DNA of 64,000 nt from an uncultured bacterium (GCA_963848965.1 CAWKFG010000004.1:160001-224000); one strand, 5' to 3'. Positions 1 through 64,000 are shown, counted from the stretch's first letter. Program-made: numbers and translations. Notes: generated by a model from the letters alone, not told the origin.

Positions 1-1
1 A

Positions 2-442
2 AAAGAGGGCACTATGCTCTCACAAGATCTTCATCAACGAATTTCTGCTATTACTGCTTATCTTCAACAGTTAGAACCTCGTGCTCACACCGTAATGGAA
101 AACAAGAAGAATCAACTTTTTCAAACATTACAAACACTGCTGCCAGAAGGATCACAAGAAAGCCCCTCGGAAATGCAATGTATTTCATTGTATAATCAAT
201 TAGATAGAATCGATATTCATGAAGAAGTAGTACGCTTTAAAACACATCTTGATGCATTTACTTGTTGTATAAATTCTTCAGAAAAAGAAAAAGGAAAAAA
301 ACTTGATTTCACGCTTCAGGAGCTCTTTAGAGAAATTAATACCATAACCTCTAAATGTGCAGATGCGCTTATTAGCAGCATAGCAATTAATATAAAAGTT
401 GAACTTGAAAAAGCACGAGAGCAAGTACAGAATATAGTATAA
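2..442 (+). CDS. yicC: YicC family endoribonuclease, C-terminal part (DUF1732); 5' end outside window
   Basis: DIHEEVVRFKTHL, GKKLDFTLQELFREINTITSK, KVELEKAREQVQNI match the YicC C-terminus; frame open to window edge. Confidence 0.9.
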   Translation, partial: KEGTMLSQDLHQRISAITAYLQQLEPRAHTVMENKKNQLFQTLQTLLPEGSQESPSEMQCISLYNQLDRIDIHEEVVRFKTHLDAFTCCINSSEKEKGKKLDFTLQELFREINTITSKCADALISSIAINIKVELEKAREQVQNIV

Positions 443-556
443 AGCTGTTGCAGATGACCTCTATTCTGTTATTCTATAAAAGCACTTAAATACTTTTCTT
501 GTATCATCAAGAAGAAGTATACTTACAGAGGCATTTATTACATAGAGGATTTTGGT

Positions 557-1486
557 ATGATAAGAACAAGTTTAAAACTATTGTTTTTCCTTACTGCCTG
601 TAATCTTATAGGGGCAGATATCTGTGCAGGAAGTCCTACACAAGACAAGTTATCACAACCGTTTTTCAAGAAACATTCATCTTTGCTTGCAGTTCTCGGC
701 TTTCTTGGATGTGGTATTCTTTACAAGCTAATAACTAAAGAATCAGCTGCAGAACGCGCTGCTCGTAAAGAATGGGACCGCGAACAAAGAACAAAATTCG
801 CGAGAGAAAAAGAGCCAAGATTCGGTACATCTAGATGGTGGAACAACTACTATAGAGAGCAAGAAGAAAGAATGCAACGTGAACGGGAAGAGCGAAATAG
901 ACAATCAGAAGAACGAAGACGGCAACGCGAAGAAGAGTGGCAGCGACAAAACGAAGAGTTTGATCGCTGGTATCGTGATTTTCTACGTCAAGAAGAAGAA
1001 AGAAGACAACAACGAGCGCGAGAAAATCGTGCAAGAGAAGAGCGCCAAAGAGAAGAAAGAAGACGCCGTGAAGAAGAAAATAAACGTTGGTGGGACAATC
1101 TTAACCGTGGCTCAGAAGAAGGAAGACGACAAAGAGATGAACAACATCGCAAAGCAGACGAAGACTTTTGGAGCAGATTCTATAATGCTAGCAGTGGAGC
1201 GGCTCATGCAGTACCACCATTACCTGCACATTTAACTCCTGATCTTCAGCAACTTTATAGAGACGCTGGAATTCCTGAAGCTCAAACACCTTTCCAAGTG
1301 CTGGAACTACAAAACAATGCTTCTGAAGCAGAAATAGAAACAAGATTTAAGCAACTTGCTCGTCAATGGCATCCTGATAAACATTCAAAAGGCACTGAAG
1401 CAGAGCAACAACAAGCAACTAATCGCTTTAAACTCTATCAGGCATGTAGAGAGCGTTGTTTAGCAATACGGCGAGGAGAAGCTTAG
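557..1486 (+). CDS. Signal peptide/TM protein with charged coiled coil and C-terminal J-domain
   Basis: Hydrophobic N-terminus, TM segment, R/E-rich region, PFQVLEL...FKQLARQWHPDK (HPD motif). Confidence 0.8.
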   Translation: MIRTSLKLLFFLTACNLIGADICAGSPTQDKLSQPFFKKHSSLLAVLGFLGCGILYKLITKESAAERAARKEWDREQRTKFAREKEPRFGTSRWWNNYYREQEERMQREREERNRQSEERRRQREEEWQRQNEEFDRWYRDFLRQEEERRQQRARENRAREERQREERRRREEENKRWWDNLNRGSEEGRRQRDEQHRKADEDFWSRFYNASSGAAHAVPPLPAHLTPDLQQLYRDAGIPEAQTPFQVLELQNNASEAEIETRFKQLARQWHPDKHSKGTEAEQQQATNRFKLYQACRERCLAIRRGEA

Positions 1487-1574
1487 GAGTTTTATGTCTT
1501 AAGCGGTTGCACAATACTTCTACAATGGTAGTCTAGAGGATAATAAATGAGCATGCTGTATAAAGGAATTTTAT

Positions 1575-2234
1575 ATGATACGGAATATTTTTAAAGTAAT
1601 GTGTATTATAGCTGCATGTAACTTGATTACTGCAGATATAGTCAGTGCAAATTATAATAGCTATGATAAAACTTCATTTAGCTCGCTTCTCAAAGAGCAC
1701 TCTTCTCTCTTTGCCCTTTTAAGCATACTAGGCTGTGGTATTGCCTACAAACTCTTTACTAAAGAGTCTGCTCAAGTGTGTGCTGAGCAGCTTAAAAAAG
1801 AGCATAACCAAAGTATGCGTTTTGAAAAGCAAAGACAGCAACGATATGCCCAAAGGCAGGATGCTCTGCGCAAACAACAACAAAGAGAAGATGAATTAGA
1901 AGAAGAAAAGATTAGGCAACAACAGGAATGGGAGAAATTAGGATCTGAACTAGCTGAACAGGAAGAACTACGACGCCAGGGCCTTCCAACCTATCTTACA
2001 GGAGGACTGCGAGGACTTTATACAGAGTGCCATATTCCTTTTAGGCGTACTCCATTTGAAGTATTAGGTGTTAAGAATGATGCTTCTGAAGCAGAGCTTA
2101 AAAAAGCATTTAGAAGAGAATCTTTAAGATGGCATCCAGATAAGAATCCAGCCCCAAATGCACGCGCCCGTTTTCAGTTGGTAAATGAATGCTACCAAAG
2201 ATGCTTAAAAATGAAGGAAAATCCTACTTTATAA
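1575..2234 (+). CDS. Paralogous signal peptide/TM protein with C-terminal J-domain
   Basis: N-terminus similar to 557..1486 (ACNLI.ADI...HSSL.A.L..LGCGI.YKL.TKESA); PFEVLGV...FRRESLRWHPDKN. Confidence 0.8.
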   Translation: MIRNIFKVMCIIAACNLITADIVSANYNSYDKTSFSSLLKEHSSLFALLSILGCGIAYKLFTKESAQVCAEQLKKEHNQSMRFEKQRQQRYAQRQDALRKQQQREDELEEEKIRQQQEWEKLGSELAEQEELRRQGLPTYLTGGLRGLYTECHIPFRRTPFEVLGVKNDASEAELKKAFRRESLRWHPDKNPAPNARARFQLVNECYQRCLKMKENPTL

Positions 2235-2253
2235 CTTTTAACGAGTTCATACC

Positions 2254-2281
2254 AAAGACCCTCCTTAGGAGGGTCTTTTTT
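2254..2281 (+). terminator. Rho-independent terminator
   Basis: AAAGACCCTCC-TTA-GGAGGGTCTTT hairpin with T run after the J-domain genes. Confidence 0.8.
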
Positions 2282-2395
2282 CATGCCTTAAGACATCATC
2301 GTAAAATTATTTATTTTATAGAAACCTTGATTTAAAATACAGTTAAAATATATAATTTTAGATAGTAAATAAAATAATATTAAAGAAGGAGATGT

Positions 2396-3451
2396 ATGAA
2401 GAGTTTATTATATCTAGCACTCGTACCTTTTATAGGACTTTCATGTGCTATTCATGGAACATCAATAACACATAGTACCTTAAGTGATATACAAACAGTA
2501 AAGATCCGAGTATTTGAAAAACCAAAAGACTATGCAAATATGTTACGTGCACGAAATTTATCAGATAAAGCTATTAATTTTGTACTAGCTCTTGGAAATG
2601 CTGCAGGAAAAGTTCTTACGAAAGTAGCAGAATATGAAGAAGCAACAGCAAAAAACCGTAGCCAACTAAAAACAGGCGCAGAAGACGCTATTGCTGCAGC
2701 TATGGCTGCTCAAGAAACAAGCATTGCTACACAAGCTACTAAAAAACCAGCGCTTCTAGAACGAATAGATGAGGACGAGCCTCTACTCAAAGGAAGAGGT
2801 GAAGAGAGGAAAGAAGTATCAAGATCTCAAGTAACTTCAGCTGATCGTGTTAAAGCTGCAAGTACCTACTTACCACTGGCTGTAGATCTTGTAAAAAATC
2901 TTAAAGAAGAATCATCTGCATTCGGCTCTTTAGTTAAAACCATTACAAGAAAGATATTTACTATTGCCCATTTCCCTGAAGTTCCAAAAGGTTCAACCGT
3001 AACGTTTAAGGATAAAGCACAAGATCCAGCTCAAACCTTTGTAGTAATTCTTGAAAGAAAAACTGAGATCCCTCTTTGGTTAGGTCTGGTAGATAAAAAC
3101 AGAAACTATTCATTTATAGCAAAGAAACAGCGTGATGGAAGTACTATTGGACTTCTTGCTGCTAAAGGCCAAGAGCGTGCTGCTCTTACAGGACTTGAAG
3201 AGGAAACAAAAGCGCCAGAAGTTAAAAAAGAACCTACTAAACCACTAGAGAAACCAATTAAGCCAGAAGAGCCATCCAAGAAAGAGGTTGCAGAAAAAAC
3301 AGCTACAGAGCAAACTAAAGGAGCCGTAGAAAAAGAAACTAAAGCAACTACAGAAAAACAAACTACAGCTGCAGAGACAACAAAAAAAGCAGCCGATGAT
3401 ACTCAAAAGCTTACTGAAGAGCTTGCCAAAAAAACAACTCCAGGAGCATAA
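2396..3451 (+). CDS. Hypothetical secreted protein with K/E/T/A-rich low-complexity C-terminal tail
   Basis: 351-aa ORF, AAGGAG RBS, signal-peptide-like N-terminus. Confidence 0.7.
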   Translation: MKSLLYLALVPFIGLSCAIHGTSITHSTLSDIQTVKIRVFEKPKDYANMLRARNLSDKAINFVLALGNAAGKVLTKVAEYEEATAKNRSQLKTGAEDAIAAAMAAQETSIATQATKKPALLERIDEDEPLLKGRGEERKEVSRSQVTSADRVKAASTYLPLAVDLVKNLKEESSAFGSLVKTITRKIFTIAHFPEVPKGSTVTFKDKAQDPAQTFVVILERKTEIPLWLGLVDKNRNYSFIAKKQRDGSTIGLLAAKGQERAALTGLEEETKAPEVKKEPTKPLEKPIKPEEPSKKEVAEKTATEQTKGAVEKETKATTEKQTTAAETTKKAADDTQKLTEELAKKTTPGA

Positions 3452-3467
3452 AAAACTGAAACTTTTT

Positions 3468-3495
3468 GAGGGCAGTTAACTGCCCTCTTTTTTTT
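3468..3495 (+). terminator. Rho-independent terminator
   Basis: GAGGGCAGTTAACTGCCCTC palindrome followed by T8. Confidence 0.8.
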
Positions 3496-3564
3496 GCCTA
3501 TACCCTCAAATGTATAATCGTGTATACTAAGAAAAGATAAAAGTACATTACACATTTTTGGACT

Positions 3565-6500
3565 ATGGACAAGCATTTTACTCATTTACATCTACATACC
3601 GACTATTCCTTATTAGATGGTGCCATTACTGTCGATAAGCTGGTAAATTTTGGCAAAAAGCATAACTTTAAAGCACTGGCAATCAGTGATCACGGTAATA
3701 TATTTGGTGCAGTAAAGTTTTTTCAACAAGCTGCTAAAGCTGGTATTAAGCCAGTACTGGGTATGGAAGCATACTTTACGGAAGATGCTCGGCTCAAAAA
3801 TGCCGACAACAAATATTATCATCTCATTCTTTTAGTACAGAATGCCATAGGCTATAAAAATCTTTGCAAACTTATCTCATTTGCCTACCAAGAAGGATTC
3901 TACTTTAAACCTCGTATTGATTATAAAGCACTTGAAGAACATGCAGAAGGCCTTATTGTAACTTCTGCATGCCTTGGCGGGCATATACCAAGCTTGCTCA
4001 TGCAAGACAATTATGAAGAAGCAGAACGTCGTATTGACTGGTTTTTACGCGTTTTTGGCGAAGAACGTTTTTACCTTGAAGTACAACCAGAAGATCAACA
4101 TGAACAAAAAATTCTTAATGAGAAACTCTTTGATATTAGTAAGAAAAAAGGTGTTCCTTGCGTTGCAGCTGGCGATTGCCACTATGTAACACCAGAAGAT
4201 AGAGAAGCACATGAAGTTATGCTCTCTATCCAAACACATCATAAAATTACTGATCCTGATAGATTTACCTTTGGTGATTGCCGTGTTCATATTCGTACAC
4301 AGCAAGAGATGCTCGAACTTTTTAAGGACCATGAAGATGCTGTATGGGCGAGTGGGCGCATTGCAGATATGTGTAACTTTAAATTTGAAACTGGTAAACT
4401 CTTTTTTCCTCAATTTGCAATACCACAAGGGTATAGCCAAGACAGTTTCTTTAGCGAACTCTGTAAAAAAGGGCTCGATATGCTCTTTGATACAGATCGT
4501 ATTGAGAAAGATCAAAGAGAACTTTATATACAGCGCCTTGAAGAAGAAGTTGGCCTTATTATTAAAATGGGCTTTGTAGGATATTTTTTAGTTGTTAGTG
4601 ACTTTATTCAATGGGCTCGTAACAATGGAATACCAGTAGGACCAGGTCGTGGTTCTGCAGCTGGATCTTTAGTTGCATGGGCTCTACAAATTACTGACAT
4701 CGACCCTATTAAATATAATCTTCTTTTTGAGCGATTCTTAAATCCAGAACGTATCTCGATGCCTGATATTGATATAGATTTTTGCATTGAAGGTCGAGAC
4801 GAAGTCATTAACTATGTACGTACTGCGTACGGTCATGATAAAGTATGTCAGATTATCACCTTTGGTACCATGATGGCTAAAGGTGTTATTAAAGACGTTG
4901 CTCGTGTTCTTGGATTCCCTTTTGAAGATTCTAATGCATTGACAGAGCTTATTCCTGATCAACTTAAAATCACTTTAAAAGAAGCGCTTGAACAAGAACC
5001 AAAGCTTAAAGAGCTTGTGAGTAATAATCCTACCGTAGGAAAGCTCTTTGATCTTGCATTACGTCTTGAAGGAATTACACGCCATGCATCCAAGCACGCT
5101 GCAGGAATAGTTATTTCTCCTGAACCTATTAGAGAAGTGCTTCCTGTCTATGTTCCTCCTAAGACAACTGATTTAGTAACACAGTATGCAATGACAGAGC
5201 TTGAAAGCCTCGGCTTTCTCAAAATGGATTTTTTAGGGCTCAAGAACCTTACTCTCATTCAACGTGTTGTTTCTTTAATTAAACAGAACCACGATAGAGA
5301 AATAGATATAACCAAACTACCGCTTGAAGACAGTAAAACATTTGCGCTTATATGTAGAGGCGACACCTCAGGAGTATTTCAGCTTGAATCTGATGGTCTT
5401 AAAGATGTGTTGCGCCGTCTACAACCTGCAACCTTTGAAGATATTATCGCAGTAAATGCTCTTTATCGCCCTGGTCCTTTAGGCTCAGGAATGGTCGATG
5501 ACTTCATTGAAAGAAAGCACGGCCGACAACAGATAGTCTATATATTCAATGAACTAGAGCCTGTTCTAAAAGAGACCTACGGTGTTATTGTTTACCAAGA
5601 GCAGGTTATGAAGATTGCTTCTGCTATTGCTGGGTATTCACTTGGAGAATCGGACATTTTGCGCCGTGCGATGGGTAAAAAGAAGGCCGAAGTAATGGCC
5701 GAACAAAAAGCTATTTTTGTTGAACGTGCAATTAAACGCTCGTTTGATGAAAAAAAAGCAGGAGAGCTTTTTGATCTTATGGCATACTTTGCAGGGTACG
5801 GATTTAATAAATCACACTCTGCAGCCTATGCTCTTATTGCCTATCAAACAGCATACCTTAAAGCTAATTTTCCTGCCGAATTTATGGCATGTCTCATTTC
5901 GCTTGAAGCAAGTAATGGTGAACAAATGGCCTTTTATATTCAAGAGGCCAAAGACATAGGACTTTCCATTTTACCACCAGATATTAACCATTCTCAAGTC
6001 GACTTTAGCGTTGTCGAAGGAAAGATCCGATTTGGCTTACATGGTATTAAAAATGTAGGAATGGCCGCACTTGAATATATTATTGCCGAGCGAAAAAAAG
6101 GCTCTTTTAACGATCTTTTTGAGTTTTGTATGCGCATAGATTTGCGAACCTGCAATAAGCGTGTTATCGAAAGTCTTATTGCTGCTGGCGCATTTGATGC
6201 TCTTCCTGGCAATCGTGCACAAAAACATGAAGAAGTACCTAAAATTATTGATCTCGCACTGGAGAAAAAGAAAGCAGCACGTACAGGACAAATGGGCCTC
6301 TTTGACCGGTCGTTAAAAGAAGCTACCCACGAAATCTATACATTTCAACCGCGTGCAGAATGGGCTGATGGTGCAAAGCTAGAAAAAGAAAAAGAAGTAA
6401 TGGGCCTCTATGTAAGTGCTCAACCACTAGATAGTTATGCAACACACTTAAAGTGGATACAAGCTCTTAGTTTCCAAGAAGCAGCACAAAGAGTAAATGA

Positions 6501-6984
6501 ATATACTGTTGTCTGTTGTGGAGCAGTTAAAACAAGTAAAGTAGTAACAACAAAAAAAGGCGAAAAAATGGCTTTCTTGAATCTTGAAGACTATGCAAGT
6601 AAAGCTGAAATCGTTATATTTCCAAAGCTTTTTAGTCAGGTAGAACCGTGGTTAACACAATACCAAGTGTTTATCATAAAAGGAACTATCGATCCTGCGT
6701 CAACACAACCTATTAAAATTAAAGCTCAATCATGTATTCCTGCAGATCTGCTTTTCGAACCATGGGCAGTAGAAAAACTTATTCTCACTATACCTGAAAC
6801 ATTCAATGAACAGCTACTGCTTACCGTTAAAAGCAAGTGCATTCAAGGAACAACGCCACTTGAAATACATTTTCAAGAACATAAAAAACTGCTTAAACTA
6901 ACTGCCAAAGATAAAATTCGTATAGAAAGTACGTTTCTTACTACTCTTGAGCAGCACAATATTGCTGTACATCTTAAAGTGTAG
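3565..6984 (+). CDS. dnaE: DNA polymerase III alpha subunit
   Basis: PHP motif HLHLHTDYSLLDG, GPGRGSAAGS, RISMPDIDIDF, FAGYGFNKSH. Confidence 0.98.
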   Translation: MDKHFTHLHLHTDYSLLDGAITVDKLVNFGKKHNFKALAISDHGNIFGAVKFFQQAAKAGIKPVLGMEAYFTEDARLKNADNKYYHLILLVQNAIGYKNLCKLISFAYQEGFYFKPRIDYKALEEHAEGLIVTSACLGGHIPSLLMQDNYEEAERRIDWFLRVFGEERFYLEVQPEDQHEQKILNEKLFDISKKKGVPCVAAGDCHYVTPEDREAHEVMLSIQTHHKITDPDRFTFGDCRVHIRTQQEMLELFKDHEDAVWASGRIADMCNFKFETGKLFFPQFAIPQGYSQDSFFSELCKKGLDMLFDTDRIEKDQRELYIQRLEEEVGLIIKMGFVGYFLVVSDFIQWARNNGIPVGPGRGSAAGSLVAWALQITDIDPIKYNLLFERFLNPERISMPDIDIDFCIEGRDEVINYVRTAYGHDKVCQIITFGTMMAKGVIKDVARVLGFPFEDSNALTELIPDQLKITLKEALEQEPKLKELVSNNPTVGKLFDLALRLEGITRHASKHAAGIVISPEPIREVLPVYVPPKTTDLVTQYAMTELESLGFLKMDFLGLKNLTLIQRVVSLIKQNHDREIDITKLPLEDSKTFALICRGDTSGVFQLESDGLKDVLRRLQPATFEDIIAVNALYRPGPLGSGMVDDFIERKHGRQQIVYIFNELEPVLKETYGVIVYQEQVMKIASAIAGYSLGESDILRRAMGKKKAEVMAEQKAIFVERAIKRSFDEKKAGELFDLMAYFAGYGFNKSHSAAYALIAYQTAYLKANFPAEFMACLISLEASNGEQMAFYIQEAKDIGLSILPPDINHSQVDFSVVEGKIRFGLHGIKNVGMAALEYIIAERKKGSFNDLFEFCMRIDLRTCNKRVIESLIAAGAFDALPGNRAQKHEEVPKIIDLALEKKKAARTGQMGLFDRSLKEATHEIYTFQPRAEWADGAKLEKEKEVMGLYVSAQPLDSYATHLKWIQALSFQEAAQRVNEYTVVCCGAVKTSKVVTTKKGEKMAFLNLEDYASKAEIVIFPKLFSQVEPWLTQYQVFIIKGTIDPASTQPIKIKAQSCIPADLLFEPWAVEKLILTIPETFNEQLLLTVKSKCIQGTTPLEIHFQEHKKLLKLTAKDKIRIESTFLTTLEQHNIAVHLKV

Positions 6985-6992
6985 TACCACGT

Positions 6993-8225
6993 TTAGTATC
7001 TATGTGCTCTTTTAGGCTTTTTGGAACCATCTTGAAGAGATGCTGTTCGTTCTCGTAACTGTAGTGCTTTAAAGGTAGCATATAAAGAGTGAGCGTCAAA
7101 AACAATAAGAATATGCGGATAGATGCCACTATATTGACTTTTGATGCCCGCTGCAATAAGAGGACTACAAGGAGCCCATAGTATTTTCTCTGTAACAAAA
7201 GGTGTATCTTCATTTGTAAATGTTGTTGCCCGTCCTAAGATAAAATTATCTAAATTTTTAAGACAGCTTACTTCAGATTGAACATTTCCTGCTTGAGCAT
7301 TCCAAATATCTATTTTACTAATACCACCACTTATAAGGTACTTGCCATCATATGACCATGAAATTTGCCCTACAATTCTTCCAAGATCACTACTTTGCCA
7401 GCGAACTATACAACGGTTACAATCATTATCGTACACTGCTATAGTTCCATCATTTAATGAAACCGCTAACTGGTTCTTAAGAGGGCACCATACAAGAGAG
7501 TAGAGTTCTGTTTGCTCATTATATTCACGCAGAAGAGAGCATTCAGCTCTTCCATTGCCAGACGCTAGACCGAAAATTTGTACGCCATGTGCAGTATTTG
7601 ATATTTCTCGCAAACCCACTGCAAGGTAATTTCCGAAAGGAGCCCATTGCAGTAACGATACATGCTTATCACAGTTTATAGATGCAACCTGAATACGAGT
7701 AGTAACATCCCATAGGGCAATCGTACTTTCGTTAGTATACGGATGAGCTACTCCACCAGTAAACTCTTTAGCAAGTACGGCTAAATAATTTCCGTCATAT
7801 GACCATGCAAGAAGAGCAATGCGCACAGAGCCTTCTGTCCTGGCTTTAAGCGAACGAGTACTGACATCCCAGACCTCAACAGTTCCATTACGCAATCCTA
7901 AAGCAAGGAGATTCTGTGGACCCCATGCCAAAGCTGTAATATGGCTTGAAGCGTCGAGAATAAAATGCTCTTTTGTATAAGTATTCCAGATTTTACAACT
8001 GTTTGAATTTGGACAAGAAGCTGCTAGATAAACCTCTTCCGGACCACGAGACCATGCAATCTCTTCTAAAGCATTTTCACTTGAATTCTTAAGATCTAAG
8101 ATAAGAGGATATTTATCGATTTCAGATTTTTCCATCCCCTTCATAGAAAAGATACATCCTAAGCCAACACAAAAAAGATATTTCTTAGATCTGGTAGTAA
8201 TCCAGTGATACATAGCTATCTCCAT
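6993..8225 (-). CDS. WD40-repeat protein, probably secreted
   Basis: Repeated LAW..G..LA.G...G.V.VWD units; hydrophobic N-terminus followed by GME. Confidence 0.8.
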   Translation of the reverse strand: MEIAMYHWITTRSKKYLFCVGLGCIFSMKGMEKSEIDKYPLILDLKNSSENALEEIAWSRGPEEVYLAASCPNSNSCKIWNTYTKEHFILDASSHITALAWGPQNLLALGLRNGTVEVWDVSTRSLKARTEGSVRIALLAWSYDGNYLAVLAKEFTGGVAHPYTNESTIALWDVTTRIQVASINCDKHVSLLQWAPFGNYLAVGLREISNTAHGVQIFGLASGNGRAECSLLREYNEQTELYSLVWCPLKNQLAVSLNDGTIAVYDNDCNRCIVRWQSSDLGRIVGQISWSYDGKYLISGGISKIDIWNAQAGNVQSEVSCLKNLDNFILGRATTFTNEDTPFVTEKILWAPCSPLIAAGIKSQYSGIYPHILIVFDAHSLYATFKALQLRERTASLQDGSKKPKRAHRY

Positions 8226-8371
8226 TTAAAGATTATTGTAAGCCAACTTTATGAAATTTCAGAGATACTTATTATCGCATAAAATCGACAACTCGTCAAT
8301 CAAAATTGACAAATATGCAAAATAAATCTTAAAAACAGAGAGGTAACTCTTGTATAAGGAGCTCTAGAAAG

Positions 8372-8896
8372 CTATTTTCTTGCTATAGCAGAATATTTGA
8401 TAGCGAATGCAAGCCGGCTAAAAAAGTCTTGAGCTCTTTGAAGGCGTACTAAAGCTTCTGGGTTTCTAGAGGCGCTTTGCTTTATAAGCTCTTTGATATC
8501 GTTTGTAAGAGCCTCCATAAGCTTTCTCACTTTCTCTGGATTCGTCTCTATAAGAGATGCCAAATAACCTATTTCTTTCCACTCATGCTCTTGAAAACGA
8601 GGAACCATCCATTGGAACTCTAGAGATCGTTGGTTAAGATCTTGCAGCCGTTCTATTGCCTCTGGAAGAAGCATAGGAGCATTCTCATTACCCCGCTCAA
8701 GATTTGCCTGAAGATCAATAATATATTCCACTTGATCCTGTAAATCTTCCTCTAGTCGCCTACGCTTTAGTTCACTATTATTACTAAACTCAGCAGATGC
8801 TGGTCTTTTACGTGGATTCGATGGATCTTGTTCCATCGCTTCTAAAAAAGCAGAGCTTCCTATAAGGCACCCTATAAATAAAATACTTTTTTTCAT
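8372..8896 (-). CDS. Hypothetical secreted protein with bipartite NLS-like motif
   Basis: MKK signal peptide then AMEQ; RKRPASAEFSNNSELKRRR. Confidence 0.7.
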   Translation of the reverse strand: MKKSILFIGCLIGSSAFLEAMEQDPSNPRKRPASAEFSNNSELKRRRLEEDLQDQVEYIIDLQANLERGNENAPMLLPEAIERLQDLNQRSLEFQWMVPRFQEHEWKEIGYLASLIETNPEKVRKLMEALTNDIKELIKQSASRNPEALVRLQRAQDFFSRLAFAIKYSAIARK

Positions 8897-9021
8897 TTCT
8901 TACCATTAATTTATATAATTATCATACTAGTAATAGTATAAACCATTTTTCCAAAAAGAACAGTCTAAAAGTAAAAGGCTACAATCAAGCAGCCTTTTAC
9001 TCAGTAGAAAGCATAGAGCTT

Positions 9022-9417
9022 TTAAACTCGTACGTTAAGTACTTCTGCTATCATTTGTAAATCTTGCAAATGCTGTGTCGCCATTGGTAACTGGCCTGCA
9101 CCTGCGGGCCCTTGGCCACGTAAAACAGCTATATTTGTGCGCGCTTGGTCTATTCGTTTCCTTATTACATCAGGATTGCTTTTAAGAATTTCTTCATATC
9201 TTTCTTCATCTCGCGGGCCAACTAGAGCTTTTGCTAGAGCTTCTGCTCTTTCCAGCTGACTCATTTTTCTTTGAAATGCAGATTCTGCTTCTTGCGCTTG
9301 ATGCTTAAGCATCTCTTGTTCAAGCTCTGTTGCGTACTGCTCAGCTTCTACATCAGTCATAGCATTTATTCTTTCCCCACAAGCTGCGAGAAGAAGAATA
9401 ACTAGTAATTTTTTCAT
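9022..9417 (-). CDS. Hypothetical secreted helical protein
   Basis: MKKLLVILLLAACG signal peptide (possible lipobox); AAGGAAGGG RBS. Confidence 0.65.
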   Translation of the reverse strand: MKKLLVILLLAACGERINAMTDVEAEQYATELEQEMLKHQAQEAESAFQRKMSQLERAEALAKALVGPRDEERYEEILKSNPDVIRKRIDQARTNIAVLRGQGPAGAGQLPMATQHLQDLQMIAEVLNVRV

Positions 9418-9543
9418 ATATACCCTTCCTTTACCTAGTATTTACATCTACTACACACTAGAATACTAAATATAGTTTCAATTAGTCAATAAAGCTGGGT
9501 ATAATTTACAAAACTAGATAAGTCTTTATTTTTAAAAAGTACG

Positions 9544-9565
9544 AGGGAAGGCATATGCCTTCCCT
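9544..9565 (-). terminator. Hairpin directly after the PhoH gene
   Basis: AGGGAAGGCA-TA-TGCCTTCCCT perfect inverted repeat. Confidence 0.55.
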
Positions 9566-10944
9566 TATAATAATTCTCCTGCAAGCTTGCTTAATTCACT
9601 TCGCTCGCTTGATTCTAAGAATACAGTACCAAAAAGAGGCTGTCCCTTAAACTTAGAGCTTGCTACAACAAGACCGTTACTACTAAAATCTAAGTACGGT
9701 GAATCAATTTGATAAGGATCACCTGCAAGTATAATCTTACTTCCTTCACCAACCCGACTAATCAACGTTTTTACTTCATGAGGAGTAAGGTTTTGAACTT
9801 CGTCTATTAAGATAAATTGGTAAGGAATAGATCTACCACGCATATAGGTAATAGCCTCAAGACTTAATTTCCCTTCTTTAATAAGTTCATCAAGTGAAGG
9901 GATACCTTTCTCTTTTGCATGTTTTTTTCGTGCTTTACCTTTATAAGCTCCTTCATCCTTGTAAATAGACATTTGCTGAGCAGCATTTACTGAGTGAGTA
10001 ATAAAATCCATATTATCATAAATAGGCTGCATCCAACTATGCAATTTCTCATGGATATCACCAGGCAGATACCCAATATCTGGCCCTAAAGGAATAACAG
10101 GCCGTGTAACAAGAATCTTTTCAAAATCATGCTCAATAAGTACCTGGTGTAACCCTGCAAGAAGCGCTAAAAATGTTTTACCTGTTCCTGCAGGACCAAT
10201 AAGCGTTACTAATTGGATACCCGGATCAAATAAAATGTCGAGCGCCATAAGCTGCTGAGGATTACGTGGCTCGAGCGGCCAGCGTAAAGGTGGTGTTTGA
10301 ACAGGTTTAAATTTCCCTTGGCCTAAATATCTAAAAAGGGCGTAATTGAAAGGATTATTCTTACTTTCAGCTAAAACAAATTGATTAACTACAAGTTCAT
10401 ATTCTTTTGCAAGAGCAAGAACATCATCAGGAACCTCTTTTTTAAGCTGAACAGAAGGCACTTGAATAGCCAGCCAGCCTCTATACAGCTCCTGCACGGA
10501 TACTGTATCCTTAATATAGTCAATAGCAGGAATACCAATAGCATCTGATTTTACTCGAGCATTAATATCTTTAGATACAAATTGAACTTCTGCACCACTT
10601 TTATACTTACAATAGGCAGTATATAAAATCTGATTATCTAAAATATCCTGTGGTAATGACCATACACAATCTTCTTCCTTTAAAGGAACAAAGAGCACTT
10701 GTAATTTTCCACCGTTATCAAGAGGAACTCCATTTTTCAAAGAACCACGGCCTCTTAATGCATCAAGCTGTCGAATAACCTCTCTACTATTAAAGCCACG
10801 CTGAGAAGATTCGCTCTTAAATTTATCAAGCTCTTCAAGGACCATAATAGGTATACCAACAGTATTGTGATCAAAGCTAAATAGTGCTTCAGGATCATGT
10901 ACAAGGACATTGGTATCTAAAATATATATCTTTTCTGCTGCCAT
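9565..10944 (-). CDS. PIN-PhoH (PhoH2-type) ATPase
   Basis: PIN motif YILDTNVLVHDP, Walker A GPAGTGKT, RGRS, DEVQN, GDPYQID. Confidence 0.93.
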   Translation of the reverse strand: MAAEKIYILDTNVLVHDPEALFSFDHNTVGIPIMVLEELDKFKSESSQRGFNSREVIRQLDALRGRGSLKNGVPLDNGGKLQVLFVPLKEEDCVWSLPQDILDNQILYTAYCKYKSGAEVQFVSKDINARVKSDAIGIPAIDYIKDTVSVQELYRGWLAIQVPSVQLKKEVPDDVLALAKEYELVVNQFVLAESKNNPFNYALFRYLGQGKFKPVQTPPLRWPLEPRNPQQLMALDILFDPGIQLVTLIGPAGTGKTFLALLAGLHQVLIEHDFEKILVTRPVIPLGPDIGYLPGDIHEKLHSWMQPIYDNMDFITHSVNAAQQMSIYKDEGAYKGKARKKHAKEKGIPSLDELIKEGKLSLEAITYMRGRSIPYQFILIDEVQNLTPHEVKTLISRVGEGSKIILAGDPYQIDSPYLDFSSNGLVVASSKFKGQPLFGTVFLESSERSELSKLAGELL

Positions 10945-11039
10945 AGTTATCCTTATTCAGTGTACTGTACTACTCATGTTGAGAAAGGTACCATACTGCA
11001 GGAAAAGACTCAATAAAATTAAAGAAAATTTGGTCTCTG

Positions 11040-12791
11040 TTAAGAAGTTCGTGATACAAATTGCTCTTGATACAATCTTCGAATTTCTGTAACTGTAGTT
11101 GCTTCTTCTGGTGTTTTATCTGGTCTATAACCAATAAAACGAGGAAATCGCAAAGCAAGTCCTGGTTTATCGTCTGTACGAGCTGCTGTATGTAAAGGCG
11201 ACTGAGAAATATTATCTGCTAAAATTTCTACCACTAAAGACGGCTGAACCCAAACATCCGGCACCAATGCAGGCGCACAAACAACATTCTTAGGCTGCTT
11301 AGGCACTATTAGAGCATCACAGTTTCTTTTAAGTTCACGCCACTGCTCATCCTTAAGACCTGTTCCTACTTTTGCAATCGTTTCAAAACGATCTTTTTCT
11401 TTATTATAGATACCTACAAGAAATGCTCCTATACCTAATGCAGCTCGCTTTCCTCGTCCTGCATAATAGCCAAGCACAACAGTATCTACTGTATCAGCAA
11501 GATGTCCTTCTTCTGCTTGCTTAAGCTTAATCCAATTAAAGTTTCGTTTACCTGCTTGATACGAAGCCTGTGGTCGCTTTGCTACAATACCCTCTAATCC
11601 TTGCGAAATTTCTTCGTTAAAATAATCATTAAGCTCTTTGGCAGTTGTACAAATACGCTCTTCAATAACCTCTATAGCTGAACTTAACGGACGATGGAAA
11701 AGCTTTTCTAACAAGTCACGTCTGGTTTCATGAGAAAGATCTAAAACACTTTTCCCGTTAAGATATAACACATCGAACAGAAAAAGCTTTAAAGGAAGCG
11801 ATTCAAGCACCTCTTCAATACCATGCTTACGCTTACGTTTTACTGTCTCCTGAAAAGGCAAAAATGTCTGAGTATTTTCATCATAGACAATTGCTTCTCC
11901 TTCCATAATAACCGTTTGGGCAGGAATATGCTCTAATGCCTCTACAAGATCAGGAAACATAAGTGACATATCTTGTAAATTACGGGAGTAGAACCATATA
12001 TGTGGCTTCTTATGCCGTCTATCAACGTGAATCTGTAATCTAAATCCATCAAGCTTCGGCTGTGCAACACACGGGCCTATACGCTTTATAACTTCTTGAG
12101 CACTTACTGCTCGTTCTGCTGCAGCTGGCCGTATGGGAGTCCCTATCGTCGGCTGTATCTCTGTTAACACATGAACACCATGCGCCTTGAGCTTATAAGC
12201 AATAAGACCTATATCTGCACGCACGTTATATGCTTCCTCTATAGTATCATGAAGAGATTTATCTCCTGTAATCATCCATGAAAGAGCATCAATTAACGTC
12301 ATATCAGAAAAGCCCATACGCAACTTTCCGGTAATACTACGAATAATGTATCCTGCTGAAAGTGCATCTACCTCTCTTAAAAGCGATGCAAGTAGTGCAG
12401 CCTTTTCTTCTTGTGAACCTGAACCGGAGATAGCCTGTAACTTTACTAAGCTATTATACACATCCTCTACTGAAAGACTATGATCTTTATATGGCCAATG
12501 ACTTTGAGCAACATAGAGCCCTATATCCCCTACTTTTTTTACCTCTTTTGTATATGTTTCAAGCGATGTATGCTGTAACGTAGCAAGCAGTTTAAGAATA
12601 CTTTTATCAGCGTAGTTAAACTGACTGCCTAAATAAGGAGCTCGTACAGTTCCAAGCGATAGATAACAAATAATTTGTGCTTCATGCGCCGTTGCTCTCT
12701 TAAAAAGATCAGCAAGAAGGCGCGTCATTGCAAGACGAGATGATTCTTGAGTTAAAGAAAGAAAAACTTCGGCTAATTCACGAAACGTCAT
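11040..12791 (-). CDS. ATP-dependent DNA ligase with N-terminal DNA-binding domain
   Basis: KLDGFR, MEGE, FDVLY, EGIVAK, WIKLK, LRFPRF motifs. Confidence 0.95.
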   Translation of the reverse strand: MTFRELAEVFLSLTQESSRLAMTRLLADLFKRATAHEAQIICYLSLGTVRAPYLGSQFNYADKSILKLLATLQHTSLETYTKEVKKVGDIGLYVAQSHWPYKDHSLSVEDVYNSLVKLQAISGSGSQEEKAALLASLLREVDALSAGYIIRSITGKLRMGFSDMTLIDALSWMITGDKSLHDTIEEAYNVRADIGLIAYKLKAHGVHVLTEIQPTIGTPIRPAAAERAVSAQEVIKRIGPCVAQPKLDGFRLQIHVDRRHKKPHIWFYSRNLQDMSLMFPDLVEALEHIPAQTVIMEGEAIVYDENTQTFLPFQETVKRKRKHGIEEVLESLPLKLFLFDVLYLNGKSVLDLSHETRRDLLEKLFHRPLSSAIEVIEERICTTAKELNDYFNEEISQGLEGIVAKRPQASYQAGKRNFNWIKLKQAEEGHLADTVDTVVLGYYAGRGKRAALGIGAFLVGIYNKEKDRFETIAKVGTGLKDEQWRELKRNCDALIVPKQPKNVVCAPALVPDVWVQPSLVVEILADNISQSPLHTAARTDDKPGLALRFPRFIGYRPDKTPEEATTVTEIRRLYQEQFVSRTS

Positions 12792-13372
12792 AGCATTTCC
12801 CTTACCTGTTTAAAAAAAGAAAAATAATACTCAGCTGCAGAATAAAGTGAAAAAAAGAGAGCGCTAAACAGAAAAAAGTATTCTAAAGCAGAAGAGAATA
12901 TATATAAGCCACCAGGGTAAGGATTCATAATAACCCAAGTCAAATAAGCCATTTGAAAACATGTCTTAAGTTTTGCCTTATAACTTACTGAAAGCGTATA
13001 TCCATATGATTGTGCTACCTGCCGCAGTGCCATAATAAAAAATTCTCTTCCAATAAACAAAAGTGCCCAATAAAAATAGATCTTATGAATATAGACAAGC
13101 GGAATAAGTGTAGAATACAAGAGGAACTTATCTGCAATAGGATCAAGCAACCTACCAAGCACTGTAATTTGACCATATCTACGCGCTAAATACCCATCAA
13201 AGAAATCAGTAAGACTCAAAACTATAAAAAAAATACCCAGTAGAACATTATAGAGAGGAACATGAAGAGGCAAAAAATACACCAATAAAAAGGGTAAAAG
13301 TAAAGGAGATACGAGTAACCGTATAAACGTGAGGGTTAAAGGAACGTTGAATGTAAGTGTGTTCATGCACAA
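12788..13372 (-). CDS. pgsA: CDP-diacylglycerol--glycerol-3-phosphate 3-phosphatidyltransferase
   Basis: TDFFDGYLARRYGQITVLGRLLDPIADK CDP-alcohol phosphotransferase motif. Confidence 0.92.
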   Translation of the reverse strand: MCMNTLTFNVPLTLTFIRLLVSPLLLPFLLVYFLPLHVPLYNVLLGIFFIVLSLTDFFDGYLARRYGQITVLGRLLDPIADKFLLYSTLIPLVYIHKIYFYWALLFIGREFFIMALRQVAQSYGYTLSVSYKAKLKTCFQMAYLTWVIMNPYPGGLYIFSSALEYFFLFSALFFSLYSAAEYYFSFFKQVREML

Positions 13373-13435
13373 TCAACCCAAGGCTTTCGCTAACAACGGT
13401 ATTTAATAATCACTTATCCTTAATGAGCATACTAG

Positions 13436-13564
13436 CCCAGCCTTCCTCCTACGCTTATCCGCCTTCGTTAAAACTTTGTCGACTTCGGCGGACTAAAGAC
13501 GTGCCAGCCCGTCTACGCTTTCAGCTACGCCGGGTTACAGCGAAGCTCCTTGAGGAGCGAAAAC
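13436..13564. repeat. Cluster of GC-rich REP-like imperfect hairpins abutting the tRNA-Met 3' end
   Basis: CCGCCTTCG...TTCGGCGG, CTACGCTTTCAGCTACG, GCGAAGCTCCTTGAGGAGCGAAAACTGG; the last resembles 56895-56921 and 59898-59924. Confidence 0.6.
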
Positions 13565-13641
13565 TGGTGGCGACGCAGGGACTCGAACCCCGGACCTACG
13601 GATTATGATTCCGCCGCTCTAACCAGCTGAGCTACGTCGCC
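13565..13641 (-). tRNA. tRNA-Met(CAT), elongator type
   Basis: Reverse complement folds as cloverleaf; GCGGA-AT-CAT-AA-TCCGT anticodon arm; encoded CCA. Confidence 0.95.
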
Positions 13642-13650
13642 TTAGTATTT

Positions 13651-15222
13651 TTAAATCGCTATTTTACGAACTCCGAGTGTCAACACAAAGTTAAAGATCC
13701 ATCGCAACAGGATAAGACCTGTAATAAGTGTTGATACAATACCAATCATCATGGTAAGGGCAAATCCTTGTATTGCTGGAGAGCCAAGATAGTATAATAC
13801 TGCTCCAATAATAAAGGTTGTAATATTTGCATCTAAAATTACTGCAAGAGCACCGTTAAATCCAGCATCAACTGATTTTTGTAGCGACGCTCCAAGCGCT
13901 AATTCTTCTTTAACACGTTCATAAATAAGAATTGAAGAGTCTATTGCCATCCCTACCGTTAATACCATACCTGCAATTCCAGGAAGTGTCAATGTTGCAT
14001 CTGGTATAAGTGCTAAACCAAATAAAATCAATAAAAGATTATAGAGCAACACTACAAAAGCAAAGATTCCTGCAGTTTTATAGACAATCGCACTAAAGAG
14101 TAAGAGCAACCCAAGCGCTATAGCACATGAGAGCAACCCTCTGTAAATAGACTCTTGACCAAGAGAAGGTCCTATATGTCTTTCTTCAATAACCTCTACA
14201 GGAGCTACAAACGAACCTGATTTTAACAGTGTTACTAACTCTTTTGCACTTTCTTCACTAAAGCTTCCAGAAACTGTCGCCTGTCCTCCATCAATAGCTG
14301 AATTAACAGCTGGTGCAGAAACCACAACGTTATCAATGACAATCGCTACAAGTTTTCCTACATTCTCTTTAGTAAGTTCATAAAATTTTCGAGCTCCATC
14401 TGGCTTAAACTCTATAGCAACACGATGCGGAGTCTTTTGACCAGTTAAAAGAAAATCGCTTGAAAAATCATATCGTACATCTTTCAGCTGTTTTCCACTA
14501 ACTTTTGCAAATAAAGGTAATAGATAAAAACCACTATCATCTTTACTTGCTGCTATCATGGTTCCTTCTGGAATTTTACCATTATACCGTTCAAGCAGCT
14601 CTTCTTTTGTACGTGCTTGATCATAAACAGCTTTCATTTCAAGAACAGCTGCTGTTCCTATGCGAGCTTTCGCTTTTTCTGGATCAGTAACATTAGGTAA
14701 CTCAATACCAATTCTTCGTGTTCCTTGAGGAACAATACCAATTTCACCAGCACCAAAAGCATCCAAACGAGTACGCAAAATAGATATATTACCTTCAATT
14801 GCTTCACGCTGAAGATCATCAAGCTGCGCTTTAGGGAGAGTAAATTTCAAATTTTTACCATCTTGTACAATTTTTATCATACTTGAAGCAGGAGCTTTAT
14901 AGATCTTTAAAGCTTGAGCAGCTGCAGCTTCTGATGGAAATGAAAGCAGACCAACAGCCTCTTGCTCATTAATAAAAGGAGCACTAGGCAATTCCTTATT
15001 TTCTTTCTTTGCTGCATCAATAAGATCTTGCATCGTGCTTAAAAGCTCATTTTTTACTGCTTCTTCAATCTTAACGTCAAGCGTTAAGTAGGTACCCCCT
15101 ACTAAATCTATCCCAAAGTTTATGTAATGACGAATATTATACATGAGATAGATACCACCGAGCGTTACTGATAACCATACAAGAGCGCCAAGCAGTATTG
15201 TAGGCCGAGATGAAAGCGTCAT
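13651..15222 (-). CDS. secD: Protein translocase subunit SecD
   Basis: FGIDLVGG, IGPSLG, LTLPGIAGMVLTVGMAIDSSILIYERVKEE, DANITT. Confidence 0.96.
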   Translation of the reverse strand: MTLSSRPTILLGALVWLSVTLGGIYLMYNIRHYINFGIDLVGGTYLTLDVKIEEAVKNELLSTMQDLIDAAKKENKELPSAPFINEQEAVGLLSFPSEAAAAQALKIYKAPASSMIKIVQDGKNLKFTLPKAQLDDLQREAIEGNISILRTRLDAFGAGEIGIVPQGTRRIGIELPNVTDPEKAKARIGTAAVLEMKAVYDQARTKEELLERYNGKIPEGTMIAASKDDSGFYLLPLFAKVSGKQLKDVRYDFSSDFLLTGQKTPHRVAIEFKPDGARKFYELTKENVGKLVAIVIDNVVVSAPAVNSAIDGGQATVSGSFSEESAKELVTLLKSGSFVAPVEVIEERHIGPSLGQESIYRGLLSCAIALGLLLLFSAIVYKTAGIFAFVVLLYNLLLILFGLALIPDATLTLPGIAGMVLTVGMAIDSSILIYERVKEELALGASLQKSVDAGFNGALAVILDANITTFIIGAVLYYLGSPAIQGFALTMMIGIVSTLITGLILLRWIFNFVLTLGVRKIAI

Positions 15223-15252
15223 GTAATTCCTTTAAATGTTATAAAAGTTGAT

Positions 15253-15339
15253 TGGTGCGGAAGAAGGGACTCGAACCCCCACGGGATTACTCCCACAGCC
15301 CCCTCAAAGCTGCGTGTCTACCAGTTTCACCACTTCCGC
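15253..15339 (-). tRNA. tRNA-Leu(GAG)
   Basis: Cloverleaf with long variable arm; CAGCT-TT-GAG-GG-GGCTG; CCA end. Confidence 0.95.
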
Positions 15340-15394
15340 CTTCTGAGAATTAGTAGTAGTGTATCACATTTAGGAGCCTTTATCAAATTTTTTT

Positions 15395-16432
15395 TTAGCT
15401 TTGAGGTACTGATCGTTCTTTGCCAGGCACCCTTTTCTCTTCAGGACGCGAGGCAAAAAAAGAGCCAAAGAAGTTTTTAACAGTATTCCATAAAGAGCTC
15501 ACTGCTGAAACCAGAGAATTCCATAGCTTCTGCCACCAGCTCATTGCCCGCTCTCTTTCTGCTTGTGCTTTCTTTGCCTTTTGTTCACGAATACGAGTTT
15601 CCTCTTCAAGAGCCTGCTTTTTCTTGAGCTCTTCCTCTTTTTTCTTTTCTTCTTCAGTTAACACGCGTAAAGGGATACCATGCTTTTCAAGGTTTTCCAC
15701 CATGGCTTTTATTTTAGGCATAAGCTGCGTTGCTCGACCTGCTGTCTGCTCTAAATATGCTCGTAAAGGACCTTCAATATAGGCAATAAGAGCTTGAATA
15801 TTTTCAGTACTATTTTCTATAATATCGTAGAGCTGTTTAGCCCTTTGATCATCAAGAACATTTTCTATTTTTTCAAAACTTTCAAGTGCACGCTCTTCAA
15901 ATCGTTCAGCCTTTTTAAGCTGTTCAGAAGCTACTTTTTCTGCCTCTTCAATATGATTACCTAAAGAGCCAAGCATGTCTATATCTACTTTTAACTGCTC
16001 TAAGTTTTTTTGCTGATCGGCTAATTCAATGTGCTGTGCACGTTGCTCAGCAGAGAGCTCTTCAACAGTTGTCTGTTGCTCTTCTTGCGTTGTTTTAATT
16101 TCCTCAAGTGCTTTATCAATCATTTCTTGTGTTGTCTTTTGTCTTATTCTTAAGGAATTATAAAAAGCATCGAGCTCTTTTTTTATAGTTGATCTTCTAT
16201 CTAAAAATGCTTCTGTAAGTGACTTCAGTTGTGCTATTTTTCCTTGAATAGCTTCATAAGCAGGTTTTGCTTTTCTCCACCATTGCAATTTTTCATACCA
16301 ATTACCAGAATCTGGCTCATCTGAAGCAAGATCTTCTTTTTCTTCATCAGGTTGCAGAAATGGAAACTCAGTAGCAAAGCCTGTAGCATAGGGAACCAAG
16401 AAGGCTAAAAAAAACAGCTGCTTTATGCTCAT
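15395..16432 (-). CDS. Hypothetical secreted coiled-coil protein with C-terminal amphipathic helix
   Basis: Signal peptide; long E/K/Q heptads; SWWQKLWNSLVSAVSSLWNTVKNFFGSFF. Confidence 0.7.
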   Translation of the reverse strand: MSIKQLFFLAFLVPYATGFATEFPFLQPDEEKEDLASDEPDSGNWYEKLQWWRKAKPAYEAIQGKIAQLKSLTEAFLDRRSTIKKELDAFYNSLRIRQKTTQEMIDKALEEIKTTQEEQQTTVEELSAEQRAQHIELADQQKNLEQLKVDIDMLGSLGNHIEEAEKVASEQLKKAERFEERALESFEKIENVLDDQRAKQLYDIIENSTENIQALIAYIEGPLRAYLEQTAGRATQLMPKIKAMVENLEKHGIPLRVLTEEEKKKEEELKKKQALEEETRIREQKAKKAQAERERAMSWWQKLWNSLVSAVSSLWNTVKNFFGSFFASRPEEKRVPGKERSVPQS

Positions 16433-16449
16433 AGGTATTCCTTACCAAG

Positions 16450-16911
16450 CTATAGTGTTCGTGCAAGTTCCTTTAACTCATTCATAAGCGCTTTAGAGAG
16501 CTCTTCAGCTTCGTAGGAAGTATAACTCCATCGAACTCCTCCATCTACGCGAGTCAACACGGACCGATCACTTTTAATATCAATAATATCAATACGTACT
16601 ACATTCATTAAAGGATGTACTAAAGAAGGAGCTCGAACTACTCCAGCACGTCCTAGTACACTGTATGCTATATTATTATCATACAAAAAGCAAAGCATTA
16701 CTTTTTTCTGCCATACCATATTGTGATAGCCTGTATGATCCTTATGAATAGACATAAGTATACTTTCAAGTCCCTTAGGATAAACGCACTGGATAGGGGT
16801 AGTATGAGGAAGTCCCTTTTCTGAGAATGTAGCAAGAACAGAGACTACTCCCTCGCTCTTTAACGCATTGTTTAAATCTTCTGGTAACTTTATACCAACA
16901 TGCTTAGCCAT
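16450..16911 (-). CDS. Pyridoxamine 5'-phosphate oxidase-like (FMN split-barrel) protein
   Basis: VLATFSEKGLPHTTPI motif and size typical of the fold. Confidence 0.6.
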   Translation of the reverse strand: MAKHVGIKLPEDLNNALKSEGVVSVLATFSEKGLPHTTPIQCVYPKGLESILMSIHKDHTGYHNMVWQKKVMLCFLYDNNIAYSVLGRAGVVRAPSLVHPLMNVVRIDIIDIKSDRSVLTRVDGGVRWSYTSYEAEELSKALMNELKELARTL

Positions 16912-16936
16912 ACATTTTTTCCTATCTCAATCTATG

Positions 16937-18100
16937 TTATATACAAGAAAGTTTCACAGTAACTTCATTTGCAACAGCAAGTCCTTGTAAGGTCAGATAA
17001 GCGTGCTCATCATCATATGCCAAAAGCCCTGCCTCAACAAGAGCATCTGCTGCTTGAAAAAAAGCTTTTTTTTGCCCTTCAGATAAGAAGTGTAAAATTT
17101 CTTTTAAAACTACCCCCCTTGTTTGCCGTAAGCCAAGCATAAGCATCTCTAACCATGCCTGCTTTTGTGTAAGCTCTTCTGAAAATAGTGTCACATCAGA
17201 TTCCCCTTCTATACCTTCAAGATATTTAAGCAAACTTTTTTCATTCTGAAATCGTGCTCGTCCATCAAACGAGCATGCTCCTAATCCAAATCCTTTATAA
17301 GGCTTTCTTTGCCAATAGACGCTGTTATGTAGCGATATATGTCCTTGCCGAGCAAAATTAGAAATCTCATACTGCATAAATCCAGCACGAGCAAATTGCT
17401 CAATACTCCACATATAAAGATCTACGATAGCTTCTTCTGGTGGGAGCACTATTTTTTGTGCCTTTACTCCAAAATAGAGCGGAGTATCCTCGTGTACTGT
17501 TAAAAAGTACAAAGAAACATGGTTAATAGGCCAATCGACAACGGTAGCCACAAGCTCTTTCCATTCTTCAGCCGATACTCCTGGTAGTCCAATAATAAGA
17601 TCAACTGAAAGATTATCATACAATGCTTGTGCTTTTTCTAAAAGTTGGTACACATCAGAAGCTCGCTGATGACGATTCAAACCAGAGAGCACCTTATCAT
17701 TGAGGCTCTGAACTCCTATAGAAAGACGATTAATGCCCATACTCTTCCATGCTTCCAGCTTTTCATCTGTTATTGTTCCTGGATTCACCTCAATTGAAAT
17801 TTCAGCTCGAGGATCTAAGCCATATCTCTCTTTTAGTATACCAAACGTGTCAAGTAGTAAATGAAGAGGATACGTGCTTGGCGTGCCACCGCCAAAAAAT
17901 ACAGTTTTTAAAGGCTCTTTATAGAGTCGTTCATGTGCAAACATTTCAAGTTCTTTTTTTAAAGCTTCATGATAGCGATCCATAAAATGATCATGACCTG
18001 CAAGTGCAACAAAAGGACAAAAATGGCACTTATAAGGACAAAATGGCCAATGAATGTATAATGAGTGTACTGGAGCAGCCAGCGCAAACTTTTTTATCAT
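16937..18100 (-). CDS. hemW: Radical SAM heme chaperone HemW (HemN-like)
   Basis: LYIHWPFCPYKCHFC, FFGGGTPS, RLSIGVQS, YEISNF. Confidence 0.92.
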   Translation of the reverse strand: MIKKFALAAPVHSLYIHWPFCPYKCHFCPFVALAGHDHFMDRYHEALKKELEMFAHERLYKEPLKTVFFGGGTPSTYPLHLLLDTFGILKERYGLDPRAEISIEVNPGTITDEKLEAWKSMGINRLSIGVQSLNDKVLSGLNRHQRASDVYQLLEKAQALYDNLSVDLIIGLPGVSAEEWKELVATVVDWPINHVSLYFLTVHEDTPLYFGVKAQKIVLPPEEAIVDLYMWSIEQFARAGFMQYEISNFARQGHISLHNSVYWQRKPYKGFGLGACSFDGRARFQNEKSLLKYLEGIEGESDVTLFSEELTQKQAWLEMLMLGLRQTRGVVLKEILHFLSEGQKKAFFQAADALVEAGLLAYDDEHAYLTLQGLAVANEVTVKLSCI

Positions 18101-18103
18101 ACG

Positions 18104-18601
18104 TTATGAAGACTTTTGACGATGAGTTGAGATAAATGAAATAGTATACATGATATCACTCTTTATATGCTTTTCAAGAACTGTTTGGTGTGCAAATTTT
18201 ACCCCTTGAGCATGTTCTATAAGCTCATTTAAACGACGTTGAGTCGCTTCATCATAACCTCTTTTCTTTACCTCTTCAATAAGCTCCCAATCAGTAATAC
18301 CACGAGGAGTTCCTTTGTATACACCTTGCATGTAGCACTTTAAACTATCTGTAAGCTCTTGATACGCTTGATAATACTGCTCACGCGAACTAAATTTTTT
18401 TTCAGAGAGCATCTTTAAGCGCCTTAAAAGTGGTGCTGGAAACTTATTTTTAGACAACATAGAGCGTCTTAAAATCCACAGGCCACCAAGAAGAATACTT
18501 ACCCCTATAAAAATAAGTATACCATAGCCAACCTCTGTTTGCCAAAAGGAGGTAGTCCATATACCATATACTTCAGGTAAATCAAGCTGTGTGCTGTTCA
18601 T
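18104..18601 (-). CDS. Single-TM protein of the type found in MoxR/DUF58/VWA (Bat) operons
   Basis: N-terminal TM, GITDWEL, VKFAH; directly downstream of DUF58 gene. Confidence 0.55.
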   Translation of the reverse strand: MNSTQLDLPEVYGIWTTSFWQTEVGYGILIFIGVSILLGGLWILRRSMLSKNKFPAPLLRRLKMLSEKKFSSREQYYQAYQELTDSLKCYMQGVYKGTPRGITDWELIEEVKKRGYDEATQRRLNELIEHAQGVKFAHQTVLEKHIKSDIMYTISFISTHRQKSS

Positions 18602-18602
18602 G

Positions 18603-19454
18603 CTATCTACCTCTTTGTCGTAAAAATTTCACAAGCTCTTTCATAAAAGGTTGTCCTACTACGCTATCAAAAAGATCTATACCAGCTGCTCTTAGAAGCT
18701 TTTCTTGTTCAGTACGCCATGAAGAGAGCAATGTATTAATCATGTGGGTAGTATATATGCTCTCTTTATGTGTCTCTGAATCTTCAAAGATAAGAGTTCC
18801 TACATCGGGAAATGAAAGCTCGCGAGGATCTGAACATCTAAATGCAACGAGTTCATGACGTCGAGCAACAACTTTTAAAAGAGAGTCATTAAGTGGTGCT
18901 GTAAAATCTGAAATAAAACAGACAAGCGCATTTTTATGCTTCATAGACGCTATGTGTTTCAGCGGAACATTCATATCAGTTTTACGGCTTTTAGGTGTAT
19001 GAGTAAGCAATGTCTGTAAAAGAAAGAGAACATGTGCTCGATCTGCAGCCGGACGAAGCACAACTTCTACCTCATCAGTAAATAAAAGAAGTCCTACTGA
19101 ATCTTTTGTATGTAATGCTGCAAAAGCAAGTACAGCTGAAATTTCAGCAACAAGGCGCGTCTTAAAATGCTCTGATGATCCATAACCCTGAGAAGCTGAA
19201 GCATCAACTACAAGAAGGATTATCCTATTACGATCTTCTAGGTATTCTCTGACAAGCAGTTTTTGCACTTTTGCTGAGCTTTTCCAATCAATAAATCGTA
19301 CATCATCACCCTGTTGATAATCTCTTAGTTGATGAAATTCAAACCCGGTTCCTTTTTGCTTACTCCGCCAATCACTTAAAAGAGGACCTGACAAAAGTTT
19401 TTTCGTTTTAAGCTCAATGCGTGAGAGAAATTTATATATTTCAGGTACTATCAT
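18603..19454 (-). CDS. DUF58 domain protein
   Basis: GFEFHQLRDYQQGDDVRFIDWKSSAK, VDASAS. Confidence 0.92.
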   Translation of the reverse strand: MIVPEIYKFLSRIELKTKKLLSGPLLSDWRSKQKGTGFEFHQLRDYQQGDDVRFIDWKSSAKVQKLLVREYLEDRNRIILLVVDASASQGYGSSEHFKTRLVAEISAVLAFAALHTKDSVGLLLFTDEVEVVLRPAADRAHVLFLLQTLLTHTPKSRKTDMNVPLKHIASMKHKNALVCFISDFTAPLNDSLLKVVARRHELVAFRCSDPRELSFPDVGTLIFEDSETHKESIYTTHMINTLLSSWRTEQEKLLRAAGIDLFDSVVGQPFMKELVKFLRQRGR

Positions 19455-19461
19455 ACTATTC

Positions 19462-20700
19462 CTAGCGCAAGGATACAGTCACTGATTTGAGTATATCAGG
19501 AAGAGCAATAGCTCCTGTTTCTTGCTGATATGTTTCCATAAGTGCTACAAGGAGCCGTGGCAGAGCAAGCGAAGAAGCGTTCAATGTGTACGCAAGCCGT
19601 GTTTTACCTGTAGCAAGCTTATATCGAATACCTGCTCGCCGTGCTTGAAAATCAGTACAATTACTTACAGAAGACACCTCTTTGTAAATTCCTTGGCCAG
19701 GCATCCAGACTTCTATATCATAGGTTTTTGCTGAAGAAAATGAACAATCTTGTGCAGCAAGAAGGCTAATACGATAGTGAAGACCCAAAGCTTGGAGAAT
19801 AGCTTCAGCACAAGCAATCATACGCTCTTGCTCAGAAAATGACTGCTCTGGCTCGCAAATAGTATAGAGTTCTAATTTTTCAAATTGATGAATACGAATA
19901 AGACCACGTTCGGTAGCTCCATAACCACCAGCTTCTCTTCTAAAGCAACTCGTCCATGCAGTCATTCGTAGGGGAAATTCAGAAATAGTAAATATATGAT
20001 CTCTATATACAGAAGTAAGATTCACCTCAGATGTAGGGGTTAAATACAGCTTATCTTCACAAATTGCATATGCCTCATCTTTAAATCGAGGAAAATTACC
20101 TGATGCTTCAAGAGATTTTTCGTTTACAAGATAAGGAGGTAATAGAGGACTATAGCCATGACGAAGGTTATTATTAAACATAAAAAGCATGAGAGCATAG
20201 ACAACTTGAACGCCCTCCCCTTTATAAAGAGCAAAATTTGAACCGGTCATACGAACTGCAGCTTCAAAATCAAACCACCCATTAAGGTTTCCAAGTTCAA
20301 CGTGGTTTTTAGGCTCAAAAGTAAAAGTAGGCTTTTCGCCCCACACTTTTACTACCTGATTTTCTTCTTTTCCTCCAGGAGGAACATCATCAAAAAGAAG
20401 ATTTGGACAAAGCAAATAGAGATTCTTAAACTCGGCCTCAAGCTTTTCTAATGCAAGCTCTTTCTCTCTGAGTAGCTCTGAAAGCTCTTTCGACGCTTGG
20501 CGTACTTCCTGAGTAACTCCCTTTTGAGCTTGCCGTGCTAGCTCATTTTTTTTGTGACGAAGCTCTTCTACTTCGCTTTTAAGGCGTCGTACTTCTTCAT
20601 CGAGCTTTATAAGTAAGGAAATGTTATAGCTTGGATCTTTCTTTTTAATGTTATCAGTAACTTTTTGTGGATTTTCTCTAAGAAACCCTAAATCGATCAT
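19462..20700 (-). CDS. serS: Serine--tRNA ligase
   Basis: PTSEV, CFRREAG, GLIRIHQFEK, YDIEVWMPG, EVSSVSNCTDFQARR. Confidence 0.98.
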   Translation of the reverse strand: MIDLGFLRENPQKVTDNIKKKDPSYNISLLIKLDEEVRRLKSEVEELRHKKNELARQAQKGVTQEVRQASKELSELLREKELALEKLEAEFKNLYLLCPNLLFDDVPPGGKEENQVVKVWGEKPTFTFEPKNHVELGNLNGWFDFEAAVRMTGSNFALYKGEGVQVVYALMLFMFNNNLRHGYSPLLPPYLVNEKSLEASGNFPRFKDEAYAICEDKLYLTPTSEVNLTSVYRDHIFTISEFPLRMTAWTSCFRREAGGYGATERGLIRIHQFEKLELYTICEPEQSFSEQERMIACAEAILQALGLHYRISLLAAQDCSFSSAKTYDIEVWMPGQGIYKEVSSVSNCTDFQARRAGIRYKLATGKTRLAYTLNASSLALPRLLVALMETYQQETGAIALPDILKSVTVSLR

Positions 20701-20775
20701 GCCAACTCCATGATGTTATATGCTATGCTGACTTACCTTCAAGAATACTGTAAAAACTGTTTTTTGAAAAGTGAC

Positions 20776-20804
20776 AAAAAAAGAGCCGCCTTATTAAGGG
20801 CGGC
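20776..20804 (-). terminator. Rho-independent terminator after the HU gene
   Basis: GCCGCC/GGCGGC stem with A7 run on + strand (U run on -). Confidence 0.7.
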
Positions 20805-20832
20805 CTTGGGTAAAAGCTTTCAAAGTCACAAC

Positions 20833-21114
20833 TTATCGCACTGACTTCATTAACTCCTTAAGATTTTTTCCTGGCTTAAACTTAGCAACAACAGTTGCAG
20901 GAAGCTTAATACGTTCTTTTGTGGACGGATTGATACCCATGCGCTCTGGACGGCGAGAAATGCCAAATGTTCCAAGCCCTGACCATTGAAGCTTGTCACC
21001 TTTTTTAAGCGTACGCTCTATAATACGTGCAAGTGCCTCAAGAATACGAGCAACATCTCTTTTACTAAAAGTTGTCTCTTCGCTGAGTGAAGTAATTAAC
21101 TCAGTTTTATTCAT
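20833..21114 (-). CDS. hup: HU family DNA-binding protein
   Basis: MNKTELI, GLGTF, R.GINPST, KFKPGKNLKE; start placed at MNK. Confidence 0.93.
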   Translation of the reverse strand: MNKTELITSLSEETTFSKRDVARILEALARIIERTLKKGDKLQWSGLGTFGISRRPERMGINPSTKERIKLPATVVAKFKPGKNLKELMKSVR

Positions 21115-21455
21115 AAGAAATCCCTTCATTAGTTAGTTATGGTTATCTCACTGCTTTAGACAGTTATGTGGTCACCTCTGCTTAAGGTTCCTTTTTTCAG
21201 GGTAATTTTATTTTGTACTTTGTCAATGATTTTTTAAAAAATATGCGGTAAAAAAAGCAATACTTTCTTTATATATTCTCATAGAATATTTTAAATAAGC
21301 AAAAATCTTTCGCCTTTATATCTAGAAGCTACAATTTTATTCGATATTTGAAGTATATAGTTTTTTAAGTAACAAAGGGCTTTTTTCTTAGCGCCTTTTT
21401 TCTGCTATCTTTAACAATAAAACAAGATAAAAACTATACTATTATAGAGGATTAT

Positions 21456-21956
21456 ATGAATACGTTAAAATTAGTAGGACTCTCTATGAGTCTCTTAGTT
21501 TCTTATACTTTTGCAGGAACGCCTGGTGAAACTCAAGAGCAGAAGTGCTGCCCAGTTGTATGCGCGCCAACAGAAGTTACAAAAGCGGTAGTAACGGAAT
21601 CGAAGAAGATAGATCCAAGTCAAGTTGCGTTCGATACTACTTTATCTCTTCTTGATATGGTGCCTAAAATTCGGACTATCGTTACAGCCTCAGGAGAGCT
21701 CGCTGAAGGAGCACGTAAAATGGCATCGGGTCAAGGAATAACAGCAAGCACTCTGCTTGATGTACTTGTTAAAATTCGTACTATTATTACTACAAGTGGC
21801 GAACTAGCAGGGATAGCGCGTAAAGTCGTTGACGTAGATACAATGATTAAAAAACTAGGTGCTCTCTCTACTTATTTACAACAGCCATCTAAAAAGGAGC
21901 AACCAGTTATGCTTATGTTACCAAAGCTTAACTATTCACTGTATAAAGCACTATAA
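21456..21956 (+). CDS. Hypothetical secreted protein with an internal ~35-aa duplication
   Basis: Signal peptide; LLD...KIRTI.T.SGELA..ARK occurs twice. Confidence 0.7.
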   Translation: MNTLKLVGLSMSLLVSYTFAGTPGETQEQKCCPVVCAPTEVTKAVVTESKKIDPSQVAFDTTLSLLDMVPKIRTIVTASGELAEGARKMASGQGITASTLLDVLVKIRTIITTSGELAGIARKVVDVDTMIKKLGALSTYLQQPSKKEQPVMLMLPKLNYSLYKAL

Positions 21957-22018
21957 ATAGCATAGAAAATAACTGATGTGGGGCTTTTTCAAAGCCCCAC
22001 CATTTTTGTGGGGTTACA

Positions 22019-22507
22019 ATGAACATAGTAAAAACAATAGGAATTATAGTAAGTATCTTTGGGCTCTCGTGGTACGCTCAGGCAAAAGAGAGAGCAATCT
22101 CTAGACTTGACGAACAAATTCAACGATGCTGTGATGTCATTGAAAGCAAGTATAAGCCTGCATTTGAGAGTATGAATACCCTTCGGATTATTGAACGAAG
22201 AAAACGATCAACTTCATCTTTTATTGCAAAAAATGCAACAACTGTTTCAGCATCAGAATCTGCAGAGGGTCCTTCAGTCAATTCTCTTGACTCAATAATT
22301 GACTTTCTTCTTAAGCTTCGTACTGCACTTGTTAATGCTAACGAGGTAATAAACGTTGCTCACAAAGTTATTGATAATCTAGATGGGTTGGTTAAAAAGC
22401 TTAAATCATTACGTACTTCAATTTATGAGTACTTTTATCCTGTACAGCCTGTACAAAAGCCTGCAATGCTTATACTATCTACAATAAAGGATCCACTTTC
22501 TTTTTAA
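22019..22507 (+). CDS. Hypothetical secreted protein, distant paralog of 21456..21956
   Basis: Signal peptide, Q.CC.V motif, IDFLLKLRT..., KKL..L.T, P.ML.L tail shared. Confidence 0.65.
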   Translation: MNIVKTIGIIVSIFGLSWYAQAKERAISRLDEQIQRCCDVIESKYKPAFESMNTLRIIERRKRSTSSFIAKNATTVSASESAEGPSVNSLDSIIDFLLKLRTALVNANEVINVAHKVIDNLDGLVKKLKSLRTSIYEYFYPVQPVQKPAMLILSTIKDPLSF

Positions 22508-22557
22508 AATGTGTACACTAGAGGAAAGAGTTACCATTATCATCTTGTGGAAGGTTT

Positions 22558-23379
22558 ATGCTTATAGATACTCATTGCCATATTAATATCATGGTAAAAG
22601 ATAGTTTTGATACTCCGTTGAGCCCAGAACTTTTTCCTTTAGCACACAGTATAGTCAAAGATGCTGAACAAGCTGGTGTTACTACCATCTTAAACGTTGG
22701 CACCAGCTTGCAAGAAAGCATAAATTGTATTGAACTTGCACGAGCATTTCCTCCAGTCTTTGCTTCACTAGGCATTCATCCTAATGATCTCACCGACTCT
22801 TGGAAAGAAGATCTTAAACGGTTAGAGACATATTTATCAGAAAAAGAAAAGTTAAAAATTGTCGCCATCGGCGAATGCGGTATGGATTTTCATTATCCTG
22901 ATTATAATGTAAAGCGACAAAAAGAGGGCTTTAAGCGTCAGATTGAGTTAGCTCTGAAGTATCAACTCGCCCTCGTTGTTCATACGCGTAACGCAGGAGA
23001 AGAAACAGTGCGGTGTCTTGAAGAATTTAAAGACAGTGCCCTTAAAGGAGTTATTCACTGTTTCTCAGAAGATCTTTCTTTTGCACAAGAGGCTCTAGCT
23101 TTGGGATTCGTGCTCGGTATTGGCGGCACTATAACATATCCTAAAAACCATATACTACGCAGCGTTGTAGCAACAGTAGGCCTTGAACATTGTATTCTTG
23201 AAACTGATGCTCCTTTCTTACCGCCACAAAGCTTACGGGGCAAACAAAATCGGCCACAATATATAAAACTTATAGCAGAGTATATAGCTGAACTTCTTGG
23301 TGTCTCCCTAGAAACTGTAGCACACAGCACATCCTCTAATGCAGAACGAGTTTTCAAGTTTACACAGTATTCTCAGTAA
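22558..23379 (+). CDS. tatD: TatD family deoxyribonuclease
   Basis: IDTHCH, GIHP, AIGECGMD, VHTR, IHCFS, LETDAPFL. Confidence 0.95.
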   Translation: MLIDTHCHINIMVKDSFDTPLSPELFPLAHSIVKDAEQAGVTTILNVGTSLQESINCIELARAFPPVFASLGIHPNDLTDSWKEDLKRLETYLSEKEKLKIVAIGECGMDFHYPDYNVKRQKEGFKRQIELALKYQLALVVHTRNAGEETVRCLEEFKDSALKGVIHCFSEDLSFAQEALALGFVLGIGGTITYPKNHILRSVVATVGLEHCILETDAPFLPPQSLRGKQNRPQYIKLIAEYIAELLGVSLETVAHSTSSNAERVFKFTQYSQ

Positions 23380-23509
23380 GTTTTAAAAGAACTTTTTGAT
23401 CAGAAAAAACTTTCTCTACTTCCTACGGATCTTCAAGAACAGCTCACTGCACTGCAATAAATTAGTACGTAAGACATCCCTCATACATTACCGTATGAGG
23501 GATGGTAAG

Positions 23510-25153
23510 TTAGCTAAGGTATGTGGTACAAAACGTCATTATTGCTTTTGCAAAATCTTGTGCAAAAGTAGGAATATTTCTTGGATCACGAAAATTCCAT
23601 CCAAATTCTAACTGAAGAGCGTCAATACCATTTTCTCTATGGCTTCCATAGTTACGTACGGTATATCCGCCGTTATATGATCCATGCTCTTTTTGACTTC
23701 TCTGATTATTAAGAGGAAACACTTTATGATCTTGCTCTGCTAAAAGTCCTAAAATGCTTTTTGGACCAGTAAATGATATTTCACCGCAACGATGTACTAA
23801 TGCATTAACGGTCTTTCTGTTTTGTGTACCTCTGTAAATAACATCATAAGCAAGCCCATGAGCATGAATATCAAGTAATAATGCTTTTGATCCATAACGT
23901 GCTTTTATAGCATCAATGAACTGCTTAATCTGCCCATGATATGCTTCATACACAGGTTCAGCTTTGCGATGTTCATAAGCTTCTCTTGGAGCTCTGTTAG
24001 CATCTATATATTCTCTGCCAAAACGAGCAGCTACAACGTAAGGCCGTACACCAAAAAGTCTAAAAAGCTCGTCACTTACAGCAAGAGTAAGCTCAAGTGT
24101 ATTACCATCTAAACAGTGCTCTCCATGTCGCCGCACAGGAACTCCAGGAATCTTTAAAGTGCCACCATGAGGAGCTGTAAGAATAAGTGGTATAGTACCT
24201 TCTTGTACTACCATAAAATCTCGCTGTTGTAACGCTGGCACATGAGGTGCTTCGTTTATACAATCTAATAAAAGAGCTTGTCGCTCTATTTGCGCCTTAT
24301 TCTCATCGTTTACAGCATTTTGCAATGCCTCACGTACAACTTTTGTAGAAGGCGACTGACCTATTTGAGCTATAATGCTAAGAGCTTCTGGACCTGCACA
24401 AATAGCTCTTTCAAGTACTGTTTGTGCTCTATCTGGCAACATTTGAACATATCCTTGAGTATTACGTAAAAGCTCCGGATCTGAAAGTAACGTACGTGCA
24501 ACATCTTTTTGGCTACTCAACGTAGCAGGAAATGATGCCCATATAACGGCACTAAATCTGTTCTTTTCTGCCCAGCTTGCAATTGATTGCGCAGTAACTG
24601 TTGGAATTCTCTGACGTACATTGTCTGTTGTACGTATTACCCATTGAGTAGTATCAGGAATAACTTCTTCATCAGCTTCTTTTGTACGTCCTGGTAGGAT
24701 CTTTTTTATGTAAAAAATGTTTGTTAAATCGTATCCACCATGTCCGTTACGCAATAAAACACCTTCTCTAGCAGCAAGATTATTACGTGCATTAGGAAGA
24801 AATGCAAATTCTGATACTGCATACCATACTCGTTTATCTTTACCACAGAGAGTATCTACTACAGCAGAGATCCTCTTACCAGCAGATTCTCTTGCCATAG
24901 CAACTGGTAAGGAAAGAGCCGTAGGCTGGAAACTACTTGCATAAAGCTGAGCACCTGTTCGTTCATTAATCGGTTGATGCACAAGACTCCCATACGAAAG
25001 AATGGCAATTTTACGCTTGTCCTGTACAGTATCTTCATCTTTATAACGATATCCATTGCTATCAACACGTTGCGATAGCGATTGTTCCATGGTAAAAGTA
25101 TAATGACTTACTACCAAAATAAGTACTATACTCCATAGTTTGCTTATATACAT
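23510..25153 (-). CDS. Secreted two-domain protein: GGCT/ChaC-like N-terminus plus N-formylglutamate amidohydrolase-like C-terminus
   Basis: IAILSYGSLV start; C-terminal LTAPHGG, IDANR, LLDIHAH, YNGGYTVRNYG, ALQLE. Confidence 0.7.
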   Translation of the reverse strand: MYISKLWSIVLILVVSHYTFTMEQSLSQRVDSNGYRYKDEDTVQDKRKIAILSYGSLVHQPINERTGAQLYASSFQPTALSLPVAMARESAGKRISAVVDTLCGKDKRVWYAVSEFAFLPNARNNLAAREGVLLRNGHGGYDLTNIFYIKKILPGRTKEADEEVIPDTTQWVIRTTDNVRQRIPTVTAQSIASWAEKNRFSAVIWASFPATLSSQKDVARTLLSDPELLRNTQGYVQMLPDRAQTVLERAICAGPEALSIIAQIGQSPSTKVVREALQNAVNDENKAQIERQALLLDCINEAPHVPALQQRDFMVVQEGTIPLILTAPHGGTLKIPGVPVRRHGEHCLDGNTLELTLAVSDELFRLFGVRPYVVAARFGREYIDANRAPREAYEHRKAEPVYEAYHGQIKQFIDAIKARYGSKALLLDIHAHGLAYDVIYRGTQNRKTVNALVHRCGEISFTGPKSILGLLAEQDHKVFPLNNQRSQKEHGSYNGGYTVRNYGSHRENGIDALQLEFGWNFRDPRNIPTFAQDFAKAIMTFCTTYLS

Positions 25154-25388
25154 ATATTTTCCTTTATAATTATTATATATTAAACTTTAACTATAATAAC
25201 AACTAAGCCCGCCACAGTCAAATAGCCAATTTGAAAATTATGCTATTACAAGTGGTAGTAACAGTATGTACAATCGATTCTCTTATTTCATGAGATTATC
25301 ATTATAGAGCACACTCTCTTGACAGCATACTGTGTGCTATTTTACTCTACATCTATAAGATTTTTTTCCCTACAATAAAGGAATATGC

Positions 25389-26132
25389 ATGAATTATAAA
25401 CAATATGTGCTCATATCGTGTTTGTTATATACAGGACTAGTATATACAAGTGCTCTTTCTCAGAAGAACATCAAGGAAGTACCTCGACCTAACCGCGAGT
25501 GTTATTGGGCAGTTCCAAACAGGTTGCTTGCAGGTCAGTATCCTGGTGCTCATGATGAAAATTCTACTCGCAAAAAATTACGCAGTTACCTTGATGCAGG
25601 TATCACCTTTTTTCTTGATCTGACAGAACAGAGTGAAATAAGCCTCACCGGCGAGCGAAAGCCCTACGCTCTATTACTACAATTAGAAGCCAAAGAACGT
25701 AATATAAAAGTACACCATTGTCGTATGTCAATTCGCGACTTTGGTATACCAACAAAAGAGTTTATGACAAAAATTCTTGATGTTATAGATACTGCTTTAA
25801 ACGCAGGACATAAAGTATATGTACACTGTTGGGGTGGAATTGGGCGAACAGGAACTGTAGTTGGATGTTATTTTGTACGCAAAGGAGAATCTGGTGAGCA
25901 AGCACTTAAGCATCTAGCAACATTGTGGCATTCAGTAGGAAAAGCCAAAAAATTTCCTCTTTCACCAGAAATGGAGATCCAAAGACAATTTGTAGTTAGG
26001 TTCGGCATGCATTCTCCATTTACTCATACTACGTTATTCAACAAAGAGCATAACACTGAATCTTCTTTAGAGGCTGACTATAGCGAATCTTCATCTACAG
26101 ATTCAGAGGAAATAGCCGAGGATACTTTATGA
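25389..26132 (+). CDS. Dual-specificity/protein-tyrosine phosphatase with signal peptide
   Basis: VHCWGGIGRTG (CX5R), LAGQYPG, IRDFGIP, SPE...Q. Confidence 0.88.
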   Translation: MNYKQYVLISCLLYTGLVYTSALSQKNIKEVPRPNRECYWAVPNRLLAGQYPGAHDENSTRKKLRSYLDAGITFFLDLTEQSEISLTGERKPYALLLQLEAKERNIKVHHCRMSIRDFGIPTKEFMTKILDVIDTALNAGHKVYVHCWGGIGRTGTVVGCYFVRKGESGEQALKHLATLWHSVGKAKKFPLSPEMEIQRQFVVRFGMHSPFTHTTLFNKEHNTESSLEADYSESSSTDSEEIAEDTL

Positions 26133-26137
26133 GTATA

Positions 26138-26599
26138 CTACTTTACTTTGAGCATACGTTTAAAGCCCATATCAAGCCAGAGATGTGAGGTAAAGCCAAT
26201 ACTAAAAAAGAGAGCGTTTGTTATGATCGTATCTTTGTATGGAGGCAAAAACCATATAAAAAGAAGCGCAGAGGCACTTGTTAGCACTATTAAAAACCAG
26301 AATTCATGAAAAAGTCCACGGTGCTTTGTAAGTAAAGGAGTAAATGAACATAACGCCAAAAGAGAGCCAGGAAAATAGGCCTTATAGAGTATACAAAATG
26401 CAAGAACAACAAACATTAACTTGTAAAACAATTGTTGTCCTTTACTTTTAATATCAATATCTGGAAACAGACCGCCAGCAAGGGTAGCTATAAGCCATTG
26501 TGCATATTTAAAAAAAGAAAGTGCTGGTAAAGCAATAAGCACAACAACAATTAAATAGATAACAAAAGCACCAAATAGATGGCCTTTATAGTTTGGCAT
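26138..26599 (-). CDS. Membrane-bound metal-dependent hydrolase (YbcI/YdjM-like)
   Basis: GH, PDID, HRGLFH, SHLWLD motifs between TM helices. Confidence 0.85.
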   Translation of the reverse strand: MPNYKGHLFGAFVIYLIVVVLIALPALSFFKYAQWLIATLAGGLFPDIDIKSKGQQLFYKLMFVVLAFCILYKAYFPGSLLALCSFTPLLTKHRGLFHEFWFLIVLTSASALLFIWFLPPYKDTIITNALFFSIGFTSHLWLDMGFKRMLKVK

Positions 26600-26602
26600 A
26601 CC

Positions 26603-27832
26603 TTACGTTCCAATAGTAAGCCTTGAAAGCTTCATAAAAGTTGTATGAGGGTAATAAAATTTTAAAATATTTTTATAGGTCCATCCTTGAGTTACCATTT
26701 TATGAGCTCCTCGTTGACATAACCCTTTCAGATGACCAAATCCTTTACCTTTAATAAGCACAGTATTTCCTCTTTTTTGAACAGTAAAACAAAAACTTTT
26801 AAGATCTTTCAGTAATGCTTTGAATTTACTGCCAGTAAGAGAAAACCCCCCTTTACTTCCTCGTATACTTACCTCATGAACAATACCTGCTCCATCTTTG
26901 CGTGAAATTTTTACATCTTTAAGAGCTCCTAGTTTAGGAAGCTCTTTTTTAAGCAGCTCTTCAAACTCCTTGGTAGAATACGAATATTCCCAGCGATAAA
27001 ATTTATAATCTTTACAATACGTGCAGGCATAACTTCGCGCAAGATGGGGCGTTTGAGCTACGCTAATTCCTTTTATATATAAAGGCTTTACTCCACCACA
27101 ACATATATCAAACATAGCTAAAACAGGCTGGTTTTTGTGTGCAAGGACAATACCATGCGTTTCCTGAGCAATTTTTCTGAATTTATCATCTTGTGCACGG
27201 CCTTTATATACCTGATGTACTCGTGTATTTTTGATATCGTATGGTAATGCGATCTTCTTTTTTGCATAAAGCTTTCTTTGTTCAAGGACCTTTGCTATTC
27301 CATAACTTCTAAATCCAATACAAAAGGCTTTATTAACCTCATCTGGCCAGCCGGGCCAGCTTTCAGATGGTAAAACAGATACTACATAATCTTCTAATTC
27401 TACATGATTTACAAGATATGCAGTACTCCCTACTTTAGTAAAAGCAAAAATACCATGATACTCAATTCCGTTATATTTACTATGACCACCATCTAAAGGG
27501 ATAAGAAAAAGATGGTTTATTGCAAGAGGCTTTGTATTAATTTTAAGAACATCTGCTGTAGCTGAAAGCGTAAGTGCTGGTTTTCTTGAGATAAGCTTTT
27601 TACCATCTGCCTGCACTACAAGAAATCCGTGTGGTGATTCTACAGTCCATGAAACTTTATCTTGAATATTTTTTTCTTCAAGAAGCACCCGAATAGGGAT
27701 ATCAAATGTAAGCTTTTTTAAAGCTTCAGATACCACTTTTTTAGGAGCATCTTGAGGTACAGCAAAAATCTGGGACTCAATAAAACAGTAAAAGGATAAG
27801 AAATAAATGCTTATTTTAAAGAGTTTGTTCAT
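26603..27832 (-). CDS. SpoIID/LytB domain protein
   Basis: VNHVELEDYVVSVLPSE, QVYKG, GKGFGHLKGLCQRGA, ILKFYYP. Confidence 0.9.
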   Translation of the reverse strand: MNKLFKISIYFLSFYCFIESQIFAVPQDAPKKVVSEALKKLTFDIPIRVLLEEKNIQDKVSWTVESPHGFLVVQADGKKLISRKPALTLSATADVLKINTKPLAINHLFLIPLDGGHSKYNGIEYHGIFAFTKVGSTAYLVNHVELEDYVVSVLPSESWPGWPDEVNKAFCIGFRSYGIAKVLEQRKLYAKKKIALPYDIKNTRVHQVYKGRAQDDKFRKIAQETHGIVLAHKNQPVLAMFDICCGGVKPLYIKGISVAQTPHLARSYACTYCKDYKFYRWEYSYSTKEFEELLKKELPKLGALKDVKISRKDGAGIVHEVSIRGSKGGFSLTGSKFKALLKDLKSFCFTVQKRGNTVLIKGKGFGHLKGLCQRGAHKMVTQGWTYKNILKFYYPHTTFMKLSRLTIGT

Positions 27833-28352
27833 AGGTGCGCCACATAGTTAAAAGTTCTTGAGGTACCGGAGTTTTTTGATCAATTCCTTTATTTGCAAGC
27901 TTATCTGCTATTTTGTTTTCTGCACGAGGAATATGGCATATGGTATAGAGCATCCCCATAAGTAACTCTTCTATATGCAGGTACAATTTTACTAAATCTT
28001 TATTTTTTACGCCATACATTCCTATAAGTTGTCGTACTAAAAGCTGAGAATCTGATTTAATAGTAAGCTTATCTGTATGACACATAAGACCTTTAAGCAG
28101 TAAAAGCCCTAAAAGCAATGCAAGGTACTCTGCCTGATTATTTGTTTTAGTACCTAAAAAAATACCCTTTTCTACTACCGGTATCCCATCCTTTAGAATA
28201 TAAATACCTGCTCCTGCGGGACCAGGATTATTTCTAGCTGCTCCATCTACATAAAGCTCCCATGATGAAGAATTGTATGGTAAATCAAAAATAGATGTTT
28301 GTCTCATGCTGGTGACCGTGGAAAATAAAGTAATCGGAAACAATCTTGGCAT
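27816..28352 (-). CDS. rnhA: Ribonuclease HI family protein (true start probably downstream)
   Basis: YVDGAARNNPGPAGAG, TNNQAEY, SDSQL, HIPRAENKIADKLAN. Confidence 0.9.
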   Translation of the reverse strand: MPRLFPITLFSTVTSMRQTSIFDLPYNSSSWELYVDGAARNNPGPAGAGIYILKDGIPVVEKGIFLGTKTNNQAEYLALLLGLLLLKGLMCHTDKLTIKSDSQLLVRQLIGMYGVKNKDLVKLYLHIEELLMGMLYTICHIPRAENKIADKLANKGIDQKTPVPQELLTMWRTYEQTL

Positions 28353-29014
28353 TTTATCAGTTTATCTTGCTTAGCTTCAATTATCTTATGAGGACTTATA
28401 AGATAAAAACAAGCAGAACAACTACTTTTAATAATTGGCACTACAGGATTAGGAATACGAGCAAGCATGGCCGTATACTCTTCTAAAAGTTCCTGCGATA
28501 CCAGACTCACAACTGCTTGGCGTTCATTGTGCAAGCTTTCAATCCTCTGTTCTACATAGGTCTTACGCTTTTCTAGCTCATCAAGCTCATGTTGCATGTG
28601 CTGTACTTTTAAAGGAATCTGCTGCTCTAATGTAAGAAGTTTTTCCTGTTCTGACTCAAGCTGCTGCCACAGAGAAAGATAGGGCTCTTCATAGCCTTTT
28701 CGCTTTTTCTCAAGCGCTTGCACTTCTCCTTCTAAAGAGAAATACTCTTTAGGAGTAGCTGCATGAGCAAGCTTCTGCCTTTTTTCTTTTTCTTGGGTGT
28801 CCAAAGTACGGAGCTCTAAATCGAGTGCATGTACCTTTTTACGTACATCAGCTACAGCTAGCTGAGCTTGAGAAAGTTCTTTTTTAGTAGCTTCAATAGC
28901 AGTTAATAAAGAGATATATTCCTCTTGAATGCTTACAAGCTCGTGTTTAAGCCGCATAAGAAGAGCATCAAGATCGACAAGTTCGAGAAATTGATCAAAT
29001 GAATTACGCTCCAT
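28304..29014 (-). CDS. Coiled-coil protein with C4 zinc ribbon (CT398/DUF164-like)
   Basis: Long coiled coil then CSAC...CQDC.RLLY; adjacent to RNase HI. Confidence 0.85.
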   Translation of the reverse strand: MERNSFDQFLELVDLDALLMRLKHELVSIQEEYISLLTAIEATKKELSQAQLAVADVRKKVHALDLELRTLDTQEKEKRQKLAHAATPKEYFSLEGEVQALEKKRKGYEEPYLSLWQQLESEQEKLLTLEQQIPLKVQHMQHELDELEKRKTYVEQRIESLHNERQAVVSLVSQELLEEYTAMLARIPNPVVPIIKSSCSACFYLISPHKIIEAKQDKLIKCQDCFRLLYFPRSPA

Positions 29015-29028
29015 AAGAACCTTTTTTG

Positions 29029-29104
29029 TGGTGGGCCCACCAGGATTCGAACCTGGGACCTCTCGGTTATGAGCCGATTGCTCTCACCGCTGAGCTATGG
29101 GCCC
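29029..29104 (-). tRNA. tRNA with CAT anticodon, probably tRNA-Ile2 (lysidine)
   Basis: GGGCCCA acceptor stem, CGG-CT-CAT-AA-CCG arm, CCA; lacks initiator features. Confidence 0.88.
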
Positions 29105-29313
29105 ACAAAGGGTTTATATAAATAGTTTATAGCAAAAACATGCATATGTGAAGCACTTTTTTATTACCTCTCATAAAAATGATCGTATTGAAAGAAATAC
29201 ACCGAACACATCTCTCTATCTTTCCTAGTAAAAGGCCATTTGTTTTTACCATATTCCTTTTATAAACTTACAAGTGTTGTATATTTCTATTTCTATTTAC
29301 TCAGGGGGCTTGC

Positions 29314-29835
29314 ATGAAAAACTTTATAAAGGCTTGGCTTATCGTAGCTACTATTATCTCTAACATTACTCTCTTTGGAGCTTGTGGCTGTGGATTGGAA
29401 ACAGAGATACCGAAACACATTAGTCGTTTAGTAAAAGCATATGAGAAAAAGTATACTGATGATTCTATGGTTCAGGCTATTGTAAAACATGATATAGAAC
29501 ATATTCAAAGGTGCTCTATTAATCCTCATAAAAGACTCTCCATAGAAGTACAGGAAGCACGAGATAAAGTAGTGTGTGAATGTGACTATATAGGGCTTAC
29601 TTTTGCAACTATGATGCAGCACGTAAAACAGCCTACTCAAAAGGATCTTACTACCATTCATACTATTGTAGAGCTTCTTCTTAAGAAGGGAGTTGCCAGG
29701 GATGGCTCTTATGAGTGGACGCCTTATGAATATAAAAAAGGTAGATGGATTCGCCGTAAATCTACTACTGGGACGAATAAGGAGTTCATAGATAGATTGA
29801 AAACAAAAATACTTATGTCATGCTCTAAAAAGTAG
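29314..29835 (+). CDS. Hypothetical secreted protein
   Basis: Signal peptide, 173-aa ORF, AGGGGG RBS. Confidence 0.6.
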   Translation: MKNFIKAWLIVATIISNITLFGACGCGLETEIPKHISRLVKAYEKKYTDDSMVQAIVKHDIEHIQRCSINPHKRLSIEVQEARDKVVCECDYIGLTFATMMQHVKQPTQKDLTTIHTIVELLLKKGVARDGSYEWTPYEYKKGRWIRRKSTTGTNKEFIDRLKTKILMSCSKK

Positions 29836-29847
29836 CATTACGTATAT

Positions 29848-29885
29848 AAAAAAAGAGGCGATGGAAAAGTTTTTCATCGTCCTCT
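29848..29885 (-). terminator. Terminator hairpin after gap
   Basis: AGAGG.CGATG.AAA / TTT.CATCG.CCTCT stem with A run on + strand. Confidence 0.6.
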
Positions 29886-29897
29886 GTACAAAAATAG

Positions 29898-30908
29898 CTA
29901 TGCTGCCAGCAAAAAATCCTTTAATCTAACAGCATACGCCCATTCATTATCATACCAGCCAAAGACTTTACAGACATCTCCTTGAGCTTCAGTCATAAGG
30001 CCGTCAACAATAGCAGAATGTGGATTATTATTGTAATCTGAAGAAACCAGTGGATCAAGTGTAAACGCTACAATACCTTTTAAAGCTCCTTGAGCTGCAC
30101 TATCAAAGGCCATATTTACTTCATCTTTCGATACCGAACGACAAAGTATAGCAGTAAGGTCAATAAGCGATACTTTAGCCACAGGAACTCGTAAAGAGAC
30201 ACCAATGACTTTACCAACCAGATGAGGAAAAATTTTTCCAATAACCTCCATAGCACCGGTAGTTGTAGGCACAATATTTAAAGCAGCAGCTCTACCTCTT
30301 CGAAGGTCCTTGACCGTTGCATCAACATCCAGTAGAGCCTGGGTATTTGTATAGGCATGAATAGTAGTCATAAAAGCACGCTCAAGGCCAAATGTATCTT
30401 GAAGAACTTTCATCATAGTAAACAGTGCATTACTTGTACAGCTTCCTAATGATACTATCTTATGCTGAGTAGCATTAAAATTCTCCATATTGACACCAGG
30501 AATTATTGCTACATCCTCTCCCTTACTTGGAGCTGTAATAAGCACAGCTTGTGCTCCTGCTTGTAAATGTTTTTGGGCTCCTTCACGTGTTGTAAAATGC
30601 CCTGTAGCTTCTACTACCCAACTAATACCATATGATTTCCAAGGAGCCTTTGTCGGATCAAGTTCACTTATAACAGGAATTGCTACATCTCCTACATGCA
30701 GCTTCCCTTCTTCAAACCAAACATCTTCTGGATAAGTTCCCATAAGCGTATCGTATTTAAATGCAAAAGCTGCAGCCTGAGGATCTCCTTTACCTACATT
30801 TATAACAGCAACTTTCAACATCTGACGTGCTTTTGGATCCGAGAGTACTACCCTGAGAAAGCTTTTTCCTATACGTCCAAACCCATTAAGGGCAATAATC
30901 TTCATCAA
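29898..30908 (-). CDS. gap: Type I glyceraldehyde-3-phosphate dehydrogenase
   Basis: NGFGRIG, GSCTSN, NIVPTTTGA, RVP, WYDNE. Confidence 0.95.
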   Translation of the reverse strand: MMKIIALNGFGRIGKSFLRVVLSDPKARQMLKVAVINVGKGDPQAAAFAFKYDTLMGTYPEDVWFEEGKLHVGDVAIPVISELDPTKAPWKSYGISWVVEATGHFTTREGAQKHLQAGAQAVLITAPSKGEDVAIIPGVNMENFNATQHKIVSLGSCTSNALFTMMKVLQDTFGLERAFMTTIHAYTNTQALLDVDATVKDLRRGRAAALNIVPTTTGAMEVIGKIFPHLVGKVIGVSLRVPVAKVSLIDLTAILCRSVSKDEVNMAFDSAAQGALKGIVAFTLDPLVSSDYNNNPHSAIVDGLMTEAQGDVCKVFGWYDNEWAYAVRLKDFLLAA

Positions 30909-31729
30909 CTCTCCTTACACCACAATTGAACTTCTTTGAGTAGCTTACTTTCTTTTTCCTCAGAAAGCTCTGGTAATTCTAAAATAATAGGTACATCTTT
31001 AAGCAAGGGATGTGTTATAAATTTCTTTAAAACATCTTTTCCTAAACATCCTTGTCCCACTATACAATGTCGATCTATACGAGAGCCAAGAGACTCCTGT
31101 GTATCATTAAGATGAATTAATGCAAGAGATTCTTTTCCTAAAAGCGTTGCTGCTTGTTCTATAAATTTATGTCGAGATTCATCATCCTGTATATTATAGC
31201 CAAATACATAAGCATGAGCAGTATCAAGACAGAACTGCACTTTCTCTGGATGTTCAAGCTTTGAACGGATAAGGGCAAGCTCTTCGAGTGAGCCACCAAG
31301 TGATTTTTGGGCGTGAGCGCTATTTTCAAGCACTATTATAAGATCGTTTTCACGCTTTAAAATAGTATCAAGTGTTTTTGCAATACGATCAATTCCTATT
31401 TCTCGCTCTACGACATCGGTCATTGCTCCCGGATGAAATACTACATGAGTAAAAGAGAGTCTTTTTGCTAACTCTATCTCTTTTTTGAGTATCCGCTGTC
31501 TATAGGAGCTTGCAAGATTAATAAAGTAAGAGCCATGAACATATCTACGATCAAAGCAGTCTCCTTGCAAAGAGCATAATGTTATGAGCTCTTTTGTACA
31601 GGTAATATATGCCTTGCTTTTTTGGTGTATTAAAAATGATTGAAAGAATGGCAATTCAAGGCGCAGCGCTCGCTCAATAAGCTCTTTCATAGTTGATTTA
31701 ATACGAAGATGTAACCCTACTTTAGCCAT
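30905..31729 (-). CDS. nfo: Endonuclease IV (AP endonuclease 2)
   Basis: HGSYFINLAS, FHPG, LEN, CLDTAH, HLND, DRH, ILE; start placed at MAKVGLH. Confidence 0.9.
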   Translation of the reverse strand: MAKVGLHLRIKSTMKELIERALRLELPFFQSFLIHQKSKAYITCTKELITLCSLQGDCFDRRYVHGSYFINLASSYRQRILKKEIELAKRLSFTHVVFHPGAMTDVVEREIGIDRIAKTLDTILKRENDLIIVLENSAHAQKSLGGSLEELALIRSKLEHPEKVQFCLDTAHAYVFGYNIQDDESRHKFIEQAATLLGKESLALIHLNDTQESLGSRIDRHCIVGQGCLGKDVLKKFITHPLLKDVPIILELPELSEEKESKLLKEVQLWCKES

Positions 31730-31730
31730 A

Positions 31731-33134
31731 CTAGAGTTCCAATGATGTTTTAATTGTCTCCCCATCCATATGATTCTTAAGCACGTGGTAAAAGTCACTT
31801 TTTATGCGCTCAAGTCCTTCTGAAGTTTGAGACTCAAAACGCAAACATACTTCTGGCTGAGTATTAGATGAGCGTAAGAGTCCCCATCCATAAGGAAGCG
31901 TAGCTTGGACACCGTCAACTGTTGAAATAGCAGCTTCAGGTTTAGAAGCAAAAAAAGTATATGCTCCTTCTAGCAGCTTTTCACGTATTTCAGTAGCACA
32001 TGCGATACGTATTTCTGGTGAACTTACATAAACAGGTAACTGAGCAATAAGTTCATCTAAATTCTTTCCCTTACTATATACAAGCTCGCACAAGCGTAAT
32101 GCAGCATATATACCATCATCATAACCAAAGTATTTATCTTTAAAAAAGAAGTGACAACTATATTCTCCCGCAAAAACGGCATTATGCTTTTTCATATGAT
32201 ACTTTATAATTGAGTGACCAGAAGGAGACTTAAAGAGTGTTCCACCATACTGGGCAATAACTTCAGATACAAGCCCTGAACACTTTACATCGAATATCAT
32301 AGAGCCCTTTGTATATTTTTGCAGAATATCTTTTGCAAAAAGAGCTCCTAACTTATCTCCTAAAATAAGCTCGCCTGAAGGAAGTACCGCACTCATGCGA
32401 TCTCCATCTCCGTCAAAGCCAATGCCAAACTGTGCCTGTACTACAAGCATTCTCTCTTTCAGAGATACCATATTTTTTTCTACCACAGGATCAGGATCAT
32501 GTGCAGGAAAAGTTCCATCAATAGTTTCATACATAAGCTCAACAGTATCCCACTTAAGCAACCTTTTTAATTCACTCATAAGAGGACCTGTAGCACCATA
32601 AGCACAATCGATAACAAGCGGAAGAGAAGCTCCTTGCAATCCTTTAAACTGCTCTGCCAACCATAGAGTATAGCGCTCTATGAGCGAAATACATTTATAG
32701 GTACCCAGTTGTAAAGCTTTATACGATTTCTTCTGCTTAAAAAGCTCTCGTATTTCCTTAATTTGTGAACCCCATAAGGCATCTTTTGCCAAGCACAATT
32801 TTATGCCATTATAGTCCTTACTATTGTGAGATGCTGTAACCATAAGTCCACCATCTACAGAAAGAACATGTAAGGAGAAATAGACTATGGGCGTTGAACA
32901 CAATCCAAGATCAACAACATTAATTCCACTATCACGTAATGCTCTTATAAGCTCTTGCTGAATATACTCAGAGTGAACTCTTCCATCACGCGCAATAGAA
33001 ATAGTACATGTTGATCCTGTTTTTATAAGGTAATAGTATGCTATAGCAGTTCCTAAAGCATATACTTCTTCGAGCGGAAGCTCTGTACCAATTTTACCTC
33101 GTATATCATACTCTCTAAACACTGATTCAATCAC
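31731..33134 (-). CDS. Phosphomannomutase/phosphoglucomutase
   Basis: FREYDIRG, VTASHN, FDGDGDR, GEYSCH, RSSNTQP; GTG start inferred. Confidence 0.93.
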   Translation of the reverse strand: MIESVFREYDIRGKIGTELPLEEVYALGTAIAYYYLIKTGSTCTISIARDGRVHSEYIQQELIRALRDSGINVVDLGLCSTPIVYFSLHVLSVDGGLMVTASHNSKDYNGIKLCLAKDALWGSQIKEIRELFKQKKSYKALQLGTYKCISLIERYTLWLAEQFKGLQGASLPLVIDCAYGATGPLMSELKRLLKWDTVELMYETIDGTFPAHDPDPVVEKNMVSLKERMLVVQAQFGIGFDGDGDRMSAVLPSGELILGDKLGALFAKDILQKYTKGSMIFDVKCSGLVSEVIAQYGGTLFKSPSGHSIIKYHMKKHNAVFAGEYSCHFFFKDKYFGYDDGIYAALRLCELVYSKGKNLDELIAQLPVYVSSPEIRIACATEIREKLLEGAYTFFASKPEAAISTVDGVQATLPYGWGLLRSSNTQPEVCLRFESQTSEGLERIKSDFYHVLKNHMDGETIKTSLEL

Positions 33135-33387
33135 ACTCTTCCCTTTATACAAGAAATCTCTCTTTTTCTTACATGATACTGCAAAAAGCACAATATGCAA
33201 AGTATAAACAACTTTTATTTAATTCTCTTACAAGAGTACTAGCAAAAACACCTTCTAGGCAATAGTAGTATCTTATTTCTATTAAAGCCTTTGCCTAGTT
33301 ATTATGAGAATATTAAACAAACTCTTTAAAAATTATAGCAAATTTTTATAAAATAAAAATAAAAATAAATCACTATAAGGAGATTTT

Positions 33388-33798
33388 ATGAGGTACACTA
33401 TACTAGTTTTCACCTTTCTACTAATAACCAGCGCTCTACGAGGTCAAGTTTTTGATGCATGTCAAAAATGCCAAGATATTATAGCACAAGAAAATAAAAC
33501 ACTTGCAAGTCTAAAAGCTCAAAAACAGCAATTTACCTCGCAGCTCCTTGGAATTAAACTTTCGCAAGAAGGTTTAAAACAGCTTTCTACTCAAATGCAA
33601 ACTGCTACTGCAAATAAAGATGTACAAGCTCAAAGCAAAATCGCAAATCAAATACAATTTCTTAATGCAGCTCTATCTTTACAAGCTACGTCCCAAGCAT
33701 TACGACAACAAAGACGAGCACTCTGTAAACAGTGTAAAGATAGTGTAGATCAAGTACAACAGCTTGTTGAAGAAGCATCAAGACAGCTTGAGGAGTAA
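33388..33798 (+). CDS. Hypothetical secreted helical protein with two CxxC motifs
   Basis: Signal peptide, CQKC and CKQC flanking a Q-rich helix; AAGGAG RBS. Confidence 0.65.
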   Translation: MRYTILVFTFLLITSALRGQVFDACQKCQDIIAQENKTLASLKAQKQQFTSQLLGIKLSQEGLKQLSTQMQTATANKDVQAQSKIANQIQFLNAALSLQATSQALRQQRRALCKQCKDSVDQVQQLVEEASRQLEE

Positions 33799-33870
33799 AT
33801 ACTAAAAAGTAGCCAATAAGGTACTATCATGGTATAGTAAAAGAGAGAAAAAACACTCTTGAGCTTTACC

Positions 33871-36585
33871 ATGATCCCATTAAAATTACATATTAAGAAC
33901 TTCGTTAGTTACGGTACTACTACACAAATAGTAGACTTTGCACCTTACCAGCTTATATGCCTTTCGGGCAAGAATGGGCATGGTAAATCTGCATTGCTTG
34001 ATGCATTAACATGGGTATTGTGGGGCCATGCACGCAAAATCAGCGGTATAAACAAGGCCGATGATGGTCTTTTGCGTATTGGCCAAACACATATGATGGT
34101 AAGCCTGGACTTTTCCTGTAATAGTATACTCTATCGTGTCCGGCGAGAATACACCTCTAGTTCTCACAAGCCATTTAGTGGCCTTGAATTTGGCATAGTC
34201 GATCCTTCTTCAGGGCTTTTTAGAGCACTTACTGATAAAACTATTCGAACAACACAAGATAAAATTGAGTCGATGATTGGTCTTGATTATGAATCATTTA
34301 TTAATTCTGCATTTTTACGACAAGGACAGTCAAATGAGTTCTCTAAAAAGTCGCCCAAAGATCGCAAAGAAATTTTAGCAACTATTTTAGGTCTTGATCA
34401 CTTTGAGCGGATGCGCAAACTTGCAGCTGATAGGGCAAAAGAAGCACTCATAGAGAAAGAGCATCTTGTAAAACTACACGAACAAATTAAAAGTGAACTC
34501 TCTCAAAAAGATAGTACAGCACAGCGTCTTAGCGAGCTCAAGGCGCTACTTGCAAGTCTTAGTAACAAAGAGGCAGAAGTAAAAGCTGAAGTACAAGAGC
34601 TTAAGCAGCAGTTTCAGGAGCTTGCAGATAATAAAGTAAAAGCTGAACGTATAGAGTTTCAAAAAGAGCAGCTTTCTATAACTATTAAGGAACAGACAGC
34701 TGATGTTATACAGGCCATACAAAAATATCGGCAGATTACTAACGAACAAAAAAAGAGAATAGATTACAAAAAGCTTGAAGAAGAACGTACGCAGTTACAG
34801 CAACGCCAGAGTGTTCTTCAAGATCTTGCTCATAAAAAGCTAGCACTCAAAGAGCAGATCCTTGCAAAAAAAGAAGCATATAGAATACGTGTACATACCT
34901 TAGAACAGGCATATAACGACAGTGTTCAAAAAAACACATTACTTTTACAACAACATACGTTGTCTCTTCAAACACTTATTGAACAACAAAAAGAGCTTGA
35001 ACTTCGCAAAAGCAGAGAAACAGAGGAATATAAAAAGCTTCTTAAAGAGCTTGAAGTACTTCAAAAACCTGTTGCAGAAAATAATGAACTTTTATTAGAA
35101 CAAGAAACGAAACGCTTTGAACGGCGTAAAGCACACTATCATGAATTTATAGCAAAAGGGAATACCCTTACTGCAGAGCTTAAAAATAATGCCCATAAAA
35201 AGCATATGTCTCAAGCAGCAAAAAAGCCTGTATGCCCTTTGTGTGAACAAGATTTATCTCCTGACTACAAAAAGTCATTACAAAAAACGCTCGATCGACA
35301 AGAATCTCTTATTAACCATCAGCTTGATCGAATAACACAGGTTATTAAAAGTTTAAAACTGCTTCTTGTTGAACATAATATGCGCATTGAGCAATTACGC
35401 CTACTCCTTGAAACACAAAAAATGAACGAAATTAAAACAACAGAACTTCAAAAAAACATAGCAAAAGCTCTTGAGCAACTATACACGTTAGAAGAACAGA
35501 GCACTCACCTTGCTCATACCTATAAAGCAGAGCAGCATGCAAAACAGCAAACAGAACAACAACAGGCTACTTTTGAACAAACATTTGAAAAAGCACTTGC
35601 TGAAGATTACGAAATACAAAAACTTTTACAAGAACTACCAGCACTTGAACAATCTCTTGCACTCATAGTATATGATGGTGAAGAAGAAAAGCAGATACCT
35701 CTTCGTATTTACGAGCTTAATCAAGTACTACAGACACAAGCAGAGTTGCTCAAAGAAAGTGCGTTACAAGAACAGCGCAGAACATCTATTGAGCAAACAT
35801 ATAAGAATATAAAGCACCTTAAAGAGCTCAGACAATTACTTGTAGAAGAAAGTGCAACATACACTTTTTATAAAGATCGTGAACGAGAGTTACATAACAA
35901 AGAAGCAGAAATCTCTACAAAGCTTCAGCTTATCGCACAAGAAAAAGAGCTCGTTATTCACCAAAAAGGTGCTCTTGAACAGCACTATGCAAGTATTGAA
36001 CAACGAGAAAAAGAGTATAAACAGCAGCAAACAACACTGAAAAATCTTTATCAAACAATTGAAGAGTATACAGCTATTGCTTCAGCACTCAGTAAAGATG
36101 GTATTCAAGCGTTGCTTATTGAAGATGCTATTCCTGAAATTGAACATGAAGCAAATACCCTGCTTTCTCGTCTTACTGATAATCAGGCACATTTAACTAT
36201 TGAGTCACTACGCGATTTACGGAGTGGCAAAACAAAAGAGACACTAGATATTAAAATCTCTGATCCTATTGGCATACGGCCCTATGAGCTATTCTCCGGC
36301 GGTGAAGCATTTAGAATTGATTTTGCGCTTCGTATTGCTATCTCCAAATTACTTGCTCGCAGAGCAGGAACTGCTTTACAAACACTTATCATTGATGAAG
36401 GGTTCGGCTCTCAAGATGAAGAAGGACTTTCAAACATCATGGAAGCACTACATAAAATACAAGATGATTTTGCAAAAATTATCGTTGTTTCTCATTTACC
36501 GTCATTAAAAGAGCAATTTCCTGTTCATTTTCTTGTCTACAAGACAGCCCAAGGAAGTATAGTAAAAGTTATAGAAAATGGATGA
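33871..36585 (+). CDS. sbcC: SbcC/Rad50-like SMC ATPase
   Basis: GKNGHGKS Walker A, CPLC zinc hook, FSGGE signature, IIDEGFG Walker B. Confidence 0.93.
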   Translation: MIPLKLHIKNFVSYGTTTQIVDFAPYQLICLSGKNGHGKSALLDALTWVLWGHARKISGINKADDGLLRIGQTHMMVSLDFSCNSILYRVRREYTSSSHKPFSGLEFGIVDPSSGLFRALTDKTIRTTQDKIESMIGLDYESFINSAFLRQGQSNEFSKKSPKDRKEILATILGLDHFERMRKLAADRAKEALIEKEHLVKLHEQIKSELSQKDSTAQRLSELKALLASLSNKEAEVKAEVQELKQQFQELADNKVKAERIEFQKEQLSITIKEQTADVIQAIQKYRQITNEQKKRIDYKKLEEERTQLQQRQSVLQDLAHKKLALKEQILAKKEAYRIRVHTLEQAYNDSVQKNTLLLQQHTLSLQTLIEQQKELELRKSRETEEYKKLLKELEVLQKPVAENNELLLEQETKRFERRKAHYHEFIAKGNTLTAELKNNAHKKHMSQAAKKPVCPLCEQDLSPDYKKSLQKTLDRQESLINHQLDRITQVIKSLKLLLVEHNMRIEQLRLLLETQKMNEIKTTELQKNIAKALEQLYTLEEQSTHLAHTYKAEQHAKQQTEQQQATFEQTFEKALAEDYEIQKLLQELPALEQSLALIVYDGEEEKQIPLRIYELNQVLQTQAELLKESALQEQRRTSIEQTYKNIKHLKELRQLLVEESATYTFYKDRERELHNKEAEISTKLQLIAQEKELVIHQKGALEQHYASIEQREKEYKQQQTTLKNLYQTIEEYTAIASALSKDGIQALLIEDAIPEIEHEANTLLSRLTDNQAHLTIESLRDLRSGKTKETLDIKISDPIGIRPYELFSGGEAFRIDFALRIAISKLLARRAGTALQTLIIDEGFGSQDEEGLSNIMEALHKIQDDFAKIIVVSHLPSLKEQFPVHFLVYKTAQGSIVKVIENG

Positions 36586-36587
36586 TG

Positions 36588-37163
36588 CTATTTTTTATAA
36601 TATTCCTTGAGCCCTTCTTGTGTAGGCTTAAGTCCTTTTTCCTCTTCTGTCCAGTTTGCTGGACATACTTGGCCATGCTCTTTAGTAAAGTGTACAGCAT
36701 CCAACAACCTCAACACTTCTTGAGTATTTCTGCCTAACGAAAGATTATTTATTTGAGCAACTTGCACAATATTTTCATTATCTATAATAAAAATACCTCG
36801 TAATGCTATACCCTTGTCTTCATCAAGCACTTCATATGCTCGAGAAATGGACTTTGTAATATCTGAAAGTAAAGGATAGGTTATTCCTTGTATACCACCC
36901 TGCTCTTTTGGCTGAGCAAGCCACGCTAAATGGCTATACACTGAGTCAACTGATACACCTAAGATAACAGCATTACGTTGCTCAAACTCGCTTATTGACT
37001 CCTGAAACGCATGCAGCTCAGTAGGACATACAAACGTAAAGTCTAAAGGATAAAAGAAAAGTACTTTATAGGCATCCTTAAAATCTTCAAAATAAATATC
37101 TTTAACTTCTTCGTTTACAATTGCTTGACAAGAAAATGATGGTGCACGTTTTCCTACTAACAT
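36588..37163 (-). CDS. ahpC: 2-Cys peroxiredoxin (AhpC/TSA)
   Basis: FYPLDFTFVCPTE and VCPANW. Confidence 0.95.
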   Translation of the reverse strand: MLVGKRAPSFSCQAIVNEEVKDIYFEDFKDAYKVLFFYPLDFTFVCPTELHAFQESISEFEQRNAVILGVSVDSVYSHLAWLAQPKEQGGIQGITYPLLSDITKSISRAYEVLDEDKGIALRGIFIIDNENIVQVAQINNLSLGRNTQEVLRLLDAVHFTKEHGQVCPANWTEEEKGLKPTQEGLKEYYKK

Positions 37164-37260
37164 ACGGATTCCTTACAAATTTAGAGTAAGATGAGATCTG
37201 TTTTCTTGATAAAGTATAGAGTATATAGTAGATTTTTTACAACTATACTAAGGAGGTTTT

Positions 37261-37968
37261 ATGACGGTCAAAAAAGTTATTCATTATAGAAATGCTTTAA
37301 AATTTGGATTTGATACCTTTATTGATAATTTCTTTCTTTTTCTTAAAGCATCGCTTACATATGCTGCTCTTTTTATAGGGGCTCTCATAGCTGCTTTTGT
37401 TATTCCTTTGTTTATCTGGTACTTAATTAAAAACCAAGCTATCAAAGACACTCCCTTTTGGGCACGCCTTCTGTATGGCGGTATCATTGGCCTAACAGTA
37501 AGCATGGTAGGATCTTACTATGCAGCTAATCTTACAAGAGTAAGCCTTGCTCTTTATGAAGGTCAAAGCATAACACTCAAAGATTTTTTTAGCATAAGAA
37601 TGTCTCTTTTTTTCCGCTTTTTTGTTGCCGTATTTCTTTATGGCTTTAAAGTTTTATTAGGTACATTCTTATTAATTATACCAGGTCTTTATCTCTGGGT
37701 AAAATATGCCTTTACTGGGTATTTTATTTTAGAAGAAGATGCATCTATCTCTCAGGATATGGACCGCAATAGTCATTTAACGTATGGCGCTAAATGGAAA
37801 TTACTCTGGTTTAATTGGTTTTTATATATTCTTGAATTTCTCTGCAGCGCAGGTATAATAACGCTTATTCTCTATCCAGCATTCACGCTCATTCATACTC
37901 ATGTATACAAACAGTTACGCATGTATGAACATACAGGCGAGGTAAAAAGCTTACCTATCCAAGACTGA
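37261..37968 (+). CDS. Integral membrane protein (DUF975-like)
   Basis: Multiple TM helices; LLIIPGLY...S..LT.G.KWKL motif. Confidence 0.65.
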   Translation: MTVKKVIHYRNALKFGFDTFIDNFFLFLKASLTYAALFIGALIAAFVIPLFIWYLIKNQAIKDTPFWARLLYGGIIGLTVSMVGSYYAANLTRVSLALYEGQSITLKDFFSIRMSLFFRFFVAVFLYGFKVLLGTFLLIIPGLYLWVKYAFTGYFILEEDASISQDMDRNSHLTYGAKWKLLWFNWFLYILEFLCSAGIITLILYPAFTLIHTHVYKQLRMYEHTGEVKSLPIQD

Positions 37969-37976
37969 AAGTCATT

Positions 37977-38001
37977 AGGGCAGCTTATAAAGCTGCCCTT
38001 T
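37977..38001. terminator. Hairpin between convergent genes
   Basis: AGGGCAGCTT-ATA-AAGCTGCCCT. Confidence 0.7.
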
Positions 38002-38026
38002 ATAATAAAATATACTGTGAGGGACA

Positions 38027-39388
38027 CTAAAGCAGTAAACTTGCAACCATTGCTGAAAGAAGATTTGCCAGTGCTCCTCCAAATACAGCACGTACGCCTA
38101 ATTGGCTGAGCCACGCTCGTTTATCTGGAACTAGTGCACCAATACCACCAATTTGTATACCAATACAAGAAAAGTTAGAGAATCCGCAAAGTGCATAGGT
38201 AAGAATTGATACAGCTCTTGTTGGTAACCCCATTTTGATCATCTTATCATAAGCTACAAGCTCGTTAACAGCTACTTTAGTACCAATAAGCTGGCTTGCT
38301 TGTAATGCTTCTGAACCAGTAAAGCCTAAAAGCCATCCAAAAGGCAAACAGATCCATGCAAAAATGGTGTCTAGCGTAATAACAGGAAGATTAAGGCTAA
38401 ACAGCTCATTAAGTTTTGTGCAAGAGAAGCTCAAGAGTGCATTAAACATACCAAGCAGCGCTAAGAATGAAATAAGCATAGCTCCCACGTTTAAAGCAAG
38501 CCATAATCCATCCGAAGTACCCTGTGAGATAGCATCAAGCACATTACCCGATTTCATCTCATAGGTAGCAGTTGCATCGCACATTGCCTGCGGCTCTTCT
38601 GTTTCAGGATAGATAATTTTTGAAATTAAAATAGTTGCAGGAATAGCCATAACACTTGCAGCAAGTAAGTGAGTAGCAGGTACTCCCATAACAGCAAACA
38701 CTGCTAAAATAGAGCCACTAATCGTTCCCATACCACTAATCATAACTACTAAGAATTCAGATTTAGTCATGCTCTTAAGATAATGCTTAATAAGAAGTGG
38801 TGCTTCTGTTTGTCCTAAAAAGCTATTTGCAATAGCACATAAGGTTTCTGGCCCTGTAGTTCCTAAAAGTGGCCGTATCCCTTTATTTAAAACCATTACC
38901 ACTGCTTGCACGATACCCAAATAGAAGAGCATCGACATTAATGCACTAAAAAATATAATAACAGGTAACACCTTAATAGCAAAGGTAAAGCCCCAAGGCC
39001 CCTGAGCATCACTTAACCTGCCAAAGACAAACTCTATACCCTTATCAGCAGCCATATAAAGCTTAGTAAAGCCATCTGCTACATACGAGATACTAGTATG
39101 CCCTACAGATGTCTTTAATACAAGCACCGCAAGCGTAAAGTGTAAAAGAAGCCCAATGGATACTAATTTCCAGTTAATTCGCCTTCGGTTATTCGACATA
39201 AGTACGGCAAGACCTAAAATAACTCCAATACCAAGCACATTGTAAATCCTATTATGCTCTAACAAGTAGGAGAATATATCTATTGAAGATCCTTGTGTGA
39301 ACATTAACACTGCAATACCTGCGATAACCGCCATACTGAGCATATTATACAGTCTTTTATGCTCAAGTAGATAGGATACAATGGCCAT
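38027..39388 (-). CDS. nupC: Concentrative nucleoside transporter (NupC/CNT family)
   Basis: FLGQTEAPLLI, GTISGS, GTKVAVNELVAY, YALCGFSNF. Confidence 0.93.
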   Translation of the reverse strand: MAIVSYLLEHKRLYNMLSMAVIAGIAVLMFTQGSSIDIFSYLLEHNRIYNVLGIGVILGLAVLMSNNRRRINWKLVSIGLLLHFTLAVLVLKTSVGHTSISYVADGFTKLYMAADKGIEFVFGRLSDAQGPWGFTFAIKVLPVIIFFSALMSMLFYLGIVQAVVMVLNKGIRPLLGTTGPETLCAIANSFLGQTEAPLLIKHYLKSMTKSEFLVVMISGMGTISGSILAVFAVMGVPATHLLAASVMAIPATILISKIIYPETEEPQAMCDATATYEMKSGNVLDAISQGTSDGLWLALNVGAMLISFLALLGMFNALLSFSCTKLNELFSLNLPVITLDTIFAWICLPFGWLLGFTGSEALQASQLIGTKVAVNELVAYDKMIKMGLPTRAVSILTYALCGFSNFSCIGIQIGGIGALVPDKRAWLSQLGVRAVFGGALANLLSAMVASLLL

Positions 39389-39407
39389 GGAAGATCCTTA
39401 TAGTAAA

Positions 39408-40481
39408 TTAGTGGAAATTAAGTGGTTGTTTACGCCTTTCTTGACGCTCTCTTTCTCGTAGAGCATCTACGATTTCATCAAGCTCTCCTTCAAGTACCAT
39501 ATCAAGCTTTTTAAGAGTAACCTCTACTTGATGGTCAGTAACTCGGTTTTGAGGAAAATTATAGGTACGCACTTTCTCTGCTCGCATACCAGATCCGACA
39601 AGCTCTTTACGTTTTTGGCTCAGTTCAGCTTCTTGTTTTTCCTGTTGTGCAGCAAGTAACCGCGCTTGCAACATCTTGAGTGCCTTGGCCTTATTTTTAT
39701 GCTGTGACCGTTCATCTTGACAGGTTACTACAACGCCGCTTGGAATATGAGTGATACGCACTGCAGAGTCAGTTGTGTTAACATGCTGTCCTCCTGCACC
39801 GCTTGAACGATAAACGTCTATACGCAAGTCTGCAGGATTAATAGAAATATCTACTTCTTCAGCCTCGGGCAATACAGCAACCGTTGCAGTTGAAGTGTGA
39901 ATTCTTCCCGATGCTTCAGTTACCGGTACACGTTGCACTCTATGCACCCCTGACTCATATTTTAAGTGACCATAGACTCCTTTACCTTCGATATGGAGCA
40001 CAATTTCTCGATATCCTCCAAGGTCAGTTGTACTAATACTCACTACAGATACGCGCCAGTTATGCTTCATGGCATAATTGGTGTACATACGCAACAAATC
40101 GGCAGCAAAAAGTGAGGCTTCTTGACCACCTGCTCCTGCCCTAATTTCAACGAATGCTGATCGAGAATCCATCTCATTAGGCGGGAACATAAGGTTCTCA
40201 AGAGCTTCTTGCTCACGCTTAAGAGCGTTTTGAACAGTCTGCAACTCTTCATCAAGCAATTGTGCAAATTCTGGATCTGTATTTGCAGCTTTTTGTTCTT
40301 CAAGCTGCTTATATTCATCTTCAAGGCGCACAATTTCCTTGTGCTTAGAAAGAAGAGTTGAAAGAACAGAAAGCTCTTTTTGCACAACATGTCGTTTGCT
40401 GTTCTCAAGCGCTGGAGAGCTTACCTGTTCAGCAAGCTCATCATATCGGTTTTGAAGTATATCCCAAGAGATAGCACTCAT
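39408..40481 (-). CDS. prfA: Peptide chain release factor 1
   Basis: GVHRVQRVPVTE (PxT), GAGGQHVN, RTYNFPQ. Confidence 0.97.
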   Translation of the reverse strand: MSAISWDILQNRYDELAEQVSSPALENSKRHVVQKELSVLSTLLSKHKEIVRLEDEYKQLEEQKAANTDPEFAQLLDEELQTVQNALKREQEALENLMFPPNEMDSRSAFVEIRAGAGGQEASLFAADLLRMYTNYAMKHNWRVSVVSISTTDLGGYREIVLHIEGKGVYGHLKYESGVHRVQRVPVTEASGRIHTSTATVAVLPEAEEVDISINPADLRIDVYRSSGAGGQHVNTTDSAVRITHIPSGVVVTCQDERSQHKNKAKALKMLQARLLAAQQEKQEAELSQKRKELVGSGMRAEKVRTYNFPQNRVTDHQVEVTLKKLDMVLEGELDEIVDALRERERQERRKQPLNFH

Positions 40482-40486
40482 AACTC

Positions 40487-40687
40487 TTAGCTATCCTTAT
40501 ACTTTTTCTTGAATTTTTCGATACGACCAGCTGTATCTACGTGTTTTTGCTCACCAGTAAAGAATGGATGGCATTGTGAACACAAAGTTACACGAATTTC
40601 CTTACGAGTTGAGCTTGTTCTAAACTCGTTACCACAAGTACAGCGTGCTGTAAGCTCATGGCTCGTTGGATGTAGTTCTTTTTTCAT
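40487..40687 (-). CDS. rpmE: 50S ribosomal protein L31 (zinc-binding type)
   Basis: [28 protein letters not shown]. Confidence 0.96.
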
Positions 40688-40760
40688 AAATAACTCCTTA
40701 AAATGTCTCTATCTTTTTAAAAGAAGAGAGCTCAAAAAACTTGAGCTCTTGCCTATTTAT

Positions 40761-40789
40761 AGTATACCATAGGATAAGTAGTATGACAA
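40761..40789 (-). promoter_or_regulatory. Sigma70-like promoter for rpmE-prfA
   Basis: Minus strand TTGTCA-17 nt-TATACT, with TG upstream of the -10. Confidence 0.6.
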
Positions 40790-40880
40790 TTTAGACTTTC
40801 AAAAAGCTTCTACGAATCTTTTTCTCTAATCACTATAAGTAATTTTCTTATCTTACTCTTAATGGGCCATTATCAAGCAT

Positions 40881-40932
40881 TATCTTTGATTTTTGACCAT
40901 GAAAGGCCAAAACATGGTTGAATTTTGACCAT
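40881..40932. repeat. Orphan copy of TTTTGACC-box direct/inverted repeats
   Basis: TTTTGACCATGAAAGGCCAAAA then TTTTGACCAT 32 bp later; matches boxes at 49587-49637 and 52441-52530. Confidence 0.6.
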
Positions 40933-41142
40933 AAATTTAAAATTAACCTTTATAATGCCTAAAAATTGTCCTCAAACGCCTCCTTTGCTCCAGGACTCTC
41001 TTCTGGAAATTCATACTTATTCTTTTTATGCGAGTACCCTCATCTTATACATGGCAGCACCTGCTAGAGCAAGTTGCTCAAATAATATGTTGCTTTATAC
41101 TAAAGAATTAAAGATAACTATTTTATACCTTAGGGAAATTCC

Positions 41143-42642
41143 ATGTATCTTAAAAAACTCTCACTTCTTATGAGCATTATGTTTTTACCATCATACGTAT
41201 TCTCTCAATTTACTCCTCATGCTGATCGTTGGGATTGGAAAGCTATAAATACCAAAGACATTACTTTTGGAAAGCATTTTTTATGGGGTGCAGCTATTTG
41301 TGAATACCAGAACTCTGGTGCATTTCACTGCGATAAAAATAATTGGGCACACTGGGAAAATACCACATTCGCCAACGGTAAGCCGCACACTGTCAACGGA
41401 CAGAAATCTGGCCCTTCTTGTAATCATTGGGATCTCTATAGAAAAGATATTGAGCTTATGAAGCAACTTGGACTCAATTCTTTTAGATTCTCTGTTGAAT
41501 GGAGCAAAATAGAACCTCAGGAAGGCACTTTTGATGAACCTGCCATACAGCATTATGTAGACTTTTGTAATGCGTTGCTAGAAGCAGAGATTAAGCCTTT
41601 AATAACTCTCCATCACTTTACTCATCCACAGTGGTTTGAAGATAAAGGCGCTTTTGAACATGAAGAAAATATTACCTACTTTGTTCGATTTGCAAAAAGA
41701 GTATTTGAAGCGCTTGGATCTAAAGTACACTTATGGTGTACTCTTAATGAGCCTACAATCTATGCATTCCAGGGCTATGTTCGTGGTGTTTTTCCTCCTG
41801 GTAAAAAAAGCTTTGCTGAACTCTTTCCTAATCAACTTGCAGTACATGTACTAAGAAACCTTATGATAGCTCATACACAAGTTTATAAAACTCTTAAAGC
41901 TATGCCTCATGGTGATAGGGCTCAAATAGGCTTAGTACATCAGTATTTGCGCTTTATGCCCTATACTAGTTGGCATCTTCTTGAAAAGCTTCCTGGCTTT
42001 GCACTCAACCATTTTCTTAATGATGTAGTACTCAACTTCTGTTCTACAGGAACATTTAAATACAACTTTTATGTACCATGTATTGCAAATATTCATGCTG
42101 AATACCAAGCTCCAGAAGGTCCACTACTAGACTTTATTGGGCTTAATTACTACTCTCGTGTGCTTGTTCATTTTAAATGGCTTATATTGCCTATGTCCTC
42201 TTGCTATCCACACGAAATTATGACCGATATGCCCTATGCGATGTACGCTCAAGGTCTCTATGAGGCTATTAAAGATGTAGCTCGCCTACGAGTACCTATT
42301 TATATTACTGAAAACGGAATTGCCGACGAAAAAGATACAAAAAGAAAGCAGTTTCTTAAGCAATATATATATGCACTAAGTACTGCTATTAGAGACGGCT
42401 ACGATGTGCGAGGCTTCTACTACTGGAGTCTCACAGACAACTTTGAATGGGACATGGGATATACAATGCGATTCGGTCTTTATGGAGTTAACTTCCAAAC
42501 GCAAGAACGAACATTAAGAAAAGGCTCTCAATACTATGCTAAAGTTATTCGTAAAGCACGAGAAGGACAGCTATCACGACCATTTGCTCTTGTTTCACCA
42601 CCACAAAAAGAATCTCAGCCTACACATGAAAAGCAAGCATAA
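41143..42642 (+). CDS. Glycoside hydrolase family 1 (beta-glucosidase-like) with signal peptide
   Basis: FLWGAA, FRFSVEWSKIEP, TLNEP, ITENG, WSLTDNFEW. Confidence 0.94.
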   Translation: MYLKKLSLLMSIMFLPSYVFSQFTPHADRWDWKAINTKDITFGKHFLWGAAICEYQNSGAFHCDKNNWAHWENTTFANGKPHTVNGQKSGPSCNHWDLYRKDIELMKQLGLNSFRFSVEWSKIEPQEGTFDEPAIQHYVDFCNALLEAEIKPLITLHHFTHPQWFEDKGAFEHEENITYFVRFAKRVFEALGSKVHLWCTLNEPTIYAFQGYVRGVFPPGKKSFAELFPNQLAVHVLRNLMIAHTQVYKTLKAMPHGDRAQIGLVHQYLRFMPYTSWHLLEKLPGFALNHFLNDVVLNFCSTGTFKYNFYVPCIANIHAEYQAPEGPLLDFIGLNYYSRVLVHFKWLILPMSSCYPHEIMTDMPYAMYAQGLYEAIKDVARLRVPIYITENGIADEKDTKRKQFLKQYIYALSTAIRDGYDVRGFYYWSLTDNFEWDMGYTMRFGLYGVNFQTQERTLRKGSQYYAKVIRKAREGQLSRPFALVSPPQKESQPTHEKQA

Positions 42643-42658
42643 ATTTGTACAACAAACC

Positions 42659-42681
42659 AAAAGGGCCCCAGAGGGCCCTTT
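42659..42681. terminator. Bidirectional terminator
   Basis: AAAGGGCCC-CAGA-GGGCCCTTT between convergent genes. Confidence 0.75.
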
Positions 42682-42697
42682 ATTTGTGATCTCTCTT

Positions 42698-43227
42698 TTA
42701 TTTTGCCAAATACTTCAAGAGCCTTTCGTATAATTCTTGAGGAAGAGCTTTTTCAACTTCTTCTTGGTTAAGTTTTCCTTGCTGTATTAAATCTGCTACT
42801 TTCTTTAAACCACTAGTGGCTAAAGTTGGCCCTTCTGGCTTTAAAAGTTCTGCTAATTCTCTATGACCTGCAACAAGAGCAATGTCTGAAGCCGTTTGTC
42901 CTTGAGTATTCCTTACAGCTTTATCAGCACCCACTTTAAGTAATTGCTGAACAATCTCTTTATTTCCCTTATCAGCTGCTGCCATAAGCATAGTCCAACC
43001 TATATAAGGTTGATGCCAGTCATGCCCACCTTCAAGCTTTTTATCCACATTAAAAGGCTCAAACGTAGAAAATGCTTTATATTTGAGAACTTCATCGAAC
43101 ATAGACTTAAAGTTCTCTGAATCGTTCTTTATAATAGAAGAGATAATATCCAAAAAGTCACATTGTATGTATGGTATATAAAGTGAAAATACCATTATAA
43201 AAACAAGTTTTTTAGATTCAAAAACAT
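42698..43227 (-). CDS. Ankyrin-repeat protein with C-terminal SOCS-box-like tail; 1-nt frameshift in the signal peptide region (open frame 42698..43195)
   Basis: GWTMLMAAADKGNKEIVQQLLKVGAD, GQTASDIA; RBS-preceded ATG at 43227 is out of frame by one base. Confidence 0.75.
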
Positions 43228-43432
43228 AGCACTCCTTAAATATATTTTTATTTGAAAATAATTTCCATTATTATATATTATTACAGTTCCTTCCTTCTGA
43301 TTTCAAGCATTTTATATATAATAATTACGTGCATAATAAAATTGTAGTGGACTTGTAGAAGCTCAAACCCCATGGACTACCTCCACCTCTAGAGGCCAGG
43401 AGAATTCTTACTACTTGTTGTTAAAGACTAAT

Positions 43433-43457
43433 AAAGGGCAGCTGAGTGCTGCCCTTT
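43433..43457 (-). terminator. Terminator hairpin
   Basis: AAAGGGCAGC-TGAGT-GCTGCCCTTT. Confidence 0.7.
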
Positions 43458-43478
43458 AAGTTTTCATAACTACTATTA

Positions 43479-44093
43479 TTATCTATCTGTTTTAGGCTCA
43501 GGAGCACAAACACAGCGAGAATCTTCTAACTCTTTTACCTCTTCCATAGTTTGAGGAACAAGATTGTCTTGTGTCTTCTTCACCCAACTGTCATAAAAAG
43601 ATTGTAGTTGCTTATAGAGCATTCCTATTCTTTCTAATTCTTGTGTATTTTGAGTTCGTAGGTCCACAGATGGCAATATAATCTTAGTAAAACACTCATC
43701 AACTTTGAATAATTGTAGAGTATCCAATATACCCCTTTGAAAAGCATTCCAACATTTAAATAGTGTTTGCCCATCAGCTAAATCATCTACAAAAGTATTA
43801 TAAAGTATACCTTCTGCATAAAATCGTAGACTCAGCTCTTTCTCCCATAGATCATGCCAAGCTCGTGAATCTTTAACCAATAGAGAAAGCTTAGCTAGTA
43901 CATCACAATAGTTAGTGCCAAAGCGTTGTCCTTTTTTGTAATATTCTTCTGCACTAAGAGGACAATCCTCTTTATAATTTTCTGCAACATACATGCGCAT
44001 CTTTTGCTTTTCTTTTTCCATACCATATGAGAAAGCAGGCACTAGTATAAGACTAAGAGCACATAATTTTTTTGCTAAATACATATTTTTCAT
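43479..44093 (-). CDS. Hypothetical secreted protein
   Basis: Signal peptide ending SYG then MEKEK. Confidence 0.65.
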   Translation of the reverse strand: MKNMYLAKKLCALSLILVPAFSYGMEKEKQKMRMYVAENYKEDCPLSAEEYYKKGQRFGTNYCDVLAKLSLLVKDSRAWHDLWEKELSLRFYAEGILYNTFVDDLADGQTLFKCWNAFQRGILDTLQLFKVDECFTKIILPSVDLRTQNTQELERIGMLYKQLQSFYDSWVKKTQDNLVPQTMEEVKELEDSRCVCAPEPKTDR

Positions 44094-44311
44094 ATTTTAC
44101 CTTTCAATCATTATGTTTTTTGTTAACATAACTTTTATCATACAGAAAATAATAGATTTATCAAAACCTCTCTATAGAAAATCATAGTACATTAAGCAAT
44201 TGTGCCTTAGTTAGCACGTTCATGAGAGCTGTTACATAATTTCTAGCTAAAGGTACAGTAATAGCAGAAAACAAGTATGGTTACTCTATTTTTTCTTTTA
44301 AGGAATCATCA

Positions 44312-44749
44312 ATGAACAAATTACAAAAGATTCTTATTATAGCTTTCTTCTTTTCAGTTAACACTCACGCAGTTTTACTTACCAACGGAGCTCACATCCC
44401 TTATGCAAAAGTAAAGCATGTCTATGATATTCTAAAAACATTAGAAAAAGAGAAGTGCTATTGTCTCTTAGCAGATTTATATAGAGCTTCAAAGAGCAAG
44501 CAGCTCAATCCGGATACTTTTGTACTCAATGATGTGCTAAACAAGAAAGATAGCAACAGAATGCAAACTGCAATAGAGCTTGGCCTCTGTGACAAAACAG
44601 GAGCTCTTGATACTGATACTGCTCATATTATTAACTCTTCTATTAGTACAATGTTCAAGGCACCACGCTGGGTTATATATGTGACAGTAAAATCACCTAT
44701 AAGTTGGAAAAACTATTTTTCTTTAAGTTATTGGAAAGAAAAAGCATAA
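44312..44749 (+). CDS. Hypothetical secreted protein
   Basis: Signal peptide ending THA; AAGGA RBS. Confidence 0.6.
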   Translation: MNKLQKILIIAFFFSVNTHAVLLTNGAHIPYAKVKHVYDILKTLEKEKCYCLLADLYRASKSKQLNPDTFVLNDVLNKKDSNRMQTAIELGLCDKTGALDTDTAHIINSSISTMFKAPRWVIYVTVKSPISWKNYFSLSYWKEKA

Positions 44750-44874
44750 AAAAAGGATGGGAGATTAAGAATTCAAGGATGCCAAACTACGTCGATTCTT
44801 GTTATTCAATAGTATTTGCTGTATAATTAATTTAAAAATAAATAGAATTAACATTACTTTAAAAGGATTATCGT

Positions 44875-45285
44875 ATGTCAATCAAATACTATTTTATTGC
44901 CGTTTTTCTTCTTGGTACCTCATTAGCTCAAGCAATGGATGTTACACAACCGCAAGGTCAAAGTACTTTAACAGAAGCTCAAAAAGCACTTTTTATGTTC
45001 CGCGCTCGTGGCTTAATGTTTGTAAAAGCTGCTCAAGAAAATAAAACTGCCGTAGTTAATGCTCTTTTACCAACCATTGGTACCCTTATTAATACGAAGG
45101 ATCAAGCTGGCAAAAGTGCTCTTCATCATGCAGTAGGCAATCAAAATAGAGAAATGGTACAAGCTTTAGTAAGAGCTCAAGCTGATATTACTCTCGCAGA
45201 TAATGCAGGGCAAACACCTTTAGACCTTGCAAGAGAAACAAATAACACAGAAATTATAGCTCTTTTATCTCCAAAGCAAAAATAA
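44875..45285 (+). CDS. Secreted ankyrin-repeat protein
   Basis: AQA-MD signal junction; GKSALHHAVGNQNREMVQALVRAQADI, GQTPLDLA. Confidence 0.88.
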   Translation: MSIKYYFIAVFLLGTSLAQAMDVTQPQGQSTLTEAQKALFMFRARGLMFVKAAQENKTAVVNALLPTIGTLINTKDQAGKSALHHAVGNQNREMVQALVRAQADITLADNAGQTPLDLARETNNTEIIALLSPKQK

Positions 45286-45522
45286 GTAAGTTCATTACGA
45301 AAAAGAACTGAATATTTCTATTTCTTTGATCAACCAGTGAAAAAGTATCAAAAAAGAATTATCACCTTAATTCTCCTGTGCTATACTCAAAAGTAGCTTC
45401 AATAATGAAAAAATCATCAGATAAACTAACCTTTTACTACTTAATTATTGCGAATAAAGCTATTAATTTTGTATAGTAAGTAGAGTAAAATAATCAAATA
45501 ATTTATCTATAAGGAGAATAAA

Positions 45523-45873
45523 ATGAATTATAAGACTTTTTTAGGGATACTTCTTGTATTTCCTTTTACCACTTTTGGCATGGAGCCAGATCCAGCATCT
45601 GTTGATAGTCCTCTAAATGCAGCTGGAGAAACTCCCTTAATGCGAGCTATAACCTATGGAGATAAAGATAAAGTACAAAAGCTTATTAAAGCAGGTGCTA
45701 ATATTAATTTCGTAACTAAATATGGTATGACTCCTCATGCCCTTGCTACTATAGGCTCTATGTTTAGTCCCGAAGCACAAGCTATATTAAAGCTTCTTGA
45801 AGAACATGGGGCACACGGAGGCCCTATGCCCCTTAAAATAACAGTCGGATCAAAAACAAAAGAATCAAAATAA
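45523..45873 (+). CDS. Secreted ankyrin-repeat protein
   Basis: TFG-ME junction; GETPLMRAITYGDKDKVQKLIKAGANIN. Confidence 0.88.
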   Translation: MNYKTFLGILLVFPFTTFGMEPDPASVDSPLNAAGETPLMRAITYGDKDKVQKLIKAGANINFVTKYGMTPHALATIGSMFSPEAQAILKLLEEHGAHGGPMPLKITVGSKTKESK

Positions 45874-45894
45874 TGATTTGCTTGAATTAGATTT

Positions 45895-45925
45895 AAGATG
45901 GCCAAAAAACTTTGGCCATCTTTTT
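45895..45925 (+). terminator. Rho-independent terminator
   Basis: AAGATGGCCAAA-AAAC-TTTGGCCATCTT followed by T run. Confidence 0.75.
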
Positions 45926-45998
45926 ATTCCCGCACAAGCCTCTCGTGCATATACTCTTGCAAAGCTCGTAGCTCAGCATACTATGCCCTTTATTCAAC

Positions 45999-47180
45999 TT
46001 ATACGTTGGTTAATTCTTCTTTTAGATCCTGCGGAAGTACTTTCTCTGCTTTTGTACTAAAAGTCTGATTATTTTTGCGTATATAGGCTAGAGTAATTTC
46101 CTTAAGTGTTGCCACTTGTATCTTCTTTTTATCTTTAAGTCTGGTCAGCCATAAATACTTAGGCTCTGGACCACCTCTGGTATCAACGGGTTCTCCTTTA
46201 CCTAATACCTCGAGCCATTTTCCTCCTTGGCTAATAGCCTTAAGAGCAACTAAGGGAAGATTTGTCGATATGCTCAAGAGCTTAGCCTGATCACCATCAT
46301 CAATTGAATCATCATTTACCATGAGATTAAGAATTGAACGTATATAGGGAGTATTTTCAATACAAAGTTTGCTTAGTTGAGGTGCCATAACCGCTTTTTC
46401 TGGCACTTTTACAAGTGGGTTATTATCTAGATCTACATATTGTAATGTAGGATATTCCGAAGGCATACTGTCAGAAATATCAGTAAGCCGATTATTACTA
46501 AGCGTAAGTGAGGTAAGTCTTGTATTATACTTTAAAGCATCAGCAGAAAGTCCTTTGAGATAGTTATCACTCACGTCTAATATCTCTAATAGAGGACAAT
46601 AATAAAAAATAGTCGCAGGAAGCTCTTGAAGGTAATTATGATTCAATCGAAGAGATTTAAGTTTTTTACACAATACAAAAAGATTTCCAGAAAGCTTTGT
46701 AAGCATATTACTTGAAATCCATAAGTATTCTAATATGCTCTTGTCTGAAAAAGTATCTTCAGCAAGTAAATTTATCTTATTAGAACCAAGATCAAGGCCA
46801 GATAATCGTGAGAAACATTCCAAATCTTTCTTTTTTAAAGATGTAAGAGCATTTTCTGAGAGCCTTACGGAATCAATAGTGCTTACATTAGAATGAGAAG
46901 CTGATATAAATTCTTTTAAATGCTCAAGCGAGGCTATATTTAAACCCTGAAGATAAAGACTTTTCTTATCATAACTGAAAAGTTGACCATTACTGAGTCT
47001 ATGTGCAAATTCCACCTTCGTTCTTAACTTCAAAAGATCAAGGACCCCAACAGTTGCTTTTTCTTTTTTAGAATGTACAATCTGCTGGCCATGCCGAGCC
47101 GATTCCTTCTTTTCTTGCTCCATACCCTGCATATACATAAAAAGACTTATACTTGCTAAAGTTAAAAATAGTTTTTTCAT
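45999..47180 (-). CDS. Secreted leucine-rich-repeat protein with C-terminal SOCS-box-like tail
   Basis: 24-aa LxxLxLxxNxL repeats; start moved to MKKLFLTL; tail VATLKEITLAYIRKN...VLPQDLKEEL. Confidence 0.85.
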   Translation of the reverse strand: MKKLFLTLASISLFMYMQGMEQEKKESARHGQQIVHSKKEKATVGVLDLLKLRTKVEFAHRLSNGQLFSYDKKSLYLQGLNIASLEHLKEFISASHSNVSTIDSVRLSENALTSLKKKDLECFSRLSGLDLGSNKINLLAEDTFSDKSILEYLWISSNMLTKLSGNLFVLCKKLKSLRLNHNYLQELPATIFYYCPLLEILDVSDNYLKGLSADALKYNTRLTSLTLSNNRLTDISDSMPSEYPTLQYVDLDNNPLVKVPEKAVMAPQLSKLCIENTPYIRSILNLMVNDDSIDDGDQAKLLSISTNLPLVALKAISQGGKWLEVLGKGEPVDTRGGPEPKYLWLTRLKDKKKIQVATLKEITLAYIRKNNQTFSTKAEKVLPQDLKEELTNV

Positions 47181-47196
47181 AGTGAGCCCATTCAAT

Positions 47197-47225
47197 AAAA
47201 AAGCGGTACTAGAAAGTACCGCTTT
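47197..47225 (-). terminator. Rho-independent terminator
   Basis: AAGCGGTACT-AGAA-AGTACCGCTT with A run on + strand. Confidence 0.7.
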
Positions 47226-47232
47226 AAATGTG

Positions 47233-47976
47233 TTAGAGACAAAACGCAAATGCGTATGACGGTTGCTTAAATCTCTTATATTCTGCTTCTTTTTCAAGAG
47301 CATTGTGCTGCACTAAAAATTCTTTTGCAAAATCATTTTTCATGTTGCGTGCCTCATTATAAGCAAAATAAAGGTAGAGATCTCGCGGTGTACATTCAGG
47401 CCGATCTTCTGAAGCAATACCAGGTGATGAACTTGCTACCTCTTCTAACTCAAGTGACAATGCGGTATGTTTAAAAAGCTCAACGATTTTTAAATGCTTT
47501 TTCAACTGAATACGCGTATCATCTCTATCCTGTACCAACTCTAATTCTTCAACTTTAGAAGAAATGAGGGTTCGGATAAGTTCCATAACAGCTCTTTTTT
47601 CAGAAAGTTTTAAATTATTATTTTTAAAAAGAACAAGAAAAGCCAATTCAACAAGATCTTTTACAGGATGACTGTAAATTATGCTGTGAGTTAGATCAAG
47701 GTTAAGATAAGTCACTAGTCGCTTATTAACTTCTTGTTGCAGCTCTTGTGGCAAGAGTGAAAGGAAAGTCGCTTTATACATAGCATCTTGTGGTAGTTGT
47801 TTTAAGCGTTTAAGCGCGTTATTATATACTTCTTCAGAATTTACCGGATTACTTCGCTTTACCGGTGGAAGCAGGGACCTCTTAGGTTGCTCCTCATGAT
47901 TCATTGCACGTATAGTTGAGATGCTCAATAATAGCACGCTTACGAGTGCCGTTACTTTATATGATGTCATATACAA
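47233..47976 (-). CDS. Hypothetical secreted protein with F-box-like segment
   Basis: IRA-MN signal junction; FLSLLPQELQQEVNKRL. Confidence 0.6.
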   Translation of the reverse strand: MYMTSYKVTALVSVLLLSISTIRAMNHEEQPKRSLLPPVKRSNPVNSEEVYNNALKRLKQLPQDAMYKATFLSLLPQELQQEVNKRLVTYLNLDLTHSIIYSHPVKDLVELAFLVLFKNNNLKLSEKRAVMELIRTLISSKVEELELVQDRDDTRIQLKKHLKIVELFKHTALSLELEEVASSSPGIASEDRPECTPRDLYLYFAYNEARNMKNDFAKEFLVQHNALEKEAEYKRFKQPSYAFAFCL

Positions 47977-48088
47977 ATCCTTTAATCAAGGCAATTATTA
48001 ATAATATTCATTACAATAGAATTTCTATAATTCTATTGGTAAATTATAATAAAAAATTATAAATAAAGCAAATAAAACTATAATATGC

Positions 48089-48196
48089 TTATCCTAATTG
48101 ACAAGTTGCGTGACTTTTGCTCATCCGACAAGCTCCACACAAAAGCAAGGATCTGCGATAGGAAGCCTGTTTCCAGTCAATAAGATCATGAAAATA
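48089..48196 (-). pseudogene. Degenerate N-terminal remnant of an AAA+/DUF4143 ATPase
   Basis: Translates as DLIDWKQASYRRSLLLCGACRMSKSHATCQLG*, versus LLEWK...LLIRGARQVGKTHAARNLG in paralogs. Confidence 0.65.
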
Positions 48197-48226
48197 GCTA
48201 GGTGGGTACTCCTAAAAGATCTTTCT

Positions 48227-49021
48227 TCAGTAATTACGGTAAGGCTGTGCCTCATTCCATGCTTTGCTTAACGTATCTCTAAATAGTTGATCAAGTTCAT
48301 TTACATCTGGTTGATTTTTAAAATGTAACTCTTTTACATAGTTATTAAAATACTCAATCTGCCTTTCAGCATAGTCATTAATAATAGAAATCCGAGGAGC
48401 TTTATCTAATTCCTCTCCATTAATTTTTCTTTCAAGCAACTGCAGAATAGCCTGCTTGAGTTCTCCTCTTTCAAGCAAAGTATTCATCATAAGTTGAAAA
48501 TCTAGAGGAGCCATTTCATGAAAATTTTCAATCCATGCGCAAGCTAACAAAGGACGAAGAACATAAAAATATTTTTTTACCCATACGATATCTCCTTGTA
48601 AATATTCTTTGTAGTTATTAAGAGCCATGCTCAAATAATGGTACAAGCATGATTGAGGATTAAAATAGTTACGAGCTAGTCGTCTCGCTTGTTCAGCAAA
48701 GTCAGTATACTCTACATATACAATAGGGCTATTAAGCCACTCCATCATCGATGGATTAGACTTGCTAAATAGCCTTAAGGCTTTTCTTATCTCCCATCCA
48801 GCTAAATCAATATCGTTTGATAAAATTTTTTCAAAATTATCCTTCTTATCCCCTATTGAAAGATACCACTCAAAATGATGCACATAAATAAATCGGACAT
48901 CCCAATCGCTATTAGTAGATGCAAATCCCCAGGCTCTACTACCTGACTCTACAGCATATAAGATTTTTATTGATCTTTGTTCTTCTAACGCTTTCAATTC
49001 TTTTATTATTGCTTCTTTCAT
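48227..49021 (-). CDS. YcgL/RlaP-like DNA polymerase beta superfamily nucleotidyltransferase
   Basis: YAVESGSRAWGFASTNSDWDVRFIY, KKYFYVLRPLLA. Confidence 0.9.
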   Translation of the reverse strand: MKEAIIKELKALEEQRSIKILYAVESGSRAWGFASTNSDWDVRFIYVHHFEWYLSIGDKKDNFEKILSNDIDLAGWEIRKALRLFSKSNPSMMEWLNSPIVYVEYTDFAEQARRLARNYFNPQSCLYHYLSMALNNYKEYLQGDIVWVKKYFYVLRPLLACAWIENFHEMAPLDFQLMMNTLLERGELKQAILQLLERKINGEELDKAPRISIINDYAERQIEYFNNYVKELHFKNQPDVNELDQLFRDTLSKAWNEAQPYRNY

Positions 49022-49057
49022 TGGAACTCCATAAGCGCAAAAACTGCTTTTCCATAC

Positions 49058-49589
49058 TCAGACTATTTTCTCTACAGTTTGATTTTTAACAACAGCAGCA
49101 ATAGCATATAAAGGATATGAGTAGATCCTATCTCTAGCTGAGTATACATAGTTATTTCTCGAAAAGTGTATTCCGTAAGGGATTTTAGGATGCTCTTTTA
49201 GAAAGAGATGCATACTTTTTAGAGCACCTCCAGTACCGCTTTTAACTTCTATAGGAATAACATGCTCATTATGTTGTATAAGATAATCAATCTCTGCTTG
49301 ACTTCCACGTTCAGCACGCTGCCAATAATATAGCTCTGCTTTCATATGAGGATCTGCGTACACTAAGAGCTCTTGACCAACAAACGCTTCAATAAATTCG
49401 CCTTTGTTAACAAATTGATCAAAAGGATTTACTAACCATTGGCCTAACCGAAGTCCCAATTGTGCCTGAGTTAAAGCAACGTCAAGGCAAAATACCTTAA
49501 ATACTTCAGGATCAACTTGAGCTCCTAAAGGATCTACGATAGGAAGCTTGTTTCCATTCAAGAAGATAATGATCAATAAAACGGCGCAT
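49058..49589 (-). pseudogene. AAA+/DUF4143 ATPase with a large internal deletion
   Basis: ATG at 49589 gives MRRFIDHYLLEWKQASYRRS, joined out of frame to the C-terminal part (YYWQR..GSQAEIDYL, IPIEVKSG). Confidence 0.8.
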
Positions 49590-49637
49590 GGTCAAAATTC
49601 AAAGATAGTTTAGCCTAAATATGGTCAAAATTCAAAC
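49587..49637. promoter_or_regulatory. TTTTGACC-box repeats overlapping the start codon of the AAA pseudogene
   Basis: ATGGTCAAAATTCAAA twice, 33 bp apart. Confidence 0.6.
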
Positions 49638-49886
49638 ATCTTTATAATTTTATAAGACGCGGAACATAAGTATACTATTTGATGCACTTTTTAAAACAAA
49701 GAAATTATAGCGTCCTTTTCTCCTTGAGAGGGATACCTAAGCTCATCTTTGGCATCTTATATGCCAGTTAAAGATAAAAGATCCTATAGAAAGCCAAAGG
49801 TTTTTAATATAAACTTGAAATTATAATTAATAATTTTGTATACTGACCATAATAATATAAATATACGACTATTACAAGGAGATAGT

Positions 49887-50207
49887 ATGGCCTGCAAAGT
49901 TTTTTATGCACTACTTATTGTATTACCTTTTACAATTTTCGGTATGGAACCAGCAGCTGTTGATCGTCCCTTAGATAAAGCGGGAAATACTCTTTTAATA
50001 AAAGCTATAGCTAGTGGTAACATAGACGAAGTAGAACGACTTATAAAACTTGGTGCCAATGTTAATCTGCGTACCGCATATGGTATAACCCCTTTCAGCC
50101 TTGCCTTTATGCTAGCCACAGTTGATCCGGATAAAGGAGAACCTATAGTAGATACACTCAGAAAATATGGCGCAACAGCTGCTAGAACCTCCAAAATAAG
50201 AGATTAA
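49887..50207 (+). CDS. Secreted ankyrin-repeat protein, paralog of 45523..45873
   Basis: LPFTIFG-MEP; GNTLLIKAIASGNIDEVERLIKLGANVN; AAGGAG RBS before ATG 49887. Confidence 0.85.
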   Translation: MACKVFYALLIVLPFTIFGMEPAAVDRPLDKAGNTLLIKAIASGNIDEVERLIKLGANVNLRTAYGITPFSLAFMLATVDPDKGEPIVDTLRKYGATAARTSKIRD

Positions 50208-50296
50208 GCCTGGCTTGATTAGTATGATAGTTATAGCTGCTACACTCAATGATAGTCAAATTAAATACACAATAAAATAATTATTAAGGAGAGAAA

Positions 50297-50548
50297 ATGG
50301 TTAAAAAAACACTTGTTCTTATTGCTCTTGTAACAGCTACTGTATATTCTCATTCACTTTACTCGAGTCTTTGTGAATGTACCCTTAGTACCCAACCAAT
50401 TACTGATACTACAACTTCTTCTACAGGAGTACGAACATTTCATTTTCAATATACCAATATATCTAATGTAGATGATTGCAGAACACGATGCCAGGAAAAA
50501 AAGGCTGAATATAACATGCCTTATATGACTGGTCATTTTACAAAATAA
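50297..50548 (+). CDS. Small secreted cysteine-containing protein
   Basis: AAGGAG RBS, signal peptide, CEC and CRTRC. Confidence 0.65.
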   Translation: MVKKTLVLIALVTATVYSHSLYSSLCECTLSTQPITDTTTSSTGVRTFHFQYTNISNVDDCRTRCQEKKAEYNMPYMTGHFTK

Positions 50549-50690
50549 TGATGCCAATTATCTAAACCATTATAGTAGCTGATACGTATTTTCTTGTAAA
50601 ATTCACCGTGATTTTATAAAATTATAGCATGGAATGCATTACAGACTTTTTTATAATATTTATGGATCGCATTCCATGAATAGAAGTTTT

Positions 50691-51923
50691 ATGTTTGAAA
50701 AAATACGTGAACTTAGCCAATATTTTATAAAACTAAAATATGAGCACTATCAAAGGTATTTTATAAGAAGTACCCAACTCAAGCACAGATTTACAATTAT
50801 TTTAGGTGAACGTGGAATTGGAAAAACCACCACATTAATCCAATATCTCATGAAAACTGCCAATCATAATCCTTTGAGTGATGAAATTCTCTATGTTCAA
50901 GCCGACCATTTTTTAATTGGCAACACTTCTTTATATGAAATAGCTGAAACTTTCTGGAAGTTAGGTGGTAAACAAATTGCATTTGATGAGATTCATAAAT
51001 ACCCCCATTGGTCTTTAGAGCTAAAAAGTATTTACGACACATTTACCGATTTAAAAATAGTTGCTTCTGGTAGCTCTGCTTTAGAAATTACCAAAGGGAG
51101 CCATGATTTAGCAAGAAGAGCTGTAGTATACCATATGTTTGGATTATCGTTGAGAGAATTCATTGAATTAAAGTATACTATACAACTACCGACCTTAGAA
51201 CTTACCACTATTATTAGCGATCATACTAAGTTAGCCTTCGCTCTTATTGAAGAACTGGCACATAACAACTTAAAGATTTTAAAGCTTTTCAAGGAATACA
51301 TAGAATATGGTTATTATCCTTATTTCCAACAGTTTGAATCGATAGCCGAATTTAAGATTACCGTTGAACAAAATATCCACACAACGTTAGAATCTGATTT
51401 AGTAGCAATATACCCATATTTAACTGGAAATAGTATAAAAAAAATAAAACAATTAGTATCTTACCTTGCAGAATCAGTACCATTTACACCTAATTGGCAA
51501 ACTATAAAAAAAATTACAGAGATTGGGGATGATAGAACCATAAAAACATATTTTAAGTACCTAGAGGATGCATATATAATTTATGCTCTAGGGAGCTCAA
51601 CAAAAAAAATAAAAAAGCTAGAAGATCCTGAGAAAATTTTTCTTGCAAACACAAACCAACTATTTGCATTCGCATTTTTACAACCAGAAATAGGCAACTT
51701 ACGAGAAACCTTTTTCCTTAGTAACTTACGCCCTATCCATGATATCCAAGCAGCAAAAGATGTCGATTTTTTAGTTGATAGAAAATTCTTATTCGAGATT
51801 GGAGGAAAAAATAAAGATACAAAGCAGATCAGAGATAAAGATAGCGCTTACCTTGTTTTAAATAACATTGAGCATGGAACAGATAGACGTATCCCTCTTT
51901 GGTTATTTGGCTTTTTATATTAA
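50691..51923 (+). CDS. AAA+ ATPase (AAA_14) with DUF4143-type C-terminus, intact
   Basis: GERGIGKTT, FDEIH, SGSS, YGYYP, GNLRETFF, FEIGGK; start inferred. Confidence 0.88.
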   Translation: MFEKIRELSQYFIKLKYEHYQRYFIRSTQLKHRFTIILGERGIGKTTTLIQYLMKTANHNPLSDEILYVQADHFLIGNTSLYEIAETFWKLGGKQIAFDEIHKYPHWSLELKSIYDTFTDLKIVASGSSALEITKGSHDLARRAVVYHMFGLSLREFIELKYTIQLPTLELTTIISDHTKLAFALIEELAHNNLKILKLFKEYIEYGYYPYFQQFESIAEFKITVEQNIHTTLESDLVAIYPYLTGNSIKKIKQLVSYLAESVPFTPNWQTIKKITEIGDDRTIKTYFKYLEDAYIIYALGSSTKKIKKLEDPEKIFLANTNQLFAFAFLQPEIGNLRETFFLSNLRPIHDIQAAKDVDFLVDRKFLFEIGGKNKDTKQIRDKDSAYLVLNNIEHGTDRRIPLWLFGFLY

Positions 51924-51975
51924 AAGATAGTTCATAAATGAGTAGAATTTTAAACATATCCTCCAAGGATTCGTT

Positions 51976-52284
51976 ATGAAACGCTTTATAGATAAATATC
52001 TGTTAGAATGGAAAAATAGTACCCTAAGAATGCCATTACTTATACGGGGTGCTCGACAGGTTGGAAAAACTCATGCTGCAAGAAATCTAGGTAAATCATT
52101 TGATGACTTTGTTGAAATCAATTTTGAACTCAACCCTCTCTCTACCATTTTTGAAAAAGATCTAGAACCTGAAAGGATTATACGCGATCTTGCCGTACTG
52201 CTTGGCCGCCCTCTTATTCAGGGCTTGCTCTTTCTCTTGAGTTTTATTCTAAAACTGACAACACTGTTGTCAGAAATTAGTTAG
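51976..52284 (+). pseudogene. Truncated AAA+ ATPase (N-terminus only)
   Basis: MKRFIDKYLLEWK...RGARQVGKT, similarity lost before Walker B. Confidence 0.8.
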
Positions 52285-52440
52285 GGATCATCCTGCTCAA
52301 GGTTAAATTCCGAGCTCAATGGTTTTTTATCTAATTTGATATTATTAAATCATAAGGACGAACTAGATAGCTTAAGCTCAAGATAATCCTTTACCTAGTT
52401 TCTTGTATTTTTTTGCTCAATTTTATATACTTAGTATAGA

Positions 52441-52530
52441 TTTTGACCGCGAAAGATCAAAATCATGCCCAAGTTTTAGCCCTAAATGGTTAAAATAAGG
52501 TCCAAATTTTAGCCATGTAAGGTAAAAATG
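52441..52530. promoter_or_regulatory. Three 33-bp-phased imperfect palindromes upstream of an AAA ATPase gene
   Basis: TTTTRRCC-N7-G[GA]T[CTA]AAAA units starting at 52441, 52474 and 52507. Confidence 0.7.
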
Positions 52531-53842
52531 AGACGTTTAATTGATTCTTATCTTATAGAATGGAAAAATAGCTCAATCCGTAAATCTCTTATTATGGAGG
52601 GGAGCAAGACAAGTAGGAAAAACCTTTACTGTGAGAGAATTCGGCAAAACTTTTGAAAATTTTGTTGAGGTCAATCTTGAAAGTTCAGAAAAAGTAAGAA
52701 ATATTTTTGAGAAGGACTTACATCCTGATCGTATTTTAAGGGACTTAAGTTTACTAGTACAGCAAGATATTATACCTGGCAAAACACTTCTATTCCTTGA
52801 TGAAATACAAGCATCTCCTAGAGCATTTCTTTCTTTAAGATATTTTTATGAAGAGTTACCGAATCTTCATGTAATTGCTGCTGGGTCATTATTAGACTTT
52901 ACGATTCAACAAATTGGTATACCCGTTGGGAGAGTCAGTTCTCTGTATATATATCCAATGTCTTTCTATGAATTTTTACTGGCTATGAATGCAGATTTAG
53001 CAGCTGAAGCAATTTTAATTCATAACCCCAAAGATAAAATAGGAGAACCAATACACACTAAATTATTAGAATATTTAGCTGAATACCTAGCCGTAGGAGG
53101 AATGCCTGCAGCAATTAAATGTTGGAAAGATCAAAAAAATCCAAGAGAATGTTTTCAAATTCATCAATCTCTTATTGACGCTTATAAACAAGATTTTGAT
53201 AAATATGCAAAAGACTTTCAAATTAAATATCTTAAACTCTTATTTGAAAGAGCACTCTTAAAAATAGGAAAAAAATTTAAATATAGCTCACTTGGAGACT
53301 ATCGAAAAAGAGAATTAGAGCCTTGCCTAGATCTATTAGTTACAGCAGGCATAATGCATAAAATTTATAGAACAGATGGCAATGAAATTCCACTTGGAGT
53401 AGAATTCGGTTTAGATGATTTTAAAGTAATTTTTGTCGATATTGCACTCACTCAAGCTTTATTAAATATTAACTTAGCAGACTGGCTTTTGAATCCATTA
53501 CAAGATTTTATAAATAAAGGAGAAATTATTGAAGCATTTATCGGTCAAGAATTAATAGCTTATTCTGATCCTTATCAAAAAGCTCAGCTCTATTATTGGC
53601 GTAAAAATGAACCTTCTAGTCAAGCTGAAGTTGACTATCTTATACAAAAAAATAATTATGTAATTCCAACAGAAGTTAAAAGTGGAGCTACAGCTTTACT
53701 TAAAAGCTTAAAAATATTTTTAGAAAATAGGCCTAAAAGTCCCTATGGCATAAGATTTTCTATTAATGACTACTCTATACATCAGAAGGTTTATTCTTAC
53801 CCATTATATGCAGTTTATGGATTTTTACGATCAAAAGTTTGA
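52528..53842 (+). pseudogene. AAA+/DUF4143 ATPase with a +1 frameshift near 52596
   Basis: ATG 52528 MRRLIDSYLIEWK; removing one base in ATGGAGGGG restores RGARQVGKT in frame with 52631..53842 (FLDEIQ, GGMP, EVDYL, EVKSG). Confidence 0.85.
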
Positions 53843-54173
53843 AGGAATCTAAGTTGAATAGCATTACGAAATTCATCATAAACTTCATAACCTATTTCTC
53901 TTCATAGCAGCAAGAATTGAATTACATTGCCTAAAGCACATCTTCTAGTAAGATTCTAAGGTTAAATATCAAGCTCCCTCAAGGTTAAATTCCGGGCTTA
54001 ACATATTTGATCTAAAGTGGGCCGAAGCCTGTGCACTCCTAAGGAGATTCGAACTTCTATTCTTTCTCCTAAAAAAATAACTAGAGAACTTACTTTATGT
54101 CTTTTTACTTTAATTTTTTAAACAATTATTATTATTGAGAGAATTATAATAAAAATTATAATAAAGGTGCTAT

Positions 54174-54494
54174 ATGTATCTAGTACCCATTTTATTATCA
54201 ATTTTCTTTTCTTTATCACTCTACGGTATAGAAAGAGAAGAGGCTGATCAAGTACAGCAAGTTAAACAAAAACCGCTAATACCATCATTGAATGATCTTA
54301 TATGGAGGCTTCATATTATGCGGCAACTACTAGGAATACCTATGACACTAGAAGAAATCGTAGAGCAACTACCTCGAGTAAGGATGTCAAAACTTTACTT
54401 TAAGATCTTAGATTTTTTAGAAGATCACGAGCTACGCGTAGGAATTCCATCCACAAAGAAGGAAATAGATAAAATGGCTCCTGAAAAGGGATAA
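54174..54494 (+). CDS. Small hypothetical secreted protein
   Basis: Signal peptide; IPSLNDLIW segment. Confidence 0.55.
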   Translation: MYLVPILLSIFFSLSLYGIEREEADQVQQVKQKPLIPSLNDLIWRLHIMRQLLGIPMTLEEIVEQLPRVRMSKLYFKILDFLEDHELRVGIPSTKKEIDKMAPEKG

Positions 54495-54833
54495 ATGTTA
54501 TAGTAAAGTTCTAGGCCTTATGTATAATTATGGCATTATGTCTCCATGGAGCAAAAGCAAAAATTTATGATTACGCGAAACCTGCATTTGAGGAGCAATT
54601 GCCGGTGACGTATAGAACGTTAGCAAACCACCTTTTGAAGGCTTTAAAAAAGCCTTAACTGAAAGCTCAACTAAACTATTTTCTATGATAGTGCTTAAAT
54701 ATGTGATATAGCCGATCATTTGATATTCTTCTTACTTTTTTATATTTTATTGACATTTAAATATCTACTAAGGCAAATTTAAATTTATAATAGTTATAAG
54801 TAAGAACTAGACCATTTAACAAAGGAATTTATT

Positions 54834-55406
54834 ATGATCTCTTTAAACCAATGTTTAAGCCTATTTATAGTAACGTGTAGTTTCTTCCTATTACAGGGTA
54901 TAGCTCCGTACCCTTCTCATCCGTCTCCGGATACGTCTGCCCAGATTAAAAGCCTTAGCGACAATCCCATTAGACTCAGTGGTGTAGAATGTAAAGTTAA
55001 CATCGAAGATCATAGACCAGAATCATATACTGATAGTAAGATACCTAAATTTACTAATTACTTTACTCCTAAAGTTAGTTTAAACTGTTCAGGAAGCACA
55101 TATATACGTAAGGCAATTTTATTCCCTATAGATTGGGAACATTACATCAAACAAAATAGCGACTCTTTACCAGAAGCATTCAAGGAATATGCACTAGAAG
55201 AGAGACCAGAAATTCCTTTTAATGCAGTACCTTACACATCTAAGATATATCCTGGCAAAAGTTATCTTGCTCAAACTGAGGTTAGATCACTTAAAGAACA
55301 AGCCATAGACTACATTAAAAGGTATAAAGGGCAATATTTTACCATAAAGCAGTTGGAAGCTCTTGAAACTCTGCCTCAAGAACTTAAAGAAAAAATTAAC
55401 TTGTAG
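54834..55406 (+). CDS. Hypothetical secreted protein with C-terminal SOCS-box-like tail
   Basis: Signal peptide; tail VRSLKEQAIDYIKRY...LETLPQELKEKINL. Confidence 0.7.
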   Translation: MISLNQCLSLFIVTCSFFLLQGIAPYPSHPSPDTSAQIKSLSDNPIRLSGVECKVNIEDHRPESYTDSKIPKFTNYFTPKVSLNCSGSTYIRKAILFPIDWEHYIKQNSDSLPEAFKEYALEERPEIPFNAVPYTSKIYPGKSYLAQTEVRSLKEQAIDYIKRYKGQYFTIKQLEALETLPQELKEKINL

Positions 55407-56173
55407 TGGCTCGCAAGATAAGCTTTACTAATAATTACTTTCAGCAGATTAAGATTAATCGGAATGCGTTTAAGGCAAATGCTTTTGATCTGTTTGATAA
55501 AGCAATGGATTTCTTAGCCTTTTCCTTACCGGTAGCTGCTCACATTGAATCTGGAAACCCTGATCGTATTGAAACTCCTGCAATTCCTTATAGTGTTCTT
55601 CGTGAGGCTATTACTAATGCCTTAGTACATCGTGATTATAGTCATACAGGAGGATCAATAGCAATTGCCATATACGATGACCGAGTCAATATTACTAATG
55701 CTGGCTTCTTGCCTTCTGGCATTCGGATAAGCCAACTTGCTAAAGACCATCCTTCTATGCCACGCAATCCAGTAATTGCCCATGTATTTTATTTATGCCG
55801 AAAAATTGAAAAATGGGGCCGTGGTACCATCGATATGGTTGAAGATTGTAAAAGAGCGGGTAATCCGTCACCAAATTTTGAAGAGATTGGTAATCACTTC
55901 TCGGTAACATTACCATTTAAAAAACCTATCCGCAGCCTTGTACACACTAATTTAGAGCACATTGATTTAAGCAGACTAACTCCACGTCAGCAAGCAATTA
56001 TAAATGCTTTGAAAAATGGTCCTCTTAAAACGCAAGAAATCATAAAGGTCTTACACTTAAATTTAACCGATAGATCTATGCGACTAGAGCTTGCTCAACT
56101 TAAGAAAATGGGCCTAATTAAATCTAAAGGCAAAACCAAATCCTCAATATGGCTCTTGAATAACCATGAATAA
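55406..56173 (+). pseudogene. C-terminal part of an AlbA/HATPase_c_4 (RecG_C-like)-HTH regulator, N-terminus missing
   Basis: LREAITNALVHRDY, IYDDRVNITNAG, PRNPVIA, IEKWGRG, C-terminal HTH; no N-terminal AlbA domain, no clear RBS. Confidence 0.7.
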
Positions 56174-56213
56174 TTCGGAAGTAATTCGGAAATAATTTGG
56201 AAATAATTCGGAA
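56170..56213. repeat. 4 x 11-bp tandem repeat (RTAATTYGGAA)
   Basis: ATAATTCGGAA GTAATTCGGAA ATAATTTGGAA ATAATTCGGAA. Confidence 0.9.
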
Positions 56214-56239
56214 ATTTTGCAAAACTTATTCACTAAAAA

Positions 56240-56803
56240 CTATGTCCAGAGGCTACCAAAATGTTTTGCAAAAAGGTCAATGCCTTCTTGAATTCTTTTT
56301 CGATGCTCCTCAAACTTATTATGATATTTCTCAAAAATTGGTCCCAAAATCTCAGATTGACGATCCCAAGCTAATGAATTTAAGGATTCATGCGGTTTAA
56401 GCCCTGCAAATCTTTGCTTATCTAATATCTCTAATTTTTTCAATTCTTTTCTGTACGGCTTTAATACCTGCGTGTATTCTTTATAATAATTTTCCACCTC
56501 TAGACCATTCCAGTCTCCGTGCTTTGCTATCCATCCAAAGGAGTAAACCATCTTGTCCAAACATAATAACCACTCATTAAATCTATCAGGGTTATCTGGA
56601 CCTTCGGGCTTTAGAGGATCAGGACCAAATGTAGCTGGATACCCAGTCATGGGATTTTTACCGTTATATAAATTTCTGTATTTTTTAAGAAAGGGATAAA
56701 TGATTCGAGCTAGAGTTACATCTCCGTTCCAAAGATCACGCCCTTCTACTTTAACTGAAACTTTATCTTTACTGTTTTTACTATATTCAATAGATACTTT
56801 CAC
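56240..56803 (-). CDS. Hypothetical protein resembling conserved phage proteins
   Basis: DLWN.D.TLA.II.P.LK, W...LDKMVYSF, IQEGIDLFAKHFGSLW pattern recalled from phage ORFs. Confidence 0.55.
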   Translation of the reverse strand: MKVSIEYSKNSKDKVSVKVEGRDLWNGDVTLARIIYPFLKKYRNLYNGKNPMTGYPATFGPDPLKPEGPDNPDRFNEWLLCLDKMVYSFGWIAKHGDWNGLEVENYYKEYTQVLKPYRKELKKLEILDKQRFAGLKPHESLNSLAWDRQSEILGPIFEKYHNKFEEHRKRIQEGIDLFAKHFGSLWT

Positions 56804-56869
56804 AATGAGACCCTATGCTTTACATACTATTAGCATTGAAGGCAATCCAAGATGAAGTTGATAAACGAT

Positions 56870-56924
56870 CCTTTAAAGAAACTGGCTGTGCCAGGCGTAG
56901 CTCCATAGGAGCGAAGACTGGCGG
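56870..56924. repeat. 55-bp direct repeat, left copy (att-like)
   Basis: 52/55 identical to 59873..59927. Confidence 0.9.
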
Positions 56925-57233
56925 TACATAGTTGACGCGTTCAGGAACGGTCACGTTGAATTTGGCTTTAGGTTGCAGCATATTCAAACTATCTTTTCAA
57001 CCTTTAACTTGCCTCACCTTACAATCGAATCCTTACCTATAGATATAAAGGATTACTAAGAGTGACAGGCTCTTTTCAAGTTTACTGCAGTCTACGGTCT
57101 ACTCTTTCACCAAATTAGATAAGGATTTCCTTGCACCAACATAAAGAAGTTGTTAACTACTCTGAAATCAACTATGAAGCGTTTTGACTTTAGAGTATTA
57201 GAAAAATAGCTCTAAAGATAAATATCGAGCGCT

Positions 57234-58346
57234 TCATTTCTTTTCTTCTAGCAAGATTTCTTGTTTTTCAAGTTCAGCTTCAATCTCTTCAATGGTTGGC
57301 AGGCTGCTTTTGAATTCTTCGGGCAACTCATTTAAAATCTCTGTCATATATTGAGATACGCCAATCGGTGAGCGTATATTTCTTAAAGCATACTCAGCGA
57401 CAACATTATTTTTAGTCTTACATAGTAGTAAACCAATTGTAGGATTATCGTCTTTACCTTTTACCTTATCGTCAATTACTGCAAGATAGAAGTTAAGTTG
57501 ACCAATATCGCCAGGATCAAAATCTCTCGCTTTGAGCTCTATGGCTATATAACATCGCAATTGTATATGATAAAACATAAGGTCTACATAATAATCTTTA
57601 TCCTCCACTTCAAGGCGGTATTGCCTTCCTACAAGAGCAAAACCCTTACCAAGCTCAAGGAGAAACTTTTGGATATTATCTATAAGTCCTTGCTCTACAT
57701 CTTTTTCAATGTATTGCTTTTCCAAGGTCAAAAAATTAAAAATGTAAGGATCCTTGAAAGATTGTTGTGCCATATCAGATTGCGGCGTTGGTAATGTTTT
57801 TTGAAAATTATTAAGAGCTTTCCCTTCTCTATGATAAAGATTTGATTCTATCCAAATTTCAAGCATGCTCCTGCTCCAACCATGTTCTATGGCTTTTTGA
57901 GCATACCAAAATCGTTCATCAGTATCTTTTAACTTAGTTAATAAAATTACGTTGTGCCCCCAAGGTATATTAAAGATTGGGGTATCTTCAAATTGTCTCA
58001 CGGCTTGTGAGACTTTTTCATAAGCCAGGTAAAGGGCCCTCATTTTAAATAGATTCGCTCTAGAGAATCCGCCCATACCAGGAAAAGAGCTTTGAAGATC
58101 TTTAGCAAAATTCTCAATAACACTAGTCCCCCATTTTCCCTGTTTTTGCTTCTCTGCAAGAACTTCCCCAATATACCAGTAGAGCTTAATCAACTCTTTA
58201 CTTGCAGAAAGAACAGCTTTAACTTGTGCTTCTTGGATACGCTTTTTTACATCAGCCAATACTTGAGCATATTCTCTTAATTCTATACTTTTTGCATCAT
58301 TAATTGCAGCTTTGCTTCTGGCCTTCTTCGTCATAGTTTGTGCCAT
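57234..58346 (-). CDS. YhcG/DUF1016 family PD-(D/E)XK nuclease domain protein
   Basis: LYWYIG, PWGHN, WSRSML, KDPYIFNFL, FLLELGKGF, IELK, GQLNFY, PTIGLLLC. Confidence 0.95.
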   Translation of the reverse strand: MAQTMTKKARSKAAINDAKSIELREYAQVLADVKKRIQEAQVKAVLSASKELIKLYWYIGEVLAEKQKQGKWGTSVIENFAKDLQSSFPGMGGFSRANLFKMRALYLAYEKVSQAVRQFEDTPIFNIPWGHNVILLTKLKDTDERFWYAQKAIEHGWSRSMLEIWIESNLYHREGKALNNFQKTLPTPQSDMAQQSFKDPYIFNFLTLEKQYIEKDVEQGLIDNIQKFLLELGKGFALVGRQYRLEVEDKDYYVDLMFYHIQLRCYIAIELKARDFDPGDIGQLNFYLAVIDDKVKGKDDNPTIGLLLCKTKNNVVAEYALRNIRSPIGVSQYMTEILNELPEEFKSSLPTIEEIEAELEKQEILLEEKK

Positions 58347-58392
58347 TCGCTTACCCCTTCTAGGATAGTTTAACTTTTTTATGATTTTATTC

Positions 58393-59055
58393 TTAGTTGA
58401 TAACTATACTCATAAAATTATTTACAGAATGGACCATTATAGGAGACCACAAAGATTGCGCTTTCTTAAATACATAACCAAATATCAAACCCATAAAAAT
58501 CATAGAACGTATTTCGCTCATTATCTCAAGAGCTCCTAAATTCTTTACCATAATCCAAATTGGAAAATGCATTATAGCAAATAAAACTGCACTAATAATA
58601 TTGGCTATCCAAAAACTCGATATCGATTCAATTTTTTGTAATAAATAGCCCCTAAAAACCACCTCCTCGCTTAACTCTACAAATATTATGCCGTTTAACC
58701 AAAAACCCACTGGTATATTAAAATTAAAAGTAATAAATCCTTTAATTAAGTAAATTATCAAACATCGTAGTGTAATTAGTATAAGCCCCGCAATGATACC
58801 TATAATCAAACCACGAAAAACATTATTATACAATTTCAAATATTTTAGAGGATTTTGCTTTAGCGTTAGCAATATGACAGGAAGTGCCCATATGATCAGC
58901 CTTACAAATAATGCCAATATATAATGACTTTTTAATAAAGTATGTGCATTTAGGTACACTTCAAATGTATGGGCAATCATGAACAATATAAAAAATATTG
59001 ATATTTCTAGTATTGTAATTTTTTTTTGATTAACTAACATGAAATCCATTTGCAT
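58393..59055 (-). CDS. CPBP/Abi (CAAX protease) family membrane protein
   Basis: EEVVFRGYL, FAIMH, SLWSPIMVHSVNN. Confidence 0.9.
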   Translation of the reverse strand: MQMDFMLVNQKKITILEISIFFILFMIAHTFEVYLNAHTLLKSHYILALFVRLIIWALPVILLTLKQNPLKYLKLYNNVFRGLIIGIIAGLILITLRCLIIYLIKGFITFNFNIPVGFWLNGIIFVELSEEVVFRGYLLQKIESISSFWIANIISAVLFAIMHFPIWIMVKNLGALEIMSEIRSMIFMGLIFGYVFKKAQSLWSPIMVHSVNNFMSIVIN

Positions 59056-59106
59056 TATTCACCTGGTACTATTATAATATTTTGTAAATCCAAAAATATT
59101 TTGATA

Positions 59107-59763
59107 TCAGCTATCAAGCAATTTCTCGCTTTTCTGTAAGATTACACTATAAAAAGTTCTATGTGAACCGTAGCTTAACTTTTTCGCCCACGTTGATGGA
59201 TACTCTCTCAAATCATTGTACGTTAACGATTTAACATTCATAACGCTAAAACCAAGATTTTCAAGTTTTGGGATCATGGAATTTTGTAGGCATGCTTCAT
59301 TTAAGATAGGTAAATTAAGACGCTCAATCTCTTTTTTATCATGCTCTGGGTCATAACCAAAAATAACATGAACCAAAGCTTCAGTCTTACAAATTTTCTT
59401 AATGTTATTCCAAGTAAGCTCATGCGCTAAAACTATACCTTGAAGCAAAGTACCCCAAGGGAAGTTAATATAAACCTTATCGGCACTACCATTCAGCTCT
59501 CTAGGTAAGGTTTCAACAGAAGATAAGACGTATAGAACGTTAGCTAAACCACCCTTTGAGAGTTTTTTTAAAGCCTTAGCTGAAATCTCAACTAAGTTTT
59601 CGTGACAGGGATCAATACCAATAACCAGTGACTGCGGGTTTTCTTTAGCCATATGGTAAGCAAAAGAACCGTCACCGGTACCAATATCGACGATAACCAA
59701 AGGTCAATGTCATTGGTCGCTTCGATCTATTTCTACTAACTTTTTACCCTGAATAACTTTCAT
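59107..59763 (-). pseudogene. NpmA/KamB-like 16S rRNA (adenine-1408-N1) methyltransferase with two in-frame TGA codons near the N-terminus (open frame 59107..59700)
   Basis: DIGTGDG, IGIDP..ENL, KGGL.NV, INFPWGTLL, STWAKKLSYG; upstream in-frame MKVIQGKKLVEIDRSDQ*H*P. Confidence 0.8.
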
Positions 59764-59872
59764 AACTTTTCTTTCTATTATAAACAGACTTTAGATTGTA
59801 TGCCAGCTGACTTGCGCGCCAAAGCTTTTAAGCGAGAGTAATGCTTTAGCCCGTGCCAGCCGCAACTTTAAA

Positions 59873-59927
59873 CCTCTAAAGAAGCTGGCTGTGCCAGGCG
59901 TAGCTCCGTAGGAGCGAAGACTGGCGG
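59873..59927. repeat. 55-bp direct repeat, right copy, overlapping the tRNA-Asp 3' end
   Basis: 52/55 identical to 56870..56924. Confidence 0.9.
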
Positions 59928-59999
59928 GGCTGACGAGGCTCGAACTCGCGACCTTCCGCGTGACAGGCGGACGCTCTGACCAAACTGAGCTACAGCCCC
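59922..59999 (-). tRNA. tRNA-Asp(GTC)
   Basis: GGGGCTG/CAGCCCC acceptor, TCCGC-CT-GTC-AC-GCGGA arm, CCA. Confidence 0.95.
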
Positions 60000-60010
60000 G
60001 CTAAATTCTC

Positions 60011-60086
60011 TGGCTCCTCGGACAGGACTCGAACCTGTGACCTAACGATTAACAGTCGTGTGCTCTACCAACTGAGCTACCGAGGA
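60011..60086 (-). tRNA. tRNA-Asn(GTT)
   Basis: TCCTCGG acceptor, ACGA-CT-GTT-AA-TCGT arm, CCA. Confidence 0.95.
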
Positions 60087-60095
60087 AAAATTTAA

Positions 60096-60171
60096 TGGTG
60101 GGCGGTGCTGGACTCGAACCAACGACCACCAGTTTGTAAGACTGGTGCTCTACCAACTGAGCTAACCGCCC
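60096..60171 (-). tRNA. tRNA-Val(TAC)
   Basis: GGGCGGT acceptor, CCAGT-CT-TAC-AA-ACTGG arm, CCA. Confidence 0.95.
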
Positions 60172-60375
60172 TCTGTACTATTATTGTACCATACTTAGAG
60201 AATTATACAAGCCTAGGCTGCATTTTTATGCCTTTTTTAAGCGTTGCTTCGTCTAATTCATGGTAAGTAGAAAAAAAGTACCGTAAAAAAAAGAATTTGT
60301 CAAAAAAATATCACTTTTTTCTTAAATTTCGATTACACTTAAACAGGTTTAACATTTTATTGAAGCGAGGATCTT

Positions 60376-61284
60376 ATGGCGCGATTTGCTGATTATGTAA
60401 GGAATATCTTTTGGGTACTATTACTTTTACAGTTCCTTCCTGTATTTATTAAAAGTTTTAAGACCCACTACTCTGACCTTTTAGAAGCCAAAACTAAGGT
60501 GGGGGTCATCTGTATTGACGGAATAATCTACGAGTCAGATAAAAAGGTAAAAGAGCTTAAAAAGTTCTTTGAAGATAGTGATATAAAGGCTATTGTGCTT
60601 AAAATTGATTCTCCAGGAGGAGCTGCAGGCGGAGCTCAAGCACTGTATAACGAAATTAAACATTTTAAGAGTATTTATACAAATAAATATGTAATAGCTT
60701 ATGTTGAAAATATAGCCGCCTCTGGTGGGTACTATGTAGCATCTGCTGCAGACTATATTATTGCTACATCTGGGGCATTTATAGGAAGTATAGGTGTTTA
60801 TATTCAGCATCCTTATTTTAAAGATTTTATTGAACAATATAAGGTTAAATACGAAATAATAAAATCAGGTACCTATAAGGGTATGGGTAACATGTTTTTA
60901 GAACTCACTGATGAACAACGCAAGCTTTTACAAGGAGTTACTAATAACGTACACCAACAGTTTATTCGAGATGTAGCACAACAACGACCTGGCCTTGGGG
61001 ATACAAAGCTGTGGGGAGAAGCTCAAATATTTAGTGGAGAACAAGCTCTAAAGCTCAAGCTCATTGATGCTGTTGGCTCTCAGTCTACTGTTGTTAAAAC
61101 ACTAGAAGATAATGCCCACATTGAAGGCAAAATAGATTGGATAAAACCATCAAGAAAGCTTGGTATTCTTTCCTCACTTATTGGACAGGATAGCGATGAA
61201 GATAGTGGATCCTATCTTCATTCATTAGTCTCTACCGTATGTAAAGTAATTGAAGACCGTTATACGACCACTATTAGGACTTAA
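60376..61284 (+). CDS. sppA: Signal peptide peptidase SppA (short type)
   Basis: IDSPGG, AASGGYYVA, GSIGV, KSGTYK. Confidence 0.93.
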   Translation: MARFADYVRNIFWVLLLLQFLPVFIKSFKTHYSDLLEAKTKVGVICIDGIIYESDKKVKELKKFFEDSDIKAIVLKIDSPGGAAGGAQALYNEIKHFKSIYTNKYVIAYVENIAASGGYYVASAADYIIATSGAFIGSIGVYIQHPYFKDFIEQYKVKYEIIKSGTYKGMGNMFLELTDEQRKLLQGVTNNVHQQFIRDVAQQRPGLGDTKLWGEAQIFSGEQALKLKLIDAVGSQSTVVKTLEDNAHIEGKIDWIKPSRKLGILSSLIGQDSDEDSGSYLHSLVSTVCKVIEDRYTTTIRT

Positions 61285-62188
61285 GAGGAATTTCGGTAGG
61301 AGGTTCTGGCAAAGTTGAGGAAGTATCTTCAACTTTGCTTTCTTCTGTAAGTTCTGCTCCCTTTTGTAGAATATAGCAATAAGAAATACGTGATAAGTCA
61401 ATTAAAGGCTTTATCGTTATTGCATGACTAAAGCTTTCCGGTTCACAGCTTGCTATATAACCAAGTCCAAAACCACGAGGAAATATAAGTCCTTCACCAC
61501 TTGAAATAACCATATCTCCCTCTTCAACTGTATCAAGATGGTTAACAAAGGTAAGGCGAGTATGCAAAGTATTGTTAACTCCTTCGTGAATACCCTGCAC
61601 TCCATTTTTTGAGCAATAAGCGGCTACCTTACAAAGTTTATCAGTAATAAGCGTCACCTTGCTGTAATAAGGATATACTTCTGTTACACGTCCTATTAAA
61701 CAATTTTTATAGACTGCTATCATATTAGGTACAATACCCTTGTTTTTTCCTGCATCAATAAGAAAAAAGTGCAGTGGCCGATCAGTATCCTTTTCTTCAA
61801 CTACTTCTGTTTGCATACGATCACCAAAGCTTTTAAAAAGTACTTGAGCAAGTACGCCTTTATCTGTCTTATAACGCTGTGCAAAATCAGTAAGCTCTTT
61901 TGTACCATCTTTATAACTGAGTATCGACTTTGTTTCAATAAGCTGCTTTTGTAAATTTTCTACCTGCTCTAATGAACTTTGCAAAAGGGAATTCAACTCT
62001 TTATACGAGGCCTTTTGTTGCCACCACCCTTGCAGCGGATGTACAAACGTATGTTGCAACACTAAAAATGGATATATAAAAACAGAGGCAATACCGTCTA
62101 TACTCTTTGATTGTAAAGAAAGAAACCGGTGTACCCCTACAAATAACAAAACTATTATGATAAGCGCATAAAAAACTTTTTTAACCAT
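61274..62188 (-). CDS. mreC: Rod shape-determining protein MreC
   Basis: N-terminal TM plus coil, IDAGKNKGI, LIGRV, VISSGEGLIFPRGF. Confidence 0.9.
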   Translation of the reverse strand: MVKKVFYALIIIVLLFVGVHRFLSLQSKSIDGIASVFIYPFLVLQHTFVHPLQGWWQQKASYKELNSLLQSSLEQVENLQKQLIETKSILSYKDGTKELTDFAQRYKTDKGVLAQVLFKSFGDRMQTEVVEEKDTDRPLHFFLIDAGKNKGIVPNMIAVYKNCLIGRVTEVYPYYSKVTLITDKLCKVAAYCSKNGVQGIHEGVNNTLHTRLTFVNHLDTVEEGDMVISSGEGLIFPRGFGLGYIASCEPESFSHAITIKPLIDLSRISYCYILQKGAELTEESKVEDTSSTLPEPPTEIPLKS

Positions 62189-62271
62189 ACAGAGAGCTCT
62201 GTTAAGATAGTTATCATATATACTTGTTAGTATACCAGAGCTCTCTTAAAACGCTACGTCCAACAATGTTC

Positions 62272-63414
62272 TTAATCAAGTACCGCCATAAACGGTGCAA
62301 ATTTATAGAATTTATAGCGTTCACACAAAGAACGAATACGCGGCACTAAAAGCAATGTATTAAATGCAAGCGAAGAAAGATAGCGTAAACGTGGTAACAC
62401 TGATCCCATCTCTTTACTATATAGCTTTCTATAAAGCGCTTTTTGCTCTTCGCTGCGCCTCATTTCCTGCTCAATAATTGCATCTTCCGTATCTTTTTTA
62501 GGATTTTTAAGCGCACATAGTATCTTGTATTTAGCATTATTATGTCGTAGGTCAACATTCAAATGAAAGTCATTATGAAGTTGATAATGCTCAGTAAAAT
62601 TACGTATCACTGCAGGCATTTCAGAGACAATATTTTTAATATCGCTATGATCTGCATCATAACCATTGATCTGTGTAGATACGTTTATCACACGCCCTGC
62701 TTCACTGCCTACATTCTCTAAGCAATAATTTCTAAACGTTGTAAGCGGTGTATACCACATCTTCATAGCACCGCGCCACGCTTTATGAGCATCGGTTGCA
62801 CCTAACAATTGAATGAGATCACTTGAAGAATAGAAATTACATAGCATAGTAAAGTTACTTGGTCTATATGACTGATCACCTGCTATTACCGGTGTGCCAA
62901 AATGAATCATTAAGTCAATTTTACCTTTAATATGATTACTTGCGTAATTTACTACATTACCACCATGACTGTGAGCAATAGTGATAATACGATGTCCATG
63001 ATGCTCATCAATAACCTGAGCAAGGTGTTTTCCTGCTTCATAACGATAGTTGTGCCCATCGTACCCTGACCATCGATAGAATACAAGTCGTACAGGCGCT
63101 TTATATTCATCAGCAAGTTTTTGAGCATATACTTTTACGCCTGGGAAAAAGTACTGTGCTTCATTTTGATATTCTTTGCTTTCTGCAGCAAATGTACCGT
63201 GCACTACAATAAGTGCAATTGGTTCTTTGCTCTCTATCTCTTCAGGTGTATACAGTAACGTACGCCGTACTCCTAGAAGTTGCGGCGCCTTCCATGCTAA
63301 CATGCCATAAGCACCCGCGATATCTTCGCTTGTGAACTCTTTCCACGTTACAGCACCATATAAAGAGAGAATCAAACTGGATACTATCCACACACAGACA
63401 AATAATTTTTTCAT
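62272..63414 (-). CDS. Secreted alpha/beta-hydrolase (lipase-like)
   Basis: VVHGT, WSG, AHSHGGNV, FGTP; start placed at MKKLF. Confidence 0.8.
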   Translation of the reverse strand: MKKLFVCVWIVSSLILSLYGAVTWKEFTSEDIAGAYGMLAWKAPQLLGVRRTLLYTPEEIESKEPIALIVVHGTFAAESKEYQNEAQYFFPGVKVYAQKLADEYKAPVRLVFYRWSGYDGHNYRYEAGKHLAQVIDEHHGHRIITIAHSHGGNVVNYASNHIKGKIDLMIHFGTPVIAGDQSYRPSNFTMLCNFYSSSDLIQLLGATDAHKAWRGAMKMWYTPLTTFRNYCLENVGSEAGRVINVSTQINGYDADHSDIKNIVSEMPAVIRNFTEHYQLHNDFHLNVDLRHNNAKYKILCALKNPKKDTEDAIIEQEMRRSEEQKALYRKLYSKEMGSVLPRLRYLSSLAFNTLLLVPRIRSLCERYKFYKFAPFMAVLD

Positions 63415-63585
63415 GATACAACAAAACCTCCATAATAGATAAAAAACCATTTAATTTAAAGCTTTTTTATAGTATACGCGACAATACTTGTGTTGTCGAA
63501 AGGGGTAAAGAATGACAAAAATAATTGAAAATGCTATGATGGTGTAAAGTATTAAATAAAAGCATATTTCCACAAGGAGACCCTT

Positions 63586-64000
63586 ATGATCAAACATTCT
63601 ATTATAGTTCTCGCACACTTATTAATGCCCTTCTCTGCTTACTCACTGTTTACTGACGAACGCGGAGATGCTCTCATATATGCCATACGTATTGGCAATA
63701 TAGAACGTGTCAACAAAGCCTTACAAGATGGAGCATCAGTAAATTATTTAGAGGGATTCCCCCTTATTCTTGCCCTAGAAAACAACAGAGATGCTATAGC
63801 TCTACGACTTATTGAAGCAGGAGCAGATGTACATTTAAAAGAAGATGAAGCTTTCCTTATTGCAATTTCTCGTGAAAACCTAAATATGGTAAAACTTCTT
63901 TTAGCTCGTGGCGCTCAAATTAATAGACAGTCTGAAAACACTCTAACACGCGGATTTGAGGTTTTAGATGCTCCTAATGAAGGTTATGGCGCACCTTCTC
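63586..64000 (+). CDS. Secreted ankyrin-repeat protein, partial (runs off window)
   Basis: AAGGAG RBS; signal peptide MIKHSIIVLALLLMPFSAYS; ALIYAIRIGNIERV..ALQDGASVN, LIEAGADVH, MVKLLLARGAQIN. Confidence 0.85.
   Translation, partial: MIKHSIIVLAHLLMPFSAYSLFTDERGDALIYAIRIGNIERVNKALQDGASVNYLEGFPLILALENNRDAIALRLIEAGADVHLKEDEAFLIAISRENLNMVKLLLARGAQINRQSENTLTRGFEVLDAPNEGYGAPS

Follow-up and report, generated by a model that had tools for sequence, protein, structure and literature searches.

Cleavage during protein export can expose a new N-terminus. In Plasmodium, cleavage of a PEXEL-type motif in the secretory pathway exposes an N-terminus with Glu, Gln or Asp at position 2 and marks the protein for delivery to the host cell; this system belongs to a eukaryotic parasite, uses another protease and its own acetyltransferase, and has its motif downstream of the signal peptide. 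Among bacteria, the available text of two papers describes a Q-rule in Bacteroidetes, whereby substrates of signal peptidase I bear Gln at +1, which is cyclised to pyroglutamate (PMC5837995, PMC10653852); a term search of the text available for PMC5837995 found neither methionine nor TM6 nor Dependentiae. Anthrax edema factor, a Sec-secreted toxin subunit, has the mature end Met-Asn, and its host-cell activity depends on the N-terminal residue under the N-end rule (PMC3755998). For the Dependentiae, excerpts of published surveys place signal peptides on 44% of CDS and 78% of ankyrin proteins (PMC6561590) or on 79 of 126 ankyrin proteins (PMC4378268), and name type II secretion as the only secretion system reported in the phylum (PMC4378268; PMC4776705). 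The residue after the cut goes unmentioned in the available portions of PMC6561590 and PMC4378268.

In a Dependentiae genome (G000), we find that this residue is often Met. As with the Q-rule, the Sec pathway, universal in other respects, has here a lineage-specific preferred +1 residue, which predominates at that position (after 29-38% of N-terminal hydrophobic cores in G000, and again in relatives), and the new N-terminus may bear on protein stability. The residue differs, however, and so does the reach: about one third of leader-bearing ORFs here, chosen by protein class, against most exported proteins there. The Met rule does not cover most substrates of its phylum, as 253 leader-bearing ORFs of G000 lack it and its spread within the phylum is patchy. 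As candidates for an enzyme that would modify the new N-terminus, we see GNAT proteins with leaders. Edema factor shares the Sec route and a mature end of Met plus an amide residue, but is a single Gram-positive protein with its own translocation pore and not a genome-wide rule. As in the described Dependentiae secretome, ankyrin and other eukaryote-like proteins bear Sec leaders here, and type II secretion is the only exit known in the phylum; the sampled ankyrin leaders of family f5 differ in having no Met. The leaders themselves are otherwise classical, with a basic n-region, a hydrophobic core, a small -1, a small or aliphatic -3 and a length of about 20 residues, except that classical signal-peptide sets seldom have Met at +1. 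We found no published account of a Met-first rule in the literature, and the mark is apparently lineage-specific and undescribed so far.

Leaders in the 64-kb window

An earlier note on the window, by which we mean the whole 64-kb stretch of DNA that was analysed, had cited signal peptides cut before Met in many unrelated exported proteins. We read these leaders from translations and assigned families by Pfam, or by NCBIfam for the contrast genes. A slash marks a predicted cut.

6993..8225, minus strand: WD40 beta-propeller protein (translation, Pfam WD40 families), hydrophobic leader, IFS/MKG/MEK
8372..8896, minus strand: 174-residue protein, no family above the Pfam cut-off, 20-residue signal peptide MKK...LEA/MEQ
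9022..9417, minus strand: probable lipoprotein, cited as INA/MTD; lipobox-like LLAAC in the leader, then charged residues
23510..25153, minus strand: 547-residue protein with a C-terminal FGase-like domain, 21-residue signal peptide ...TFT/MEQ
26603..27832, minus strand: contrast gene, SpoIID/LytB-domain protein, Val after the signal peptide, IFA/VPQ
41143..42642, plus strand: contrast gene, GH1 beta-glucosidase, Gln after the signal peptide, VFS/QFT
43479..44093, minus strand: 204-residue ORFan, 24-residue signal peptide ...SYG/MEK
44875..45285, plus strand: ankyrin-repeat protein, 20-residue signal peptide ...AQA/MDV
45523..45873, plus strand: ankyrin-repeat protein, 19-residue signal peptide ...TFG/MEP; paralogue of the gene at 49887
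45999..47180, minus strand: leucine-rich-repeat protein, signal peptide ...MQG/MEQ from the MKK start at 47180
47233..47976, minus strand: 247-residue ORFan, signal peptide ...IRA/MNH
49887..50207, plus strand: ankyrin-repeat protein, signal peptide ...IFG/MEP from the ATG at 49887
54174..54494, plus strand: 106-residue ORFan, Ile variant, ...LYG/IER

Ten of the eleven cited sites stood, with a canonical Sec-type leader and then Met, or Ile in the case of 54174, where a single base change separates the two residues. The leader at 6993 allows two cuts, and Met is +1 for either. Two leaders begin at internal starts: the longest open frame around 47180 runs from 45999 to 47303, the leader from 47180 reading MKKLFLTLASISLFMYMQG/MEQ, and that around 49887 runs from 49836 to 50207, the leader from 49887 reading MACKVFYALLIVLPFTIFG/MEP. 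The eleventh site, 9022, is doubtful. Its lipobox-like LLAAC and the charged residues after it make cleavage before Cys likelier, and it probably falls outside the rule. LLAAC occurs only in this ORF; the Met proteins have Met at +1, not the Cys of a lipoprotein. By translation, the SpoIID and GH1 signal peptides lack Met, as the note had said.

The Met-first rule across the genome

To ask how far the rule extends, we took 1516 ORFs from the whole genome by a longest-ORF rule and called signal peptides and cleavage sites with a heuristic on hydrophobic cores, not SignalP, so that all sites are predicted. A match was a small residue, Met and one of E, Q, K, D, N, R or H, no further than 15 residues beyond a hydrophobic core at the N-terminus. 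Of the 801 ORFs with such a core, 231 (28.8%) had a match, compared with 15 of 1392 internal cores (1.1%), an odds ratio of 37 (Fisher p 5e-91, with paralogues counted as if independent). This lies far above chance, as the note had expected, and we confirm that Met after the leader is real, genome-wide and not confined to the window. When -1 was left free and a core followed by M[EQDNK] was required, 266 ORFs resulted, with A, G or S at -1 in 204 (A, G, S, C or T in 238) and L, I, S, T, V, A or C at -3 in 239. The predicted cut thus falls where the note had put it, with Met as +1 of sites that fit the -3/-1 pattern of signal peptidase I. The consensus is S-L-[YFQ]-[AGS]/M-E-[KQP]-[ED]; enrichment extends to +3 (K, Q, P or R) and +4 (E or D in 43%), making a conserved stretch from -3 to +4. 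Measured from the longest-ORF start, the signals have a median length of 20 residues (5th-95th percentile 18-34), and the 182 leaders listed have the basic n-region and uncharged h-region of Sec signals.

The rule is broad and conserved. The 231 Met proteins form 87 sequence clusters, of which 72 have a single member, and only 39 of 26565 pairs share 5' DNA; at cluster level, 76 are Met-only, 11 mixed and 188 without Met. Among homologues aligned N-terminus to N-terminus at no more than 60% identity, Met was kept in 540 of 925 pairs (58%), compared with 20-36% identity at flanking positions, and is the best-conserved N-terminal position in diverged homologues. The Glu codons that follow it are used as elsewhere in the genome (GAA:GAG 81:42, against 19489:9347), which argues that selection acts at the protein level.

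The mature start is usually Met-Glu and less often Met-Gln, Met-Lys, Met-Asp or Met-Asn. A retained Met followed by E, D, N or Q, the arrangement that NatB would accept, occurs in 192 of 302 Met ORFs (64%, against 20% in the background), with small (13% vs 37%) and hydrophobic (10% vs 29%) residues depleted at position 2. A small residue 2 permits removal of Met. Residue 2 differs between lineages. Basic motifs resembling nuclear signals occur within the first 40 mature residues of 30 of 231 Met and 13 of 253 non-Met proteins.

As the internal codon is invariably an in-frame ATG, translation could also begin there and give a cytoplasmic form beside the exported one, an alternative the earlier note had raised, and 5'-terminal or SD-independent initiation does exist in bacteria. 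The start signals disfavour it. The first start has an SD-like motif 5-18 nt ahead of it in 59% of cases, and the G-rich peak falls at -10 to -7, pointing to real upstream starts and translated leaders; only 1% of internal Met codons have one, which makes a second start unlikely. Nor were promoter -10-like hexamers enriched at the spacing for a leaderless internal start (7 of 210, against 16 of 567 controls). Eukaryote-like repeat proteins would also have no evident role inside the bacterium, and we consider such dual isoforms very improbable.

Proteins and lineages with and without Met

Consistent with the note, Met occurs above all in proteins with eukaryote-like domains, and exported envelope and housekeeping proteins lack it, as judged from heuristic leaders with Pfam and regular-expression searches. 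By Pfam, ankyrin repeats are present in 52 of 115 Met and 7 of 111 non-Met proteins, and C2H2 fingers in 12 of the 115. Regular expressions across the genome found ankyrin repeats in 100 of the 302 Met ORFs, 11 of the 253 without Met and 21 of the 961 others, and C2H2 fingers in 13, 0 and 1, respectively. LRR, WD40, RING, UCH, TPR and J domains also occur among the Met proteins, along with many ORFans. Leaders without Met belong to peptidases, DsbD, thioredoxin, an outer-membrane efflux protein and a beta-lactamase-fold protein, in addition to SpoIID and GH1. Some exported families that look effector-like also lack it, namely WD40 proteins (GG, then D, E or Q), dual-specificity phosphatases (IA/K) and an IBR protein, as do the signal peptides of ankyrin proteins from another family (G061); thus, Met is neither universal nor required for export. 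Ile is the commonest +1 variant among ankyrin proteins, found in 4 of the 11 in the set without Met. Going by domain content, Met is apparently a mark of host-directed, eukaryote-like proteins in this protist-parasite bacterium.

Within the Dependentiae, some families follow the rule and others hardly do: it recurs in the relatives G018, G002, G003, G027 and G034 and is nearly absent from G029 and G021, G029 and G061 being among the low-Met genomes. The genome has one gene for signal peptidase I and three secretin-domain genes (G000:C4:767-775 kb). With Sec leaders on the proteins and secretins in the genome, the Met proteins would qualify as putative type II substrates. Three secretins are also present in G003, and two each in G034, G029 and G061. 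Several GNAT acetyltransferases of the genome have signal-peptide-like leaders.

What the mature N-terminus may do

Starting from the observed sequence rule, its enrichment, conservation and class specificity, and the absence of second-start signals, our leading reading, at a probability of a little under 40%, is that Sec leaders cut before a conserved Met give the effectors of some Dependentiae lineages a host-like, stable N-terminus. The leader would be translated from the upstream start and cut directly before Met by the single signal peptidase I, so that the exported protein would begin Met-Glu. Selected at the protein level, the rule would be specific to host-directed, eukaryote-like effectors, which after Sec export may be released into the host cytoplasm by the phylum's type II system. 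Their N-terminus would resemble an unprocessed eukaryotic translation product, with Met retained because residue 2 is large and polar, not hydrophobic, and the Met-Glu end may escape host N-degron recognition and N-terminal trimming. Met is stabilising under the classical N-end rule. At the level of sequence, the preferences at residue 2 fit the host-like N-terminus proposed in the earlier note. According to the available text on NatB, this enzyme is specific for an N-terminal Met that precedes Asp, Glu, Asn or Gln, and it acts co-translationally, tethered to the ribosome (PMC11735805), which makes acetylation of an imported protein doubtful.

Several observations speak against protection from N-degrons. 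The WD40, phosphatase and IBR families without Met would expose destabilising ends, the ankyrin proteins of G061 do without Met, and the enrichment at +3 and +4 exceeds what either the N-degron or the NatB rule needs. Ile, the commonest ankyrin variant, is destabilising in eukaryotes, and acidic residues early in the mature protein generally favour Sec export. Ala, Ser, Thr and Gly at +1 are equally stabilising and are commoner signal-peptidase products; thus, avoidance of N-degrons alone fails to explain Met.

Nearly as likely as the host-like end would be a sorting tag, Met-Glu-(Lys/Gln/Pro)-(Glu/Asp), exposed by the cut and read by type II or another outer-membrane route; we propose it tentatively. 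Such a tag would separate proteins released to the host from residents of the periplasm and envelope, which is how Met divides effector-like proteins from peptidases, DsbD, thioredoxin, the efflux protein, the beta-lactamase-fold protein, SpoIID and GH1. The -3 to +4 stretch resembles a recognition motif, patchy spread among families would fit co-evolving machinery, and secretins are present, three in both G000 and G003, in a phylum for which the available text reports type II secretion alone (PMC4378268; PMC4776705). Yet the secretin count does not track the rule: G034, which follows it, has two, as do low-Met G029 and G061, and no machinery has so far been seen to vary with it. The tag also differs between lineages at residue 2 and is missing from the effector-like WD40, phosphatase and IBR proteins. 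To our knowledge, no linear type II secretion signal is known in any bacterium, and we regard as doubtful the narrower claim that the Met-Glu end is a linear signal by which type II substrates are chosen among hundreds of unrelated periplasmic intermediates.

Less probable again is that Met is a relic with little or no function, the old start of a cytoplasmic or horizontally acquired gene to which a leader was added by 5' extension. Many of the domains are of eukaryotic type and could have arrived as complete ORFs, and AT-rich upstream DNA would easily encode hydrophobic leaders; but a relic accords poorly with the conservation of Met in diverged homologues, its presence in 87 unrelated clusters, or positions -3 to -1 that fit a peptidase site and not a decayed ribosome-binding site, SD-like motifs being at 1%. 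Glu follows Met in 59% of cases, as against 6% at the second residue of 194 SD-supported ORFs that have no leader. A bacterial rule akin to the Q-rule, in which Met at +1 would be favourable to the signal peptidase of this lineage, or be modified or protected from aminopeptidases of the periplasm, seems equally improbable. We know of no acetyl-CoA to be expected in the periplasm, envelope proteins lack Met although the genome's one peptidase cuts them too, and the rule holds for only about one third of leader-bearing ORFs. The leader-bearing GNATs would suit this idea, although an exported Acetyltransf_3 GNAT, used as the one query, was found in 0 of 5 high-Met and 2 of 5 low-Met relatives. 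A phylum-specific +1 rule does have a precedent in the available text on Bacteroidetes (PMC5837995; PMC10653852).

If real, the Met would be a one-residue mark, readable from sequence, by which host-directed effectors could be told from ordinary envelope proteins. This would matter in the Dependentiae, protist parasites that form a large phylum with hardly any cultured members: signal peptides are carried by up to 44% of their genes, and their effectors are mostly ORFans. The in-frame ATG lies exactly at the end of the leader, and an annotation that starts there would hide the signal peptide. How type II systems choose their substrates is a long-standing problem that the Met rule would make testable; were the sorting tag true, it would be the first sequence-defined type II secretion signal. 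The Met rule would likewise test whether eukaryotic N-terminal rules shape exported bacterial proteins.

Methionine after the predicted signal peptide cut

An earlier note on this stretch had proposed that many unrelated exported proteins carry a signal peptide ending in a small residue, followed by Met at position +1 and usually by an acidic or amide residue after it. On translating the cited frames, we see a hydrophobic leader, a small residue and Met at 6993, 8372, 23510, 43479, 44875, 45523 and 47233; at 54174, Ile takes the place of Met. The sites at 47180 and 49887 lie at ATGs inside longer open frames; once read from those ATGs, they have leaders of the typical form, ending MQG-MEQ and IFG-MEP (the hyphen marks the predicted cut). 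The case at 9022 is weak: because its leader has a lipobox-like LLAAC and then charged residues, cleavage at INA-MTD is improbable. SpoIID (IFA-VPQ) and GH1 (VFS-QFT) have no Met after the signal peptide, as had been claimed; the lipase named with them was not located in the window. By Pfam, the Met proteins of the window comprise WD40, ankyrin (three), LRR and FGase-like proteins and ORFans.

Other genes of the window
11040-12791 (-): ATP-dependent DNA ligase of the dnl1 superfamily (407 bits), archaeal/eukaryotic type, adjoining pgsA and secD
28304-29014 (-): zinc-ribbon/coiled-coil protein; its CdsZ-like match is weak (54 bits, cut-off 275) and was a false pointer to Chlamydiae
59107-59700 (-): homologue of NpmA/KamB-type 16S rRNA (adenine1408-N1) methyltransferases, not an equivalog (138.6 bits, cut-off 470)

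The source genome (G000; 1.73 Mb, 37% GC, five contigs), in which the window spans C4:160001-224000, has leaders on a very large share of its ORFs, very numerous ankyrin proteins and secretin genes, traits that passages of PMC6561590 and PMC4378268 also describe for Dependentiae, which are obligate protist parasites. We took from it 1516 ORFs of at least 70 aa by a longest-ORF non-overlap rule. In a loose test, 818 ORFs had a hydrophobic N-terminal stretch free of charges; in 182 of them the final uncharged residue ahead of the first charged one was Met, against a background of 1.9%. A strict rule called for an 8-residue core whose mean hydropathy was at least 2.2, followed within 15 residues by [AGSCT]-Met. 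With signal-peptide and cut-site calls made by our own heuristic, on which exact counts depend, 302 ORFs matched, 231 of them with E, Q, K, D, N, R or H next (the core set), and a further 253 had a leader and a -3/-1 site without Met (the non-Met set). The pattern is well above chance: it follows 231/801 N-terminal cores and 15/1392 internal hydrophobic cores (odds ratio 37). When -1 was left unconstrained, it was A/G/S in 204/266 and A/G/S/C/T in 238/266, and -3 was small or aliphatic in 239/266. The consensus is S-L-[YFQ]-[AGS] before the cut and M-E-[KQP]-[ED] after it; the leader has a median length of 20 residues.

As a pattern of predicted cut sites, the Met rule is well founded and, within the searches made, unpublished: term searches of PMC6561590, PMC4378268, PMC4776705 and PMC5837995 returned no description of Met after a signal peptide cut. 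The nearest published concept in the passages found is the Q-rule of Bacteroidetes.

Proteins with and without the methionine

Pfam tallies took in 115 of the 231 core proteins and 111 of the 253 non-Met ORFs, those in fetched loci. Ankyrin repeats occurred in 52/115 Met proteins versus 7/111 non-Met proteins (Fisher p 5e-12); C2H2 zinc fingers were found in 12 and MYND in 3 of the 115. Fifty of the 56 Met proteins that matched neither the ankyrin nor the C2H2 regex were scanned singly, the remaining six, from the window, being scanned separately. Among the 50 were WD40, LRR, RING, ubiquitin C-terminal hydrolase, TPR, J domain, AAA and MutS domain V proteins, and 32 had no Pfam match at 1e-8. 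Genome-wide by regex, the Met set holds 100 of 132 ankyrin ORFs and 13 of 14 C2H2 arrays; several of the 21 unclassified ankyrin ORFs have a visible leader and Met that the rule missed. C2H2 zinc-finger arrays of eukaryote type stand behind signal peptides across the genome (for example members of our alignment A1, in loci L012 and L013).

For the non-Met set, 76 of the 111 were scanned singly, after 35 resembling membrane anchors or false starts had been excluded by eye. The 76 include enzymes and envelope proteins (C11, S41 and trypsin-like peptidases, metallophosphoesterase, DsbD, thioredoxin, an outer-membrane efflux protein, a beta-lactamase-fold protein and PEBP), and also effector-like proteins: WD40 (GG, then D, E or Q after the cut), dual-specificity phosphatases, an IBR protein and six ankyrin proteins. 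By regex, 4/11 ankyrin proteins of the non-Met set have Ile at +1. On these tallies the mark has a strong link to eukaryote-like proteins, as with ankyrin and C2H2, but not an exclusive one, as effector-like WD40, phosphatase, IBR and some ankyrin proteins lack it.

Leader-bearing proteins without Met, or divided between the two forms
window 557-1486 (+) and 1575-2234 (+): two tandem exported proteins, each with a J (DnaJ) domain at the C-terminus, without Met (IGA-DI and ITA-DI)
window 25389-26132 (+), L024:16822-17451 and L024:17778-18389: effector-like DSP-PTPase dual-specificity phosphatases with a signal peptide; the residue following the cut is Lys or Gln instead of Met
L014:5112-7967, L022:136-3171, L011:6093-8150 and L024:2343-5396: four large leader-bearing proteins whose only domain is MutS domain V, two with Met and two without

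At residue 2, directly after the Met, E/D/N/Q make up 64% (background 20%), small residues 13% (background 37%) and hydrophobic ones 10% (background 29%), and E, K, Q, S and P are enriched across the next 25 residues. The motif K[KR]x[KR] lies within the first 40 residues of 30/231 Met versus 13/253 non-Met proteins, and in 7/17 of the MKR subclass. In this subclass, basic, nuclear-signal-like stretches often follow directly after the Met.

Origin and possible role of the Met end

The earlier note had offered an in-frame second start, giving a second isoform, as one explanation. SD-like motifs precede the first start in 59% of 210 Met ORFs and 60% of other leader ORFs, versus 1% at the internal Met, and a leaderless internal promoter was rejected, -10-like hexamers being no commoner than in controls (7/210 vs 16/567). 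Since the motifs mark first starts and the hexamers show no excess, the leader is, as read from these signals, the real N-terminus of Met ORFs, and dual isoforms from an internal ATG are very improbable. Glu codons after Met are used as in the genome at large (81:42 vs 19489:9347), which places the constraint on the protein; a nucleotide-level motif was rejected. Because just 6% of the SD-supported ORFs that have no leader carry Glu at residue 2, a fossil start codon would not predict Met-Glu; we consider a relic start codon unlikely, and a periplasmic processing rule equally so.

In 540 of 925 homologue pairs (N-terminus to N-terminus, identity at most 60%, pairs not independent) the target has Met, with flanking positions at 20-36% identity. 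Clustered by mature sequence, the 231 proteins form 87 groups, of which 72 have one member and eleven have two; the others are an ankyrin cluster of 114 and clusters of 13, 6 and 4. Joint clustering with the non-Met set gave 76 Met-only, 11 mixed and 188 clusters without Met. A promoter-plus-leader cassette spread by recombination was rejected, as only 39 of 26565 gene pairs have 5' DNA in common, 28 of them paralogues.

Neither signal peptidase I nor secretin copy number tracks the Met rule. An extra peptidase for Met substrates was rejected, because G000 and its relative G003, both with the rule, have one signal peptidase I gene, like the low-Met relatives G029 and G061; G034 has two. Secretin copies number three in G000 and G003 and two in G034, which has the rule, as in G029 and G061, and this correlate was rejected as well. 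For an exported GNAT as N-terminal acetyltransferase, the spread among relatives did not match: the one tested was not found with the query used in 5/5 high-Met relatives, and was found in 2/5 low-Met ones. The four leader-bearing GNATs score below named-family cut-offs and are RimI/RimJ/RimL-like at best.

Secretin and GNAT genes of the source genome
G000:C4:767163-774663 (contig 4, within L145): three tandem secretin-domain genes; open frames of 1153, 818 and 796 aa
L141:307-843 (-), L142:242-937 (+), L143:230-1057 (+) and L038:8916-9521 (+): GNAT acetyltransferases with signal-peptide-like leaders, 4 of the genome's 6 GNATs

We tentatively favor the reading that the Met end may provide a host-like, stable N-terminus (probability about 0.38); one protein offers a precedent for a Sec-processed Met end that depends on the N-end rule (PMC3755998). 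That it serves instead as an outer-membrane sorting tag is nearly as probable.

Spread among relatives

All 71 genomes sampled from the phylum belong to one order. The counts below cover 200 kb apiece for ten relatives and 100 kb for one more, G021; the corresponding figures for G000 are 33 and 21 core cases per 200 kb.

Core cases per 200 kb in relatives, by family
f1 (family of G000): G018 20; G003 18; G002 13; G010 8
f10: G027 18
f14: G034 17; G050 7; G043 6
f5: G061 7
f12: G029 1
f4: G021 1 (in 100 kb)

The ankyrin proteins of G061 have leaders followed by residues other than Met. Because core counts vary by genome and these leaders do without Met, the Met rule is a lineage trait, not an export requirement.
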